A stretch of DNA of 60,466 bases from an uncultured Candidatus Micrarchaeota archaeon (GCA_903835385.1 CAILMQ010000048.1:1-60466), one strand, 5' to 3'; positions 1 through 60,466 are shown, numbered from the stretch's first letter. Translations and numbers: made by a program. The notes: generated by a model from the letters alone, not told the origin.

Positions 1-7
1 CGCGACC

Positions 8-685
8 ATGAAAAAACTAGGAATCGGAATCATGATGGTCCTGCTCGGGATGGGCATGGCATTTGCCATACAACCGGCCCAGAGCTGGACACAAATAAGC
101 AGTGGCTTCTACAACTCTTCGCCGGCCGCGAACCTGACGACCCAGGGCGGCAACGTAACCGCGGCGAACATTGCTGGAAACGTCTCCACCGCGAAGTGGG
201 CAGGTTTCTACGGCAATGTCAGCGCGGGGATAGTGCTCACGCCCGGCGGCCTCACGAACATATTCTACAAGTGGGCTTGGGATCCAGCAACGAACGGCGG
301 CAGGCTCTGTGTAACGCCTGGCACTGCCTTTGACTGGACCACTGTTGCAGTTGCGGCAGCGGCTGACATTGATACCGTGTGGACCTTCACGGGCACGGAC
401 AGCGCGGTCAACACGCTGAATGATACTTGCGGCAGCATGACTGTTGCGAGCACTGATGTAAGCGGCGCTCCGGCGACATACACCGGCAGCCCGGCAGACG
501 CCTTCCAGACCTGCGCGATAGCTGACAGCGCAACACCTGGAACGAAAGCCGACTTCGCGTTCTGCAACGTGATAGTCTCGAGCACCGACTTCAAAGGCGA
601 GACCTCGAACTACGAGCTCATCGTGCCCACGGACAAGACGCCCGGCAACCTCGAGACGTACTACGCCTGGCTTGAGCTTGATTAG
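8..685 (+). CDS. Secreted beta-rich protein, paralog 1 of a tandem pair (putative surface/filament subunit)
   Basis: N-terminal signal peptide (MKKLGIGIMMVLLGMGMAFA), Thr/Ala/Gly-rich, 4 Cys, no C-terminal TM; shares GGNVT, STxKWAGFxGN, YxWAW, NYELIxPT and ETYYAWL with 757-1428. Confidence 0.85.
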   Translation: MKKLGIGIMMVLLGMGMAFAIQPAQSWTQISSGFYNSSPAANLTTQGGNVTAANIAGNVSTAKWAGFYGNVSAGIVLTPGGLTNIFYKWAWDPATNGGRLCVTPGTAFDWTTVAVAAAADIDTVWTFTGTDSAVNTLNDTCGSMTVASTDVSGAPATYTGSPADAFQTCAIADSATPGTKADFAFCNVIVSSTDFKGETSNYELIVPTDKTPGNLETYYAWLELD

Positions 686-689
686 AATC

Positions 690-723
690 GGCACTTTTGT
701 GCCTGTTTTCTTTTTCTTTCATT
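690..723 (+). terminator. Hairpin plus pyrimidine tract, putative terminator
   Basis: GGCAC-TTTT-GTGCC (690-703) followed by TTTTTCTTTCATT (711-723); same design follows the paralog. Confidence 0.6.
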
Positions 724-756
724 AAAATTTTAACAAAAAAAGGAAAAGGCGCGACC

Positions 757-1428
757 ATGAAACTTAGTATCGGATTGATTGCGATTCTGCTCGGAATTGG
801 TTTGGCATTCGCCATAAGCCCCGCAGGAGACTGGAATGTTATTAGCACTGGCCGCTACACGTCGGCGACTAATGCAAGTGTGACGACCGAGGGCGGCAAC
901 GTCACCAACGCGGACTTGAACTCAAACACCTCCACTGTCAAGTGGGCTGGTTTCTGGGGCAATATCACCAGTGCGCTGGTGCTTTCCCCTGGTGTAGGGC
1001 AAGCCAGCCTCTACAGCTGGGCCTGGGCTCCGGCAAACGGCGGCGAAGTATGCTCAGTGCCCGCTGCAAGCGGATTCGACTGGGCGAATGTCGCATCCGT
1101 TGCTACAACCGACATAGACACGATGTGGGGGTTCAACGTGAGTGACGCGGACAGCGCGGCCAACACGCTGACGGATTCCGCCTGCGCCATCACCATTGGC
1201 GGCACGCCGGTCACCACGGTTGGGAACAAAACCGGTGTGGGCGGCTTCGAGACCTGCGCGGTGTCCGACAGCGCGACTTCACTCAAAAGCGACTTCGCAT
1301 TCTGCGCCGATATCGCAAGCGCTGGCACGCTTTTCAACAACCAGACCGGGAACTACGAGCTCATCATGCCGACCAACAATACCGTCGGAGGCACCGAGAC
1401 GTACTATGCCTGGCTTGACCTCCATTAA
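757..1428 (+). CDS. Secreted beta-rich protein, paralog 2
   Basis: ATG at 757 preceded by the same CGCGACC as paralog 1; signal peptide MKLSIGLIAILLGIGLAFA; same motifs and 4 conserved Cys. Confidence 0.85.
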   Translation: MKLSIGLIAILLGIGLAFAISPAGDWNVISTGRYTSATNASVTTEGGNVTNADLNSNTSTVKWAGFWGNITSALVLSPGVGQASLYSWAWAPANGGEVCSVPAASGFDWANVASVATTDIDTMWGFNVSDADSAANTLTDSACAITIGGTPVTTVGNKTGVGGFETCAVSDSATSLKSDFAFCADIASAGTLFNNQTGNYELIMPTNNTVGGTETYYAWLDLH

Positions 1429-1431
1429 AGC

Positions 1432-1468
1432 CGGCACTGGGAGTGCCGATTTTCTTTTTTCTTTCATT
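1432..1468 (+). terminator. Hairpin plus pyrimidine tract, putative terminator
   Basis: CGGCACT-GGG-AGTGCCG 7-bp stem (1432-1448) then TTTTTCTTTCATT (1456-1468). Confidence 0.6.
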
Positions 1469-1526
1469 AAACTTTTTCTCTTAGCACATCCAAAAGCAAT
1501 AAAAATAAACAGCACTGATTAACCCC

Positions 1527-2150
1527 ATGGCAATGCTCGAGGATTTCAGGCTTCTGGAAAAGAACGGATTCAGGCTGCTGCCCTACAAACTCGCAACGGA
1601 CGAGGACGGCGCCGTGGCCGCCGCAGTGAAGATCGGCTACCCGGTCGCGCTCAAGGTGGTTTCCGAGGAAATCAGCCACAAGACCGAGGTCAACGGCGTG
1701 AAGATAAGGATAAGGGACGAGGCCGGCCTGAGGCTCGCCTACAAGGAGATAATGGACGGCGCAAAGGGGCACAAAGTGGACGGAATCCTCGTGCAGAAGA
1801 TGGCGCGCAAGGGCATAGAACTCATTATCGGCGGCAGGAAGGACCCGCAGTTCGGGCACATGGTGGTGCTCGGCCTGGGCGGCGTCTATGTCGAGATATT
1901 CAGGGACATAACCGCCAGGATATGCCCTGTCGTGGAGCAGGACGTGGAGGAGATGATACTGGAGCTCAAGACGCACCCGCTGCTCGAGGGAGCGCGGGGC
2001 GCGAAGCCAATCGACCGCGCCGCGCTCAAACGCATGGTGCTGGGCATCTGCAAATTCATGGCAAAGGAGGACATAAAGGAGCTTGACCTCAACCCGGTGA
2101 TATTCGACGAGAACGGCGGCGACATCGTGGACGTGAGGTTCACAAGGTAA
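1527..2150 (+). CDS. acdB: Acetate--CoA ligase (ADP-forming) beta subunit, ATP-grasp
   Basis: IGYPVALKVVS..ISHKTEVNGV, ELIIGGRKDPQFG, ELDLNP motifs. Confidence 0.9.
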   Translation: MAMLEDFRLLEKNGFRLLPYKLATDEDGAVAAAVKIGYPVALKVVSEEISHKTEVNGVKIRIRDEAGLRLAYKEIMDGAKGHKVDGILVQKMARKGIELIIGGRKDPQFGHMVVLGLGGVYVEIFRDITARICPVVEQDVEEMILELKTHPLLEGARGAKPIDRAALKRMVLGICKFMAKEDIKELDLNPVIFDENGGDIVDVRFTR

Positions 2151-2160
2151 GGTGCCTATT

Positions 2161-3555
2161 ATGAACGAACGCCTCAGGAAACTAATATACCTATTCAGAC
2201 CGAGGAGCGTGGCGATAGTGGGCGGCTCGAGCATGCCCAACAAGATAGGCACCGTGCTCATGAAGAACCTCATAGAAGGCAGGTTCATGGGCGACGTTTA
2301 TGCCGTGAACCCGAAATACACCGCTGTGCTCGGCAAGCCGTGCTACCCGAAAGTGAGCGACATACCAAAGCCCGTGGACTGCGTGATAATCGCTACGCCG
2401 GCAGAGACCGTGCCCGGCATCCTGGAGGATTGCGGCAGCAAGGGGGTGAAGGGAGTCATTGTGCTGAGCGGCGGGTTCGAGGAGGTCGGAAGGAACGACC
2501 TCGCGGACAGGATGAAGGCGATCTCGGAAAAATACAATATCCCGGTTATCGGCCCGAACTGCCTCGGTGTATTCGACCCTTACACGCGGGTGGACAGCAT
2601 TTTCCTGCCGGCGTTCAAGCTCGAGCGGCCGGGGCCGGGCAACATCGCGTTCGTTACCCAGTCAGGGGCGGTCGGCTCCACGGTGGTGGACCTGGCTGCG
2701 CACTACGGCATGGGCATCTCCAAGTTCATCTCCTACGGCAACGGCACTGTGCTCAACGAATGCGACATGCTCGAGTTCCTGGAAAAGGACAAGGAGACGG
2801 AAATAATCATATTATACCTGGAAGGAGTGAAGGACGGAAGGCGGCTCCTGGAATGGATGAAAAAGGTGAACCCGAAGAAGCCCATCGTCGCGATGAAGGC
2901 GGGCAAATACGGAAAGGCAATGGCCGCGGCGCGCTCGCACACCGGGAACATCGCGGGCAACTACATGGCGTACAAGGCCGCGTTCAGGCAGGCAAAGGTG
3001 ACCGAAGCCAATGACCTGCAGGAGCTTTTCGATTTTGTCAAGATATTCAACCAGCCTTTGCCGAAGGGGAACCGCGTCGCGGTGATAACCAACGGCGGCG
3101 GGATGGGCGTGCTTACCGCGGACGCCATAAACTCCGAAGGCATGGAAATCGCGGACTACAGCGAGGAGACTAAGGTTGCGCTGAAGAAAATCCTGCCGTC
3201 CTACGGGAACGTGGGCAACCCGCTTGACCTGGTGGCCGACGCCGGCGTGGAGGCCTACGACAAGGCCATAGAGGTGCTGATGGCGGACGAGGGCGTGGAC
3301 TCGCTTGCCATCGTCCTGCTGACGCAGACTCCGCCCATGGACGAGCGCATAATAGGCGTGCTCACCCGCGCGTCCGACGACAGGAGGAAAGCCGTGGTGA
3401 CCATCTCGGTCGGCGGGGCGTACACCGAGGCGTACCAGAGGGCTCTTGAGAGCAAGGGAGTGCCATCCTACAACTCGCCCCTTGCCGCCGTGAAGGCGAT
3501 GCACATGCTCACTAATTACGCGGCGTGGAAAGGGAAGATGAAGAAGGAGGGGTAA
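2161..3555 (+). CDS. acdB-partner acdA: Acetate--CoA ligase (ADP-forming) alpha subunit
   Basis: PRSVAIVGGS CoA-binding fold, IGPNCLG, QSGA, SHTG phospho-His, TNGGG, NPLDL; alternative GTG start at 2152. Confidence 0.9.
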   Translation: MNERLRKLIYLFRPRSVAIVGGSSMPNKIGTVLMKNLIEGRFMGDVYAVNPKYTAVLGKPCYPKVSDIPKPVDCVIIATPAETVPGILEDCGSKGVKGVIVLSGGFEEVGRNDLADRMKAISEKYNIPVIGPNCLGVFDPYTRVDSIFLPAFKLERPGPGNIAFVTQSGAVGSTVVDLAAHYGMGISKFISYGNGTVLNECDMLEFLEKDKETEIIILYLEGVKDGRRLLEWMKKVNPKKPIVAMKAGKYGKAMAAARSHTGNIAGNYMAYKAAFRQAKVTEANDLQELFDFVKIFNQPLPKGNRVAVITNGGGMGVLTADAINSEGMEIADYSEETKVALKKILPSYGNVGNPLDLVADAGVEAYDKAIEVLMADEGVDSLAIVLLTQTPPMDERIIGVLTRASDDRRKAVVTISVGGAYTEAYQRALESKGVPSYNSPLAAVKAMHMLTNYAAWKGKMKKEG

Positions 3556-3686
3556 GGACGGCCAACCGAATCGTGATGGCCGACGTGGCGCAATGCAGGC
3601 TGCAGACCACGTCACCTTAGAATATAGTAAGAAAATAACCTATTGCCGGTTAAAGGGAAAATGTTTGTTTACACAGTGGGGAGGGG

Positions 3687-3703
3687 ACCCCATAGTTCCA
3701 CTA
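3687..3703. repeat. Left arm of perfect 17-bp inverted repeat (ACCCCATAGTTCCACTA), ORB-like
   Basis: Exact reverse complement of 4128-4144. Confidence 0.9.
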
Positions 3704-3714
3704 ATAGGAAGACC

Positions 3715-3749
3715 TTATAAAATAAAAATATATTGTATCTATAGATACA
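3715..3749 (+). promoter_or_regulatory. TATA box plus perfect 16-bp palindrome TGTATCTATAGATACA (3734-3749), candidate operator over the transcription start
   Basis: TTATAAAA at 3715-3722; the palindrome lies where a TSS is expected. Confidence 0.55.
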
Positions 3750-3832
3750 GTACATACGCCGTTTAAAAAACACAAAAAGGTGTTTTTTTAAAAAAAATTA
3801 AAAACAAAAAAACAAAGAAGCGAGGTGGTTCC

Positions 3833-4072
3833 GTGCCGTTTCTTTATCTCTATGATGTCGATGCCAAGGACAAGAAGAAATTCAACCGTGTCAAGAGAAG
3901 GTTTTACTACAGGCTGAACCGGCTGTTTCCGGATCGCAGGGCCTGGAGGACGAAATCGGCCATTCTCGTGTCCGGAAGGCACACCCGCGTTCTAGACGAC
4001 TTCTTCCGCTCTTTCAGGGGCTCGGTCATCACCTATAAGGTGGACCTGAACTCCATTGAAGAACTCGAATAG
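3833..4072 (+). CDS. Stand-alone Cas2/VapD-like small ferredoxin-fold protein
   Basis: 79 aa, N-terminal hydrophobic-YDV motif, basic helix, TKSAILV matching the Cas2 QxSVF strand; GTG start with GAGGTGG SD at 3822-3828; no cas1 or array nearby. Confidence 0.6.
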   Translation: MPFLYLYDVDAKDKKKFNRVKRRFYYRLNRLFPDRRAWRTKSAILVSGRHTRVLDDFFRSFRGSVITYKVDLNSIEELE

Positions 4073-4127
4073 GCCTTGAATGGCGCCTTGCCTGGCAGGA
4101 AAACAAACACTGGAAGCCGGAACCCAA

Positions 4128-4144
4128 TAGTGGAACTATGGGGT
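4128..4144. repeat. Right arm of perfect 17-bp inverted repeat (TAGTGGAACTATGGGGT), ORB-like
   Basis: Exact reverse complement of 3687-3703. Confidence 0.9.
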
Positions 4145-4164
4145 GGGTCTGTGCAGGCTTGCAG

Positions 4165-4301
4165 GTCTTCCCATTAGCCGATAATTCGTTGTTTTCTTAC
4201 GGTATTCTAAGGAGACGCAGACACCCGGCTTTCAATTGCTGCGTCGGTCGTGTGGTGTTCCTCTTCTGCACAACCAGCACCGCGCCAACAAATCGGTGTC
4301 T
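4165..4301. ncRNA. Candidate structured ncRNA/element, copy 1
   Basis: Stems 4214-4220/4239-4245 and 4250-4259/4276-4285, pseudoknot 4219-4225/4295-4301; sequence blocks shared with 29155-29287. Confidence 0.5.
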
Positions 4302-4303
4302 TT

Positions 4304-5905
4304 TTACTGCTCAACCAGCGCATCCACGTCGAGCTCGCAGGCATAGACCTCGAACTCGAGCCGCTGCTGCTTCAGTATTTCGTCCCTGATCTTGCCGAAT
4401 ATCCCCGCCTTCTTGTTCCTGATAAAAACAGCGCCTGCCCGCGTCTGGTCGAACGCTGGGTGGGTGGTCTTCCCGAGCGTGAGCTCCCCGCCGCATTCAC
4501 CGACCAGGATCTGCAAATGCCCCTTCGCAGCCGAATACTCGACCTTCCTGTCCATGATGCCGAAAACAAGCTTTTTTTTGGCCTCTTCCGCCTCATAGAC
4601 AATTCCGATTTCGTAAAGCTTCTGGGGCAGGCCCTTGTTTTTGTTGGTCTCGAACACTGCCAGCAAATCCGCCAGCAGGGTGGGCCGCAGGCAGGTGAAC
4701 TCCTCGCCAGAGGGATTCTCTATCTCCTTCACCTCGCCCCCATAGCCCATCCTCGCCACCCTGTTTTTGTTCGTAAGTATGAACGTCGTTATCTCCAGGA
4801 ACCCCATGCCGCGCATGGTTGCGTTCAGGGTCTCGTGTTCCGTGTTCCGGCGCCCGACAGTGAAGAAATCCGGCAGTTTCGGCACGAATTTGTTGTAGCC
4901 ATAGGCGATGGCGATGTCCTCTATCACGTCCACCTCGTGGATGACGTCCGCACGGAAGGGCGGCACCAGGGCATAGCTCCCTTCCATCTCATAGCCCATG
5001 CGGCCTGCGAGCACTGCAACGTCTTTGGCAGCCAGCCTAAGGCCGAGCAGCATGTTCACGTCCTTCAGGTTGACCTTCATCCTCTTCGGCTTCAGGTCCG
5101 GCGCGGTTATCTTCCTGTGCGGATACCTGACCTCCACGGAATGAACGGCCCCTCCCATATCGGCGAACATGGTGACGAGTATGTTGAGCGCCGCGGTGAC
5201 GGAGTTCCCGTCTATTCCGCTCACCTCTATGAAAATATCGTTCGTTTCCAGCCCGACCTGGCCGGTCTCTGCCGAATTTACGACCGGAAGCAGGGCCATT
5301 ATCCTCCCCTTCGCATCCACGAACACCGGCCATTGGGAAAAGCCCTTGATTATGTGGCCGTGCTCCAGGCCCTTGGGGTGTTTTTCTATTATCTCGGGCG
5401 CGGTTGCCTCGTTTTCCCATCCAAGGGGCCGGTAGCGTATCGCCTCGGGTTTCATGGCGGTGTATTTCACCGGGAATGCGATTTTATCCAGGGGGTAGAT
5501 GCCGATGCCGAACTTCTTCGCCCGCCTTCCGAGCGTTGCGACAAGCTTTTCCTGCACCTGGACCATGTCTATTATGCGTTCGTCGGTGAACCGCAGCCCC
5601 CTCACAACGGCACACACTGTGTATGGCCTCACCTTTTCCACGGATGCGTCCACGTCCACGGCGTAATCGCCTTTTTTCGCCGCGTAGTGCGTTATCTCCC
5701 CCTTGTAGTAGGACCTGAGCGAGCGCGAGAGCCCCTCCAGCGCGAACCAGTCCGGCCGGTTCGGGGTTAGCTCCACGAGCAGTTTTTTGGTTTCCTTCTC
5801 CTCCTCGCAGGGCGCGCCGATTTCCGTCAGCCCCTCCATTATCTTCTCCTTCGGGAACCCGCAGAGCTTTTCGAAATCGCTTATGAGGAACTCGACAACC
5901 GCCAT
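4304..5905 (-). CDS. pheT: Phenylalanine--tRNA ligase beta subunit (archaeal type)
   Basis: ELTPNRPD, B3/4 domain, PPFRADVIHEVDVIEDIAIAYGY, LRPTLL. Confidence 0.95.
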   Translation of the reverse strand: MAVVEFLISDFEKLCGFPKEKIMEGLTEIGAPCEEEKETKKLLVELTPNRPDWFALEGLSRSLRSYYKGEITHYAAKKGDYAVDVDASVEKVRPYTVCAVVRGLRFTDERIIDMVQVQEKLVATLGRRAKKFGIGIYPLDKIAFPVKYTAMKPEAIRYRPLGWENEATAPEIIEKHPKGLEHGHIIKGFSQWPVFVDAKGRIMALLPVVNSAETGQVGLETNDIFIEVSGIDGNSVTAALNILVTMFADMGGAVHSVEVRYPHRKITAPDLKPKRMKVNLKDVNMLLGLRLAAKDVAVLAGRMGYEMEGSYALVPPFRADVIHEVDVIEDIAIAYGYNKFVPKLPDFFTVGRRNTEHETLNATMRGMGFLEITTFILTNKNRVARMGYGGEVKEIENPSGEEFTCLRPTLLADLLAVFETNKNKGLPQKLYEIGIVYEAEEAKKKLVFGIMDRKVEYSAAKGHLQILVGECGGELTLGKTTHPAFDQTRAGAVFIRNKKAGIFGKIRDEILKQQRLEFEVYACELDVDALVEQ

Positions 5906-6715
5906 CTAAACACCTTTGCACGCGCCGTCGGCGAAAAACTCCCCGTAGGCGCCGCAAACATATCCCTGTTGCTGCGGACTGTTTTTATACTCTTTTGAAA
6001 GGTCCAGGAAGCACGCCCTTGCCGCGCCCACGCTTTCCGCATTGATGCAGCCGAGAATCTTCTGGTTCAGCTGGTCGGACAGGTAATACGCCCCGAACCC
6101 GATGGCAACCACCAGGGAAAGCGCGATTGGTATCGCCAGCGCCTTCCACATCTCCATTGGCGGCTCGGGCGGCCAGCCCGCCTTCCCCTCCCTGATGGCG
6201 AGCGCGAGCCCTCCGAAGAACCCGAGAAGGTGCGCGGAGTGCGCGATGGAATCGGCGCTGCCCATGTAGAACAGCTCTATGAGCGCGTATATGGGCCCGA
6301 CCATGTACATGGGCAGGGGCACGAAGTAGAAATATACCGTGAGATTCGGCTCCAGCAGCACGAGCGCGCCTATTATGCCGTATATCGCCCCTGACGCGCC
6401 CAGCGCGGTGCTGAAGGGCGAGCTGAAGAGCATGAAGCCCACGGAGCCCAGTATGCCGGATACGAAATAGATGAGCAGGAACTTGCCCGTGCCGACGCGG
6501 TTCTCGAGCACGCTGCCGAACATGAACAGGGCGAGCATGTTGAACAGTATGTGCTCCAGGTCCGCATGGCCGAACATGGATGTGATTATCGTCCATGGGG
6601 CCGCAAGCAGGTTTATGGGGCTGAGCGTCACCTGGGGGTACACGGCATCAGGCGCGGCCTGCTCCAGGATGAAGGCCAGGACGCAAAGCGCGATGAGAAC
6701 ATAGGTCGCCTTCAT
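5906..6715 (-). CDS. Rhomboid intramembrane serine protease with C-terminal extension
   Basis: HILFNM, GASG catalytic Ser, AHLLG catalytic His; extra TM and Cys-containing tail. Confidence 0.9.
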   Translation of the reverse strand: MKATYVLIALCVLAFILEQAAPDAVYPQVTLSPINLLAAPWTIITSMFGHADLEHILFNMLALFMFGSVLENRVGTGKFLLIYFVSGILGSVGFMLFSSPFSTALGASGAIYGIIGALVLLEPNLTVYFYFVPLPMYMVGPIYALIELFYMGSADSIAHSAHLLGFFGGLALAIREGKAGWPPEPPMEMWKALAIPIALSLVVAIGFGAYYLSDQLNQKILGCINAESVGAARACFLDLSKEYKNSPQQQGYVCGAYGEFFADGACKGV

Positions 6716-6766
6716 GTATTCACTCCCAGGACACGAGACACGGTACCCAAGACCGGAAACCCTTCT

Positions 6767-8152
6767 TCAGCCGCATTCGCTCGGCCACTTCCTTTCCTTC
6801 GCCAGCTGCTTCCCCGCGCCGGTCGGGTAGTCCTCGTTCAGGCAGCCGGTGCATAGCGGCAGGCCGAGCGTCTTTTTCAACCCCTCGATGGAAAGGTAGC
6901 CGAGGCTGTTCGCGCCGAGGTAAGTCTTTATCTCCGCCACGGTCTTCTCGTTGGCTATGAGCTCGGAATACGTGGACATGTCCACCCCGTAGAAGCAGGG
7001 CGCCTTTATGGGCGGGCAGGTTATCCGCAGATGCACCTCCTTCGCGCCAGCGGCCCGTACCAGGCTCACTATGCCGCGCAGCGTCGTGCCCCGTACTATG
7101 CTGTCGTCAATCAGCACCACCCTTTTTCCTTCCAGCACTTCCCTCACGGGGTTGAGTTTCAGCCTCACGGCTTCGCTTCTCGCCTGCTGGTTCGGCATGA
7201 TGAACGTCCTGCCTATGTACCTGTTCTTTATCAGCCCCTCCTCCACCGGAAGCTTGAACACATCCGCGAACGCCGCCGCGGCCTGGCGCGAGGTGTCCGG
7301 GACCGGCACCACGACATCCGCCTTCACGGGATGCTCCCTGGCCAGTTCCGTGCCCAGCCTCTTGCGCGCGTCATACACGGACAGGCCGTTTATAATGGAA
7401 TCCGGCCTGGAGAAATAGACGTACTCGAACATGCAGTGATGCGTCTCTTTCGGCATGATTTTCTTCCTGCTCATGCGTCCGTTGTCCAGCAGCGCCATCT
7501 CGCCGCCTGCAATCACGCCGCCGCTGTAGGGGATGTTGTTTATGTCCAGGGCCACGGTTTCTGACGCGAACATGATGAAATCGTCGTTCTCGCCCCACAC
7601 CAGCGGCCTGATGGCATGGGGGTCCCTGAACACCAGCAGCTTTGACTCGAATATTGCGGCGTCGGAATAGGCGCCGTCCAGCATCTCCATCACATGGCGC
7701 ACCGCGCCCTCGGCGCCGTCCTTCCTTTTCTCGTCAAGCAGCATGGCTATGGGTTCGGTGTCCACCGTGCTCATGTAGTTCCTGCCCATTTTCGCGAACC
7801 TTTTCTTGAGCGCCACATAATTCGCGAGGTGGCCGTTGTGCGCCACCGCTATGCCTGCGTACAGCGTGGGCTGCACGTCGCACAGGTCGCATTTGCCGGT
7901 CGTGGGATACCTGGTGTGCCCGATGCCGGCCGTGCCCTCTATCCCGAGGTCCTCCTCCTTGAACACGTCGCGCACCAGCCCCAGGCCCTTGCGCTCCTCT
8001 ATTTTCCCGTCCGGGGTGAGCACGGCGAAGCCGGCGGCGTCCTGGCCCCTGTGCTGGAGCGCCACCAGCGCGTTGTAAATCAGAGGGGTGACGCTGCGCC
8101 CCTTTTTGGACATTATGCCGACAATTCCGCATTCTTCCTTCGCATCTTCCAC
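6767..8152 (-). CDS. purF: Amidophosphoribosyltransferase
   Basis: Propeptide EE|CGIVG, LQHRGQD, GHTRY, CMFEYVYFSRPDS, DDSIVRGTT; GTG start at 8152 with GGTGAG SD. Confidence 0.95.
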   Translation of the reverse strand: MEDAKEECGIVGIMSKKGRSVTPLIYNALVALQHRGQDAAGFAVLTPDGKIEERKGLGLVRDVFKEEDLGIEGTAGIGHTRYPTTGKCDLCDVQPTLYAGIAVAHNGHLANYVALKKRFAKMGRNYMSTVDTEPIAMLLDEKRKDGAEGAVRHVMEMLDGAYSDAAIFESKLLVFRDPHAIRPLVWGENDDFIMFASETVALDINNIPYSGGVIAGGEMALLDNGRMSRKKIMPKETHHCMFEYVYFSRPDSIINGLSVYDARKRLGTELAREHPVKADVVVPVPDTSRQAAAAFADVFKLPVEEGLIKNRYIGRTFIMPNQQARSEAVRLKLNPVREVLEGKRVVLIDDSIVRGTTLRGIVSLVRAAGAKEVHLRITCPPIKAPCFYGVDMSTYSELIANEKTVAEIKTYLGANSLGYLSIEGLKKTLGLPLCTGCLNEDYPTGAGKQLAKERKWPSECG

Positions 8153-8339
8153 AGTCTCACCGCCGATAAGACTATTAGCCGCAAGTGTTTTTTTAAATGA
8201 CGCGGCTGCGGGAGAGCGCAAAGCAAAGCGGGTGGCCCGGACGGCGAAAAAGGAGCGGGACGCGTGCGTAGCGGCGTTGGAGCCATGCCAGCCAGTAGGT
8301 TATTTAAGCGTTCGCTACCATAGTATATATGGTGAAAAG

Positions 8340-9152
8340 ATGATTGGTGTGTTTAAAGAGGCTCCGACACAGGCGCAGGACCCGGCGCTCAGTTTCTATG
8401 CCACTATGAAGCCGGCGGACATACAGAGGATACAGGATAACGTGACCCGTGTTTTGAGCTCGCGCGATTTCACTCCCAAGCCCATGGTTCCGGGCAAGGC
8501 GGATAAGAATTTCATTGACAATGTGAAGTCCGCCCAGGTCGCCCTCGGCGTGGAGAAGCTGGACGGCAAATGGGGCAAAATTACCGATACTCACAACGAA
8601 CGGTTTGCCCAGGTGAATGAGATACAAGCCAAAGTGACCCGTGTTTTGAGCTCGCGCGATTTCACTCCCAAGCCCATGGTTCCGGGCAAGGCGGATAAGA
8701 ATTTCATTGACAATGTGAAGTCCGCCCAGGTCGCCCTCGGCGTGGAGAAGCTGGACGGCAAATGGGGCAGAACTACGGATGCTCACAACGAACGGTTTGC
8801 CCAGGCGCAGGAAAAGGCCGATAAGACGGAGCAGTCGGCGGTGAGGCGCCTCGCGGACATGGTGCCGAAGGAAACCGCGCTTGCCCGCGCATCGGAGTCG
8901 CCCGCGACCGCTGCGGCTTACAACGTAACCGTGAGGGTAAGTGAAGTGCCCGGCATGAAACCGAGGGAAGTCACCCTGCGCAGCAATACGGAATACGCGA
9001 AAATGAGTTCCACAGAACAGAAAAGCTTCAATGAGCGGGCCCTGAGGCTTGCCTATAAGCAGGAATACGGGCACACGCCAAGCGCGCAGGAACTTAACGA
9101 CGTCGCCGCGGTGATAAAGCACGTCAAGAGCGAAAAAATGAGGACGGACTGA
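8340..9152 (+). CDS. Hypothetical protein with two tandem 64-aa units resembling peptidoglycan-binding domain 1
   Basis: TATA-like TATTTAAG at 8301, GGTGA SD, ATG 8340; unit motif VKSAQVALGVEKLDGKWGxxT. Confidence 0.7.
   Translation: MIGVFKEAPTQAQDPALSFYATMKPADIQRIQDNVTRVLSSRDFTPKPMVPGKADKNFIDNVKSAQVALGVEKLDGKWGKITDTHNERFAQVNEIQAKVTRVLSSRDFTPKPMVPGKADKNFIDNVKSAQVALGVEKLDGKWGRTTDAHNERFAQAQEKADKTEQSAVRRLADMVPKETALARASESPATAAAYNVTVRVSEVPGMKPREVTLRSNTEYAKMSSTEQKSFNERALRLAYKQEYGHTPSAQELNDVAAVIKHVKSEKMRTD
8442..8805 (+). repeat. Intragenic direct repeat, 172-bp copies at 192-bp period
   Basis: 8442-8613 vs 8634-8805; first 136 bp identical, 4 clustered mismatches after that. Confidence 0.95.
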
Positions 9153-9215
9153 GAGCGCAGCGGAGTCCGGCGCTCCCTTATCCGTTTTCCTTCTTCCTTC
9201 ATTTGCCCTCTCTTC

Positions 9216-10025
9216 CTATTTTGCCTTTTTCGTCACCTGAGCCCCGGCTTCCGGAGGGCAGGGGACAATCAGCCTTTTGAGTACCTCCCCTTCGCCAAAC
9301 ACGTCGCACTGGCTGCCCGTGCATTCAATCGACGCCGCGCCGCCATGCACGCCATCCTCTATCGTCGCGTGCACCCCTTTGCAGTTCGCGTATGAAATCA
9401 TGAAGCTGCCGGTCTCTGGGAAGAGCACGTGCGTATAAGGCCCGCTTCTTTTGATGACCGCACGCGCCGCGCGGCCCTTTTCCGGTTCTTTTTTGGAAAC
9501 CCATTGCCCGAGGGTGCCGTCGGCATTGAAATATTCCACCGCGGTCAGCCCGTTATCGAAAGCCACATACGCCTTCGTGCCGTTGTCGAAAAACGCGACC
9601 TCCACGGCATTATACCTGAAATCCACGTGGCTCACCGCGCCGGCGCCGTCCTTCAAGGATGCCGGGGAGCCGTAAACCTCTATCCTGTTCCGGTAGGCAA
9701 TCCGCGTCCTGCCTCCTGAGCAGGATAACTGTATCGGAACCATCTCGCCGCGGTCTATGTTGAATTGCGGCAGCAGGCTCTCGCTCGTCCCCGCGCCTGT
9801 TTTTACCGTAAGCGTGTTCCCGTTGATTTCGCATGTGCCGCCCTCCCATGCAGAAGACAGCCTGCGCTCGCTGCCTGTTTTCCCAATCAGGGCATCCGCC
9901 ATCGGGCCTTTGGCGGTCGCAGTGCCCCAAGAAGTTCTTGCCGCCACGCCAGGCGCCCCTGCCAGTGCGGGCTTTGAGAATGCGAGAAGCAATCCTAATG
10001 TTGCGGCGGCCAGTTTCTTTTGCAT
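9216..10025 (-). CDS. Hypothetical secreted beta-rich protein
   Basis: Signal peptide MQKKLAAATLGLLLAFSKPALA; several Cys. Confidence 0.7.
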   Translation of the reverse strand: MQKKLAAATLGLLLAFSKPALAGAPGVAARTSWGTATAKGPMADALIGKTGSERRLSSAWEGGTCEINGNTLTVKTGAGTSESLLPQFNIDRGEMVPIQLSCSGGRTRIAYRNRIEVYGSPASLKDGAGAVSHVDFRYNAVEVAFFDNGTKAYVAFDNGLTAVEYFNADGTLGQWVSKKEPEKGRAARAVIKRSGPYTHVLFPETGSFMISYANCKGVHATIEDGVHGGAASIECTGSQCDVFGEGEVLKRLIVPCPPEAGAQVTKKAK

Positions 10026-10168
10026 CAAACCATCCGGGTTTCGGGTTCAACGGATTAATATGGATTAACAGGTTAATATACTTAGTGTGGTTATATTTAA
10101 AAAGATATGTTTGAATACGCCACGTTCCGGCGTTGGTTTTTAAAAACATATTTGCGCAGAGTATCCTC

Positions 10169-10581
10169 ATGGACGACGGGCTGGTCGTGGGCAGGGACGT
10201 GCTCAAAGCCGTTGGCGGCCAGACGCGCGTAAGCATACTCAAGGCCCTGCGCCAGAGGCAGAAGACCCAGAGCGAATTGGCATCCGAACTCAGGCTTTCC
10301 GCCCCGACGGTCCTGGAGCACATGGCGCAGCTGGAAAAGGCCAATCTCATCGAGCCGGTTCCGGAATACCCGGGCAGGACATTCCCCCTGCTGGCCGGCA
10401 GCGGTTTAGAGGCCGGCGCGCCCAGCCTTCCGGTGGCAGCTCCCAGGCAATGTACGCGATGTCCGCTCTCGACAGTTCCCCGCGCGTGTTTGTCGGGCTG
10501 CTCGCAATGCTATTCCTCATAGCCACGCTCTGCCTGGCGGCCTATGCCTGGCATTCACGGCGCGCATCCCCTCACAGGTAA
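10169..10581 (+). pseudogene. ArsR-type wHTH regulator with membrane segment, apparently frameshifted
   Basis: TRVSILKALRQRQKTQSELASELRLSAPTVLEHMAQLEKANLI; wing strand missing; a TM segment (VFVGLLAMLFLIATLCLAAYAW) lies in another frame ending at TAA 10581. Confidence 0.55.
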
Positions 10582-11780
10582 TAGAGGTCAGAAGGCATTA
10601 TCACCCTGTAGAGCACCAGCGCCACCCCGAGCATGAAGGGTATGACAATCACGGAAAAGCCGATGAACATCATAGCCGACTCCTTTCCCCTTCCCCAAGG
10701 CTGCTGCCGCTCGTACACGAGATATGCGCTTCCCAGCCAGGCGACCAGGAAAACGAAACCCGCCACCTGCGCGTCCGGCATGTTCACCCCGATAATCGCA
10801 CCCGACACGACCGTCACCGCGACCAGCGCAGCGAAGGAAACCGCATATACGAACGATTTCACTGCGCAGTCGGAGAGCGGCGCAACTCCCTGGGCCAAAG
10901 GCGCCTGGGCCGGAACCGTCCGGGCACCGGCCGCCTGCGCAGGAGAAGCGGTCCCCTGCCGTCCTTTCGAAGCCGCCGCGTTCGTTTCCCTCGCCTTTTT
11001 CCTCACGAAGTATGCGCCGAGCCCGAGGAGCGCGAGCACGAAAGCGATTTCAGGCGCATAGAGCAGCATCTTGTTCCTGCCATAGCTCCCGCTGACGACC
11101 ATGCTTTCGCCTGCGAACAGCGTGCTCTTCTGCGTCGTATAGCCGTAGGAATACGAGCTGTACGAGTAAAGCCCGGACATCGCGGCCTGCGTGTCTCCGC
11201 TCCCGCTTTCCAGAGCCTTCATGTCAGTGGCAATTGGCTGGTAGTTCCCGCTGCTTCCGCCTTCTTTGAGGTAAAGTCCCTGGTCCACATTGATGGAAAC
11301 CTGCGTGCTGTCCACGTCAAACCCGTATTTTGGGGTCTCGAAATCAAAACCCGTTCCAAGGATGCCGCTTTTCGCGTACCCGAATGCGCGGTAGAGGATG
11401 AGCAGGCTCGTGGAATGGCCCTTTTCCAGCGGTTTGCCAAGTTTCAGCCTGTAGCTGCCGGCTCCGGCTTTCTCATATGTTACCGGATCGAATTCGTAGT
11501 TGTAATAGCAGCTGCTGTAATCAACGCTTCCGTTCTCAATACAATCCCTCTTCTGGTACGCCCCGACCATCCTCACATCGGTTCCCGGGATGTTCAGGTC
11601 TATGGTGCTCGCGGCAGAATCCGCGTTATTCGTGTAATCCAGCCGCAGCACCGCGTTCGCCAAACCCCTATCGTCAAAAGAAACGGAATAATACGCGCTG
11701 GTCCCGTAGTCCGCGCCGTAGTATGCGCCAGTGAGCCCGGCCAGCAGAAGCCCCACGAAAATCCACGTCAGGTTTTTCAT
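10572..11780 (-). CDS. Membrane-anchored surface protein (signal peptide, beta-rich ectodomain, about 4 TM)
   Basis: Hydrophobic N-terminus, Tyr/Ser-rich ectodomain, TM at about aa 240-260 and three near the C-terminus. Confidence 0.8.
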   Translation of the reverse strand: MKNLTWIFVGLLLAGLTGAYYGADYGTSAYYSVSFDDRGLANAVLRLDYTNNADSAASTIDLNIPGTDVRMVGAYQKRDCIENGSVDYSSCYYNYEFDPVTYEKAGAGSYRLKLGKPLEKGHSTSLLILYRAFGYAKSGILGTGFDFETPKYGFDVDSTQVSINVDQGLYLKEGGSSGNYQPIATDMKALESGSGDTQAAMSGLYSYSSYSYGYTTQKSTLFAGESMVVSGSYGRNKMLLYAPEIAFVLALLGLGAYFVRKKARETNAAASKGRQGTASPAQAAGARTVPAQAPLAQGVAPLSDCAVKSFVYAVSFAALVAVTVVSGAIIGVNMPDAQVAGFVFLVAWLGSAYLVYERQQPWGRGKESAMMFIGFSVIVIPFMLGVALVLYRVIMPSDLYYL

Positions 11781-11844
11781 GGTTAATACTGATGCCCTTC
11801 CCGTATTTATAAGCAGGAGAATTGGTTAGGCTAAACCCTAAGCA

Positions 11845-12150
11845 TCATTTGCGCGCCGGCTCCTTTTTCGCAACCGCATTCGTAAGCGCGTATATGACGA
11901 CCGCAACCAGGACCGTCACAGCGAGCGCGACCAGTATCTCGTAGCCCCATGCGCCGCTTATGGGTATGAGTGTCTTTATGGTGTCGGTTATGGCCGTCTG
12001 CCAGAAAAGCGCTGCCACCAGGGCCAGCGCGGTCGTTATCACGGTTATGATGCGGGTCTCCACCTCTTCCCTGGCTCTCCGTGCAATCTCGCGCCTCTCG
12101 AACTTCCTTTCCAACTCCTTTTCCGTTTCCCCGGTTATCCTGTCTGCCAT
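11845..12150 (-). CDS. Small 2-TM membrane protein, DUF5654-like
   Basis: ITTALALVAALFWQTAI pattern. Confidence 0.7.
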   Translation of the reverse strand: MADRITGETEKELERKFERREIARRAREEVETRIITVITTALALVAALFWQTAITDTIKTLIPISGAWGYEILVALAVTVLVAVVIYALTNAVAKKEPARK

Positions 12151-12235
12151 GCCCAGAATTGCCAGGCTATGGTTTAAAAATTACATCGTACGATAATTTT
12201 CCACATAGACGAATTCATCACTGAAAGGTATCCAC

Positions 12236-13399
12236 ATGAGAAGAGTCGCCATCATAGGCTGCGGAATGACGAAGTTCGGGGAGCATTGGGACACCGGCCT
12301 CAGGGACATGGTTGTGGAGGCAGGGCTCAACGCAATCCAGGACGCCAATCTTCCGGGCGAGAAGATAGACGCGGGCTACATCGGCACAATGGCGTCAGGC
12401 TCGTTCATAGGCCAGGAGCACATAGGAGCGCTCATCGCGGATTATATGGGGCTGAATCCCATCCCAATCACGCGTGTGGAAGGCGCCTGCGCGTCCGGCT
12501 CCCTTGCCCTGCGCCAGGGGTTCATGGCGGTCGCGTCCGGCCTCCATGACATCGTGGTCGTGGGCGGCGTGGAGAAAATGACTGACCTTGACGGAAGCAT
12601 GGTGACGGACGTGCTCGGCGGAGCAGGGGACCAGGAATGGGAGCTTTTCCTGGGTGCGACATTCCCGGGCATATACGCGCTCATGGCCAGGAGGCATATG
12701 TACGAGTTCGGAACCACCGAGGAGATGATGGCCTCGGTCGCGGTGAAGAACCACCGCAACGGCTCGAAAAACAAATACGCCCAGTACCAGAACGAAATAA
12801 CCATGGACACGGTCCTCAAATCCAAGGCCGTCGCATCCCCGCTCAAGGTTTTTGACTGCTCTCCGGTCACGGACGGCGCGGCAGCGCTTGTCCTCGCCCC
12901 GCTGGAACTCGCCTCAAGCTTCACAAAAAAGCCGGTCGAAATCCTCGCAACGGCCCAGGCGTCGGACACAATCGCGCTCCACTCAAGGCAGAGCCTGACC
13001 GGAATCAAGGCCACAACAATCGCTGCCGAGAAAGCCTATAAAATGGCCAAGGTCACTACAAAGGACATAGACGTGGTGGAAGTCCACGACTGCTTCACAA
13101 TCGCGGAGATAATGGCGATTGAGGACCTCGGGTTCTTCAAAAAGGGCGAGGGCGGGAAGGCGTCGCTGGAAGGGCGGACCGCAATAGGGGCGGAAATCGC
13201 GGTGAACACATCCGGCGGGCTCAAGGCATGCGGCCATCCGGTGGGTGCCACCGGAGTAAAGCAGGCGGTGGAAATCACCTGGCAGCTGCGCAACGAGGCG
13301 GAAGGAAGGCAGGTCAAGGACGTGGAAATAGGCATGACGCACAACGTGGGCGGCTCGGGCGCCACCGCGGTGGTGCACATATTCGGCAAGGGGAACTGA
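12236..13399 (+). CDS. Archaeal acetyl-CoA acetyltransferase (thiolase)
   Basis: VEGACASG catalytic Cys, [31 protein letters not shown]. Confidence 0.95.
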
Positions 13400-13437
13400 A
13401 CAAAGGCGTACGTTCAATCAGATGTTCTGGTGTTTTC

Positions 13438-13647
13438 ATGGCAACGGTCGGATTCAAACCAACGGACGGGAAAAAACCGCAGGCTCAGGCCGGTTCATTC
13501 GGGTTCAGGCGCGTCAGCGGCTTTCACCCCGACGACATCCACGAGCTTTTCAAGGCCGAATCAAGCAGGGGTTGCTTCGGCAGGACGACCTGGGGCATGC
13601 ACCTCAGCCTTGAAACCATAGAAAAAGGACAATTTAGGCGGCCCTAG
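13438..13647 (+). CDS. Small hypothetical protein (69 aa)
   Basis: ATG 13438 after GGTG; fills an otherwise empty gap; no motif recognised. Confidence 0.35.
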   Translation: MATVGFKPTDGKKPQAQAGSFGFRRVSGFHPDDIHELFKAESSRGCFGRTTWGMHLSLETIEKGQFRRP

Positions 13648-13744
13648 CACCCGGATAGCGGCATTTGCATGCCGGCGGGCCGCTCGCGACTACCCCGTGC
13701 TATCCCTTTATAACACCTTTTCCATCAAATACAATAACACGTGA

Positions 13745-13834
13745 GGGAGAGCAATAGGTTTCCAGCTCCCAGTTATGCCCCGGCTTCTTACAAGACGTGC
13801 AACAAGAGGCGCAGGGCATCTGGGTTTGGGGGAC
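13745..13834 (+). promoter_or_regulatory. Structured 5' leader of the rpe-tkt operon
   Basis: TTTATAA at 13707-13713; nested stems CCCAG/CTGGG, ATGCCC/GGGCAT, GCTTCTT/AAGAGGC ending just before ATG 13842. Confidence 0.45.
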
Positions 13835-13841
13835 TGAGCTT

Positions 13842-14498
13842 ATGCCTTTAGAAGTCATTCCAGCCATCCTTGTGAAAGACCGCGGCGAGCTGCTGCGGAG
13901 GATAGCTGCCGTCTCGCCCCACGTGAAAACCGTCCACATCGACGTCATGGACAATCGGTTCGTGCCGAACAGGACCGTTGGCCTCGAATCCTTCTCAGAC
14001 CTTCCATCAAGCGTTCACTATGAGTTCCACTGGATGGTGGAGCATCCCGAATCCTACATAGCGGGGCTTCCAGGCCCCTATCTCCACATCGTCCACTGCG
14101 AGGCGGTAAAGGACTGGGGAGTCGTGGAGGAGGCGGTGCGCAGGGCAGGAGGCGCGTTGGGAATCGCGTTCAATCCAGCAACGCCAACAGGCAAAATAAT
14201 CGGGCTCGCCTCCAAAACAAAGCGCATTCTCGCGATGACAGTGGTCCCCGGGTTCGACGGCCAGAAGTACATGGCCGAAGTGGAGCTGAAAATAAGCGAG
14301 TTGCGCGCCCGCTTCCCGGCAATGGAAATAGAGGTTGATGGCGGCATAAACCCGGAGACCGCGGCAAGGGCGGTGAAGGCCGGGGCGGACAAGCTCGCCG
14401 CGTCCTCGGCGATATTCACCAAAGATGACAAGAAGCTCGCAATCGCGATGATACTGAGGAGCTGCGGGGTGCTTGAATGCCGGACCGGTTCAGGATAA
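13842..14498 (+). CDS. rpe: Ribulose-phosphate 3-epimerase
   Basis: HIDVMD, MTVVPGFDGQ, EVDGGIN. Confidence 0.92.
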   Translation: MPLEVIPAILVKDRGELLRRIAAVSPHVKTVHIDVMDNRFVPNRTVGLESFSDLPSSVHYEFHWMVEHPESYIAGLPGPYLHIVHCEAVKDWGVVEEAVRRAGGALGIAFNPATPTGKIIGLASKTKRILAMTVVPGFDGQKYMAEVELKISELRARFPAMEIEVDGGINPETAARAVKAGADKLAASSAIFTKDDKKLAIAMILRSCGVLECRTGSG

Positions 14499-15340
14499 CA
14501 AGCATGAAAAAGCTGAAGCTCATCGCCAACACCATACGGCAGGATGTCGTGTGCATGCTTTTCGAGGCAAAGTCCGGCCATTCCGCTGGCTCAATCGGAC
14601 TTGCGGACATCTTTACCGCGCTTTATTTCAACGTGCTCTACCATGACCCGAAGAACCCGGGGTGGCCGGACCGGGACAGGATGGTCCTGAGCAACGGCCA
14701 CGTCTGCCCGGTCCTCTATGCCGCGCTTGCGAACGCGGGCTATTTCCCGAAGGAGGAGCTGCTCACCCTGAGGAAGCTCGGCTCCAGGCTGCAGGGCCAT
14801 CCGCACAGGGGCGCACTCCCTGGCATAGAGAACACGTCCGGCCCGCTGGGCCAGGGGCTTTCCCAGGCAGTCGGCATGGCGATAGTGTCAAGGTCCGAGC
14901 GCAGGAAATGGCGCGTCTATTGCGTCCTCTCAGACGGCGAGCACCAGGAGGGCCAGGTATGGGAGGCGGCCATGCTCGCGGGGAAGTACCGGCTGGGCAA
15001 CCTCACCGCCATACTGGACAGGAACAACATCCAGATAGACGGCTACACCGAGGAGATATGCCCGCTGGAGCCCCTCGCTGAGAAATACCGCTCGTTCGGC
15101 TGGCACGTGATAGACGTGGACGGCCACAACATCAAGAAAATCATAGACGCCTGCGAGGAGTCGCGCGCGGTCTATGAGAAGCCCACGATGATAATCGCGC
15201 ACACGATTCCGGGCAAGGCGATATCGTTCATGGAATTCCTGGCAGAGTGGCACGGCAAGTCCCCGAAGAAGGAGGAACTGGACACCGCGCTGGCAGAGCT
15301 GCAGAAGCAGAGGGACGCGGTGGAGACCGAGGATTTCTGA
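14477..15340 (+). CDS. tkt: Transketolase N-terminal (TPP-binding) subunit
   Basis: SGH, DRDRMVLSNGH, GPLGQG, SDGEHQEG; alternative start 14504. Confidence 0.95.
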   Translation: MPDRFRITSMKKLKLIANTIRQDVVCMLFEAKSGHSAGSIGLADIFTALYFNVLYHDPKNPGWPDRDRMVLSNGHVCPVLYAALANAGYFPKEELLTLRKLGSRLQGHPHRGALPGIENTSGPLGQGLSQAVGMAIVSRSERRKWRVYCVLSDGEHQEGQVWEAAMLAGKYRLGNLTAILDRNNIQIDGYTEEICPLEPLAEKYRSFGWHVIDVDGHNIKKIIDACEESRAVYEKPTMIIAHTIPGKAISFMEFLAEWHGKSPKKEELDTALAELQKQRDAVETEDF

Positions 15341-15341
15341 G

Positions 15342-16346
15342 ATGATTAGGATGGCAATTCGCGCTGACATGTACCTGGCCGACCCGCTTTTCGAGCCGAC
15401 GCCCAAGGCCGCCCCGAGCCGCGACGGTTTCGGAAAGGCCCTATTGGAGCTGGGCGAAAAGGACCCGAACGTCTGGGTGCTCACTGCCGACGTCTCGGAA
15501 TCCACGCGCACCCACTGGTTCGCGGAGAAATTCCCGAAAAGGTTCGTCCAGACCGGGGTCGCGGAGCAGAACCTGGCCGGGGTTGCCGCCGGCATCGCGG
15601 CCTGCGGCAAGACCGCCTTCATATCCGCGTACGGCGTTTTCTCGCCGGGCCGCAACTGGGACCAGGTGCGCGTCTCCATATGCTACAATAACGTGCCCGT
15701 GAAAATCCACGGCTCGCACACCGGCCTCACCGTGGGCCCCGACGGCGCGTCCCATCAGGCGCTGGAGGACATCGCAATCACCCGTGTGCTCCCGAACATG
15801 GTCGTGCTCGCCCCGGCGGACGCCGAGGAGGCGCGGAAGGCGGCCCATGCGGCCGCGATTCTTCCCGGGCCCGTGTACATCCGCACCTGCAGGGAGAAGA
15901 TGCCTGTTTTCACCACGGACAGGACGCCGTTTGAAATCGGGAAGGCGAACGCCTACCGCGACGGCAAAGACGTGGCGATTTTCGCATGCGGCGCGGAAGT
16001 ATACGAGGCGCTCAGGGCCGCGGAAAGCCTTTCAAAGGAGGGAATAGACGCCGCGGTGATCGGCCTCCATACCATCAAGCCCATTGACGAGGCCGCAATA
16101 GAAGAATGGGCGAGGAGGACGGGCCTCATCGTAACCGTGGAGGACCACCAGGTGAACGGGGGCATGGGAAGCGCGGTGGCTGAAGTGGTTTCGGGTCTCC
16201 AGTCTCCAGTCCAGGTTATCCGCCACGGGATTTATGACCGGTTCTGCGAGTCCGGCGAGCCAATGGAGCTGCTCAAAAAATACGGGCTTGACGCAGCCGG
16301 AATCAGTGACGTGGTTAAAAAAGCGATGGAGAAGAAAAAACAATAG
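15342..16346 (+). CDS. tkt: Transketolase C-terminal subunit
   Basis: GVAEQN, GPDGASHQ, TIKPID, VEDH. Confidence 0.95.
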   Translation: MIRMAIRADMYLADPLFEPTPKAAPSRDGFGKALLELGEKDPNVWVLTADVSESTRTHWFAEKFPKRFVQTGVAEQNLAGVAAGIAACGKTAFISAYGVFSPGRNWDQVRVSICYNNVPVKIHGSHTGLTVGPDGASHQALEDIAITRVLPNMVVLAPADAEEARKAAHAAAILPGPVYIRTCREKMPVFTTDRTPFEIGKANAYRDGKDVAIFACGAEVYEALRAAESLSKEGIDAAVIGLHTIKPIDEAAIEEWARRTGLIVTVEDHQVNGGMGSAVAEVVSGLQSPVQVIRHGIYDRFCESGEPMELLKKYGLDAAGISDVVKKAMEKKKQ

Positions 16347-16356
16347 GGGTGGCTAT

Positions 16357-16662
16357 GTGGGCGTTCTACAGGAGTTCAAGGATTTTTTACACGAGTATAA
16401 GGTGATGGGGATGGCCGTGGCATTCGTAATCGGTGTCGCCATAACCGCGTTTGTGCAGTCCCTGGTGAACAACATAATCATGCCGGTCGTAGCAGTGGTT
16501 CTCCCGAAGGGCGACTGGCAGGCCGCGACATTTCCACTCGGCCCTGCGAATCTCGGCATCGGCGCGTTCCTGTCCGCGCTCATCAACTTCGTGATAATCG
16601 CATTCGTGGTCTTCCTGATGGCCAAATTCGTGTTCAAGGAGGAAAAGGTCACGAAAAAATAG
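16357..16662 (+). CDS. mscL: Large-conductance mechanosensitive channel (short form)
   Basis: EFKDFL..KVMGMAVAFVIG, SLVNNIIMP, GAFLSALINFVIIAFVVF; GTG start. Confidence 0.9.
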   Translation: MGVLQEFKDFLHEYKVMGMAVAFVIGVAITAFVQSLVNNIIMPVVAVVLPKGDWQAATFPLGPANLGIGAFLSALINFVIIAFVVFLMAKFVFKEEKVTKK

Positions 16663-16764
16663 AAACGGCCCGTCTCGCCAGTCGTTGGCCGGGTTCGCGC
16701 CGCAGCAGGGACGGTTTTTAGATTTATTCCTTCATTAATACGTAATACGCAGCGGGTGTTTTCT

Positions 16765-17415
16765 ATGAAATTCTTTCTCGACACAGCAAACGTTGAAGAG
16801 ATAAGGAAAGCCGTGGAGCTGGGCATGTGCGACGGAGTCACGACCAACCCCACGCTCATCATGAAGTCAGGCAAGGACCAGAAGGCCGTGATCCGGGAGA
16901 TAGCGAAAATCGTTCACGGCCCCATAAGCGTGGAGGGCATAGCGGACGACGCCGAAGGCATGGCCAGGGAAGGCGAGGAGTTCGCCAAATGGGCCCCGAA
17001 CGTAGTTGTAAAGGTGCCCATGACCAAGGAGGGGCTCAAAGCGGTCCGCGTTCTGGAAGCCAAGGGCATAAGGACCAACGTGACGCTCGTGTTCTCAACA
17101 TCCCAGGCGCTCCTGGCGGCCAAGGCCGGCGCGTCCTACGTGTCACCGTTCGTGGGCAGGCTGGACGACGTGTCCGAGGACGGCATGCAGTTAATTGAAA
17201 ACATAGTCTCCATGTACCTGAACTACAATTTCAAGACCGAAATCATAGTCGCATCCGTCAGGCACCCGCTCCACGTTACGACCGCGGCGGCCGCGGGCGC
17301 GCACATCGCGACCATACCCGCCGAAGTGCTTGAGAAGATGTGGAAGCACCCGCTCACGGACAAGGGAATAGCCCAGTTCAAGGACGACTACAAGAAGACC
17401 GCTGGAAACAAGTGA
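16765..17415 (+). CDS. tal: Transaldolase / fructose-6-phosphate aldolase (TalC/MipB family)
   Basis: [37 protein letters not shown]. Confidence 0.92.
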
Positions 17416-17420
17416 TTTGC

Positions 17421-17819
17421 ATGAAGGAATCCATACCGCTGACCTGGCGCAAGATACCGGCACGCTACAGGCTGCTCGGAGTGAAATGCACCACCTGCAG
17501 CACGTACTATTTCCCGAAGCGCTTGGTGTGCCCCAAATGCAGGCGCAGGGGCAGGCTGGAGGAGGTCCGCTATTCCGGCAAGGGCAAGGTCTATTCATTC
17601 ACGGAAATAACCTCGCCGCCGGTCGCATTCCAGGACCAGGCGCCCTACGTGCTCGCCATAATAGAGCTGGACGAGGGCGCGAAGGTCACGGGCCAGATAG
17701 TGGACGCCCGCGCATCCGACGTCAAAATCGGCTCGCGTGTGGACAAGGTTTTCCGCATAATCCAGCGGGACGACCCCGAAGGGCTGATACACTACGGGTT
17801 CAAGTTCAAGCTAGTCTGA
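17421..17819 (+). CDS. DUF35 Zn-ribbon/OB-fold protein (thiolase/HMG-CoA synthase scaffold)
   Basis: CxxC..FP...CPxC, GKVYSFT, GLIHYGFKF. Confidence 0.9.
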   Translation: MKESIPLTWRKIPARYRLLGVKCTTCSTYYFPKRLVCPKCRRRGRLEEVRYSGKGKVYSFTEITSPPVAFQDQAPYVLAIIELDEGAKVTGQIVDARASDVKIGSRVDKVFRIIQRDDPEGLIHYGFKFKLV

Positions 17820-18275
17820 ATCCTTCCTTTTCCCGTAGAAGAACGTGGCCCCAACCAGGAGCACGAACGCCGCGGGCGCGTTTATGCAGGGGATTTTCTC
17901 GCCGCAATCCGCCGCCGCCTTTGTCACGCACGTGTCGGCCTCCTTGAAACACTGCGCCATTACGCCGTCGTTGCAATCCTCAGAGTCATTGCCGCCGGTC
18001 ATCTGCGCCTTGCATGTCGTAAGCGCGCCCGCGCAGGCGTCTATGCCAGGGCATTTGCCGGCTGCGTATTCTGCCGCGGCAGCCGGGTACGTGGTGCTAA
18101 CGCACGCTGTCCCGGAAGCCTGGTATCCCTGTGAGCAGGATTGGTCTATTTTTCCCTGCGCATCGAAGCTGCACGAGCCGCAGGCCTTGTTGTAGGCGTC
18201 CGCCGCGCATCCTGCGGAGGATAGCGAAGCCAATACGAATAGAGCCAAAACAGCGAATACGATTGTACGTGCCAT
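17811..18275 (-). CDS. Small Cys-rich secreted protein with C-terminal anchor
   Basis: Signal peptide, 13 Cys, C-terminal CINAPAAFVLLVGATFFYGKRK. Confidence 0.8.
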   Translation of the reverse strand: MARTIVFAVLALFVLASLSSAGCAADAYNKACGSCSFDAQGKIDQSCSQGYQASGTACVSTTYPAAAAEYAAGKCPGIDACAGALTTCKAQMTGGNDSEDCNDGVMAQCFKEADTCVTKAAADCGEKIPCINAPAAFVLLVGATFFYGKRKDSD

Positions 18276-18314
18276 GGGTGGCATTCGAAGACAAGTAATA
18301 AAATGGTTTCAGTA

Positions 18315-19721
18315 TCAGTTCCGTGCCGGCTGCAGAGCCATTAGCAGGGCGTCCAGCCTTTTTGGGCTGTTTCTTATGACTGGATTTTCGCCCAGCCTGT
18401 CCAGCACAGCATGCGCCGCGTCCTGGCTGGTGTCATACCGTGCGAATTCAGCCAGCTGCGTGATTGCCCTGACGGCTTTCGCATCGTCATTCCCCAACGA
18501 GACGCTTTTCAACGCCGATATGCGGCAGGCCTCCTGGCATAAAGCAAATCCTGCATCAGGAGAACCCGTGGTCCTGCGTCCCGCGTCTTGGTTCCCGGCT
18601 GCAACAGGCCCCAGAAGCCCGAACAACGAGTCGGTTTCTTCCAGGCTTGTTGAGTTCATGAGCTGTGCTGCGATTCTTTCTGCTTCCAGGTCGACGCCAG
18701 CGTCGGCCCTGGCTATTGAAACAGGCACTGCCGCGGTTCCCGCATCAGGTGGGAGTAAGGCCGCTGGCTTTGCCCTGGCTATCCTTGTCTTGGGTTTTGA
18801 AACAACAATCTTCCTCTCGCGCGAACCAGCAGAACCGTCGTCCCGCGTCGCCGCGGTTCCCGTGTCTGGAGTTTTTGGCAAGGCGTCCGGCGCAGGTTCA
18901 CGGGCTGGCGCGGTGCTGGTAGCTGCCGCCGGGGTTTTGGATTCAGGCTCCCTGTGCCTCAGTTTGGAAATGCCAAATGCCCCCAGCCCAGCTATTGCAA
19001 TGATTCCAACTGCAACCGCGGCCCCTTTCCACGCCTTTTTCCATGCCGTGTTCTCTGCTGCCGGATCGGCTGTTATTGGCCCTGGTTCCATAATCATTCC
19101 ATCAGGGCATGGGGCCGGGCCGGGCAGCGGTATCACGGCAGGCGGGCCATCCGTTCTTGCCGCACGCGGGCCGGTTACCGGAACATCAAGCGGCGTGGGA
19201 TGGTCCTCATCAAAGGAGCCGTGGTTTCTTGGGGCCGGCATCAGCCGCAAAGCCTCCAAACACGGTTTCAGGTTTCCTGTCAGCCTGTCCGGTTCCTGCA
19301 AAAGTTTTTCCACCGCAGGACGCGCGACGTCATAATAAGCCCTGTTCTGCATGGCTTTCCCGAGACCGGCTATGACCTCTGTTGCGAGGTCAGCCCTAAG
19401 CGAAGGAATCAACGAAGCCGCACCCTCCAGAAAATCTGCAACATTCTGGTTATACGGCGCATTATCAAGAGTTGCGAAAGTTATTCGCATCCCCTTGACT
19501 GCCTTGACGCGCTCTGGCACCGTCTCGCTGTTCGCACGCTTCACTATCCCCAGGGCATCGGCAACACTGGTTTGGCCTATTTCCATGCTCCTGAACGTGA
19601 CGGCAAAAGCAGATTCGGCGCCTTCCCTGGCGAAAGCAGTCCTCGCCGCTTCCGAACTTTTCCTCCTCTCGCGCTTTGTGGGGATGTCGTTGCCAGCGCT
19701 CGGTTCTTGTCTCTGTACCAT
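18315..19721 (-). CDS. Hypothetical single-pass membrane protein with Pro-rich linkers
   Basis: 468-aa ORF; TM GAAVAVGIIAIAGLGAFGI; helical N- and C-terminal domains. Confidence 0.7.
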   Translation of the reverse strand: MVQRQEPSAGNDIPTKRERRKSSEAARTAFAREGAESAFAVTFRSMEIGQTSVADALGIVKRANSETVPERVKAVKGMRITFATLDNAPYNQNVADFLEGAASLIPSLRADLATEVIAGLGKAMQNRAYYDVARPAVEKLLQEPDRLTGNLKPCLEALRLMPAPRNHGSFDEDHPTPLDVPVTGPRAARTDGPPAVIPLPGPAPCPDGMIMEPGPITADPAAENTAWKKAWKGAAVAVGIIAIAGLGAFGISKLRHREPESKTPAAATSTAPAREPAPDALPKTPDTGTAATRDDGSAGSRERKIVVSKPKTRIARAKPAALLPPDAGTAAVPVSIARADAGVDLEAERIAAQLMNSTSLEETDSLFGLLGPVAAGNQDAGRRTTGSPDAGFALCQEACRISALKSVSLGNDDAKAVRAITQLAEFARYDTSQDAAHAVLDRLGENPVIRNSPKRLDALLMALQPARN

Positions 19722-19726
19722 GGTTA

Positions 19727-21169
19727 CTACTCCTTTGGTCCAGCGGTCCCATCTGCAGGTTGACTCAGCCTAAAGTATGCACTGCTTGCCGCTGCGCTGA
19801 CTTCAGCCGGTATCTCCGTGCTCTGGGAAGCACTGTACAGCATATCCGTCGCGGTATGCTTGACAGGGCATCCCTCGTCTTTTGCAAGCGTTTCAAGCAC
19901 GCCAATCACAGCCAATGCCTGTGGTATCCCGCGGTCCGCGTGGCGGTTCAGGCGCTCGAACACGGACTCCGAGTCCTGGTCCCCGTATACCTTGAAATAA
20001 GCCACAACTGCTTCGAACTTGCCCTCATTTATATGATCAAAGCAATGCCCCAGGGCGAGAGGCTGGCCGAAGTCCGGTCCCTTGTCCGTAACCAGGCCAT
20101 CAGCAATCTCGGGCCCCGGTGTGTCCAAAACCGGAGCAGGCGTGCGGTCGCCTAAAACACCAGGACTTGGCGTGCCGCGGCTTAAAGCCACGGGGCCAGG
20201 AGTCGGGTCCAAATCCACTTCATGTACTTCCGCAGGCGCAGCGGTGCTTTCTCCTGCCGATGCGGTCCGCTGGGCAAGGAATTTCGCAACTGCTTTCGGG
20301 TCCAGCATGTCAAGCACTGCTTGCATGGACTTGTCCAGGGCTTCAAGCACGCCCACAACGGTTTCCTTCACGCCCAGGCCAAGCGTCTCCATCAGGTCCA
20401 TCTCTGAATATGCTTTCCCTATGAGCCGCGCGAGGCCGTCTTTAGCCTCTGCCATTATGGGCGCTTTTTCAGTGCTGCCTTCAATGGAATCGCGGGCCCT
20501 TTCGTAATTTAATGACATGCCGCACATGGTGTCCGAAGCCTGGGCAAGCAGGTCATCAGCCAAAACCCAGTGTTCCGTGCTGTATTCAAGAACCGCAACC
20601 GCCTTGCTTAAAGTATCCAAATCCGCTTCAAATCCCCTTTCAATTAACCCGCTCCTGTCGTCTTCATGGAGGGCAATGAGCGTGAAGACCGGTTCGCAGG
20701 CAACTGCTTCGGGTTCCGGCTCTGCCTCGAATCCAGCAGTGCCCATTTCGCCTGAAGCCGAGGACTTGCGCTTGTATTTCGCCAGCGCGCCTCCGAAAAC
20801 CGCCTCAATCCTTTGTCTTGCGTATGTGCGGAGATTCACCACAACCCCGTCGGTATCGCTTTTAAAGCCTGAAATCCGCTCGCGCATCAGCCTCAGTCCC
20901 TGGATGTCGCTTTCAAGGTTCGCGATGCGCTCCACCAGCATCTGCTTGGCGCCTTCAAATCCGGTTTCGCCGTCAATCTTGCACTCCACTTCTTTCAAAG
21001 CCGCAAGGGAAAGGCCGAAATGTTGTTCGGCCGCGGATATGCGCGCCATTGTTTCTCTAGAATATCTAAGGCCCTCGGCCAGCGTGCTTGTAACCCTGGC
21101 GAACCTCATTGCCGCGTTTCCCCGCGCGGAATCGATACTCGGTAGCTTCGTTTGCAATGTTTCAGCCAT
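19727..21169 (-). CDS. Hypothetical coiled-coil protein with DxTP/Pro-rich linker
   Basis: Long ORF with heptad-like segments; ends 5 bp before the next gene; alternative start 21187. Confidence 0.7.
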   Translation of the reverse strand: MAETLQTKLPSIDSARGNAAMRFARVTSTLAEGLRYSRETMARISAAEQHFGLSLAALKEVECKIDGETGFEGAKQMLVERIANLESDIQGLRLMRERISGFKSDTDGVVVNLRTYARQRIEAVFGGALAKYKRKSSASGEMGTAGFEAEPEPEAVACEPVFTLIALHEDDRSGLIERGFEADLDTLSKAVAVLEYSTEHWVLADDLLAQASDTMCGMSLNYERARDSIEGSTEKAPIMAEAKDGLARLIGKAYSEMDLMETLGLGVKETVVGVLEALDKSMQAVLDMLDPKAVAKFLAQRTASAGESTAAPAEVHEVDLDPTPGPVALSRGTPSPGVLGDRTPAPVLDTPGPEIADGLVTDKGPDFGQPLALGHCFDHINEGKFEAVVAYFKVYGDQDSESVFERLNRHADRGIPQALAVIGVLETLAKDEGCPVKHTATDMLYSASQSTEIPAEVSAAASSAYFRLSQPADGTAGPKE

Positions 21170-21278
21170 GTATCTCAACCTCTCCATTTCTCATTAATAT
21201 AATTTGTCCTTGCTGTTAGATTATGTAAGAAGGGTTTAAATAACATATACACAGCCAATCCCACATCTCTGACGACCG

Positions 21279-21707
21279 TTAAACAGCCGGTTTCCCGCTG
21301 CGCAGCCATGCCGCGTTCTTGCCGAGTTTCTGGTCCTTGGCGTCCTCCAGGGACAGCCACCTGAAGCCCGAGAATTCCGGCGCCGGTTTCGCCCTCATGC
21401 TTTTGGCAGTCACCTTGAAAACAAGGCAGGGCACCATGAACCTGCGCTTCCTGGAGCCTGCGTTGTACCTTCCTTCCAGGACTATCTCGTGCACCTGGCC
21501 GTCTATGCCTGTCAGCCTTGGGAACGCCTCCTTTATGTCCGCGAACGGGCTCCTGCCTGACGGAACTATCACGCACGGCATCTCAATCCATTCCACTGCG
21601 TTGTCGTCCCTGCGGACAAGGAAAAGAACCCTGCCCCCATCCTCCAGCATGCCGCAGGCGAGCGCTTTCGGAAGCCTCGTTCCGGTCTGGACCCTTCGGC
21701 GCCCCAT
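21279..21707 (-). CDS. NUDIX-fold-like protein with degenerate Nudix box
   Basis: GRVLFLVR..EWIEMP..LTGI..EFSGFRWLSLED pattern; Nudix glutamates not evident. Confidence 0.6.
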   Translation of the reverse strand: MGRRRVQTGTRLPKALACGMLEDGGRVLFLVRRDDNAVEWIEMPCVIVPSGRSPFADIKEAFPRLTGIDGQVHEIVLEGRYNAGSRKRRFMVPCLVFKVTAKSMRAKPAPEFSGFRWLSLEDAKDQKLGKNAAWLRSGKPAV

Positions 21708-21715
21708 CAGACCAG

Positions 21716-22900
21716 CTACTCGTAGGTCCTCGCCCACATCTCCTTCGCGAGCTTGCCTTTGTACATGAACGTGTCAACGTCCTTGGCCGCGCCCTTTTTC
21801 CCCTCGCGGAAGTCCCTGAGGAACGCGTTTATTTTTTCTATGAGCAGCGCCTTCATCTCGCCGCTGAGCATCTTCCCGGAGCGATAGTCGTCATGAACCT
21901 GCTTCAGTTTCGCGTCGTCCGGCTCGAACATGATGGAGAGCCACTGGTAGGGCACGTCGATATCCGGGTCGCCCCCCAGTTTCCTGTGCTCCTCCACGCT
22001 CGGCCTTCCGCCGGAGAACGCGTATTTGTTTATCTTGTTCTTCACGGTCTTCTCGTCGTCCGTGAGCAGTATCGCGGTCTCCTGGCCGGCACTGGAGCTC
22101 ATCTTGCCCGTCACGCCCTGCAGCGGGGGCATGAACTTGCTGTGTATCGCCGCGGTCTTGTAGTAGCCGAGGCCTTCGGCAATGTCCCGCTGTATCCTCC
22201 AGTAGGGGTCCTGGTCAATCGCGCAGGGGATTAGGCACCTTTTTTTCTCGAAAAAGGTCGGTATGGTCTGGTAAACCGGATACATGGACAGCCCCACGTT
22301 GGTGGAGTCGTCAAAGCCGAAAACCGCCTTCACCGTGGAGCCCGTGACCTTCCTCGCCGCCTTCAGGAGAAGCGGATAGACGTTCCTGACGTATTCCGTG
22401 TTCCTGAAGATGAAAGTCCGTTCCGGGTCGAAACCCAGCGCGATTATGTCGAGGACGTTGTCCTTTGCCGCGGCCTGGACATCCTCCCATTCGTATTTTT
22501 TGTGCAAGAACCCCTCGTCATCGGTTATCTCTATGTAAAGGTTGCACTTGAAGCGCTCCTGGAGCCATTTGGTGAGCACCATGGGGACAAGATGCCCGAT
22601 GTGCATGCCCTTGCTGGGCTTCCTTCCGGTGTAGAGGAAAAAGCCCTTTCCCTGCTCGTGGTCCTTGAGCACAAGGTCGAGGTCGCGGTGCGAGAAGAAA
22701 AAATCCCTGCGCAGCATGTGGTGGAGGCCGCTTCCGTAGTCCTTGTGCAGCCGCTCTTTCAACTCCGGCGTTATCCTGCTGGTCCCGAACTGCCTGGTGA
22801 GCTTGTCGTAATCTATCGCCCCGGAAACCTCCCATGGGGTGACCTTGAACTCATCAGTGGCCCCTACATTTTCTCGTAACTCGAGCTTGTGCTCTGCCAT
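21716..22900 (-). CDS. trpS: Tryptophan--tRNA ligase (archaeal/eukaryotic type)
   Basis: VTPWEV, YTGRKPS..MHIGH, AIDQDPY, KMSSS, AFSGG. Confidence 0.97.
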   Translation of the reverse strand: MAEHKLELRENVGATDEFKVTPWEVSGAIDYDKLTRQFGTSRITPELKERLHKDYGSGLHHMLRRDFFFSHRDLDLVLKDHEQGKGFFLYTGRKPSKGMHIGHLVPMVLTKWLQERFKCNLYIEITDDEGFLHKKYEWEDVQAAAKDNVLDIIALGFDPERTFIFRNTEYVRNVYPLLLKAARKVTGSTVKAVFGFDDSTNVGLSMYPVYQTIPTFFEKKRCLIPCAIDQDPYWRIQRDIAEGLGYYKTAAIHSKFMPPLQGVTGKMSSSAGQETAILLTDDEKTVKNKINKYAFSGGRPSVEEHRKLGGDPDIDVPYQWLSIMFEPDDAKLKQVHDDYRSGKMLSGEMKALLIEKINAFLRDFREGKKGAAKDVDTFMYKGKLAKEMWARTYE

Positions 22901-22923
22901 GGCAGGAATAACGCGGAATGAGA

Positions 22924-23259
22924 TTAAAAAACTAACAGTAATCCCGCCATAAATGACGCCGCGTTGCACAGGAAGCTGGTCCTGAGCGCATCAACCCAAT
23001 TCATGCCCGGGAACAGCGCGCGGTAAACCCCGGCTTCCACGACAAAGGCGAAAATCTCGGCGAGCGCCGTCAGTAGCGCCCAGGACCCGGGACCCAAGAC
23101 CGGAAACACGAACCACACGAACGGAAGCGTGAGCGTGCTCGCCAGGACCGAATTGCGCGCTATGAGCATTGGATCGAACCTGTTCCTGAGAAGGAGAAAC
23201 GCAATCGCGGTCTCGATGCCGACGGTGAGGACGTAAGCCCCGATGAAGCCCAGCATCAT
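22924..23259 (-). CDS. Small 4-TM membrane protein
   Basis: Hydrophobic, with LTxxIE, N..TLP and AE..A..VE; overlaps upstream gene by 4 bp. Confidence 0.75.
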   Translation of the reverse strand: MMLGFIGAYVLTVGIETAIAFLLLRNRFDPMLIARNSVLASTLTLPFVWFVFPVLGPGSWALLTALAEIFAFVVEAGVYRALFPGMNWVDALRTSFLCNAASFMAGLLLVF

Positions 23260-23768
23260 TCCTTCCCCGCAAGGAACGCAATCGTTGCAAGCGCGGAAAG
23301 CACGAGCGAAGGCATGAAGCAGGATAGCGGATAAGGGATGTTAGAAGTGTTTGCGCTCTTTATCTTTCCGCTTTCCGAATCCACCACGAACGAATACCCG
23401 CTCGCTCCGGAACTGTTGTTGATGGTGTTGTTGAAATAATCCGTGCTTATCATCCGCCCGTTCGACTCATAGGAAAAGTACCCTTCAGGAAAATCATAGC
23501 AGGGATTGAACTTGTAGAACCACGAGCCGTCGTTCCTGCATTTCCCGCCCGTGCAGGGCAGGTCCGCGAGCCTTTGCGTAACGGCGCCGTTGTCCGATGC
23601 GTTGCTTCCCATGCAGTGATAAGTGAGCAACGCAACCCCGGAGTCCGGCGTTCCGTCGCTTTTCTGCACGTACACCGCAACGTCCGGGGACGGCGGCGAA
23701 GGGCCCACGTCAGCAAAGCACAGGGAAACGATGAGCAATGCAACAGCCAGCAAAACAAAGAGTCTCAT
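23256..23768 (-). CDS. Secreted protein with C-terminal Cys-containing anchor
   Basis: Signal peptide ending FA|DVGP; C-terminal SCFMPSLVLSALATIAFLAGKE. Confidence 0.8.
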   Translation of the reverse strand: MRLFVLLAVALLIVSLCFADVGPSPPSPDVAVYVQKSDGTPDSGVALLTYHCMGSNASDNGAVTQRLADLPCTGGKCRNDGSWFYKFNPCYDFPEGYFSYESNGRMISTDYFNNTINNSSGASGYSFVVDSESGKIKSANTSNIPYPLSCFMPSLVLSALATIAFLAGKE

Positions 23769-23777
23769 TCCATCTCC

Positions 23778-23909
23778 TCACGAATCCGTGCAGTCCCTTT
23801 TGTGGCCGCACCTTGGGCAGCTCACGCTGCAGACGTTCTTCGGCAGTTCCTTGCCGCAATTCTCGCAAAGCGCCTTGTCAGGGGCGCAACACCCACAGCC
23901 CAATCCCAT
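23778..23909 (-). CDS. Small CPxCG-type zinc-finger protein (43 aa)
   Basis: CENCG and CPRCG motifs, 8 Cys. Confidence 0.7.
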   Translation of the reverse strand: MGLGCGCCAPDKALCENCGKELPKNVCSVSCPRCGHKRDCTDS

Positions 23910-23926
23910 TGTCATCAACCAGTATA

Positions 23927-24814
23927 TTACTTCTGGAAAAAATATAAAGCCAGCCGCTTGCTCACCAGAATGGACAGCGCGATGGCGGCGGCGAGGATTG
24001 CGAGCGAAACAACGACGCCCTGCCCCAGGATGCTCCATTTCCCGAGGGCAGTCTTCATCACGGATTCGTGGAATAGGAATATCTCGAACGTGTTCGCCGC
24101 CATGACGACCAGGGCGCCGGGCAGGGAAGCCACTTTGCCTCCCAGGCTTCCAAGAAGCATGAACAGCACGAAGGGAAGCACCATGAGCGGGTTGTTAAGC
24201 GCGCTCAGGAGCGCTAGCATGAGCACCAGCGGCCTCTTCTCGCCGTGTGCGATTGCGATGCCGAAGCAGAACTCCCCGAGGAAGAAAATAGGGGAGAAAT
24301 CGACCCACGCCGGCTGGAGCAGGTACCTGTTCGCGACCATCAGCAGGAACGCGGGAAGCAGGAACCAGGAGCTCTTCCTCATGAAGCGGTTCAGGATGGG
24401 GAACAGGATGTATAACCCCATGAGCGGCACTAAGAACCAGGCAGGGCTGATTATGGAATAAGATAAGTCTGGCGAGAGCCAGTTCAGGAAAAGGAAATGC
24501 AGGCCGAGGTCCTTTATCCTGCTGTTTATGTCCTCGCTTATGAAAAGCAGCGACACGCAGATGAGCGCAGGGTAGTAGAGCGCCGCAATCCTCAGCCATC
24601 TCTTCCTGAGCCAGTTGATGCTGAAGCGCTCCAGCTGAGCGTACTTCATGGCAAGCATGTACCCGCTGGCTATGAAAAAAAGCGAGACCCCGAAGAATCC
24701 GATCACCCGGAGGTTATCGTCAAGGGTGAACTCGTAGGCCACGTGGAAGCCGACAATCAGGAGTATGGCTATTACCCTCGCGATGTCCACCCATGCGATG
24801 CGCCCGTCCGCCAT
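23927..24814 (-). CDS. Acyltransferase-3 (OafA-like) membrane O-acyltransferase
   Basis: RIAWVDIARVIAILLIVGFH, GVSLFFIASGY, RWLRI, W(F)L..LY..FP. Confidence 0.88.
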   Translation of the reverse strand: MADGRIAWVDIARVIAILLIVGFHVAYEFTLDDNLRVIGFFGVSLFFIASGYMLAMKYAQLERFSINWLRKRWLRIAALYYPALICVSLLFISEDINSRIKDLGLHFLFLNWLSPDLSYSIISPAWFLVPLMGLYILFPILNRFMRKSSWFLLPAFLLMVANRYLLQPAWVDFSPIFFLGEFCFGIAIAHGEKRPLVLMLALLSALNNPLMVLPFVLFMLLGSLGGKVASLPGALVVMAANTFEIFLFHESVMKTALGKWSILGQGVVVSLAILAAAIALSILVSKRLALYFFQK

Positions 24815-24858
24815 ACGATGGGAATGACCGGAAGGCAATAAAAAGCCGGGCGCCGGTA

Positions 24859-24901
24859 TTTAAAAATGGTTCATATTATTAACAATCCATATATTGAACC
24901 A
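24859..24901 (+). promoter_or_regulatory. TATA box plus inverted repeat, candidate MarR operator
   Basis: TTTAAAAA 24859-24866 followed by TGGTTCA (24867-24873) and TGAACCA (24895-24901). Confidence 0.5.
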
Positions 24902-24925
24902 AGAATTTAACCGAGAGACGAGCCC

Positions 24926-25369
24926 GTGACTGATTCAAAAAAAGACCGCATAGCCGAGAACCTGTCATCCCTCGTGCGCCTGTTCCACATCATGCGCGCC
25001 AGGGCCTGCCGGAAGGGCGAGTCGCCGCTCGGGCCAGAGTACTGGACGCTCATATTCCTAAGCGAGGAGGAGCTGCCAATATCCGAGCTGGGGAGAAGGC
25101 TCCAGCGCTCCAAGTCCAACATGACGGCGATGATGGACCGGATGATGAAGGAAAACCTGGTGAGGCGCTCCCATGACCGCGGCGACCGCAGGGTCGTCAA
25201 AATATCCATCACCGCGGGCGGCAGGGCGTACCTGAAGGAGAAGCGGGCCCAGATGAAGGACAGCATAAAGAGGAGCCTCACGATGCTGCGCGAGCCGGAG
25301 CTGGATTCGCTCTGCGCGTCGCTGGACAGCGTGGGGCGCATAGCCGCGAAGCTGGAGAGGATGGCATGA
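24926..25369 (+). CDS. MarR-family transcriptional regulator
   Basis: ISELGRRL..SKSNMTAMMDRM...LVRR...DRRVVKISITAGG. Confidence 0.92.
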   Translation: MTDSKKDRIAENLSSLVRLFHIMRARACRKGESPLGPEYWTLIFLSEEELPISELGRRLQRSKSNMTAMMDRMMKENLVRRSHDRGDRRVVKISITAGGRAYLKEKRAQMKDSIKRSLTMLREPELDSLCASLDSVGRIAAKLERMA

Positions 25370-26160
25370 CCGGGACCAATGACGCAATCACTGGGCCAGC
25401 TCAGGCGGCACAAGCGCCGCTCACACGGGCCGCACCGGAGGCCGCACAAGCCGCCCAGGCGCCGCCCCATGCCGTCCGCGGAACCACAGCCCCTCCTGCG
25501 GCCCATCATCACGCGCCGGAGCAGGGTAAGCCGGGCATCATCACAATGATAAAGCAGCATCCGCTGGCCGCGGACGCGGTTTTCGTATTCGTGCTGCTGC
25601 TCCTGGTCGGAGGGTTCCTCTACTGGCACGACATGTCTGGCAAGATATACATCGAGAAGGCGCAGATAAGCGCGCCCGTGATAGAGATAAGCCCGTCAAT
25701 GCCAGGAGTGATAGACAAGTTCTACGTGCAGGAGGGCGACGAGGTCTCCCAGGGGCAGAAGCTCGCCAAGGTCGGGGACGAAACAATCACGGCCAGGACC
25801 GCCGGCGTCGTCACCTGGATACAGAACACACCGGGCCAGATGGCCAGCCCCGGGCAGCCGATAGTCAAGATGATAGACCCGCGCGAGTTCAGGGTCGTCG
25901 GCCGCATAGAGGAGGACAAGGGACTTGCGGACATAAAGCCGGGCCAGAAGGTCGCATTCACGGTTGACGCGTTCCCGGGCAGGCAATACTCCGGCGTGGT
26001 TGACTCGGTAGGGGCCGCGGCAAGGGATTCCGACATAGTGTTCAGCATCTCGGACCAGCGCCAGGAGCGCGAGTTCGACGTGAACGCGGTTTTCGACGTG
26101 CGCGCCTACTCCGAGCTCAAGAACGGCATGTCCGCCAAGATGTGGGTGTACAAGTCCTAG
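25366..26160 (+). CDS. HlyD/EmrA-like membrane fusion protein lacking the alpha-hairpin
   Basis: Single TM; lipoyl halves (VQEGDEVSQGQKL / ITARTAGVV) directly joined; IKPGQKVAFTVDAFP, LKNGMSA. Confidence 0.85.
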   Translation: MTGTNDAITGPAQAAQAPLTRAAPEAAQAAQAPPHAVRGTTAPPAAHHHAPEQGKPGIITMIKQHPLAADAVFVFVLLLLVGGFLYWHDMSGKIYIEKAQISAPVIEISPSMPGVIDKFYVQEGDEVSQGQKLAKVGDETITARTAGVVTWIQNTPGQMASPGQPIVKMIDPREFRVVGRIEEDKGLADIKPGQKVAFTVDAFPGRQYSGVVDSVGAAARDSDIVFSISDQRQEREFDVNAVFDVRAYSELKNGMSAKMWVYKS

Positions 26161-26192
26161 CCGCGCTCGCGTGGCAAAGGCCGCTGATTCTT

Positions 26193-27671
26193 ATGGACAG
26201 GAACGACGCCCGCTGGCTCATACTGCTGACCGTGATAATCGGCACGTTCCTGGGCAGGCTTGACCAGACCATCGTCAACCTCGCGCTCCCCAAGATAATT
26301 GGGGATTTTTCCATAACCGTTTCCCAGGCAGGCTGGATAGCGACCGCCTACATACTGGCGAACGCGGTGTTCGTGCCTGTGTGGGGCAAGCTCGGGGACA
26401 CCATAGGCAGGAAGAAGGTGTACATCTGGGGTTTCAGCATATTCATAGTGGGCTCCATCCTAGCCGGCCTGGCGTGGAACCTGAATTCCATGATAGTGTT
26501 CAGGATAATCCAGGCCATAGCCGGCTCAGCCGACTACCCCACCGCCATGGCAATCCTGGCGGTTACCTTCAGGGAGCCCAAGGAGCGGGCAGAGGCGCTG
26601 GGCATATGGTCCGCATCCTTCGCCGCGGCCACGGTTTTCGGCCCGCTCATAGGAGGCCCGCTCATAGACACGTTCGGCTGGCGCTCGGTGTTCCTGGTCA
26701 ACCTGCCCATAGGCATAATCGGCCTGGTCATGGCCTCGGTTTTCATAAGTGAGTCCGTGTCAGAGAGGAAGACCGTGAAATTCGACATCGAGGGCGCGCT
26801 GACGCTGGGCATAGCGCTTTCCGCGCTGGTGCTCGTGCTTGACCAGGGGCAGGGCTGGGGCTGGCTCTCCAACAACTCGCTGTTTTGCTACGCCGCAATG
26901 GTGGTTTTCGGCTATGCGTTCTACCGCATAGACAGGGTGCATCCGGAACCGATTGTGGATTTCAAGTTCTTCAGAATCAGCGCTTTCAACGGCGCGCTCA
27001 TCAACAACTTCGTGGTGTTCATGGGCATGATGGGCGGTGTTTTCCTCATTCCGGTCTTCGCCCAGGCATTCCTCGGCCTGGACGCCACATCCACAGGGTT
27101 CCTTTTCATGCCCATGGCATTCTGCATGATGATCGCCGCCCCGCTCGGGAGCGCGCTCATGGGAAGGGTACAGCCCAAATACGTCATCGCCGCAAGCACC
27201 CTGGTGGCAGGCGCCGGCATCTTCCTTTTCACGGGCCTGGACCCCCGCTCGGGGCCAATTGACATAGTGCTGCCCATATCCATAATGGCGTTCGGCATGG
27301 GTTTCGGCATGGCCCAGCGCACCAACATCATCGCCTCCGCCGTGCCTGCCGAGGAAATAGGCATAGCCTCGTCCGTGCTCGCCCTCGCGCGGAACATCGC
27401 CGGCGCATTCGGAATCGCGCTGTTCTCCACGCTACTGACCAACTCCGCGGAGAGCAATCTCATCAGCATATCCCAGAACAGCTTCATCCACACCGCGGAC
27501 CCGCTCATACGGGCGCAGTTCGTCGCGCTCATGGAGCTCAAGGCGCAGATACTGGCCTACCACACGGTCTTCATAGTGGCGGCGGCCATCATCACGGCAG
27601 GAGGAATAATCGCGCTTTTCACGCTGAACGTGAAGGAAAAGAAGAGCGGCGTGGAAGTTTTTATTGAATGA
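26193..27671 (+). CDS. DHA2 (EmrB/QacA-like) MFS efflux transporter
   Basis: LDQTIVNLALP, GKLGDTIGRKK motif A, GPLIGG..WRSVFLVNLPIG. Confidence 0.93.
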   Translation: MDRNDARWLILLTVIIGTFLGRLDQTIVNLALPKIIGDFSITVSQAGWIATAYILANAVFVPVWGKLGDTIGRKKVYIWGFSIFIVGSILAGLAWNLNSMIVFRIIQAIAGSADYPTAMAILAVTFREPKERAEALGIWSASFAAATVFGPLIGGPLIDTFGWRSVFLVNLPIGIIGLVMASVFISESVSERKTVKFDIEGALTLGIALSALVLVLDQGQGWGWLSNNSLFCYAAMVVFGYAFYRIDRVHPEPIVDFKFFRISAFNGALINNFVVFMGMMGGVFLIPVFAQAFLGLDATSTGFLFMPMAFCMMIAAPLGSALMGRVQPKYVIAASTLVAGAGIFLFTGLDPRSGPIDIVLPISIMAFGMGFGMAQRTNIIASAVPAEEIGIASSVLALARNIAGAFGIALFSTLLTNSAESNLISISQNSFIHTADPLIRAQFVALMELKAQILAYHTVFIVAAAIITAGGIIALFTLNVKEKKSGVEVFIE

Positions 27672-27694
27672 AATAAAAATAAAAAAAAGGAAGG

Positions 27695-28663
27695 CTAATC
27701 GCAGATCCCTTCCTTCTTCACCCTGAACACGCACTCGCCCTCGGGCAGGTTCGGGGAGTCCACGAGCCGCGCGATGCGCTTGTCGTCCTTTGACTTGCGC
27801 AAATAGACCCGGTAAGTGGAGGAATGCGCGACAATATTCCCGCCAATGGGCTTGGTCGGGTCTCCGAAGAGCATGCCCGGGTCGTCCATGACCTGGTTCG
27901 TCAGGTAGATTGCGATGTTGTAGTTGTCCGCGAGCCTCTGCAGGGTGTGCACGTGCTTGTTCAGCTTCTGCTGCCTCTCGCCGAGCGCGCCCCTTCCCAG
28001 GTAGTCCGAACGGAAGTGCGAGGTGAGTGAGTCCACGACGATGAGCCCGATGTTCTTCTCCTTTATCAGGTCCTCGCATTTCTCTATCAGGATTATCTGG
28101 TGGTCGGAGTTCTCCGCCCTGGCGACATATATGTTTTTCAGCACCTCGGTCGCGTCCATGCCCTGGCCTTCGGCGAGCTGCGCGATGCGGTCCGGCCTGA
28201 ATGTGTGCTCGGTGTCGACGAAAATCACGCCCTTTCCAAGGCCCCCCTGCTCCTGCGGCTTCTGCACGTTCACGCAGAGCTGGAACCCCAGCTGGCTTTT
28301 GCCCGAGCTGAACCGCGCGTAGGCTTCGGTGATGGCCTGGGTTTCCACGCCCCCGCCCAGCAGCTCATCGAGCGCTTTGGAGCTCGTCGCTATCCTGCCT
28401 ATCACCTTCCTGCGCTCAAGGACCATGTCGCCGCTCTCAAAACCGATTTCCACCATGGATTTGGCCGCCTCGATGGCTTTTCTGGAGGCTTCCACGCCAA
28501 TGCCGCTTATCTCCGAGAGGTCCTGCGGCGACATGGTCGCCAGCTTGGAGAACTCGCTGTACCCGGCCACTCTTATCTTTTCTGCGGACACCTCCCCTAT
28601 TCCGGGAAGGTCCTCAAGGTCCTTGTAGAATTTCTTCTTTTTGTCGTTTTTGTCATCTGTCAT
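27695..28663 (-). CDS. radA: DNA repair and recombination protein RadA
   Basis: LEDLPGIG Hh[48 protein letters not shown]. Confidence 0.97.
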
Positions 28664-28668
28664 AATCA

Positions 28669-28983
28669 TCACTGTTCCGTTTGCTTGTCGAATTTATTGG
28701 CGTTCGCGAACACGAGCAGCTTAAGCTGGCCTATCTTTAGCGTGTAAAATTCGTTGCCCTGCTTGGAAACGTTCTTCCACATGCCGCCCACATTCACGTA
28801 AACCGATTTTCCCTCCTTGTCGCGGTCGGTCTGCACCACGCGGAAATCCGGCCTGTTTCCGCCTGGGGCCGGGCCACCCGTGCCAGGTTTCAGGTTCCCG
28901 GTTTCCGGTTTCGGGTCCTGCTTTTCCTCACCCGTAACCTCCTCGAATCCCTCGTCCCCTAAATTTACTTCCGTTTCTTTCAC
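28669..28983 (-). CDS. DUF736-like small protein
   Basis: [24 protein letters not shown] pattern; acidic N-terminus; AGGTGA SD, GTG start. Confidence 0.6.
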
Positions 28984-28995
28984 TCAAATCACCTG

Positions 28996-29063
28996 AGTAT
29001 ATACTTAGATATTATACGTATATACTAAGGGATTAGGGCAAAGCCTGGTATAAAAACGTTTCG
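28996..29063 (-). promoter_or_regulatory. radA-operon promoter (BRE-TATA) with two GTATATAC palindromes
   Basis: Minus strand CGAAA-CG-TTTTTATA (29063-29049); AGTATATACT 28996-29005 and GTATATACT 29018-29026, 21 bp apart. Confidence 0.65.
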
Positions 29064-29074
29064 GAGGTGGATTT

Positions 29075-29287
29075 CCGCGGAATCCGGCGCACCGGATTCC
29101 GTGGCACCGAGTTCGGATCGCCGAACTCGATTGCCGCGGCTCCTGACCTTCTAAAGTTTTCCCATCAGTGCGGTCCTACATCGCTTCTCACCCGTCTTCC
29201 TAAGGTCGCTCGTCCCCTGTTTGCCTGGTGCTCGCGAGGTCCCTTCGGTGTCTGACTTGTGCACCAGGCAGTCTGAACGCGGCGTCC
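29075..29287. ncRNA. Candidate structured ncRNA/element, copy 2, preceded by two strong hairpins
   Basis: Stems 29075-29104 (13 bp), 29108-29129 (9 bp), 29222-29231/29261-29270 (10 bp), 29133-29138/29278-29283; blocks shared with 4165-4301. Confidence 0.55.
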
Positions 29288-29298
29288 ATGCGAACGCC

Positions 29299-30687
29299 TC
29301 AGCTTTTGAAATACGCCTCGTACACCGCCTTCGCGGCCTTCTCGCCATCGCCATTCCTCAGCCAGAGGATGAAACTCACGCCCAGCTGCGAATAGAACGG
29401 TGCGTTGATTCCGGCTCCATCGAGCACATCGAATATCCCCTTTGCCAGGCCAGGCGTCCTGCTAATCCCTTCCCCCACGATCGCGACCGCGCTCAGCTCG
29501 TGCACCTTTATGTCCTGCGGAGCGGTTGCGTTCCTTATCCTCGCCACCAGCTGGGCGATGCTCACGCCGGCGCTTTCCATGCTCTCCCTCCTTACTACCA
29601 CCGAGATGTCGTTTATGGAGGACGGGGCATGCTCCACCGAGATTTTCATGTCGGTAAACAGCCCCAGCATGCCAGTGAAGAATCCTACTGTGTTGGCGAC
29701 CCCGGATTTCACGACTTCAAAAGCCAGGAACTCGCCCCTGTGGACTATGCCGGTTATCCCCCTTTCTCCGCTGCCCACCTGCGGTAGTATGTAGGTCCCC
29801 GACGATTCCTCAAACGTGTTGAGGACCTGGGTCGGTATGCCATATGTCGAAATAGGCACGGCCGCCTCATACTGGAAAACCCCGAACTTCCCGCCGAGCG
29901 TCAGCTCATTGAGCTCCCGGTGCGTCATGAACGGTATCACCGGTGCGTCTGGCGCTATGGAAGGTTCCACTGAGCGTATGCCGTTCGTGTCAGTGAAATT
30001 CTGGTATAGCCCGGCCTGCAATACTGAAGCGAGCACGGCGCCGGTATAGTCGCTTCCGCCCCTCCCGAAGATCCTTATGACTCCGCCGGAGTCATAGCCG
30101 TAGAAACCGGGAAACACGACGCGCCCGCCGTTATCAAGCACATCCTGGACCCTGCTCCTGATTGCCGGGTAATCTTCGTCCCGCACGTAATTCTGGTTGC
30201 CGCTACGGCTGACCAGGAATGCCGCGTCCGCAGGGTCCAGATAGCACGCATTCACCCCTATCATTTTCAGGTAACCCGCCATAAGGCGCGCGTTGAACTC
30301 CTCACCCAGGGCCGCAACCGGGGCATCGTCCTCGGCAAGCCGCTCCGCTCTTCCAAGCACAGTCTCCCTTATCCTGCCGCTGACCCGCGCCTCGTCGCCC
30401 ATGCCAAGCCCGTCTTCTATGTTCCGGTAAATCCCTTCAACGCCCGCGATGTCCTCTTCAAGCGGCTCGCATGTCCGCGCTTTTCTGGCTATTTGGAGAA
30501 GCCTGTCCGTCACCTTGGTGTCGTTCGTCTGCGTGCTACCGGGCCCTGGGACTTTTATTTTTCCCGGGGCCGAGACCACGATGACCCTCATATCAGTATT
30601 CTTCGCCACCCTCTTCCCGACTGTGCGGAAGCCGTGCTCGTCAGCCAGGGAGCTTCCGCCGAATTTCGCGACAATCAAACTGGACAT
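29299..30687 (-). CDS. lysC: Aspartate kinase with C-terminal ACT domains
   Basis: VAKFGGSSLA, VVSAPGK, KVTD, GRGGSDYTG. Confidence 0.93.
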   Translation of the reverse strand: MSSLIVAKFGGSSLADEHGFRTVGKRVAKNTDMRVIVVSAPGKIKVPGPGSTQTNDTKVTDRLLQIARKARTCEPLEEDIAGVEGIYRNIEDGLGMGDEARVSGRIRETVLGRAERLAEDDAPVAALGEEFNARLMAGYLKMIGVNACYLDPADAAFLVSRSGNQNYVRDEDYPAIRSRVQDVLDNGGRVVFPGFYGYDSGGVIRIFGRGGSDYTGAVLASVLQAGLYQNFTDTNGIRSVEPSIAPDAPVIPFMTHRELNELTLGGKFGVFQYEAAVPISTYGIPTQVLNTFEESSGTYILPQVGSGERGITGIVHRGEFLAFEVVKSGVANTVGFFTGMLGLFTDMKISVEHAPSSINDISVVVRRESMESAGVSIAQLVARIRNATAPQDIKVHELSAVAIVGEGISRTPGLAKGIFDVLDGAGINAPFYSQLGVSFILWLRNGDGEKAAKAVYEAYFKS

Positions 30688-30811
30688 GTTCCTGCACCTT
30701 TGAGTTTCTGCATGTGCCTGTTGGCTCCTGTTCGTATATATTAATCGAATGTCTGAAATAAAACAAAAAATCAAGATACTGTTTTAAAATGAACCAAATA
30801 ACCGTTTCCAC

Positions 30812-31462
30812 ATGGTCACCATAGCCAAAGTCGTGGAAAAGCTCGTGAAGCAGAACCCCTCCCTTGAAATCTCCCTTTCCAAGGGCATCATCAGCTACTC
30901 CAAGCTCGCCCGCTACGTTCATGGCGAGGTGGAAAAGGAGTTCGGCAGCAAGGCCAATGACGCGGCCATAACCGTGGCGCTCAAGCGGCTGAGGGAGCGC
31001 GCGGGCCATATCTACGAGGCGAAGAAGGGCGTGTACGGCGCCCTCGAGCTGAACACGAGCTCGAACCTCACGGAGCTGACAATCAACAGGTCAGGCCGCA
31101 TGCCGCAGATAATGAAATCCATATACGAATTCCCGGAGCTCGAGGAGGGCTGCATCATGCACGCGGTGCAGGGGAACAACCAGACGACATTCGTTTTCAG
31201 CACCAGGCTGGAGAGGAGGATGTGGTCCCTGCTTTCCAACGAAAAGGCGATTTCCGAAATAAAGGACCTGGCCCAGCTTTCCATAAAATTCGATGAAAAG
31301 ATGATGCGGGTCCCGGGGTTCATAGTCTACATACTCAAGGAGCTGGCCTGGAACAACATCAACATAGTTGAAATCGTCTCCACATACACTGAGCTCATCG
31401 TCATAATGAAAAAAGACGACCTGATGAACGCCTACAGGATTGTGCAGGAGCTGCTTTTCTAG
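30812..31462 (+). CDS. ACT-domain regulatory protein with N-terminal helical domain
   Basis: GIISYSKLAR N-domain; C-terminal ACT VPGFIVYILKELAWNNINIVEIVSTYTEL; divergent from lysC. Confidence 0.8.
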   Translation: MVTIAKVVEKLVKQNPSLEISLSKGIISYSKLARYVHGEVEKEFGSKANDAAITVALKRLRERAGHIYEAKKGVYGALELNTSSNLTELTINRSGRMPQIMKSIYEFPELEEGCIMHAVQGNNQTTFVFSTRLERRMWSLLSNEKAISEIKDLAQLSIKFDEKMMRVPGFIVYILKELAWNNINIVEIVSTYTELIVIMKKDDLMNAYRIVQELLF

Positions 31463-31543
31463 CATTCCCCGGTACATCATCACATTCTCCCATAATGCAA
31501 AACCTTTTAAATTCTGACCGGCATATAACGACAGGCGAAATTT

Positions 31544-32173
31544 ATGGAACCAGAAGACGCGCTCATGGTTGAAAGTAAAAGCAGGCTCAGGATACTGGTA
31601 GTGGAGGACAACCCGGCATTCATGGAAAACGCCCTCAGAGCAATCGCCGGAAAAGGGCACGACGCGCTCCCGGCCACCAACCTCGAAGAGGTGCTTCATC
31701 TCGGGAGGCTCAACCTGGATTTCATCCTCAGCGACGTGCACTTCCCGGACGAGCGCGGAGGGAAACCGGTAGAGAACATAGTTCCGCTCATGCACGCTGC
31801 ACTCGAGGCCAATGTGCCAATCTGTTTCGTGACACAGGCCGACCATCATGGCCTGACCGAGAGTAACGAGGGTTACATTTCCATCAAGCCGCTTACCATA
31901 GGCAACCTCTTCGAGACGCTTGCGGAACTCACCGGCCCGAAAGCGGACCAGGCAAAGAAGGCGTTCTTAAGCGTGAAGTCAACAAACCCCATGAACATAA
32001 AGGCCAATGCCAAGACGCCTGAAATCTGGGCAAGGGCGATTGACGGGCTGCGGAACGCGTGCGCGCAGGCGCCGGGCCCGGTGGAACTCGTGGCGAGGGC
32101 GGTCACGAAGGACAGCGGGCTGGTTGTCGGGGTTGAAAAAGGTTTGCCGGTGCTGAGAGCGTCGCGTAGATGA
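31544..32173 (+). CDS. Response-regulator receiver-domain protein
   Basis: RILVVEDN, DFILSDVHFP phosphoacceptor Asp, FVT, KP. Confidence 0.8.
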   Translation: MEPEDALMVESKSRLRILVVEDNPAFMENALRAIAGKGHDALPATNLEEVLHLGRLNLDFILSDVHFPDERGGKPVENIVPLMHAALEANVPICFVTQADHHGLTESNEGYISIKPLTIGNLFETLAELTGPKADQAKKAFLSVKSTNPMNIKANAKTPEIWARAIDGLRNACAQAPGPVELVARAVTKDSGLVVGVEKGLPVLRASRR

Positions 32174-32308
32174 TTTGTCTCAACAAAAAATCATCGCGGC
32201 GAAAGCAAGAATAAGCGAACGCGGGAATGAGCGAACGCGGAAGCGGCGCTGGATAAAAAAAGCGCTATCACCGCGCCCGTCGCGGGAATCGCCATAATGC
32301 CCTGATTT

Positions 32309-32557
32309 TCATTTAAGCAATCCGGCGCTCGTCTGCTGTATCAGCGTCGCGGCGCCTGCTATGGCGGCCACAATCACGCCGCCAATCATCATGGAAACCG
32401 CGGCGGTCTGCCATTTGCCCCTGGTCTCAGGAGGCTGGGTCTGGGCAAGGCCGTAGACTATGCCTCCCAGCACGACAAGTATGACGGATATCACCGGCGC
32501 TATTTCCGTAAGAAAAGTCGCTATGTTGGTTGCCGTGGTTTCAAGCCCTATTGCCAT
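32309..32557 (-). CDS. Small 2-TM protein resembling TrbC/VirB2-type pilins
   Basis: 82 aa; TM - PETRGKW loop - TM. Confidence 0.55.
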   Translation of the reverse strand: MAIGLETTATNIATFLTEIAPVISVILVVLGGIVYGLAQTQPPETRGKWQTAAVSMMIGGVIVAAIAGAATLIQQTSAGLLK

Positions 32558-32608
32558 GGCCTGATAAGGTAAAAAAGAGTTTTTAAACCGCGTTGTTGGT
32601 GCTGCGTC

Positions 32609-33526
32609 TCATTCCGCGACCGGCTTCGTCACGCCCGTGATGGCGTTGAAATAAAGGTAATTCGGCAGTGCCATGCCCCGCGCCCGCCTTTCCACGGTTA
32701 GCGCGAATTCCACGTCCGCCTCCACATTCTTTTTGTAAACGAAGTGGTCCGGTTTCGGGTTATTGACCCGCTCACCCGTGGCTGTCTCGAAAACCGCAGC
32801 CACTGCACGCCAGAAATCCGCCAGCGCGTGCTGGTAAAGCGACACCATGCCCAGGTAATCCGGAGCCGGCCCGGTGAAATGCAGGGTCGGCACCCCGGTC
32901 ATGGGCAGCATCATCATATCCTGAAAAAGCCTGCCGGTTCCATTAATCTGCGCCTCTATCCCTATGGATCTTCCCCTTACCGTGGTTTCCGTCCTTATGC
33001 CGCAGAGCATGTCGACTATGCTCTTTCCGGCATCGTCCGCAGGAAGCATGATATTGAAATACGGGCTGAAATTCTGTGCGTACAGCTGGGGTTCGTTTGC
33101 CAGAACACTATTCCTTGGATATGAATTCGCTATCTGCTTGGAGGGGTGGCCTGCGCAGCATGCGCCGGTCATGGCAACATGGGTGCAGCTTGCGATGAGG
33201 TCTATCACTTCAATTATCGCGCGGTCCACGTTTATCGCGACCTCCACGGGCAGCCCGCGGTAGGGATACTTGCAGCCCGGCGCATAGCCCACGAGCAGGC
33301 CTTCCTTTTCCTCCTTGGTTTTCCTGCCCTGGTGCTCCTGGATGCAGTCCTGAATAAGCCTGGCCTTGTTTGAGAAATATGTGCGTTTGTCCCCGTCAAC
33401 CTGCTGCCTTGCCACGTGCAGGTCCCTGCCGAGCAAAGCCATTGCCTCGTTGAACGGCATCCTCCTGACAGGCATCTGCCATCCGAAGCCTGTTACGGCC
33501 TGGTGGCCGTTATCCCGCTGTTTCAT
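32609..33526 (-). CDS. Hypothetical protein with TxxCCxGH motif
   Basis: 305-aa ORF with upstream TATA-like TTTAAAA; VDRAIIEVIDLI...TGACCAGH. Confidence 0.65.
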   Translation of the reverse strand: MKQRDNGHQAVTGFGWQMPVRRMPFNEAMALLGRDLHVARQQVDGDKRTYFSNKARLIQDCIQEHQGRKTKEEKEGLLVGYAPGCKYPYRGLPVEVAINVDRAIIEVIDLIASCTHVAMTGACCAGHPSKQIANSYPRNSVLANEPQLYAQNFSPYFNIMLPADDAGKSIVDMLCGIRTETTVRGRSIGIEAQINGTGRLFQDMMMLPMTGVPTLHFTGPAPDYLGMVSLYQHALADFWRAVAAVFETATGERVNNPKPDHFVYKKNVEADVEFALTVERRARGMALPNYLYFNAITGVTKPVAE

Positions 33527-33558
33527 GGTATATAGTTGTTAGAACTGTATTTTAAAGG

Positions 33559-34563
33559 TTAGCTTCTCGCCACTTTCCTGCAAAAGTCCACCAGCCTGCA
33601 GGAATAGCCGTATTCGTTGTCGTACCAGGCCGACACCTTTGCCAGGTTGCCCATTGCCTTCGTTAGCCCCGCATCCACAATCGCGGACTCGCTTGTCCCG
33701 ATTATGTCGCAGGACACCAGCGGCTCTTCGGTGTAGCCCAATATGCCCTTGAGCTCCTCCCGCGAGGCGCGCTCCAGCTCCCTGTTTATCTCCTTCGCGT
33801 CCGCCTCCTTTTCCAGCAGCAGCGTCATGTCGTTCATGGAGCCGTCAGGCACCGGCACCCGGAACGAAAGGCCGTCGAGCTTTCCCTTGAGCTCGGGCAT
33901 CACGAGGCCGATGGCCTTGGCCGCGCCGGTTTTCGTTGGTATTATGGACACCGCACCGGCCCTCGCCCGCCTCCAGTCCTTGTGCGAGCCATCCAGCATC
34001 CGCTGGTCGTTCGTGTAGGCGTGTATGGTGCTGAGGAAACCCCGTTGCACGCCGAATTTAGCATGAATAACTTTCACCACCGGCGCGAGGCAGTTTGTGG
34101 TGCAGGAGGCCATGGACACGATTTTCATATCCTTGTTGTAGACATGGTCGTTCACTCCGAAGACTATTGTGGCGTCGCATTCTTCTCCAGGGGCGGATAT
34201 GAGCACCTTCTTCGCTCCCGCGCTGATGTGCTTTTCCGCATCCGCGCGCGAGGTGAACTCGCCCGAGCTTTCCAGCACGAGGTCCACCGCGAGCTCTTTC
34301 CATGGCAGCTTGAGCGGGTCAGCCTCCTGTATCCATTTTATCTCGTGGCCGTTCACGCAGAAGTTCCCGTTCTTGTTTGCAACCTCGCCCTTGAACCTGC
34401 CGAATGTAGAATCGTATTTGAACAGATGGACGTGCATGTCCATGTCGCTTCTCGTGTTTATGGCCACGATTTCGAATTCCTTTCCAACGGCCCCGCCTGC
34501 CACTGCGGCGCGGAGGAAATTCTTCCCTATCCTGCCAAACCCTGATATGGCTACCCTCAGCAT
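33559..34563 (-). CDS. gap: Type I (bacterial-type) glyceraldehyde-3-phosphate dehydrogenase
   Basis: GFGRIG, ASCTTNCL, HAYTNDQ, TGAAKA, WYDNEYGY. Confidence 0.97.
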   Translation of the reverse strand: MLRVAISGFGRIGKNFLRAAVAGGAVGKEFEIVAINTRSDMDMHVHLFKYDSTFGRFKGEVANKNGNFCVNGHEIKWIQEADPLKLPWKELAVDLVLESSGEFTSRADAEKHISAGAKKVLISAPGEECDATIVFGVNDHVYNKDMKIVSMASCTTNCLAPVVKVIHAKFGVQRGFLSTIHAYTNDQRMLDGSHKDWRRARAGAVSIIPTKTGAAKAIGLVMPELKGKLDGLSFRVPVPDGSMNDMTLLLEKEADAKEINRELERASREELKGILGYTEEPLVSCDIIGTSESAIVDAGLTKAMGNLAKVSAWYDNEYGYSCRLVDFCRKVARS

Positions 34564-34605
34564 AACTCCCACCCGATTAGTGGATGCAGTAATGGACAAG
34601 AAAAA

Positions 34606-34788
34606 TTATAACCCTTCTTCCTCTGGTTCGCCCTTATTTCCGGCCTCTCGCATCATAATATTAACATTTTCAATCACAATCGGCCCTACGAAGCGGCGCG
34701 GCATAAGCGTGGAAATGCGAAACACTGAAAGCGGCCCCGGCGTGATTGTGGAAACGGCTGGAGAGGATCCGGAAGCGAGCTCGATCAT
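34606..34788 (-). CDS. Small hypothetical protein (60 aa)
   Basis: ATG overlaps the stop of the upstream large gene; no motif. Confidence 0.35.
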   Translation of the reverse strand: MIELASGSSPAVSTITPGPLSVFRISTLMPRRFVGPIVIENVNIMMREAGNKGEPEEEGL

Positions 34789-37700
34789 CAGGCCGTGATA
34801 TCCGTAATCTCTTCTTTCGGTTCATTCCCCTCCATTTTATCCAGTTTCTTCAGTATTTTCCCGCCGCCCGGCTTCCCAGCCTCCTGCTGCTTCACGATGT
34901 ACAGGCAAAGCACGGCCAGCACCGCCACCGCAGTCACCCCGAGCAGGAGCAGGCTGTTGTTGTTGGTCTTCTTCGCCGCATCAATGCTCCCAAGTATCTT
35001 GTTTCCTAGCACCAGGCTGCCTATGTACTGGCCTGCGGCCGCGGACTTCTTCATGCTCTGGATTTGTTGTTCTATCGCGTCCCTGTCCTGCTGGCCCATG
35101 GAATTCTCGGTTTCGTTATAGGTGTTCTCCACGAGGCTTATCCTGTTGCCCGCCTGCGCACTGAGCAGCCTCATGGTGCCTGCTATGCTTTGCGCGGTCT
35201 GGTCCAGGGCATCTATCTTGTTTTGGATTAGTTCCGGCTCCCCGCTCGCCATGAGCTTGTCCAGCTCGGTTATCGCGCTTTCCACGTCCTTGCCCGTAAA
35301 AACGAACATGGCGCTGTATTCCGTGCCTTTGGCCGCGCTGGCCTCTGCCGCGTATGCCTTGATGCCGGAGCGAACCGAATCCCTGAGCGACTCGAATCCG
35401 CTCCTGAGCCCTGCCCTTGCGGCAAGGGCGGACGCTTCCTGGCCCGCAACAGCGGTTTCCGCCTTTTCCAGGTCTTTTGCCAGGGCAAGGGCATAGCAGA
35501 GCCTTCCTGAGGTGTCCAGGTTGTTCAAATCAGCTTCCACGGCAAGGAACTCCTCCGGAGTCGTGGTGTTCCCGGCTGCCGCGAACCTGAGCCTCAGTTC
35601 GTTATAGCTGTCAAAGGAACTTTTCCTGAAAGCCTTGACCTCGTTGTCCTTCCATTTCAGGTCAACTGCCTCCAGTTCCTTTAGCGCGTCCTGCCCTGTT
35701 TTTCCTTCGCTGTCCGCAAGCCTCCTGGTCAGCTCAACCGCCCTTGCGGAAAGCCGTGCCACGAAGCTGGAGTTCGAGCCGTCCGCATCCGCCAGCGTGG
35801 CGTTTATCTCGTCAAGGCCGGCCTTTATTTCCGACCTGAGCTCTCCGGCCTGCTTCTCCGCGTTCTCCTTTTCAATGTCCTCCTTTTTCATATCCGCTTC
35901 GGCCTGCTTTATCTTCGCCAGCGCCGCATTGGCGTCGCCGGCATCGAGCGCGGCCCTCGCCCCTTCCAGCTCGCCTTTTACGGTGGCGGAATAGTTGGCG
36001 CCGTCCAGAGCGGCGAGTTCCCCGGCCACGTAGCCGCTGGCATTCTCCAGGATGTAGCTCACCCTGATGGAAGCCTCCTTTCCCTGCTTCAGCCCCCTGA
36101 CCTCGTAGGAGTAGCGCCAATCGGCTATCTTCTTCTGGTTTCCGATGCTTTCGCCGCTCAGCGTGAACACGTCGAGTCCGGAAAAGTTCGTTCCCGGTTC
36201 CACGTACACGACAACGCTGTCCAGGTCCATCTTGGGCATGATAACCACGTCATAATCCACCTGGGAGTTGAGGCCCAGGGGCGAGGACTTCAGGTTCACG
36301 GTGCTCTCTTCGTAGGCATCCTGCGCAATGTAGGAAGAGGTGAGTGCGTGGCTGCCCTTCTTCAGCTGCCCGCCCGGAGCAATGCCGTCTATTTTCACGT
36401 TTTCCGCGCCCGCAGGGAGAGTGAGCGAATCCACATCTGCGTCCAGGGTGAAATCCGTTTCATCATCCACGGACGCGCTCCCGTCCCCCAGGCCGAGCGC
36501 TTTTTTCGAGCTCTTGGTGGTGTGCGCAAGGGTTTCGGACTCCTCGAAGGAGATCATGCACTTCCCATAAGGCTCTACTTTTTTGAGAAACACCCTTGCC
36601 CTGTCAGCGCCGGTCATGGCCACGGAACCCACCAGGTCCGCACCCTCCACGATGCCCGAATACATGAGCTGCACCGGCATTGGCAGTTTCACATCAACCG
36701 GAACGTTCTGCGCGCCGTACCCGTTGGCGTTCACCACGAGCATGTCCACGGTTATTTTAGAGGGCCGGTCAAGCGGAACCGAATCGATGAAAACCTCGCT
36801 GTCCACGCTGATGCTTTTGCCCGCAATCTGCGTGGCATAGCCGTCCAGCTCCTTTTCCATCTTCGAGTAGGTGTTTGCAAGGGATTTCAGCCTGCCCAGG
36901 CCTTTCCTGTAATCCACGTTTCCGTTCGCATCCACGAAGCCGCGTTCCGCATTCGCCATGTCAACGCGCAGGTCGTCCGCGTCCCCTCCCACCAGGCCGA
37001 TTCTTTCCAGCAGGCCCGGCCTCTCCTGCCCGAGATAGCCGTACTGCAGTTCCGCTGCGGCGGCCAGGCCATCCTCGGCTTTCCTCACCTCGTCCGTTGC
37101 CCAGCCGTAGTCCGCGTCCTGAATCTGGCCCAGCAGCTCTTCCTGGAAAACGGTCGGAATGCCATCGGTTTTCGCAGCGGCTATCATCTGCCGCAGTTCC
37201 AGCTTCAGCGCCTGCAGGCTGACCGATTCATTCAGCGATTTCGTGGTTTGCAGCGTTTTGGCTTCCCTTGCAGCAGCGGCCGAAGCCGCGAAGTTCCTGT
37301 ATTTGTCCCCGCTAAGCGTGGCATTCTGGCCTGCGGAGAAATAATACCCCGCTTCGGCCAGTTTGTTGCGCACGCTGGCCGTTGCCGGAACTGAACCCAC
37401 CAGCGATTCTGTCCCGGCTATGGCATCCCCAGCCTCGGCCTGCTTCGCTGAAACCACATTGTCGGCTGATGCTTCCAGAAGCGGGAGCGAAGCCTGGAGA
37501 GAGCCGTAGGAAGTGTCCGCAGCAGCCATGTTGCCGACGGCACCCTTAAGGTATCCCTGCCTGGACGCATCCGCCTTATCCGCCGTTGCCGCGCCGTACA
37601 GGGCATCCGCCCCCGCCCTGTCTTTTTTCTTTTCCGCGAACCTCTCAGCCACGGTTCCGGACGGAGCGCCTCCGATTTCGTTGGAAATCGTTTCCGCCCC

Positions 37701-38690
37701 TGCGATGAGCTGGTACTTTTCTTGCTCGAATTCCGCGAGCGCGGCATTCGCAGCATCCCTTTTCCCGACAGCATCATCCCTCGCCTGGTTGTATGAATCT
37801 TCGGCATCGTATTTCGCTTTCGCGGCATTGGCGTGTAATCCGTCCAGCACATCCAGCGCGCCCCTGTTTTTCCAGATAAGGTTCATGGTCCCCGCATAAC
37901 CGGCCATGCCCGGCACGCTCTGGGATGCGTTTTCCCTGATGCGTTCCAGGCCCGCATTCACCGCATTATACTGGCCGTATGTGCCTTCGGTGGAGCCGGA
38001 ATCAATGAAATCAAAACCTGCCCTTGCTTCAAGGCATGCCACATGGCCCGCCCCGGTGTAATCAGCATCGCACAGGCCGGCAAAGGAGGCGGTTTCGTAA
38101 GCGGCCCTCGCGGCGCTCTGGTTTTCTTCCACCCTGTCCATGCTGGACGCGAGCGCATCAACGGAATCCGACATTGTCGTTTCCCATGCGCTTTCGTACC
38201 CGCCGCAATAGCCGATGTACGCCATGGCGTGCCGCTGGTCATTGCCCAGTACCGAGATTATGACATGGCCCACCGACCCCGCCACGCCCAGCGGGCCGAG
38301 CAATCCGGTGGCAAGCGCGTATGGAAGGATGTTCTGGGCTGCAGTATCCATCTCTTTCGCGAGCGCGGTTTTTTGCGCGTATTTTATCTCATCCAGGCAT
38401 TCCTGCGCCAGGACCGTGGCGTTCGCCCTCGCATCCACTGCGGAAGCGAGCAGGCCAGCCTCGTCCGGGCCGAGTTCATATGGTGACATGTTTTCCAGAT
38501 GGAGCGAATCCAGCGTCCGTTCCATTTCGTAAGGCCCGTTGCACACCCATGTCCCGGAAACCTGCTCAAGAAGCGGATTGGCCTCTTTCCAGGCGTATTG
38601 TTCCCACGGATGCGCAATATACGTGCCGAAAGCGGAAGCCGCGAGGCTCAGGATTAGAAACACCAGGACGCACCTGCGAATGAAGCGCAC
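34788..38690 (-). CDS. Giant (about 1300 aa) membrane-anchored surface protein
   Basis: Signal peptide, long Ala-rich helical regions, central beta-rich region, C-terminal TM plus charged tail; GTG 38690 with GGTGG SD. Confidence 0.85.
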   Translation of the reverse strand: MRFIRRCVLVFLILSLAASAFGTYIAHPWEQYAWKEANPLLEQVSGTWVCNGPYEMERTLDSLHLENMSPYELGPDEAGLLASAVDARANATVLAQECLDEIKYAQKTALAKEMDTAAQNILPYALATGLLGPLGVAGSVGHVIISVLGNDQRHAMAYIGYCGGYESAWETTMSDSVDALASSMDRVEENQSAARAAYETASFAGLCDADYTGAGHVACLEARAGFDFIDSGSTEGTYGQYNAVNAGLERIRENASQSVPGMAGYAGTMNLIWKNRGALDVLDGLHANAAKAKYDAEDSYNQARDDAVGKRDAANAALAEFEQEKYQLIAGAETISNEIGGAPSGTVAERFAEKKKDRAGADALYGAATADKADASRQGYLKGAVGNMAAADTSYGSLQASLPLLEASADNVVSAKQAEAGDAIAGTESLVGSVPATASVRNKLAEAGYYFSAGQNATLSGDKYRNFAASAAAAREAKTLQTTKSLNESVSLQALKLELRQMIAAAKTDGIPTVFQEELLGQIQDADYGWATDEVRKAEDGLAAAAELQYGYLGQERPGLLERIGLVGGDADDLRVDMANAERGFVDANGNVDYRKGLGRLKSLANTYSKMEKELDGYATQIAGKSISVDSEVFIDSVPLDRPSKITVDMLVVNANGYGAQNVPVDVKLPMPVQLMYSGIVEGADLVGSVAMTGADRARVFLKKVEPYGKCMISFEESETLAHTTKSSKKALGLGDGSASVDDETDFTLDADVDSLTLPAGAENVKIDGIAPGGQLKKGSHALTSSYIAQDAYEESTVNLKSSPLGLNSQVDYDVVIMPKMDLDSVVVYVEPGTNFSGLDVFTLSGESIGNQKKIADWRYSYEVRGLKQGKEASIRVSYILENASGYVAGELAALDGANYSATVKGELEGARAALDAGDANAALAKIKQAEADMKKEDIEKENAEKQAGELRSEIKAGLDEINATLADADGSNSSFVARLSARAVELTRRLADSEGKTGQDALKELEAVDLKWKDNEVKAFRKSSFDSYNELRLRFAAAGNTTTPEEFLAVEADLNNLDTSGRLCYALALAKDLEKAETAVAGQEASALAARAGLRSGFESLRDSVRSGIKAYAAEASAAKGTEYSAMFVFTGKDVESAITELDKLMASGEPELIQNKIDALDQTAQSIAGTMRLLSAQAGNRISLVENTYNETENSMGQQDRDAIEQQIQSMKKSAAAGQYIGSLVLGNKILGSIDAAKKTNNNSLLLLGVTAVAVLAVLCLYIVKQQEAGKPGGGKILKKLDKMEGNEPKEEITDITA

Positions 38691-38811
38691 TCCACCACCC
38701 CGCTCCTGATGTATCAAAAAACTTTTTTAACCGTTGCTATTGGCACCTGTGCTTACTCCCGCGCCTAATTTATCAGAAAACCGGTGTTTTCTTACTTAAA
38801 AAAGCGTTCCG

Positions 38812-39651
38812 TCACGCCGCCAGCCGTCTCTCTATCCACGCCTTCAGATAAAGGATAGGATGCCACTTTCCCATATCCTCAAGCGTGAAATCCGCTTCCG
38901 CTGCGACTGCCCCTGCAATCTCCGCGACTACCTTCTTTGCGTTGAATTTCAATCTTCGGACAGCCTTTGTCTTTCCGTCAACTTTGCCGTCAATCAGGGC
39001 CTGGTTGACCCTCGCCTCTCCGTCCGCGTCAATAACGAGCCTTTCCGTTCTCTCCTTGCCGGTTTGAGCCGAATCCAATGACAGGCTCCGTGTGACCGTG
39101 CACTGAAATTCAAGCAATTCCACGACCCCTGATTCATGGTGCAAGATGCTGTATTCAAGGATTATCGACCTGCCTTCGCTCGCCGGGCACTCCCTCCTGA
39201 TGCGGTTGTATATGGTTCCCTGATTCGCGTCCGCATCCAGGTGGAGGAGCGTGAATCCGTTACCCAGGTTCGCGTTCCGGGTAAGCCTCGCCGTCCTTGC
39301 GACCGGCACATATACGATGCTGTCCCTGTTCTTGGCGTTTGGTATAGGAGTTATGCCGCCATATTCGTTCGCATTGCAGACCAGGCCGCCTTCACAGTCA
39401 TGTATCGTGGCGACCATGAGCCCGTTCGTAAGGGTGTTCGCCCTCAAATGCACGGTCAGGCCGCCGATGCGCGCCTTTAGCCCGTCCAGGTCGGCATCCT
39501 CCTTGCAAATCCTGCATTTCCTTTCATATCGAGCAGCCTGTGCCAGGTCCCTTCCGTGCACCGACATCCAGTTAATGTATGGAAGATCGGCCGTTGATTT
39601 GATTGCAACTCCGTTTAGGAGTCCGGCTCTCTTTATTGTGCCCGCATTCAT
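38812..39651 (-). CDS. Hypothetical protein
   Basis: ORF from ATG 39651 with TTTAAAA upstream; the longer ORF call overlaps the opposite-strand gene. Confidence 0.6.
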   Translation of the reverse strand: MNAGTIKRAGLLNGVAIKSTADLPYINWMSVHGRDLAQAARYERKCRICKEDADLDGLKARIGGLTVHLRANTLTNGLMVATIHDCEGGLVCNANEYGGITPIPNAKNRDSIVYVPVARTARLTRNANLGNGFTLLHLDADANQGTIYNRIRRECPASEGRSIILEYSILHHESGVVELLEFQCTVTRSLSLDSAQTGKERTERLVIDADGEARVNQALIDGKVDGKTKAVRRLKFNAKKVVAEIAGAVAAEADFTLEDMGKWHPILYLKAWIERRLAA

Positions 39652-39775
39652 AATGACGGTTATGCAGCAATATGTTTTAAAACATGCCATTACACCAAAA
39701 CCAACCAACGACCGCGCGCCCGCGCAGGCTGCGGCGCGGGTTAAAATTAAAATCTTCCGAGTCAATATAACCCCC

Positions 39776-40324
39776 ATGCGAAACTCCATTTTCATAGCAT
39801 TGCTGCTGGCATTCGTTTTCATCGCCGGCTGCACCACTCCGGCTCCCGAAGCGCAGGCGAACAACAGCACGACGCAGGCCGTTCCTGCCGCGAACGCCAC
39901 GGCGAACAGCACGCAGGACACTGGCGCCATGGAAATTCCGGCCAACGCCTCTGAAAATCTTTCCGCGAACGCTTCGGAGCAGAACTTTTCCATAGACCTG
40001 CACAAGGTATATTCCGACGATGGAAAACTCATCGTATATTACTTCTACTCGCACACCTGCCCCAAATGCAAGGCAATAGAGCCGTTCGTGGAGTCAATAG
40101 CAAAACAATACGCGAACGTCACGCAGTGGCAGAGCTTTGACATAAACAACAAGGACGACAGGGCAACATATTTCCGCTTTTTCAAGGAGTTCAACCTCAC
40201 CCAGAACCGCTCCGGAGTCCCGGCCATCCTGGTGAACAACACCGTTCTTTGGGGAAGGTTCGAGATAAACGACTCGCTGGAGCAGGAAATCAACGGCTCG
40301 CTCGCGCCGAGCGGCCGTCAATAA
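39776..40324 (+). CDS. Thioredoxin-fold lipoprotein
   Basis: Lipobox FIAGC, N-glycosylation-rich linker, CPKC, GVP cis-Pro. Confidence 0.88.
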   Translation: MRNSIFIALLLAFVFIAGCTTPAPEAQANNSTTQAVPAANATANSTQDTGAMEIPANASENLSANASEQNFSIDLHKVYSDDGKLIVYYFYSHTCPKCKAIEPFVESIAKQYANVTQWQSFDINNKDDRATYFRFFKEFNLTQNRSGVPAILVNNTVLWGRFEINDSLEQEINGSLAPSGRQ

Positions 40325-40356
40325 TCTCTTTAACCTTCATCACCCAAATCCAGTCC

Positions 40357-41388
40357 ATGAAGGTAACCCACTTCGACCCCAAGACCGGCGAGCTCAAGGT
40401 GACCGCCGACACTGTGGACGACCTCTGGCACCTGGACAAGGTCCTGGGTCCAGGGTCCAGGGTCGAGGCTCACACCATGAGGACCTACAAGGTGGGGAAC
40501 AGGGAGGAGAAGAAGCACGTCTTCATCACCATAGAGGTGGAGCGCGTTGAGTTCAGCAAGTCGCTGAACCGGCTGAGGCTGCTCGGTAAAATCGTGGCAG
40601 GCGATCCCGAGGAGTTCGTGCAGATGGGGAAGCACCACACCATAGAGGTCTCCCCGGGTGACAAAATCAGGATTTTCCAGCAGTGGAAATCCCATCAGCT
40701 GAACCGGCTCAAGGAGGCGGAAAAGGAGTCCAAGAAGCCGAAAATCCGCATAATCGTGCTGGATGACGAAAAAGCCCTTACCGCGATGGTCCGGGCCTAC
40801 GGAATAGAGTACGGGGCCGAGTTATACTCCTCGGCAAGCAAGAAAGACGAAAAGCACGACGAAAGCGTACGCTCCTATTTCGGGAACATCGCCGCGGAAA
40901 TAGAACGCCACCCGGAAAAATACGTGGTCGCGGGCCCGGGATTCACCAGGGACAACCTGAAAAAATTCATTTCCCAGAAATATCCGGACCTGCTCAAGCG
41001 CATTGCCTGGGAGTCCTGCTCCCATGCCGAGCGCGCGGGCGTGAACGAGCTGATGAAGCAGGGCGTGCTGGAGAAAATCATGGGCGAGGAGCGCATAGAG
41101 CGCGAGACCAAGCTGGTGGAGGAGCTTATCGCTGAGATACACAGGGACAGCGGGCTCGCAGCCTACGGAGTCAAAGAGGTCGCTAAGGCGGTGGATGCAT
41201 TCGCGGTGAAGCAGGTCCTTGTGCTTGACGAATACCTGCGCACTGACAAGGAGGCGGAGGCGTTGGTGGAGAGGGCTGACAAATCAAAGGCAGCAATCAT
41301 AATAATCTCTTCGGAAGAGGAGCCGGGCATGAAGCTCAAAGGATTCGGGAAAATCGCGGCCCTGCTGAAGTTCAAGCTCAGGGAATAA
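40357..41388 (+). CDS. pelA: mRNA surveillance protein pelota
   Basis: DDLWHL, GKHHTIEV, VAGPGF, AAYG, GKIAALLKF. Confidence 0.95.
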   Translation: MKVTHFDPKTGELKVTADTVDDLWHLDKVLGPGSRVEAHTMRTYKVGNREEKKHVFITIEVERVEFSKSLNRLRLLGKIVAGDPEEFVQMGKHHTIEVSPGDKIRIFQQWKSHQLNRLKEAEKESKKPKIRIIVLDDEKALTAMVRAYGIEYGAELYSSASKKDEKHDESVRSYFGNIAAEIERHPEKYVVAGPGFTRDNLKKFISQKYPDLLKRIAWESCSHAERAGVNELMKQGVLEKIMGEERIERETKLVEELIAEIHRDSGLAAYGVKEVAKAVDAFAVKQVLVLDEYLRTDKEAEALVERADKSKAAIIIISSEEEPGMKLKGFGKIAALLKFKLRE

Positions 41389-41414
41389 GATTTAAACAAA
41401 GCCTCGTTCATATC

Positions 41415-41888
41415 ATGACGAGTGGTCCTATGTCCGACATCATCATCCCCCTGTTGCAGGCAGCAGGCGCTTCCGGCGCCTCCACGGCCGCTTCCGCAGG
41501 CGTTCTTGGTATAATCGCTGTTTTCTACGCAGCGATGTTCGCAATGGGCGCCGCGGTCATCTTGTTTTATTGTGCCATCATCCTGTTCTGGCTCGTCATA
41601 GTGGCCCTTTGGATATGGATGCTCATTGACTGCCTTACCAGGAAGGATTTCGACAAGGAGGACGACAAGCTCCTCTGGGCCATCGTGATACTGCTCGGCA
41701 GCTGGGTAGGCGCGCTGCTGTATTATTTCCTGGTGAAGCGGAAGAGGGACGCGCTGGCTGCAGCGCAGGGGACTGCGCCGGAGCAGCAGCCCGCAGATGA
41801 GAAACAGCAGCCAGTTGAGCCCGCAGCCCCGCCGCAGCCGAGAGGCAGGAAGAAAGCGCAACTTATCGCCATTGATGTCAAAAAGTGA
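41415..41888 (+). CDS. Membrane protein with PLDc_N-like domain
   Basis: WIWMLIDC...KLLWAIVILLGSWVGALLYYF. Confidence 0.8.
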   Translation: MTSGPMSDIIIPLLQAAGASGASTAASAGVLGIIAVFYAAMFAMGAAVILFYCAIILFWLVIVALWIWMLIDCLTRKDFDKEDDKLLWAIVILLGSWVGALLYYFLVKRKRDALAAAQGTAPEQQPADEKQQPVEPAAPPQPRGRKKAQLIAIDVKK

Positions 41889-41922
41889 AGCTATTTAAAA
41901 TACATCCTTCTATAACATACTT

Positions 41923-42966
41923 ATGGGTGACGTCACTTTCAGTTCCATCAAGCCCGCACTGGCAGCCACGATGAAGGGCAGGGGTGTGAAGCAGGTGCGG
42001 GAATTCAAATCCCTGGAGGGCCACGGGTTCGACAACATCAGCATGGGCGCCAGGCCGAGCGGCACGCTGCACATGGGCAATCTCTTCGTCCTGGCCTCAT
42101 GCATGCACTACCTGCGCATCAACAGCAATGCCCGGGTGCATGTGGACATCATGGACCTTGATTTCGACAACCAGCGCGGCCTGGTGTTCACGCCGTTCGT
42201 CAATCTGCCCGGCACCAGGGATTTCATAGGGCAGCTGAATGCCGCAGTGGAGATTCTCTCCGGTGAGCTGAAAGTGGCGTCGGACCGCGTCAAAATACGC
42301 TATTTCTCCGACCGGCTGAAACAAGGCGATTCCGAGCTCAGGAAGATGCTCCTCAGGCTGGCAAAGAACAAAGAATCAGTGAAAGCCGTCAAATACTCCA
42401 TCTCAGACAGGCCGGGCCGCTATGACACCCCGCCAATATCCATGATATGCGAGAGCTGCGGCCAGTCCAGCAGCAACTTCGCCCATTACCGCTCAACCAG
42501 GAGCCTATTTACTGCGGACTGCGGCAATGTGACCTGCACCGTCGGAGAATACGCCTCCGACCTTTCCTCCGCGCTTTTCAATGTGCACTACCTGGTGGAC
42601 CCCATAAGAGACCTGCTCCTGGCTCCAAACACCCTCCATGTCTACGGAGGCGACTACGGCCTGCCCCATGGCCAAAGCGATACCCTGAGATTCATGCGCG
42701 TGGCGGCCGTCATGGAGGCAACCAGGCTGAACCTGGGGCTGGAGACCGAGACGCCATCCTTTTTCATAACCCCCCTGATAACGGACCAGCACGGCAAGAA
42801 GATATCCAAGAGCGAGCGCAACGGAGGGCAGGTGGCGGGAGACATTGCCACCCACCTGAAAGAGGAAATAGCGCACGTGGTCAAGCTCATGGGGCTCTAC
42901 ATAGACGGCACGCTTAAAGGGCTCAGCCTGATGCGGTCTACGGATGGTGAACCGTGTGATGTATAA
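41923..42966 (+). CDS. Class I LysRS-like catalytic-domain protein (no anticodon-binding domain)
   Basis: RPSGTLHMGN (HIGH), PISMICESCG..CGNVTC Zn site, YGGDY, KKISKS (KMSKS); only 347 aa. Confidence 0.75.
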   Translation: MGDVTFSSIKPALAATMKGRGVKQVREFKSLEGHGFDNISMGARPSGTLHMGNLFVLASCMHYLRINSNARVHVDIMDLDFDNQRGLVFTPFVNLPGTRDFIGQLNAAVEILSGELKVASDRVKIRYFSDRLKQGDSELRKMLLRLAKNKESVKAVKYSISDRPGRYDTPPISMICESCGQSSSNFAHYRSTRSLFTADCGNVTCTVGEYASDLSSALFNVHYLVDPIRDLLLAPNTLHVYGGDYGLPHGQSDTLRFMRVAAVMEATRLNLGLETETPSFFITPLITDQHGKKISKSERNGGQVAGDIATHLKEEIAHVVKLMGLYIDGTLKGLSLMRSTDGEPCDV

Positions 42967-43966
42967 CCCGAAGCAGCTGCCATTGCCGTTTCCGCCCAAG
43001 GTCATAGCCGGCGGCTTCAAAGGCCTGCTTGAAGAGCGGCCCGCTTCCGTCAGCATCGCAATCCGCCCCATGGAATCGCTCTACACCTACCAGGCGGTCG
43101 CGCTTGCCAACAGCCTCGCATACCTGGAAAAGAATCGCGATGCCCGCCTTATGGTGGTCCTGGCGGATTTGGAATTCGACATGCAGCGCGGCTCAAGCTT
43201 CCTTCCTTATTCCCGCAACCATGGAGCGATACTCACGGCACATGGAATCACGGAACTTCTCAAGGCCTCTTCGGGCCTGGAGCCTTCGTTGGAGGGCAGG
43301 ATATCCGTGCGCAGGTTCTCCGAATGGCTGTCCCAGGACCAGGGATTCCTCGGCCATGTCCTGAAGCTGTTCGATAAAAAAAGGGCCAGGGAAGCGAAGC
43401 AGCTGATATCCAGGAAGACCGGAAGGGTCTCGCACCTGCCCGTCGCCCCCATATGCCCGTCCTGCGACCACGCCTCCGCGTCTTTCGGCGTGATAAATCC
43501 AGAAGGCACGAGGCTCAGGTCCGTATGCAATAACAACGGCTGCACGAACTTCGGGCAGGCATTTTCAGTGCGCGTGCGGACGCCCGGCTCGTTCTGCCTT
43601 TTCTATTTTTTCGACAGCCTCTCGGACGGCTACAAGGACCCGGTTTTCGGCAGGACAGACCTTCACATGCTCGGCATAGACCCGGAGCGGAAATGGGGCA
43701 ACGGCATCGAGGTTTTCGAGCTCATAAGCAGGCTCACGGCCCTGTTCACGGACGACGCCTATTCCCCGAAATACTGCCCCACCATGCGCCTGGAGGAGCC
43801 CTGTTCCATGAAAAGAAAATCCGTTTTCAGCGACTTCCACAGGCAGCGCGGCATCACGGAAATCGCAGCCCTGCGGAATTTCATGAATCTCGCAGGCGAA
43901 TTCGACGGCAGCAACCATCTCGCCATGGCAGACCTGAACCGCATCCTGCCGATTGTCAACCCCTAG
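42959..43966 (+). CDS. Degenerate paralog of the upstream LysRS-like protein (probable pseudoenzyme)
   Basis: DLEFDMQRG vs DLDFDNQRG; PICPSC..CNNNGC retained; HIGH replaced by RPMESLYTYQ; no KMSKS; GGTGA SD; start overlaps upstream stop. Confidence 0.7.
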   Translation: MYNPKQLPLPFPPKVIAGGFKGLLEERPASVSIAIRPMESLYTYQAVALANSLAYLEKNRDARLMVVLADLEFDMQRGSSFLPYSRNHGAILTAHGITELLKASSGLEPSLEGRISVRRFSEWLSQDQGFLGHVLKLFDKKRAREAKQLISRKTGRVSHLPVAPICPSCDHASASFGVINPEGTRLRSVCNNNGCTNFGQAFSVRVRTPGSFCLFYFFDSLSDGYKDPVFGRTDLHMLGIDPERKWGNGIEVFELISRLTALFTDDAYSPKYCPTMRLEEPCSMKRKSVFSDFHRQRGITEIAALRNFMNLAGEFDGSNHLAMADLNRILPIVNP

Positions 43967-44541
43967 TCTTTTTTCTTAATCCTCGGCCCATACACCAAAA
44001 CCGTCATGGTGCCTGCCAGGATGAAGACATAAACCGGATACAGCGCCATTGCCGCGCTCCATTCGCTTATGGCAAAAAGATTGAGCGTGTTCGCCACCAG
44101 GAACATGGGCCATGCCAGGTTAATCTCGCTCTCCGGCCTTTCCCATGCCTTTTTTATTGTCGGCACCGCCCCTGTGGCATCCACTATGGTAGTGAGATAA
44201 TAAGCTGTAACCGGCTCTTTCGTAATCGCCCAGAGCGCCAATCCCGCGCCAGCGCCAACCAGGCACCATTTGTCCAGCGCGGTCCAGCCCTCTTCCCCGT
44301 ATTTCACGGAAAGGATGGCCACTATGGTTATCCCTATGGCATAGGCAATGGGCGTCCAGGCGCTATCCCTTGCGCCGGAAGCGTAGTAGCTCGCCGCGAT
44401 TATGATGCCGAGCACGGTCCAGATTATCCAGGTCGCCTTGTTCGGCCTGGTGGTGTGGTTCAGGGTTCCGATTATATACGGGACAAAAGCGATGAAACCG
44501 ATTACGCCTGCGGCAATGCCTGCCGTGGAAGCGAATGTCAT
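43963..44541 (-). CDS. Multi-pass membrane protein, PQ-loop/SWEET-like two-repeat pattern
   Basis: VPYI..T..PN..TW and VPTI.KAW..P..E...W half-repeats; overlaps gyrA stop. Confidence 0.65.
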   Translation of the reverse strand: MTFASTAGIAAGVIGFIAFVPYIIGTLNHTTRPNKATWIIWTVLGIIIAASYYASGARDSAWTPIAYAIGITIVAILSVKYGEEGWTALDKWCLVGAGAGLALWAITKEPVTAYYLTTIVDATGAVPTIKKAWERPESEINLAWPMFLVANTLNLFAISEWSAAMALYPVYVFILAGTMTVLVYGPRIKKKD

Positions 44542-47500
44542 GGCTGTTCCTGCGCTCCGGCCGCATGGTCCGCTGCCCCGGGCACGCCGCCGACCACTGG
44601 CTCAGCCTTGGGCACCACCGCGAAGCTCGCCACCTTCTCGCCTTCCTCCTCCTGCAGGCGGATGATGCGCACGCCCTGGGTGTTCCTGCCTATCACGGAT
44701 ATGCCGGTCACGGGCGAGCGGATGGTCTGGCCCTTGGAGCTGATGACTATGATTTCGTCGCCCTCCTGCACGCCCCTCACGCTGACGACCGCCCCGTTCC
44801 TGCCCTCGGTCTTCATGTTTATGACGCCGGAGCCGCCACGGCCCTGCAGCCTGTACTCTCCAGTCGCGGTCCTCTTGCCATAGCCGTTTTCGGTTATGGT
44901 CAGGATGCTCGGGTACTTCTTGCAGGATGCCACGCCCACCACGGCATCGTCCTTGCCCTTGAGCCTTATGCCTATCACTCCCATGCCAGCCCTGCCGATT
45001 TCCCGCGCATCGTTCTCGTCGAACCTGATGGCCTGGCCCTGCTTGGTCGCAATCACCAGCTCCTCATTGCCGTCGGTCTTTATCACTTCCACCAGCTGGT
45101 CCCCTTCGCGCAAAGTGATGGCTATTATGCCTGTTTTCCTGGGATGGGAGAAATCCTCCAAAGAGGTGCGCTTCACAATCCCGTTTTTCGTTACCATGAC
45201 GAGGTATTCATCCGGCTTGAACTCAGGGACCGGAATCCAGGAGCTAACCCTCTCCTCCTTGAGGTCCAGCAGGTTCACGAGCGATTTGCCAGATGCGTAC
45301 CTGCCGGCTTCCGGTATCCGGTACGCCTTGAGCCAGAACACCCGTCCCTTGTCCGTGAAGAACAGGATGTGGTTGTGGTTCCTGACGACGATGACATCCT
45401 GCACGAAGTCCTGCTCCTTGGTTTCCGTGCCCACCACGCCCTTTCCGCCGCGGTGCTGCGAGCGGTATTCGTCCAGTCCCACGCGCTTCACGTAGCCGCG
45501 GCCGGATATGGTCACCACCACCTGGTCGTTGGGTATGAGCTCCTCGGCGGTTACTTCGTCTTCCACGTCGACAATCACAGTGCGGCGCTTGTCGCCGTAT
45601 TTCGCCTTGACCTCCAGCAGCTCGTCCTTTATGATTTTGAGGATTTTGCCCATGTCCGCGAGCACTTCTTTGAGCCAGGCGATGGTCTTCACCAGCTGGC
45701 CGTACTCATCCTCTATTTTCTGCCTCTCCAGCGCCACCAGCCTGGATATCTTCATGTCCAGTATGGCGTTCGCCTGCCTTTCGGAAAGCGAGTAGGCCTT
45801 CATCAGCCCCGCCCGCGCCTCGGCGATGTCCTTGGTTTTTTTCAGGAACGCGACTATGGCGTCGATGCGCTCGAGCGCGATTCTCAGCCCCTCCAGTATG
45901 TGCGCCCGCTCCTCGGCCTGCTTGAGCTCGAAAACGCAGCGCCTGCGGACGACCTCCTTCCTGAATTCTATGAACTCGCTCAGGAGCGGGTAGAGCCCGA
46001 GCACCCGCGGCTGCTTTCCCACCAGCACCAGGTTGATGATGCCGAACGTGCCTTCCAAGGGCGTGTGCGCGTAAATCTGGTTAAGCACCACCTCCCCGAT
46101 GGCGCCCTTCTTGAGGTCGATTAGTACCTCGATGCCTTCCTTGTCCGAGCGGTCGTGCACGCCGGATATGCCCTCTATCCTCTTCACTTTCACGGCTTCT
46201 GCTATGGCCTCTATTATCGCTGTTTTCGTGACCTGGTAGGGGATTTCGGTTATGACTATCGCATTGCGCTTCGCGTCCACGTGCGCCTTGCCCCTGACCC
46301 TGATTATGCCCCTGCCGGTCTTGTACGCCTGCAGGATTCCGGCACGGCCCACAATCTCGCCGCCGGTGGGGAAATCAGGCCCGCTCACCATCATCAGGAG
46401 CCTGTCCTCGTCCGCGCCGTCTATCACCGCGATAGCCCCGTCCACGATTTCGGTTATGTTGTGCGGCGGCATGTTCGTCGCCATGCCCACCGCTATTCCG
46501 GAAGAGCCGTTGATGAGCAGGTTCGGTATCCTCGAGGGCATCACCACCGGCTCCTTGAGCGTGCCGTCGAAATTGTCCGTCCAGTCCACGGTCTCCTTCT
46601 CAAGGTCCGCGAGCACGTCATCCGCGATTTTGGCGAGACGCACCTCTGTATAACGCATGGCCGCAGCGTTGTCCCCGTCAATGGAGTTGTGAACAAAAAC
46701 TCCTGCGCCTAATGCAAAGTTATGTATCTCATCAATCGTAAGGTCATAGACGTCTTCTCTTCCCTCTAAGATTTCGGTTTTGAGCACCTTGTGGTTCTTA
46801 TTCAATTCCGCCAGCACCAGGTCCGAATCATTATTGAAATAAGTCTGTAGCCCTGTTTTCCAGTTGGTGGCTCGTCCATAAGGATAAACTACGTTTCTGG
46901 CCGTTTCATAAGATTCTTCACAGATTACTTTGCCATCTTCACTAATCCGTTTACAGACCTTCAGGAACTTCAATTTTCCGGTTTTATTGGTCGTGTGATT
47001 CTCGTTTCCTTTTATTATTTTTAGTTTCATTGATTCGCGGTAAGCCGCATCCTGCCATAATCTTTTAAGGGTTCTAGTCATTCTTTCGCTGATCTCTTTT
47101 CTCTTCTCTGGATGATTTTCAATGTATTCCTTGTTCACTCTGCTCAGGTTCTCACGCATCAATTCTCTGTATTCCGGTTTTTTCCAGTTCTCCTTGTTTC
47201 GTTTACTGGTTCTCTCTGAAACTTTTTTCTTATTAACCGAGTTTGCCCAAAATTCTTTTCTGCCTTGAGCCAGTTTTGCCCGGTATTCCTCGTCATTTTT
47301 GTGCTTCTCCGAAGTTAAATCGTAGTGAGTTTTCCAATGCTCTTTCCAGTGCATTCTTTTGATGTTGGTCGGGTCGTTATCCAATTTGTTAAAGTTGATA
47401 TGGTGCCGTATTCTTCCTGCAGACCTTGCATAAGCCCCGTGATTAAGATTCCATTCATCTGACAAGCAGTGGGTATAACCCCATTCGTCTTCCATCGGTT

Positions 47501-48185
47501 GCAGAATCATCTCATATCCATCCATATTCGGGTCGTCTTCTTTGGTAGCGAATCGTGTATAGAATGGCATCAGAGAATCTCCGGGCTGAAGGTTTTGGGC
47601 TTCTTTGTATTCGCCGTTCCGCAGCATAAACCGATGATTCAGGGTGCAGCGTATTTTTTCTCCATTATCCAAAACCACCCTCATGATATTCGCATTCTTT
47701 AACGTGAGCCTCGGTTTCTGTATTCTGGCGATTTCTATTTTGCCTGTTTTGTTGTTCATGGCAAAGGTGTAATTTTCCTTGCCTGCGGAGTCTTCTTCTA
47801 TCAGTTCTTCAAAACTCAGGCTCCTGCCGTCTGTCAGGCGAATTTTCGTGTCCTTTGTGAAACAACCCATGTTTCCCTGGCCGTCCACAAGCGGGTAGCG
47901 CAGCGAGAACCACTGCGCCATGCGCACCAGCGAATCATACACCGCCATGTCACCGTGCGGGTGGTACTTGCCAAGAATCTCGCCGACTATGCGCGCGCTT
48001 TTCTTGTGGGGCTTGTCATGGTGGTTCGCAAGCTCGCTCATGCCGAAAAGTATCCTCCTGTGCACCGGCTTGAGCCCGTCCCGCGCATCGGGAATCGCCC
48101 TGCCGATTATGACGCTCATGGCGTAATCCAGGTAGCTCTCGCGCATGTCGTCCTCGATTGTCCTGGGTATTATGGTTTCCGCCAT
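44538..48185 (-). CDS. gyrA: DNA gyrase subunit A, intein-containing
   Basis: DGLKPVHRR, YHPHGD, AAMRYTE catalytic Tyr, GyrA-box QHRGGKG; alternative start 48194. Confidence 0.97.
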   Translation of the reverse strand: MAETIIPRTIEDDMRESYLDYAMSVIIGRAIPDARDGLKPVHRRILFGMSELANHHDKPHKKSARIVGEILGKYHPHGDMAVYDSLVRMAQWFSLRYPLVDGQGNMGCFTKDTKIRLTDGRSLSFEELIEEDSAGKENYTFAMNNKTGKIEIARIQKPRLTLKNANIMRVVLDNGEKIRCTLNHRFMLRNGEYKEAQNLQPGDSLMPFYTRFATKEDDPNMDGYEMILQPMEDEWGYTHCLSDEWNLNHGAYARSAGRIRHHINFNKLDNDPTNIKRMHWKEHWKTHYDLTSEKHKNDEEYRAKLAQGRKEFWANSVNKKKVSERTSKRNKENWKKPEYRELMRENLSRVNKEYIENHPEKRKEISERMTRTLKRLWQDAAYRESMKLKIIKGNENHTTNKTGKLKFLKVCKRISEDGKVICEESYETARNVVYPYGRATNWKTGLQTYFNNDSDLVLAELNKNHKVLKTEILEGREDVYDLTIDEIHNFALGAGVFVHNSIDGDNAAAMRYTEVRLAKIADDVLADLEKETVDWTDNFDGTLKEPVVMPSRIPNLLINGSSGIAVGMATNMPPHNITEIVDGAIAVIDGADEDRLLMMVSGPDFPTGGEIVGRAGILQAYKTGRGIIRVRGKAHVDAKRNAIVITEIPYQVTKTAIIEAIAEAVKVKRIEGISGVHDRSDKEGIEVLIDLKKGAIGEVVLNQIYAHTPLEGTFGIINLVLVGKQPRVLGLYPLLSEFIEFRKEVVRRRCVFELKQAEERAHILEGLRIALERIDAIVAFLKKTKDIAEARAGLMKAYSLSERQANAILDMKISRLVALERQKIEDEYGQLVKTIAWLKEVLADMGKILKIIKDELLEVKAKYGDKRRTVIVDVEDEVTAEELIPNDQVVVTISGRGYVKRVGLDEYRSQHRGGKGVVGTETKEQDFVQDVIVVRNHNHILFFTDKGRVFWLKAYRIPEAGRYASGKSLVNLLDLKEERVSSWIPVPEFKPDEYLVMVTKNGIVKRTSLEDFSHPRKTGIIAITLREGDQLVEVIKTDGNEELVIATKQGQAIRFDENDAREIGRAGMGVIGIRLKGKDDAVVGVASCKKYPSILTITENGYGKRTATGEYRLQGRGGSGVINMKTEGRNGAVVSVRGVQEGDEIIVISSKGQTIRSPVTGISVIGRNTQGVRIIRLQEEEGEKVASFAVVPKAEPVVGGVPGAADHAAGAQEQP
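46686..47864 (-). mobile_element. 393-aa intein with HNH homing endonuclease in gyrA
   Basis: Starts CFTKDT after DGQGNMG; block B CTLNH; ends VYDLTI..HNF...VFVHN before Ser; HHINFNKLDN...N...H; visibly more AT-rich than flanks. Confidence 0.93.
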
Positions 48186-48195
48186 TGCTCTCATC

Positions 48196-50085
48196 TCAGA
48201 TGTCGAGGTTCCTCACCTGTTTTGCGTATTGAACGATGAACTCCTTCCTGGGCTCCACCTCTTCGCCCATCAGCACGGAAAACAGCTTATCGGCTTCCAT
48301 CCCGTCCTCTATGTTCACCCTCTTGAGCGTGCGCCTTTCCGGGTCCATGGTGGTTTCCCAGAGCTGCTCCGGGTTCATCTCCCCCAGGCCCTTGTATCTC
48401 TGGATGTCCGCCTTTTCCCCGGATTGCGCGAGCACCTGCTGGAGCTCCTGGTCCGAATAGGCGTAGCGTATGCCCTTGCCCCTTTTTATCCGGTAAAGCG
48501 GGGGCGTTGCGATGTAAAGGTAGCCCTTCTCGATTATGGGCTTGAAGTGCCTGTAGAACAGCGTCAGGATGAGGGTCCTGATGTGGCTTCCGTCCACATC
48601 GGCATCGCTCGCGATTATGATTTTGTGATACCTGCATTTCGCAAGGTTGAAGTCCTCCCCGAATCCGGCGCCGACGGAAAGCACTATCGCCCTTATCCCC
48701 TCGGAGCTGAGCACCTTGTGCAGCGGCGCCTTCTCAACGTTCAGTATCTTTCCCTTCAAAGGAAGGATGGCCTGGTGCCTCCGGTCCCTGGACTGTTTTG
48801 AACTTCCGCCTGCGGAATCGCCTTCCACCAGGAAAATCTCGCTTTTCGCAGGGTCCTTTTCCTCGCAGTCCGCCAGCTTGCCCGGCAGTATGCTGGACTC
48901 GAACACGCTCTTGCGCCGGATGAGGTCCTTGGCCTTCTGGGCCGCCTCGCGCGCCTCCATGGAGTTCATGATTTTCTGCATTATAGCCCTGGAGTCCTGG
49001 GGGTTCTCCTCCATGTAGGTCTTGAGCGAGTCATAGGCCAGCGAATCCACTATGCCCTTGACCTCCGCATTGCCCAGCTTGGTCTTGGTCTGGCCCTCGA
49101 ACTGGGGCTCCGGTATCTTTATGCTTATTATCGCTGTCAGGCCCTCTAGCACGTCGTCTCCGGAGATGTGCTTGTCCTCCTTCAGGCTCTTGTGGCCCTT
49201 CACGTAGTCGTTTATCACCCTGGTGAGCGCGCTCTTGAAGCCGGCGACATGGGTGCCGCCCTCTATTGTCTTGATGTCATTGACGAACGAGTAGATGCTC
49301 TCCGAATAGCTGTCCGTGTACTGTATGGCCAGCTGGATTTCCACGCTGTCCGTGGTTTTCTGGATGTAAAACGGCGGGTGGAGCCTGCCCCTGGACTTGT
49401 TCAGGTATTCCACGAACTGCTTTATGCCGCCCTCGTAGTGGAACTCCTCCTGCTGGCCGGTTCTTTCGTCATTTATCGTGATTTTCAGGCCCGCGTTCAG
49501 GAACGCGAGCTCCATGACGCGCTCCCGCAGGTAGTTGTACTCGAACTCCGTAGCCTGGAAAATCTTCTGGTCAGGCTTGAACCTGACCGTGGTGCCGGTC
49601 CTGTTGGTGTCCCCGACGGCCTTGACTCCGCATTGCGGTATGCCCTTGGCATATGTTTGGAGCCATACCTTCCCGTCGCGGTGCACCTCCACGCTCATCT
49701 CGTCGCTGAGCGCATTGACCACCGACACTCCCACCCCGTGCAGGCCTCCGGACACCTTGTAGGCCTTTTTCTCGAACTTTCCGCCGGCGTGCAGTATGGT
49801 CATGACGACTTCCAGCGCGGACTTCCCGCTCGCGTGCCTTTCCACGGGAACGCCCCTTCCCTCGTCCATAACGGACACCGAGCCGTCGCTGTGTATGGTG
49901 ACGCCTATGTTCTTTCCGAAGCCGGCAAGGTGCTCGTCAATGGAGTTGTCCAGCACCTCGTACACCAGGTGGTGGAGCCCCCGTTTGCCCGTGTCGCCGA
50001 TGTACATGGCAGGCCTTTTCCGCACCGCTTCCAGGCCTTCCAGAATCTGTATGGATTCGGCTGTGTACCCGCTGTTATCCGCCAT
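48196..50085 (-). CDS. gyrB: DNA gyrase subunit B
   Basis: LEAVRKRPAMYIG, EVLDNSIDE, GGLHGVG, VEGDSAGG, DADVDG, KGLGEMNP. Confidence 0.97.
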   Translation of the reverse strand: MADNSGYTAESIQILEGLEAVRKRPAMYIGDTGKRGLHHLVYEVLDNSIDEHLAGFGKNIGVTIHSDGSVSVMDEGRGVPVERHASGKSALEVVMTILHAGGKFEKKAYKVSGGLHGVGVSVVNALSDEMSVEVHRDGKVWLQTYAKGIPQCGVKAVGDTNRTGTTVRFKPDQKIFQATEFEYNYLRERVMELAFLNAGLKITINDERTGQQEEFHYEGGIKQFVEYLNKSRGRLHPPFYIQKTTDSVEIQLAIQYTDSYSESIYSFVNDIKTIEGGTHVAGFKSALTRVINDYVKGHKSLKEDKHISGDDVLEGLTAIISIKIPEPQFEGQTKTKLGNAEVKGIVDSLAYDSLKTYMEENPQDSRAIMQKIMNSMEAREAAQKAKDLIRRKSVFESSILPGKLADCEEKDPAKSEIFLVEGDSAGGSSKQSRDRRHQAILPLKGKILNVEKAPLHKVLSSEGIRAIVLSVGAGFGEDFNLAKCRYHKIIIASDADVDGSHIRTLILTLFYRHFKPIIEKGYLYIATPPLYRIKRGKGIRYAYSDQELQQVLAQSGEKADIQRYKGLGEMNPEQLWETTMDPERRTLKRVNIEDGMEADKLFSVLMGEEVEPRKEFIVQYAKQVRNLDI

Positions 50086-50277
50086 AAAATTACCATTGAT
50101 TCTTTGTAGGATTTCACGTCGTAGAATTTGCGGTCCTTTTCACCGCGTATGCATATCGCAGCCAGGCTTTAAATAGGTTGCCGAACCGAACCGTTTTTCG
50201 GGCGCTAAAAGTAGCCAAAAATGGATGAAAGCGGTATGTTTTTAAACCTTGATTGCGTAATCCTAACTGGTGATATA

Positions 50278-50880
50278 TTGAGCAATCCAACTAATAAACC
50301 GCCGCCGACTGTCCAGCGCACTGTTTCCGCCGAAGACCTTGCGAAACAACGGAAAGGGCAGCCCAGATCAATAGGAGAAATGGCCCGTAGGTGGTCGCAG
50401 CGCCCGCCCCTGCAAGATGGGGCCGGGCCTTCGGAAGGGCAACCCTTAACAATCGCTGAAATGGTCGTTAGGTCGGCGCAGCGCCGTGCTGCGGGTGTTC
50501 CTTATACCCAAGGGATGCAGGTGAGCGATAACGGCGACAGGCACCCTCGTGTACCAGGCCCAGACCCGAATTTTGGTACCAGGCATCCTGAGCCGATGTC
50601 ACCCGAGATGGAAGCGGATGCACCCATATCGAGTAGTCTCGCGTCTGCGCTCGAGAGCTTTGACCCGGCAAACCACCGCGGGCCGCGGATTGCGCCTAAT
50701 TGGGGGCGGATGACAGACATGCTTGAAAAAGACAAGCGCTTGGATGGCGCTGACAGGTTCGTAATCAGCGTCCAACTGATAAGCGTCAAGCCCCTGCCGG
50801 GCGAAGCGCCCGGAGATACCGTGGCGCGAGTGGTGGAGCAATACCTGGCAGAGAAGGCAACTCCGAAGCCCGGGAAGTAA
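50278..50880 (+). CDS. Hypothetical Pro-rich protein
   Basis: TTTTTAAA at 50239, GGTGA SD, TTG start; internal repeat QPRSIGEMARR / QPLTIAEMVVR. Confidence 0.6.
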   Translation: MSNPTNKPPPTVQRTVSAEDLAKQRKGQPRSIGEMARRWSQRPPLQDGAGPSEGQPLTIAEMVVRSAQRRAAGVPYTQGMQVSDNGDRHPRVPGPDPNFGTRHPEPMSPEMEADAPISSSLASALESFDPANHRGPRIAPNWGRMTDMLEKDKRLDGADRFVISVQLISVKPLPGEAPGDTVARVVEQYLAEKATPKPGK

Positions 50881-50978
50881 AATACTTCCAATTCGCTTAT
50901 TTTTGTATTTTCAATCATCCAGTCCCAGCCATGCAAAATCCTAAAAATCCTCCCCGTCTATCTCCCTTGGGTCATTCA

Positions 50979-52292
50979 ATGTACTCAAAGCAGATACTCT
51001 CATTATTGAAAAAGAAGGGAATAGAAATCGGCGACGAGGTCAGGCTGGATTCGCCGAAAGGCGCTTTCATCGGTCTGCTCATGCCAAGGCCTGAAGGCGC
51101 AGAGGGTACATTCGTGATAAAACTGCCTAACGGCTACAACCTGGGCATTGACGCAAAGGGAGCGGAGCTTAGCCTGGTGAAGAAAAGCCAGCCTGCCAAG
51201 CCGCATGGAGCCGAACCCAAGGACAGGGGCGAAATCGCCATAATCGGCTGCGGCGGGACAATCGCGTCCAAGGTGGAATACCGGACCGGAGCCGTATATC
51301 CCGCGATATCACCACGCGAGATGAGGAACGCGTTTCCTGACGTGGACCGCATAGCCACCATACACACGAGGCAGCTTTTCGAGCTCTTTTCAGAGGACAT
51401 GGCAGCACCGCACTGGGCAATACTGGCAAAGGCAATCGCCGAAGAAGTGAAGGATGGCGCCAAAGGCGTGGTCGTAATGCACGGCACGGACACGATGTCC
51501 TATACTTCCGCCGCCATCTCGTTCATGCTCCAGGGCCTTCCGGTTCCGGTCGTGCTCACCGGAGCCCAAAGAAGCTCGGACAGGCCGTCCTCCGACAACA
51601 GGCTCAACCTGCTCAACTCGGTGTTTGCGGCCAAGCAGGACCTTGGCGAGGTCGGGGTGTGCATGCACGCAGGCCCGTCCGACGACATCTGCCACCTCCA
51701 CCGCGGCACCAGGGTGCGCAAGATGCACAGCTCGCGCAGGGACGCGTTCAAATCCATAAACTCGCCACCAATCGCGGTTCTGGACTACCGCTCGTCCGTT
51801 TTCAAGCCGCTCACACAGTACAAAAAGCGCTCTGCCCCAGGCTCCCTCAGGCTCGAAGCGAAGATATCGGACAACGTCGCCCTGATTCAGGTCCATCCGA
51901 ACATAAAGCCGAAATTCATCGCCTCGCTAAGTTCCTATGACGGAGTGGTGCTCATGGCAACGGGCCTGGGCCACATACCGACCAATCCGTTCAACGACAA
52001 GCACGCGACCCAGATCTTCCCCGCGGTCAGCGAGCTGATAGAATCAGGCATCCCGGTCGTGCTCGCGCCCCAGACCATCTACGGCAGGCTAAACCTCAAG
52101 GTATACACCAACGGCAGGCTGCTCCTGGACGCTGGCGTAATCGGAGACGGCATGGACTGGACTCCGGAATGCGCCTATGTGAAGCTGTGCTGGGTTCTTG
52201 GGCAGGCCAAGGACATGAAGAAGGTGAAGCAGCTCATGGAAACCGACCTTGCGGGCGAGATTGGCATCCGCAGCCCCTTGGAGGTGGATTGA
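50979..52292 (+). CDS. gatD: Glu-tRNA(Gln) amidotransferase subunit D
   Basis: KLPNGYNLGI N-domain, GGTIAS, HGTDTM, GAQRSSDRPSSD, RKMHSSRRDAF. Confidence 0.95.
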   Translation: MYSKQILSLLKKKGIEIGDEVRLDSPKGAFIGLLMPRPEGAEGTFVIKLPNGYNLGIDAKGAELSLVKKSQPAKPHGAEPKDRGEIAIIGCGGTIASKVEYRTGAVYPAISPREMRNAFPDVDRIATIHTRQLFELFSEDMAAPHWAILAKAIAEEVKDGAKGVVVMHGTDTMSYTSAAISFMLQGLPVPVVLTGAQRSSDRPSSDNRLNLLNSVFAAKQDLGEVGVCMHAGPSDDICHLHRGTRVRKMHSSRRDAFKSINSPPIAVLDYRSSVFKPLTQYKKRSAPGSLRLEAKISDNVALIQVHPNIKPKFIASLSSYDGVVLMATGLGHIPTNPFNDKHATQIFPAVSELIESGIPVVLAPQTIYGRLNLKVYTNGRLLLDAGVIGDGMDWTPECAYVKLCWVLGQAKDMKKVKQLMETDLAGEIGIRSPLEVD

Positions 52293-54092
52293 ATGGTGAA
52301 AATAGGCCTTGAAATCCACCAGCGGCTCGCCTGCGGAAAGCTTTTCTGCGCCTGCCCGTCCGACCTTGCAGAGCCGGAAGCAAAGCCGGACCTTGTCATA
52401 AGGCGCAGGCTCCACCCGGTTCTGAGCGAGATGGGCGAGATAGACGAGGCGTCCAAAGCCGAGTTCGGCAAGGGCAGGACATTCGCCTACCACGCGTTCA
52501 GAAGTTCCAACTGCCTCGTGGAAATAGACGAGGAGCCACCGCACAACATCAATCCAGACGCGCTCGCAATCGCCCTGGAACTGGCGCAGCACCTTGACAT
52601 GAAAACCGTGGACGAGCTCCACATCATGCGCAAGATGGTGATAGACGGCTCAAACACATCCGGGTTCCAGAGGACTGCCATAGCCGCATTCGACGGAAGG
52701 CTGGAAACTTCCCAGGGCCCCATCGGAATACCTTTGCTCGCAGTAGAGGAGGAAAGCGCGGGAATCGTGGGTTCCGAGGGCAGCGAGTCTGCGTACAGGC
52801 TCGACCGCTTGGGCATTCCGCTCGTGGAGATAACCACCACTCCGGACATAAAAAGCCCGGAGCACCTGCTTGAAGTCGCGGAAAAAATAGGCATGCTCAT
52901 GCGCGCAACAGGCAAGGTCGCCCGCGGCCTGGGCACAATAAGGCAGGACGTGAACATTTCCACGGAGCGCGGCGCGCGCGTGGAGATAAAGGGAGCGCAG
53001 GACCTGAAGATGCTCCCCCTTCTCGCGCAGAACGAGGTTAAGAGGCAGGACGGGCTGATCGCCATAATGGACGAATTACGAACGCGATTCAAAGGAAAGG
53101 TCATTTTGAATTGCATGCCCGTCGATGTAACCGATGCTCTCGCTTCCACCAAATCACCGCTCATATCAAAGGGGCTCGCTTCCGGGGCTTCGGTTTTCGG
53201 GCTTGTTTTGGAAAAGCATGCCGGGCTCATCGGCAGGGAAATCCAGCCAGGCAGGCGCTACGGCACCGAGCTTTCGGATTACGCGAAAACCGCGGGCGTG
53301 AAGGGAATCATACATTCGGACGAGGACATGGCCAAATACTCAATCACAGGGGAAGAGGCCGCGGCGCTCAGGCAGTCGCTCGGCATGAAGCAGGGCGACG
53401 CGTTCGTGCTTGTCGTGGCTCCTGCAGAGCAGGCCAAGGCCGCTCTCGCCAAGGCCCTGGAGCGCGCGAAAATGGATTTCATCCCTGCTGAGACCAGGAG
53501 GGCGAACCAGGACGGAACAACGAGCTACATGCGGCCGCTTCCTGGCAAGGCGAGGCTGTACCCGGAAACCGACGTCCCGCCGGTCAGGATAACAAAGGAG
53601 CTATTAGCCTCGGTTTCCAAGGGCGAGGGGCTGGAGGACAAGAAGGCGCGGCTTCTGAAGCTGCTTGGCAATGCCGAGATGGCGGACAGGATGCTGCGCT
53701 CGCGGAACCTCGCGCTTTTCGAGGGGCTGGTGAAGGATGGCGCCGACCCGACGCTCGTTGCCAACACGCTGGAGAGCACGCTCGTCTCGTTGAGGCGTGA
53801 AGGGGCGGAGGTCAGGGACCCCAATGCCATGCTGCCAGGGCTTTTCGCGCTCCATGCAAAGGGCGCGTTCGTGAAGGCGGCAATTCCGGACATTCTCAGG
53901 GAAATCGCAGGCGGAAAGGCACTGGCCGATGCCGTGAAAGACTACTCCATCATCAGCGGAAAGGAGCTGGAGAAAATAGCAAAGGAGCTGGGCTTTGACA
54001 TGAAGGCGATAATGTCCAAATACAGGACCAGGATTGACCCTAAGGAGCTCGAATCAATTCTGAGGAAGAAGAAACAGGAAAATAAGGAATGA
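52293..54092 (+). CDS. gatE: Glu-tRNA(Gln) amidotransferase subunit E
   Basis: GLEIHQ, RKMVIDGSNTSGFQRT, LDRLGIPLVEI, GTIRQDVN, RLYPETD. Confidence 0.96.
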   Translation: MVKIGLEIHQRLACGKLFCACPSDLAEPEAKPDLVIRRRLHPVLSEMGEIDEASKAEFGKGRTFAYHAFRSSNCLVEIDEEPPHNINPDALAIALELAQHLDMKTVDELHIMRKMVIDGSNTSGFQRTAIAAFDGRLETSQGPIGIPLLAVEEESAGIVGSEGSESAYRLDRLGIPLVEITTTPDIKSPEHLLEVAEKIGMLMRATGKVARGLGTIRQDVNISTERGARVEIKGAQDLKMLPLLAQNEVKRQDGLIAIMDELRTRFKGKVILNCMPVDVTDALASTKSPLISKGLASGASVFGLVLEKHAGLIGREIQPGRRYGTELSDYAKTAGVKGIIHSDEDMAKYSITGEEAAALRQSLGMKQGDAFVLVVAPAEQAKAALAKALERAKMDFIPAETRRANQDGTTSYMRPLPGKARLYPETDVPPVRITKELLASVSKGEGLEDKKARLLKLLGNAEMADRMLRSRNLALFEGLVKDGADPTLVANTLESTLVSLRREGAEVRDPNAMLPGLFALHAKGAFVKAAIPDILREIAGGKALADAVKDYSIISGKELEKIAKELGFDMKAIMSKYRTRIDPKELESILRKKKQENKE

Positions 54093-54115
54093 AAGAAAAA
54101 GGCCGGCTGATTCCT

Positions 54116-54625
54116 TCAGCTGCACGTGCCGATGATGTCCTTGGTGCTTATCTCACGAAGCCCGTATATGCCGCCCCTGTTATAGACGATATGCACGTTT
54201 GAGATGTCAAATGGCGCCCCGCTCGCGCCGCAATCGGCCATTCCGATGATGGCAACGGTTTTGGTTTCGCCAAATGCAAGCGTGATGTTCTGCGCGTAGG
54301 AGAGGCCGTTCGTGCCGGTTATGCCGGTGAACACAATTTCCTGGGCCTCACTTCCATCCTGTTGGATAGTCAGGTCCAGTTCCGTGCCGCTGTACTTCCA
54401 TGCAGTTATCGCGAACGGGGTTGTGCTTGCCCAAAAAGTCCTGCTCTCGCTTTCGCTCACGCCGCTTGCCACGCCTGCCGTGCTTCCGGGCCCGCTGCCC
54501 GAAGCGCTTGCGTTGCCTGCTACAGCTCCGTTCGTTGCGCTGGCGGCTGGAGCCGCGGGCCGCTGTCCTGTGCAGCCGAAAACCAGCAATCCTGTCAGAA
54601 TAATAACCAGAATTATTTTGTTCAT
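54116..54625 (-). CDS. Lipoprotein carrying a pilin-like globular domain
   Basis: Lipobox LLVFGC, Ala/Ser/Gly linker, then SGVSESESRTFW..PFAITAWKY shared with adjacent pilins. Confidence 0.8.
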   Translation of the reverse strand: MNKIILVIILTGLLVFGCTGQRPAAPAASATNGAVAGNASASGSGPGSTAGVASGVSESESRTFWASTTPFAITAWKYSGTELDLTIQQDGSEAQEIVFTGITGTNGLSYAQNITLAFGETKTVAIIGMADCGASGAPFDISNVHIVYNRGGIYGLREISTKDIIGTCS

Positions 54626-54745
54626 GTCATCCCCCGGATAACTTTTTCTAATGATATTTATGATAATTGGAATCGGAACAAGAGCGCTGCTGGGGAAGAG
54701 AAATAGAAAAATAAGGAATGAAAGAAAAAATATCAGCTGGTTCCT

Positions 54746-55201
54746 TCAGCTGCAGGAGCCGACCATGTCCTTGGCTCCATTCTGGTGGAGGTCCGAGATT
54801 GCGCCCTGGTCATAGGCTATTACGACGTTGGCGAAGTCGAACGTGCCGCTGCATGCGGTAGCTGCCGTAGCCGTAACGGTCCCAACCTGGCCCACGGCGT
54901 ACGTGGTTGCGTTCATGCTGGTGAGGAACGTGTTTGCGCCCCCAGTGCTGGTTATGGACTTCAGCGTGACCTGCTGCCCGGCCTGATTCTGGATCGTCAT
55001 CGTCAGGGTAGTGCCGTTGTACTTCCACGCGGTTATCGCAAACGGAGACACTCCAGCCCAATAATTCGCGCTCTGACTCGCGCTCACTCCGCTGCTAAGG
55101 GGAGACATGCCGCTGACCAGCGCCACGACGACGAGGGCAACGACGAGCACGACCGCCAGAATAACGAGATATTCTGTCGAAACCTGTCCTTTCCTAAACA
55201 T
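54746..55201 (-). CDS. Type IV pilin (class III signal peptide)
   Basis: RKG|QVSTEYLVILAVVL with +5 Glu; GGTGA SD. Confidence 0.9.
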   Translation of the reverse strand: MFRKGQVSTEYLVILAVVLVVALVVVALVSGMSPLSSGVSASQSANYWAGVSPFAITAWKYNGTTLTMTIQNQAGQQVTLKSITSTGGANTFLTSMNATTYAVGQVGTVTATAATACSGTFDFANVVIAYDQGAISDLHQNGAKDMVGSCS

Positions 55202-55276
55202 CATATCACCAAGGTTACTCCAACGAGTAGGTTTAAATGTTTTTCCAGAGGCCGCAAAACCCCACTTACCCATGGT

Positions 55277-55729
55277 TCAGCCGCACCTGCCGGCGATGTC
55301 CTTGTCTCCTTTCTGCAAAAAGCCGTCTATATGGCCCTTCGTATAGACCAGCGTCACGTTTGAGATGTCGTAGGACGTTCCGGTGGTTCCGCAGGCCGTC
55401 AGCCCGGTTACGGCAATCGCCTTGGCCTCGCCGACCGCGAACGTGCCTGGAGTCGTGTAGGACAAGCCCATCGTGCCGGTTATGCCGGTGAGCGTCACCA
55501 TCTGCCCCCCCTGGTTCTGGATGGTGAGGTCCAGCTCCGTGCCGGCGTACTTCCATGCCGTTATAGTGAACGGGGTCGCGCCCGCCCAATAGTCCCTGCT
55601 CTGGCTTTCGCTTATGCCGCTGCTGAGCGGGGACATGCCGCTGACCAGCCCGACAAGGACTAAGGCAACGGCGAGCACGACCGCCAGGACAACGAGATAC
55701 TCTGCCGAAACCTGTCCTTTCCTAAACAT
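55277..55729 (-). CDS. Type IV pilin (class III signal peptide), paralog
   Basis: RKG|QVSAEYLVVLAVVL; near-identical 5' DNA to 54746-55201. Confidence 0.9.
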   Translation of the reverse strand: MFRKGQVSAEYLVVLAVVLAVALVLVGLVSGMSPLSSGISESQSRDYWAGATPFTITAWKYAGTELDLTIQNQGGQMVTLTGITGTMGLSYTTPGTFAVGEAKAIAVTGLTACGTTGTSYDISNVTLVYTKGHIDGFLQKGDKDIAGRCG

Positions 55730-55777
55730 CCCACCACCCGTACTATTATGGAAGCAGACTTTTAAAAAGTGTCATTT

Positions 55778-56794
55778 TCAGGTCAGAGATGAAAGCATGC
55801 CGCCTATGAATATCCTGGACAGGAGGAACATCACTATGGACGAGACGATGAACAGGGGGGCGTATTTCACTCCGTCGAGCGCCCTCCCCGACATGAGCAC
55901 GCCGGCCAGGCAGGATACCAGTATGCTGGTCAGCACGAGCGAGAAATACCCCAGGTTGGTCATCTCCTCTGGAGTGACCAGGATTTCGCCGCCGAACATC
56001 GGGATTGCGCGGGAGACCCCGGTTCCGACGGTCGCGGTCTGCGCCTTCACCTGGAGGAACATGGTAATGAACTGGCCGGACAGGGAAAGCAGGAACGGCA
56101 TTATGATTATGACTATGAAGCCGAGGAATATGGCATAGGTGCGCGTGGATATCACGAGCTCGGCCTGCAGGTCGTGGATTTTCCTTATCTCCTCGGCCGA
56201 GGACACGAGCAGCGAGGCGAGCTTTCCGCCCGAGCGCACGCCCTTCTTGAAGACCACCACGACCCTGTGCAGGATGAGCGAGTCGAAACGTTTCGAGAGT
56301 TCGTCCAGCGCGTCGTTGAGCGACGCGGTGGCGCCCAGGTTGGAAGACGCCGCTACGACCTCGGCGGACAGTTCGCCGAACTCAGGCCTGGCCGCCCTGA
56401 CGAACGCCGTGAACGGGGTCATGCCCGCCCTCATGTTGGAAGCTATGAGCAGGAGGAAGTCCGGAAGCACCTTTTCCATCTTTTTCGCCCTGCTCCTTAT
56501 GGAGTAATACGTGTTGAGCTCGAGCGCGATGGCCGTGATTATGACTCCCACCAGGAAAAAGTCGAACGCGGAGATGTACTGCTGCGCGTCCCAGACCGAG
56601 CCGGTCTCGTGCACCAGGGCGGCATAAAGGGCGACGGCCACCGTGCCGTAGAGCAGGTAGAGCAGCAGCCAGCCGCCAGCCACCTCTATGGGGTCGGCGC
56701 GCACTCCGGAAAGCGAGAGTTCCCCCTTTATGTGGTTGATGAGGCCCTTCGGGGCCACGGATGCGAGCCTGCGGTAAGTCCTGGAGAGCTTCAT
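55778..56794 (-). CDS. Type IV pilus platform protein (T2SS F / TadC-like)
   Basis: LPDFLLLIASNMRAGMTP, FGELS, SGG, multiple TM. Confidence 0.9.
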   Translation of the reverse strand: MKLSRTYRRLASVAPKGLINHIKGELSLSGVRADPIEVAGGWLLLYLLYGTVAVALYAALVHETGSVWDAQQYISAFDFFLVGVIITAIALELNTYYSIRSRAKKMEKVLPDFLLLIASNMRAGMTPFTAFVRAARPEFGELSAEVVAASSNLGATASLNDALDELSKRFDSLILHRVVVVFKKGVRSGGKLASLLVSSAEEIRKIHDLQAELVISTRTYAIFLGFIVIIIMPFLLSLSGQFITMFLQVKAQTATVGTGVSRAIPMFGGEILVTPEEMTNLGYFSLVLTSILVSCLAGVLMSGRALDGVKYAPLFIVSSIVMFLLSRIFIGGMLSSLT

Positions 56795-57703
56795 CTAACC
56801 ACCGAACACGTCGGGCCTGGAGCTTGCCATGTAGCCTATGAGCACCACCTGCCCTATGGCCGATCCGATTATCAGCATCAGTATCTTGTCCATGGTCACT
56901 CCTATGCCGGAAAACGCGGAGAGCAGCACGAGGAACGTTATGCCGAGCGACGGTATCGCGGCTGCCACGAGCATATACACGAGCATGAGGAAGTTCAGGT
57001 TGGACGTGTAGGCCCTTATGTTCCTGTAGGTGTAGAGCTCCAAAGCGTCGACTATGCCGGGAAGCGCGGTGGACATGCTCGAGCCGGTCTCAAGCACGTT
57101 TATCATCTGCCAGAGCGCCCTCCTGAAATACTCCGATTCCGTGAGCAGCGCGAGGGTCCGCAGCGCCTCCTTCTCAGGCACCCCGCTCTCTATCTGCTTC
57201 ACCACCTTGGCGAAATCCTCGGACACCTGCCCGTAGTTGCCCAGGGAGACGTTCTTGAGCGCGTAGAATATCGGTATCCCGCTGTTTATGCTGAGCATTA
57301 TCTCCCGGAGCGCGAAAAGCAGGTCCTTGTCAGACCTGGCGGCGAGCGTCTTCACCATCATCCTGGGGTAGTAGAGGTGGAGGGCGAAGAAGATGACGAA
57401 GAACAGGAATCCCGCGCCGGAGCCGAAAAGTATCTTCTGCTTCATGACCATGGCCTGGGAGCCCATGAGCACCAGCATGATGAGGCAGAACCCCATAAGG
57501 CCGTAAATCAGCGCGGAAAAGAGGCAGCCGACCCTGTAGTATTCGGGTTTTATGCTTATCCCGAGCGCTTCAAACTCCATGGCCAGCCGCGGCCGGAATC
57601 CCTTCAAGGCATTGGTCAGCGGGTCCATTCTCCTGCTGATTTCCTCCATGGAGCGGTAGTTGAGGAGTACGAAAGGCACCCGGGCCTGGTCTGGCTTGGC
57701 CAT
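56795..57703 (-). CDS. Type IV pilus platform protein (T2SS F / TadB-like)
   Basis: LLFALREIMLSINSGIP, YGQVSEDF, multiple TM. Confidence 0.9.
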   Translation of the reverse strand: MAKPDQARVPFVLLNYRSMEEISRRMDPLTNALKGFRPRLAMEFEALGISIKPEYYRVGCLFSALIYGLMGFCLIMLVLMGSQAMVMKQKILFGSGAGFLFFVIFFALHLYYPRMMVKTLAARSDKDLLFALREIMLSINSGIPIFYALKNVSLGNYGQVSEDFAKVVKQIESGVPEKEALRTLALLTESEYFRRALWQMINVLETGSSMSTALPGIVDALELYTYRNIRAYTSNLNFLMLVYMLVAAAIPSLGITFLVLLSAFSGIGVTMDKILMLIIGSAIGQVVLIGYMASSRPDVFGG

Positions 57704-57708
57704 TGTCT

Positions 57709-59454
57709 TCAGCTCCCTCCGAGCAGCTTTCCGGGGTTCTGGCCCTTCCTCACCCCCTCAAGCAGGCTGGACCCGTCGGCATAATAAGCCTCCATGACCT
57801 TGCCCACGTCATCCACGTATATGAGCTTGTTCTGCTTCATCCACGCAAGGACCTCCTCCTTCTCGGCCTGGTCGTCCGTCACTTCCTTTTCCGTCATGCC
57901 GGTATGGAGGTTCATCAGCTCGGTGTAGCGGTGCGGCGGCTTCACCTTGTCGAACGTGTCCGTGCGGGGTCTCCACTTGAAGAGGTGGTTGAGCTCGGGG
58001 ATTTTCGCGCCGGGTATCACTTCGGAAAGCTCCAGGGTGCGCCTGAGGTTCTTCCTCCTGTCGCGGTACTGCACGAGTATGAGGTGGATGTCCTCCACCT
58101 CGCCGGGCGGAATCTCTATGGGCGGCTCCACGAGCCTTTTTATCACCTGCTCGCCGGTGTCCGCATGGAGCGTGCCGTAAACCGAGTGGCCCGTGTGCAT
58201 GGCCTCGAAGAGCACCTCGGCCTCCTTCTTCCTCCTTATCTCCCCCATGACTATGCGGTCCGGCCGCATGCGCAGGGAGTTCACCACCAGGTCCAGCATG
58301 GACACCTCGCCCAGGCCCTCGGGGTTCGGCTCCCTGGTGGCCAGAGGCACCCAGTTCCACTGGTAGCTTGGCAGCACCAGCTCCCTGGTGTCCTCTATTG
58401 TGATGACCCTCTGGTGAGGCGGTATGAGCGCGATAAGGGAGTTGAGGGCCGAGGTCTTTCCGGATGCCGTGCCACCTGCGACTATGATGTTCATCTCGTA
58501 GTGGAGCGCCTGCCAGAGAAGGGCCGCCATTTCCAATGACATGGCCTTCACCTCGTCGCTCACCAGGCTCGCTATGGTCCAGGGGTTCCTCGCAAAAAGC
58601 CTCAGGGTGATGGTGTTGCCCGCCGTTGATATGGGGTATAGCGTCGCATTGACCCTGTCGCCGGTGACCAGGTGCGCGTCCATTATGGGGTCCAGGACTG
58701 TTATCTGCCTTCCCACCTCCCTGGCTATCTGGGAGGAATAGTTCTCTATGTCCACCTCGCTCTTGAGCATGAGGTTGGTCTTGAGCCAGCTGTATTTCCT
58801 GTGGTACACCGACACCGGCACCTTGGCGGAGTTCACTATTATCTCCTCCAGCCACCTGTCGGCAACGAGCGCCTCGAGGTCGCCGAGCCCGTACATCTCG
58901 TTGACCGCGATGCTTGCGAGCGCCCTTATGCTTTCCCTGTCGCTGCCCAGCTCCTGCATGAGCCTGCCTTCCACGGCCTTCGCGCGGTCCTCCATGTCCT
59001 TGACCATTTCGTCCTTGGTCTTCTCAAGGCCCGAGAGCGGAAGCGTGCGGGTCACCTCGTTCTTCACATACTCGAGGAAGGCGCGCGAATACTGCGTGAG
59101 CCTGGGGAGCTTCACGAAGTACCTGTTCCTTTTCTCTTCCGGGGAGAAATAGATTTCCACATCCGCGATGACGTAGTCCTCGGCAGGCTCCTTTATCTTG
59201 TAGGCCTCCACGACCTTGCCCTGGGGCCGCTCGTCCTCCTCAATGCTGCCCTTGCCCTCATTCACCATTATCCAGGGCCTGGTCAGGGGATTGATGGGAT
59301 AGTGTATCTGAAAAAGGCCCGCGTTCTCCAGAATCCGGGCGAGCTTCTCCACCGACTCCGGAGAGAGCTTGAGCTTCCCGCCAAGCTCCTCGAAGCTTAT
59401 CCTGTTGTTCTTGCGGATGAGCTCCACCATCTTGTCTATCTTGGTGAGCAGCAT
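57709..59454 (-). CDS. Type IV pilus assembly ATPase (CpaF/TadA/VirB11 family) with N-terminal wHTH-like segment
   Basis: Walker A GGTASGKT, TIEDTREL, LRMRPDRIVMGEIR, TGH..TLHA. Confidence 0.93.
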   Translation of the reverse strand: MLLTKIDKMVELIRKNNRISFEELGGKLKLSPESVEKLARILENAGLFQIHYPINPLTRPWIMVNEGKGSIEEDERPQGKVVEAYKIKEPAEDYVIADVEIYFSPEEKRNRYFVKLPRLTQYSRAFLEYVKNEVTRTLPLSGLEKTKDEMVKDMEDRAKAVEGRLMQELGSDRESIRALASIAVNEMYGLGDLEALVADRWLEEIIVNSAKVPVSVYHRKYSWLKTNLMLKSEVDIENYSSQIAREVGRQITVLDPIMDAHLVTGDRVNATLYPISTAGNTITLRLFARNPWTIASLVSDEVKAMSLEMAALLWQALHYEMNIIVAGGTASGKTSALNSLIALIPPHQRVITIEDTRELVLPSYQWNWVPLATREPNPEGLGEVSMLDLVVNSLRMRPDRIVMGEIRRKKEAEVLFEAMHTGHSVYGTLHADTGEQVIKRLVEPPIEIPPGEVEDIHLILVQYRDRRKNLRRTLELSEVIPGAKIPELNHLFKWRPRTDTFDKVKPPHRYTELMNLHTGMTEKEVTDDQAEKEEVLAWMKQNKLIYVDDVGKVMEAYYADGSSLLEGVRKGQNPGKLLGGS

Positions 59455-59581
59455 GGCGGGATATCGCGGATTGGATTTATAAATCAATTCGGTGGGATAC
59501 AGCCAGGGAGTTGCAAATCCCGCCTCGGAAAAGACAGTAATATATATTTTCCGTTTGAGATAAACCGCGAGGCGAAAAATG

Positions 59582-60466
59582 ATGGAAAACAAAGCACAGG
59601 CAAGCGTCGAGTTTCTCATCCTGCTAGCCGTCACGCTGCTCGTGCTGACAGCCACCATCTTCATCTCCATGCAGAACGTCAACAGCGTCAACGCCCAGAA
59701 GGAGCATGACAACGCGAACAACGCCGTCCTGGACCTGAGCAGCGCGGCCAAGGAGGTGTACGCCCAGGGGGAGGGCGCGAGGAAGCAGGTGTACGTGGTC
59801 ATCCCCAGCGGCTACGAGCCCGCGAAATCCTTCATAGGCAACCAGGCGATAAAGCTCAGCGCCGGGGGGAACGATTACGTCAATGTCGAGAATTTCAAGG
59901 TGCGCGGCTCATTGCCCAGGACGGACGGGCCGCACTGGGTGTGGGTGATATCCGAAGGGGACCGGGTGCGCATCGGGGACGCGATGCTGGATTTTGACCA
60001 GGGCAGGATTTACCTGGTGATGAGCAGCAACAGCACGGCTTCCGCACAATTCACTGTAACGAACATCTGGGACCAGAGGATTAACGTCACCACGGGCACA
60101 GCCTGGACCAGCGCCCACGTCAGCCTGGGCGGCGTGCCTTCGGCATTTTCCTTCAATCCCAACAATAAGCAGACCATCAACTTGTCATTCACGTCCGATT
60201 CCGTTTCCCTGGGCTTCTACACCGGCGAGATAGACTTCACTGCCCATGACGCCGCTGGAAACAGCGAGAGCGACGCGATGCCCATAACCGTTGAGGTCAT
60301 GCCGAGCGGCCAGCCGCTTTATCCCTCCTGGGACATCCAGGGGCCCCTTGTCACCAGCATATACCAGGTGCCCATGCCCGCCGTAAAGTTCCAGCCGCTG
60401 GCGATTTTCGCGACCGCCAGCGACGTCCTGACAGGCAACACCTCGATAAGCGGCTGCCAGATAGAC
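59582..60466 (+). CDS. Large pilin-like protein with class III signal peptide (partial, runs off window)
   Basis: MENKA|QASVEFLILLAVTLLVL; open frame towards the window end; divergent from the ATPase. Confidence 0.8.
   Translation, partial: MENKAQASVEFLILLAVTLLVLTATIFISMQNVNSVNAQKEHDNANNAVLDLSSAAKEVYAQGEGARKQVYVVIPSGYEPAKSFIGNQAIKLSAGGNDYVNVENFKVRGSLPRTDGPHWVWVISEGDRVRIGDAMLDFDQGRIYLVMSSNSTASAQFTVTNIWDQRINVTTGTAWTSAHVSLGGVPSAFSFNPNNKQTINLSFTSDSVSLGFYTGEIDFTAHDAAGNSESDAMPITVEVMPSGQPLYPSWDIQGPLVTSIYQVPMPAVKFQPLAIFATASDVLTGNTSISGCQID

Follow-up and report, generated by a model that had tools for sequence, protein, structure and literature searches.

We find that two related stretches in the DNA of an uncultured Candidatus Micrarchaeota archaeon are probably members of a non-coding, non-autonomous intergenic repeat that proliferates in its host. 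Both lie in a 60,466-nt stretch, analysed at its full length and here called the window, and an earlier note on this DNA had taken them for an element of two copies. That count does not hold: the window contains a third copy on the minus strand (3557-3671), and the repeat with its 45-nt motif occurs about 60 times in the 1.29-Mb genome (G000; assembly 89% complete, in 68 contigs). An nhmmer profile built from 10 genome copies detects 59 copies in G000 at E<1e-4, and a covariance model detects 62 at E<=0.01; a full unit spans 105-150 nt, and together the copies make up roughly 0.5% of the G000 DNA. The likeness of the two stretches, as originally proposed, is real and far beyond chance, copy 1 scoring E=1e-30 with the profile and 89.8 bits with the covariance model, and copy 2 E=3e-19 and 79.1 bits. 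By crude gene calls, 52 of the 59 copies lie entirely between genes. Tandem arrays of 2-3 units each are present on C1, C10, C30, C40 and C41, and the closest relative of copy 2 is at C10:9221-9333 (87% identity across 108 nt). A variant whose stem P2 is interrupted by a hairpin string of ~190 nt exists in three copies that are 82-84% identical; therefore, interrupted copies still got copied. Hairpin strings also occur in spacers of this lineage, one of them at 29067-29130 in the window, and some repeat copies contain inserts built of spacer-type hairpins.

Copy 1, on the plus strand, is an inserted segment at 4151-4303, placed between the inverted repeat flanking ORF79 and the pheT stop codon and absent from the orthologous sites of both the same-genus genome G002 and the outgroup G001. 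Its profile match spans 4143-4296 and its conserved core 4156-4267. Within this core the head motif TTCCCATTAG (4168-4177; reverse complement CTAATGGGAA) is followed by the H1 region (CCGATAATTCGTTG...) together with the conserved pyrimidine tract GTTGTTTTCTTACGGTATTCTAAGG at 4178-4213, by the stem-loop P2 at 4214-4245, in which GACGCAG (4214-4220) and CTGCGTC (4239-4245) enclose an 18-nt loop, and by the P3/GGTG region (GGTCGTGTGGTGTTCCTCTTCTGC) at 4246-4269, a helix of only moderate support. The core of copy 2, also on the plus strand, extends over 29147-29260, with the head at 29159-29168, the P2 base formed by TCGC (29206-29209) and GCGA (29234-29237), and P3 at 29238-29257; G002 has no counterpart of the element at this site (between 29081 and 29298). 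The motif positions given in the earlier note are borne out, TTCCCATTAG beginning at 4168 and TTCCCATCAG at 29159, each followed by 16 nt, TTCTYAC and TTC..TAAGG, as are the ends of the two stretches, CGGTGTC ending at 4300, 3 nt from the minus-strand pheT stop (4304-4306), and CGGCGTC ending at 29286, 12 nt from the lysC stop (29299-29301). Copy 3, whose P2 is GACGTGG/CCACGTC and whose site is empty in G002, lies between the stop codon (3553-3555) of an acetyl-CoA-synthetase-like gene and ORF79's left inverted repeat. Copies 1 and 3 flank ORF79 in inverted orientation, but the two have diverged. The three window copies, each just behind a stop codon (acs-like, pheT, lysC), look like passengers; none has an AT-rich box at its tail.

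The conserved core of the family, ~105-115 nt long, comprises the head, the small hairpin H1, the pyrimidine tract, the covarying P2 and the GGTG/P3 region. The order of these modules is identical in four genera, and the core is recognisable across genera whose PheT proteins are only 46% identical. Among 41 copies, 15 non-palindromic positions are invariant or nearly so, and the ~45 nt of conserved head and pyrimidine tract form no palindrome. P2 is the true covarying stem (4214-4220 with 4239-4245 in copy 1). RNAalifold predicts four pairs, all four kept paired through double changes; a 15-pair structure shows 58 cells changed on both sides (shuffled, 22.7 +/- 3.3; none of 500 as high), and 75.6% of its cells are paired versus 34-48% when the partners are slid. 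Likewise, the sole copy common to G000 and G002 (C25 in G000), which adjoins tRNA-Ser, has kept P2 paired by a double change. The retention of the core between genera and this orthologous double change would fit a host function as well. P2 carries a TC/CT mismatch in 25-27 of 41 G000 copies, which on the minus strand reads as tandem G-A/A-G; a K-turn there was considered, and by eye P2 lacks the 3-nt bulge. A long-range pairing, "P1", of TTCCCATTAG with CTAAGG was also rejected: by eye its key columns show no compensating changes, and RNAalifold does not predict it. As for the structures first described from the two stretches, the small hairpin of the 16-nt spacer is found in most copies, in differing registers. 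The TGGTGY...GCACC stem with its compensatory change is not a family feature; the columns compared are not homologous, copy 1 using the GGTG of the P3 region and copy 2 the P2 loop, and the 3' partner is missing in C10:9221-9333. Nor are the terminal AA-N2-CGGYGTC and the cUUCGg loop conserved across the family.

The repeat is non-coding, given that indels of 1 and 2 nt in the conserved head disrupt every reading frame; the same indels dispose of a minus-strand protein-coding reading (…KKTTLLG*). The comparison with Rfam that the earlier note had called for yields no match at gathering score across the whole window (Rfam 15, whose families include SRP, RNase P, riboswitches, archaeal C/D and H/ACA sRNAs and HEARO). 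Permissive Rfam scans of both spacers give matches at chance level only, the best being a microRNA model at E 0.067, and ARAGORN finds no tRNA in the window. A C/D-box or H/ACA guide RNA was discarded: neither strand of the consensus shows a RUGAUGA box (by eye), and, half conserved as it is (…TTTGACT…), the P2 loop is no variable guide. The portions of the literature available to us contain no description of this repeat family or of Micrarchaeota repeats.

All nine repeat sites tested are empty in the same-genus genome G002, whose PheT is 86% identical to that of G000. Comparison of the two genomes indicates that the G000 copies inserted after the split from this sister species. Across the 41 genomes of the taxonomic family, model R2 matches the repeat in 11, with 0 to 59 copies per genome, and copy numbers within single genera run 59/2/1, 41/10/4 and 13/1/0. 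Because the tested sites are empty within the genus and copy numbers vary so sharply there, this is a proliferating repeat and not a fixed set of RNA genes. Contigs from four DNA sequencing runs of peat and freshwater sediment include the copies along with their junctions, and in none are the flanks joined directly, which shows neither fixation nor a lack of empty alleles.

The neighbours of the repeat bear on what it may bring with it. In a second genus (G003), 12 of 20 copies are followed, 3-7 nt past the head end and on the opposite strand, by an ORF of at least 50 aa, and eight of these twelve ORFs match unrelated Pfam families (PIN, KH, Spt4, XPG/FEN1, GATase+SIS, L30, aIF2-gamma and T2SSF), which rules out the idea of a regulon. 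Two of these gene-start copies, at aIF2-gamma and FEN1, sit in what by genome comparison are former operon junctions, the corresponding sites of G041 being operon junctions of 1 nt and 4 nt. By eye, a GGAGG-like motif stands ~9 nt ahead of the ATG in protein-linked and not in tRNA-linked copies, and an AT-rich TTATGTAAAT-like block starts ~18 nt past P2 in most G003 copies. Automated counts, with criteria too crude for the purpose, find the AT-rich block at one set distance in 6 of 20 under strict settings and come to 7 of 20 for CAT distances, so that the ORF-start count and the reading by eye are given more weight; of seven G003 loci that look tRNA-like, one is confirmed by ARAGORN and Rfam. 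In G000, only about one copy in five directly adjoins the start of a gene. A tRNA is the head-side neighbour of 9 of the 59 copies, six of them divergent, and three copies lie directly 3' of a tRNA on the same strand; the genes linked to the element are tRNA-Glu, -Cys, -Thr, -Arg and -Ser and several protein genes. Canonical TATA boxes are found directly past the tail at tRNA-Glu, tRNA-Cys and tRNA-Thr. The tRNA-Glu TATA box is kept in G002, and in G000 the element, its tail toward the TATA, separates it from the tRNA. A TATA-like box is centred ~27 nt ahead of the gene start. Spacers between co-directional genes favour the reverse orientation by 17 to 7, and eight copies lie between convergent genes. 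Since the G003 copies abut start codons of unrelated housekeeping genes head-first and G000 copies have divergent tRNA neighbours, we infer that the repeat may be a portable promoter/leader cassette.

How such a repeat is copied is not betrayed by the usual hallmarks, and the absence of any transposition machinery or hallmark among those sought counts against reading it as mobile. The ends of the inserted DNA vary between sites at both the 5' and the 3' side, and the tails are heterogeneous and not A-rich. When the first 30 nt of six delimited inserts were compared with their reverse-complemented last 30 nt, five matched no better than shuffles, and the score of the sixth is owed to the self-complementary AAGCGCTT. 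Target duplication was not detected, the longest word shared by the flanks of 52 copies averaging 5.98 nt versus 5.76 nt across copies, in a test beyond which duplications of 2-4 nt would fall; by eye, an imperfect 6-7-nt repeat is present at only two of six junction pairs. Six junctions show no conserved target tetranucleotide, their left flanks ending TCT, CCA, CGG, CAC, ATG and TGA. The Y1 transposase (RAYT/TnpA, PF01797) has no match in G000, G001, G002, G003 or G005, whereas the same search gives matches in 6 of 14 control genomes; mobilisation of the IS200/605 or RAYT kind was rejected on this ground. Reverse transcriptase (PF00078) has a single match, in G003, and none in G000, in view of which retroposition was set aside. 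TnpB numbers run opposite to the repeat copy number (2 in G000, 8 in G002 and 0 in G003), which removes a TnpB/IscB guide RNA as a candidate. In the search for a parent insertion sequence, no protein family of the G000 assembly has more than three members at >=50% identity, although a repeat-rich parent could be unassembled, and no repeat copy encloses a gene.

Several known elements share part of this profile. Correia elements of Neisseria are bounded by terminal inverted repeats and by a TA duplication. The present repeat, found in archaea, has neither. It contains an internal stem-loop that covaries, and any promoter activity is putative. Promoter-bearing bacterial repeats, the Correia CREE/NEMIS elements and what Nijveen, Matus-Garcia and van Passel (PMC3575422) call "putative mobile promoters", are likewise small, gene-less, multi-copy and confined to spacers, and resemble our repeat in that homologous copies precede non-homologous genes, co-transcription is possible and a promoter is apparently supplied. 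Homologous copies do stand ahead of non-homologous genes here, as in 12 of 20 G003 copies and before tRNA and protein genes in G000. With its 59-62 copies of 105-150 nt, the repeat is short (<~500 bp), non-coding and numerous, as MITEs are; the SM1-SM4 MITEs of Sulfolobus, for instance, are of similar size, equally non-coding, present in dozens of copies between genes, and hosted by archaea. Unlike MITEs, it has no terminal inverted repeats or consistent target duplication, and the assembly yielded no parent insertion sequence. REPs, often arranged in inverted pairs, are imperfect palindromes of only ~20-40 nt. The REP-like mobile element that the earlier note suggested is apt in the broad sense, the repeat being multi-copy, intergenic, structured and unannotated, with stems kept paired through compensatory change, copy number differing between relatives and nine of nine sites empty; strictly it is not a REP/REPIN mobilised by RAYT (Y1 HUH), given its 105-150 nt, its non-palindromic head and the lack of a Y1 transposase in five of five genomes. 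With PATEs derived from IS200/IS605 and with TnpB guide RNAs it shares the reliance on a hairpin and the lack of inverted ends and target duplication, but the comparison fails on the missing target tetranucleotide, the absence of TnpA and the inverse TnpB numbers, and unlike TnpB guide RNAs the repeat is not joined to a tnpB 3' end. Eukaryotic SINEs likewise combine a conserved structured core and variable 3' ends with bursts in single lineages and tRNA-gene association; differences are the lack of a reverse transcriptase in G000 (89% complete), of an A-rich tail and of target duplication, and the copying of a variant interrupted by a 190-nt insertion.

For a proliferating repeat of this kind we propose that it would spread as DNA or via an RNA copy, by a mechanism leaving neither inverted ends nor detectable target duplication. 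Lineages that continue to spread would have to retain the P2 hairpin, and this would be why P2 changes are compensatory. The element may carry expression signals on the strand opposite to the orientation first assigned, namely an AT-rich box past P2 in many copies, a TATA-like head CTAATGGGAA, or TTATAATGAGAATA beside tRNAs, and in the second genus GGAGG 9 nt ahead of ATG. By carrying such signals it would spare the downstream gene when inserted at a junction and could supply a new promoter and leader. A bolder version, to which we give only a slim chance, is that a DPANN mobility system of unknown kind, one with neither inverted ends nor target duplication nor a recognisable transposase, drops cassettes of promoter and 5' hairpin leader into gene junctions, perhaps coupled to transcription or via RNA, its machinery recognising P2. 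If so, operons would be broken up by cassette insertion, and essential genes (aIF2-gamma, FEN1 and several tRNAs) would come to share a new control region.

Are these copies, instead, genes for an RNA? Small trans-acting ncRNAs read on the plus strand from head to P3, multiplying like SINEs or snoRNA genes, are an unlikely explanation; mobility would then be real but the RNA the point, its conserved pyrimidine tract serving, for instance, to bind a protein. P2 covaries and the core is kept between genera. On the plus strand G-U outnumbers A-C by 48 to 1 in H1 and 38 to 12 in P3, and the plus-strand fold is slightly more stable in 46 of 64 copies, the strand difference being small. These wobble and fold counts run against a minus-strand cassette. 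The tandem arrays of 2-3 units and the three copies right after a same-strand tRNA, as with co-transcribed RNAs, also agree with RNA genes, and T5 follows within 60 nt of the tail in 21 of 52 copies versus A5 in 8. The T5 runs, however, fall on TATA-like boxes (TAAATTTTTAAG is one), an AT-rich box lies within the sole 10-nt distance bin compatible with a plus-strand start in just 7 of 52 copies, and in the 12 G003 copies 3-7 nt from a divergent start codon there is therefore no room for an upstream promoter of their own. Further against such genes are the 59 copies versus 2 and 1 in one genus, the empty sister-species sites and the lack of a matching Rfam family; a new ncRNA family, the other suggestion of the earlier note, is made less likely by the AT-box count, the adjoining start codons and these copy numbers. 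A search for RNA sequencing runs containing window positions 3500-4400 returned none.

That the host keeps the element for itself, as a minus-strand promoter and 5' leader whose spread is secondary and whose P2 is a 5'-terminal hairpin stabilising or regulating the downstream mRNA or pre-tRNA, we consider rather improbable. It would be in keeping with the head-to-gene layout, the GGAGG-like motif and the AT-rich block past P2 in G003, the TATA boxes past the tail at three tRNAs, the tandem G-A/A-G in P2, the P2-core mismatches, which favour the minus strand by 7 to 2, and the double change beside tRNA-Ser. Yet the downstream genes are unrelated, eight G000 copies lie in convergent spacers, the window copies have no tail AT-rich box, the automated AT-rich-block count is only 6 of 20, the H1 and P3 wobble statistics indicate the other strand, and the sister species, to judge by its genome, expresses the same genes without the element. 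Least credible, indeed contradicted already by the alignments, is that there is no single family and that unrelated hairpins and low-complexity promoter-like sequence, made by replication slippage, resemble one another in composition. The spacer hairpin strings show that the lineage does make such sequence, and quasi-palindrome repair could produce "compensatory" changes without selection; but profile E-values of G000 copies down to 1e-33 across ~150 nt, the 15 conserved non-palindromic positions, the module order common to four genera and the drop in pairing with slid partners speak against it.

A very small, tightly packed Micrarchaeota genome thus carries some 60 copies of a structured repeat, and its sister species almost none, so that genome reduction and repeat invasion proceed side by side. 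Given that copies sit at gene junctions, among them former operon junctions ahead of essential genes and the spacer that parts a tRNA from its old TATA box, the element likely rewires transcription in these hard-to-grow organisms. The absence of every hallmark tested (inverted ends, target duplication, RAYT/TnpA and reverse transcriptase) points to a mode of spreading as yet undescribed in archaea. In annotation, this family accounts for many "orphan" conserved spacers in such assemblies and probably also for several of their contig breaks.

The two structured stretches singled out in the earlier note belong to a repeat family that we rate as real and undescribed. Their motifs lie where reported (TTCCCATTAG from 4168, TTCCCATCAG from 29159), each is followed by a 16-nt spacer, TTCTYAC and TTC..TAAGG, and they end 3 nt (copy 1) and 12 nt (copy 2) from the stops of minus-strand genes that encode, according to Pfam, the PheRS beta chain and an amino-acid kinase of the aspartokinase type bearing ACT domains, respectively. 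The element is not, however, limited to two copies. The window holds three, with cores at 4156-4267 (copy 1, plus strand), 29147-29260 (copy 2, plus strand) and 3557-3671 (copy 3, minus strand, overlooked before), while the source genome holds 59 by a profile built from 10 copies (E<1e-4) and 62 by a covariance model with 41 intact copies as input (E<=0.01). Across this 1.29-Mb, 68-contig assembly there are 13 occurrences of the 10-mer head, mostly within far longer common context. Against crude gene calls, 52 of the 59 copies are wholly intergenic, and 1- and 2-base indels within the conserved head rule out a protein-coding reading. The Rfam scan returned no match to the element, and no published description of the family was found in the literature searched. 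Neighbouring genes in the window, among them RadA and B5-domain PheT, point to an archaeon.

In the orientation used by the earlier note, a weakly conserved leader of ~20 nt (CTG…CTTAcGT) precedes the head (TTCCCATTAG), 3' of which come a small hairpin (H1), a conserved pyrimidine tract (GTTGTTTTCTTaCTGTaTTCTAaGG), the stem-loop P2 (~15-nt loop), the GGTG/P3 region (AGTCn…GGTGTT…nGACT) and a tail whose sequence varies copy by copy. H1, first noticed as a hairpin in the spacer, is part of the family anatomy, in a register that depends on the subfamily. The compensatory stem proposed from copies 1 and 2 (GTGTGGTG/CACCGCGC versus GCCTGGTG/CACCAGGC) occupies different alignment columns in the two and is also missing in the closest relative of copy 2; it is no family feature. 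The genuine covarying part of the element is P2. Its variants include GACGTGG/CCACGTC, GACGCAG/CTGCGTC, GGCGCAGC/GCTGCGCC and TGCGAGG/CCTCGCA, and in a large subfamily its base reads TTCG/CGAA, GACG/CGTC, CACG/CGTG or TCGC/GCGA. RNAalifold predicts the four basal P2 pairs and no others, and all four stay paired via double changes. In a 15-pair structure of our own, both sides are changed in 58 cells as compared with 22.7 +/- 3.3 upon shuffling (0 of 500 shuffles reach 58), and 75.6% of cells are paired versus 34-48% with partners slid. Members of one subfamily (contigs C37, C40 with two copies, C64, C15, C47 and C3) carry a self-complementary AAGCGCTYA in the 5' leader and again, after TTTTT, behind the tail, a short terminal direct repeat inside the inserted DNA.

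G-U pairs had been taken to favour the plus strand. This is borne out for H1 and P3, where G-U exceeds A-C by 48 to 1 and 38 to 12, and plus-strand folds are slightly more stable in 46 of 64 copies; it does not extend to the P2 core, whose mismatches are A-C rather than G-U by 7 to 2 and so favour the minus strand. On that strand the TC/CT mismatch that is invariant in the large subfamily reads as a tandem G-A/A-G, and the gene layout around the copies likewise points to it. A query with window 3500-4400 found no RNA runs containing element sequence.

The element was gained recently and in bursts. Only 2 matches are present in a same-genus relative (G002), a single 1.57-Mb contig with PheT 86% identical to that of the source genome, and all nine sites tested there are empty (three in the window, four on C40, two on C46). 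A more distant outgroup (PheT 69% identical) likewise has no element at the pheT site, and there the inverted repeat found on either side of ORF79 in the window comes 8 nt past the pheT stop; with the site empty in both, parsimony places the insertion within the source lineage. The single copy common to the source genome and its relative adjoins tRNA-Ser; its P2 has undergone a double change (GACGTGG/CCACGTC versus GGCATGG/CCATGTC) and still pairs. With a broader model, based on 64 copies from four genomes, the element is detected in 11 of the 41 genomes of the taxonomic family that were searched, with counts inside genera of 59/2/1, 41/10/4 and 13/1/0. Zero counts may understate presence, since some genera have their own diverged, tandem-array version (as in genome G005).

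None of the known ways of moving fits the element. Inserts begin 17-23 nt 5' of the head and stop 10-50 nt 3' of P3, and their end sequences vary between sites; five of six delimited inserts lack a terminal inverted repeat, flanking direct repeats are not longer than in cross-copy controls, and the left flanks have no target motif in common. No multi-copy protein family is found in the source assembly, Y1 transposase matches none of five genomes, a reverse transcriptase matches in G003, from a second genus, alone among the genomes searched, and TnpB is commoner where the element is rarer (8 in G002, 2 in the source genome, 0 in G003). By their defining tests the element is neither a MITE, an IS200/605 derivative nor a SINE-like retroposon. 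The earlier suggestion of a REP-like mobile element survives in its resemblance to REP-type structured repeats and its recent gain, yet the tests that define REP/RAYT exclude it there too. In working it is most like bacterial promoter-bearing small repeats, the Correia elements and 'putative mobile promoters' (PMC3575422). Three copies, 82-84% identical, represent a variant with a ~190-nt hairpin string within P2, so copying went on from elements that were already interrupted, a point in favour of DNA-level copying. Interruptions in or beside P2 are made up of 54-190 nt of perfect, stacked hairpins such as CATTGTCCGACGATTCGGACAATG and resemble the long introns of tRNA genes in the same genome; they are seen at C46:20633-20930, C32:27219-27442 and C47:27322-27549, and also at C40:27068-27232 and C3:584-767.

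From geometry alone, we infer that the element brings putative promoter and leader signals. Read on the opposite strand, the order is an AT-rich box (many copies), ~18 nt, the P2 hairpin, a purine-rich stretch and then CTAATGGGAA (TTATAATGAGAATA beside tRNAs), centred ~27 nt upstream of the gene start. In G003, an ORF of at least 50 aa starts on that strand 3-7 nt past the head end in 12 of 20 copies; eight of these 12 match unrelated Pfam families (PIN, KH, Spt4, XPG/FEN1, GATase+SIS, L30, aIF2-gamma, T2SSF), and the protein-linked copies have a GGAGG-like motif ~9 nt 5' of the ATG. One more copy abuts a tool-confirmed tRNA-Ala, and three further ones adjoin what by eye looks tRNA-like. In the source genome, canonical TATA boxes lie directly past the tail at tRNA-Cys and tRNA-Thr, and the element sits between tRNA-Glu and its TATA box, tail facing the box; this box is conserved in G002, where its distance to the tRNA is 26 nt. 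At the aIF2-gamma and FEN1 junctions of G003 a ~205-nt insert has its tail to the upstream gene and its head to the ATG, where G041, of the same genus, has 1 nt and 4 nt, respectively, from upstream stop to ATG. An insertion into a junction of just 1-4 nt is to some extent bound to touch the genes on either side, so this contact is no proof of a promoter. Insertion at a junction would leave the downstream gene unsilenced by virtue of the putative signals carried. Behind many G003 copies, ~30-90 nt past the tail (L077-L096), lie 7-nt periodic repeats (GCTCACT GCCCAAT GCTCATT…), which are part of the insert at both junctions. In the source genome orientation relative to neighbours is mixed (head side, 26 opposite and 23 same; tail side, 30 and 19), the reverse orientation is commoner between co-directional genes (17 to 7), and a tRNA is the head-side neighbour of 9 of 59 copies.

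Near one such gene (C54:18893-18950) the first 8 nt of tRNA-Gly (GCGGCCAT) are repeated 50 nt upstream, directly at the element boundary, which would mean that a gene end was duplicated or that the tRNA has an unrecognised intron close to its 5' end. ARAGORN assigns introns, of up to 330 nt, to 25 of 37 predicted tRNA genes in this genome. Several apparent tRNA 5' halves beside elements are left uncalled by it (for example C63:16507), and the tRNA set is therefore under-annotated.

The three window copies look like tolerated passengers. Each lies 1-20 nt past the stop of a gene on the opposite strand, an acs-like gene (copy 3), pheT (copy 1) and lysC (copy 2), and no AT-rich box is seen at the tail of any of them. 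Copies 1 and 3, heads inward, lie immediately beyond either arm of a 25-30 bp inverted repeat (3677-3707 and 4123-4150; GGGGACCCCATAGTTCCACTAATAGG / CCCAATAGTGGAACTATGGGG) that brackets ORF79, a 79-aa ORF at 3833-4072 without a Pfam match; repeat and ORF occupy the same place in the outgroup and in G002, without elements. The insertions lie beside both arms at equal relative distance. Just upstream of copy 2, at 29067-29130, short perfect hairpins follow one another (GGATTTCCGCGGAATCC, CGAGTTCGGATCGCCGAACTCG) in a string that is absent in G002, and an AT-rich palindrome, TATACTTAGATATTATACGTATATACTAAG, adjoins it (28985-29034).
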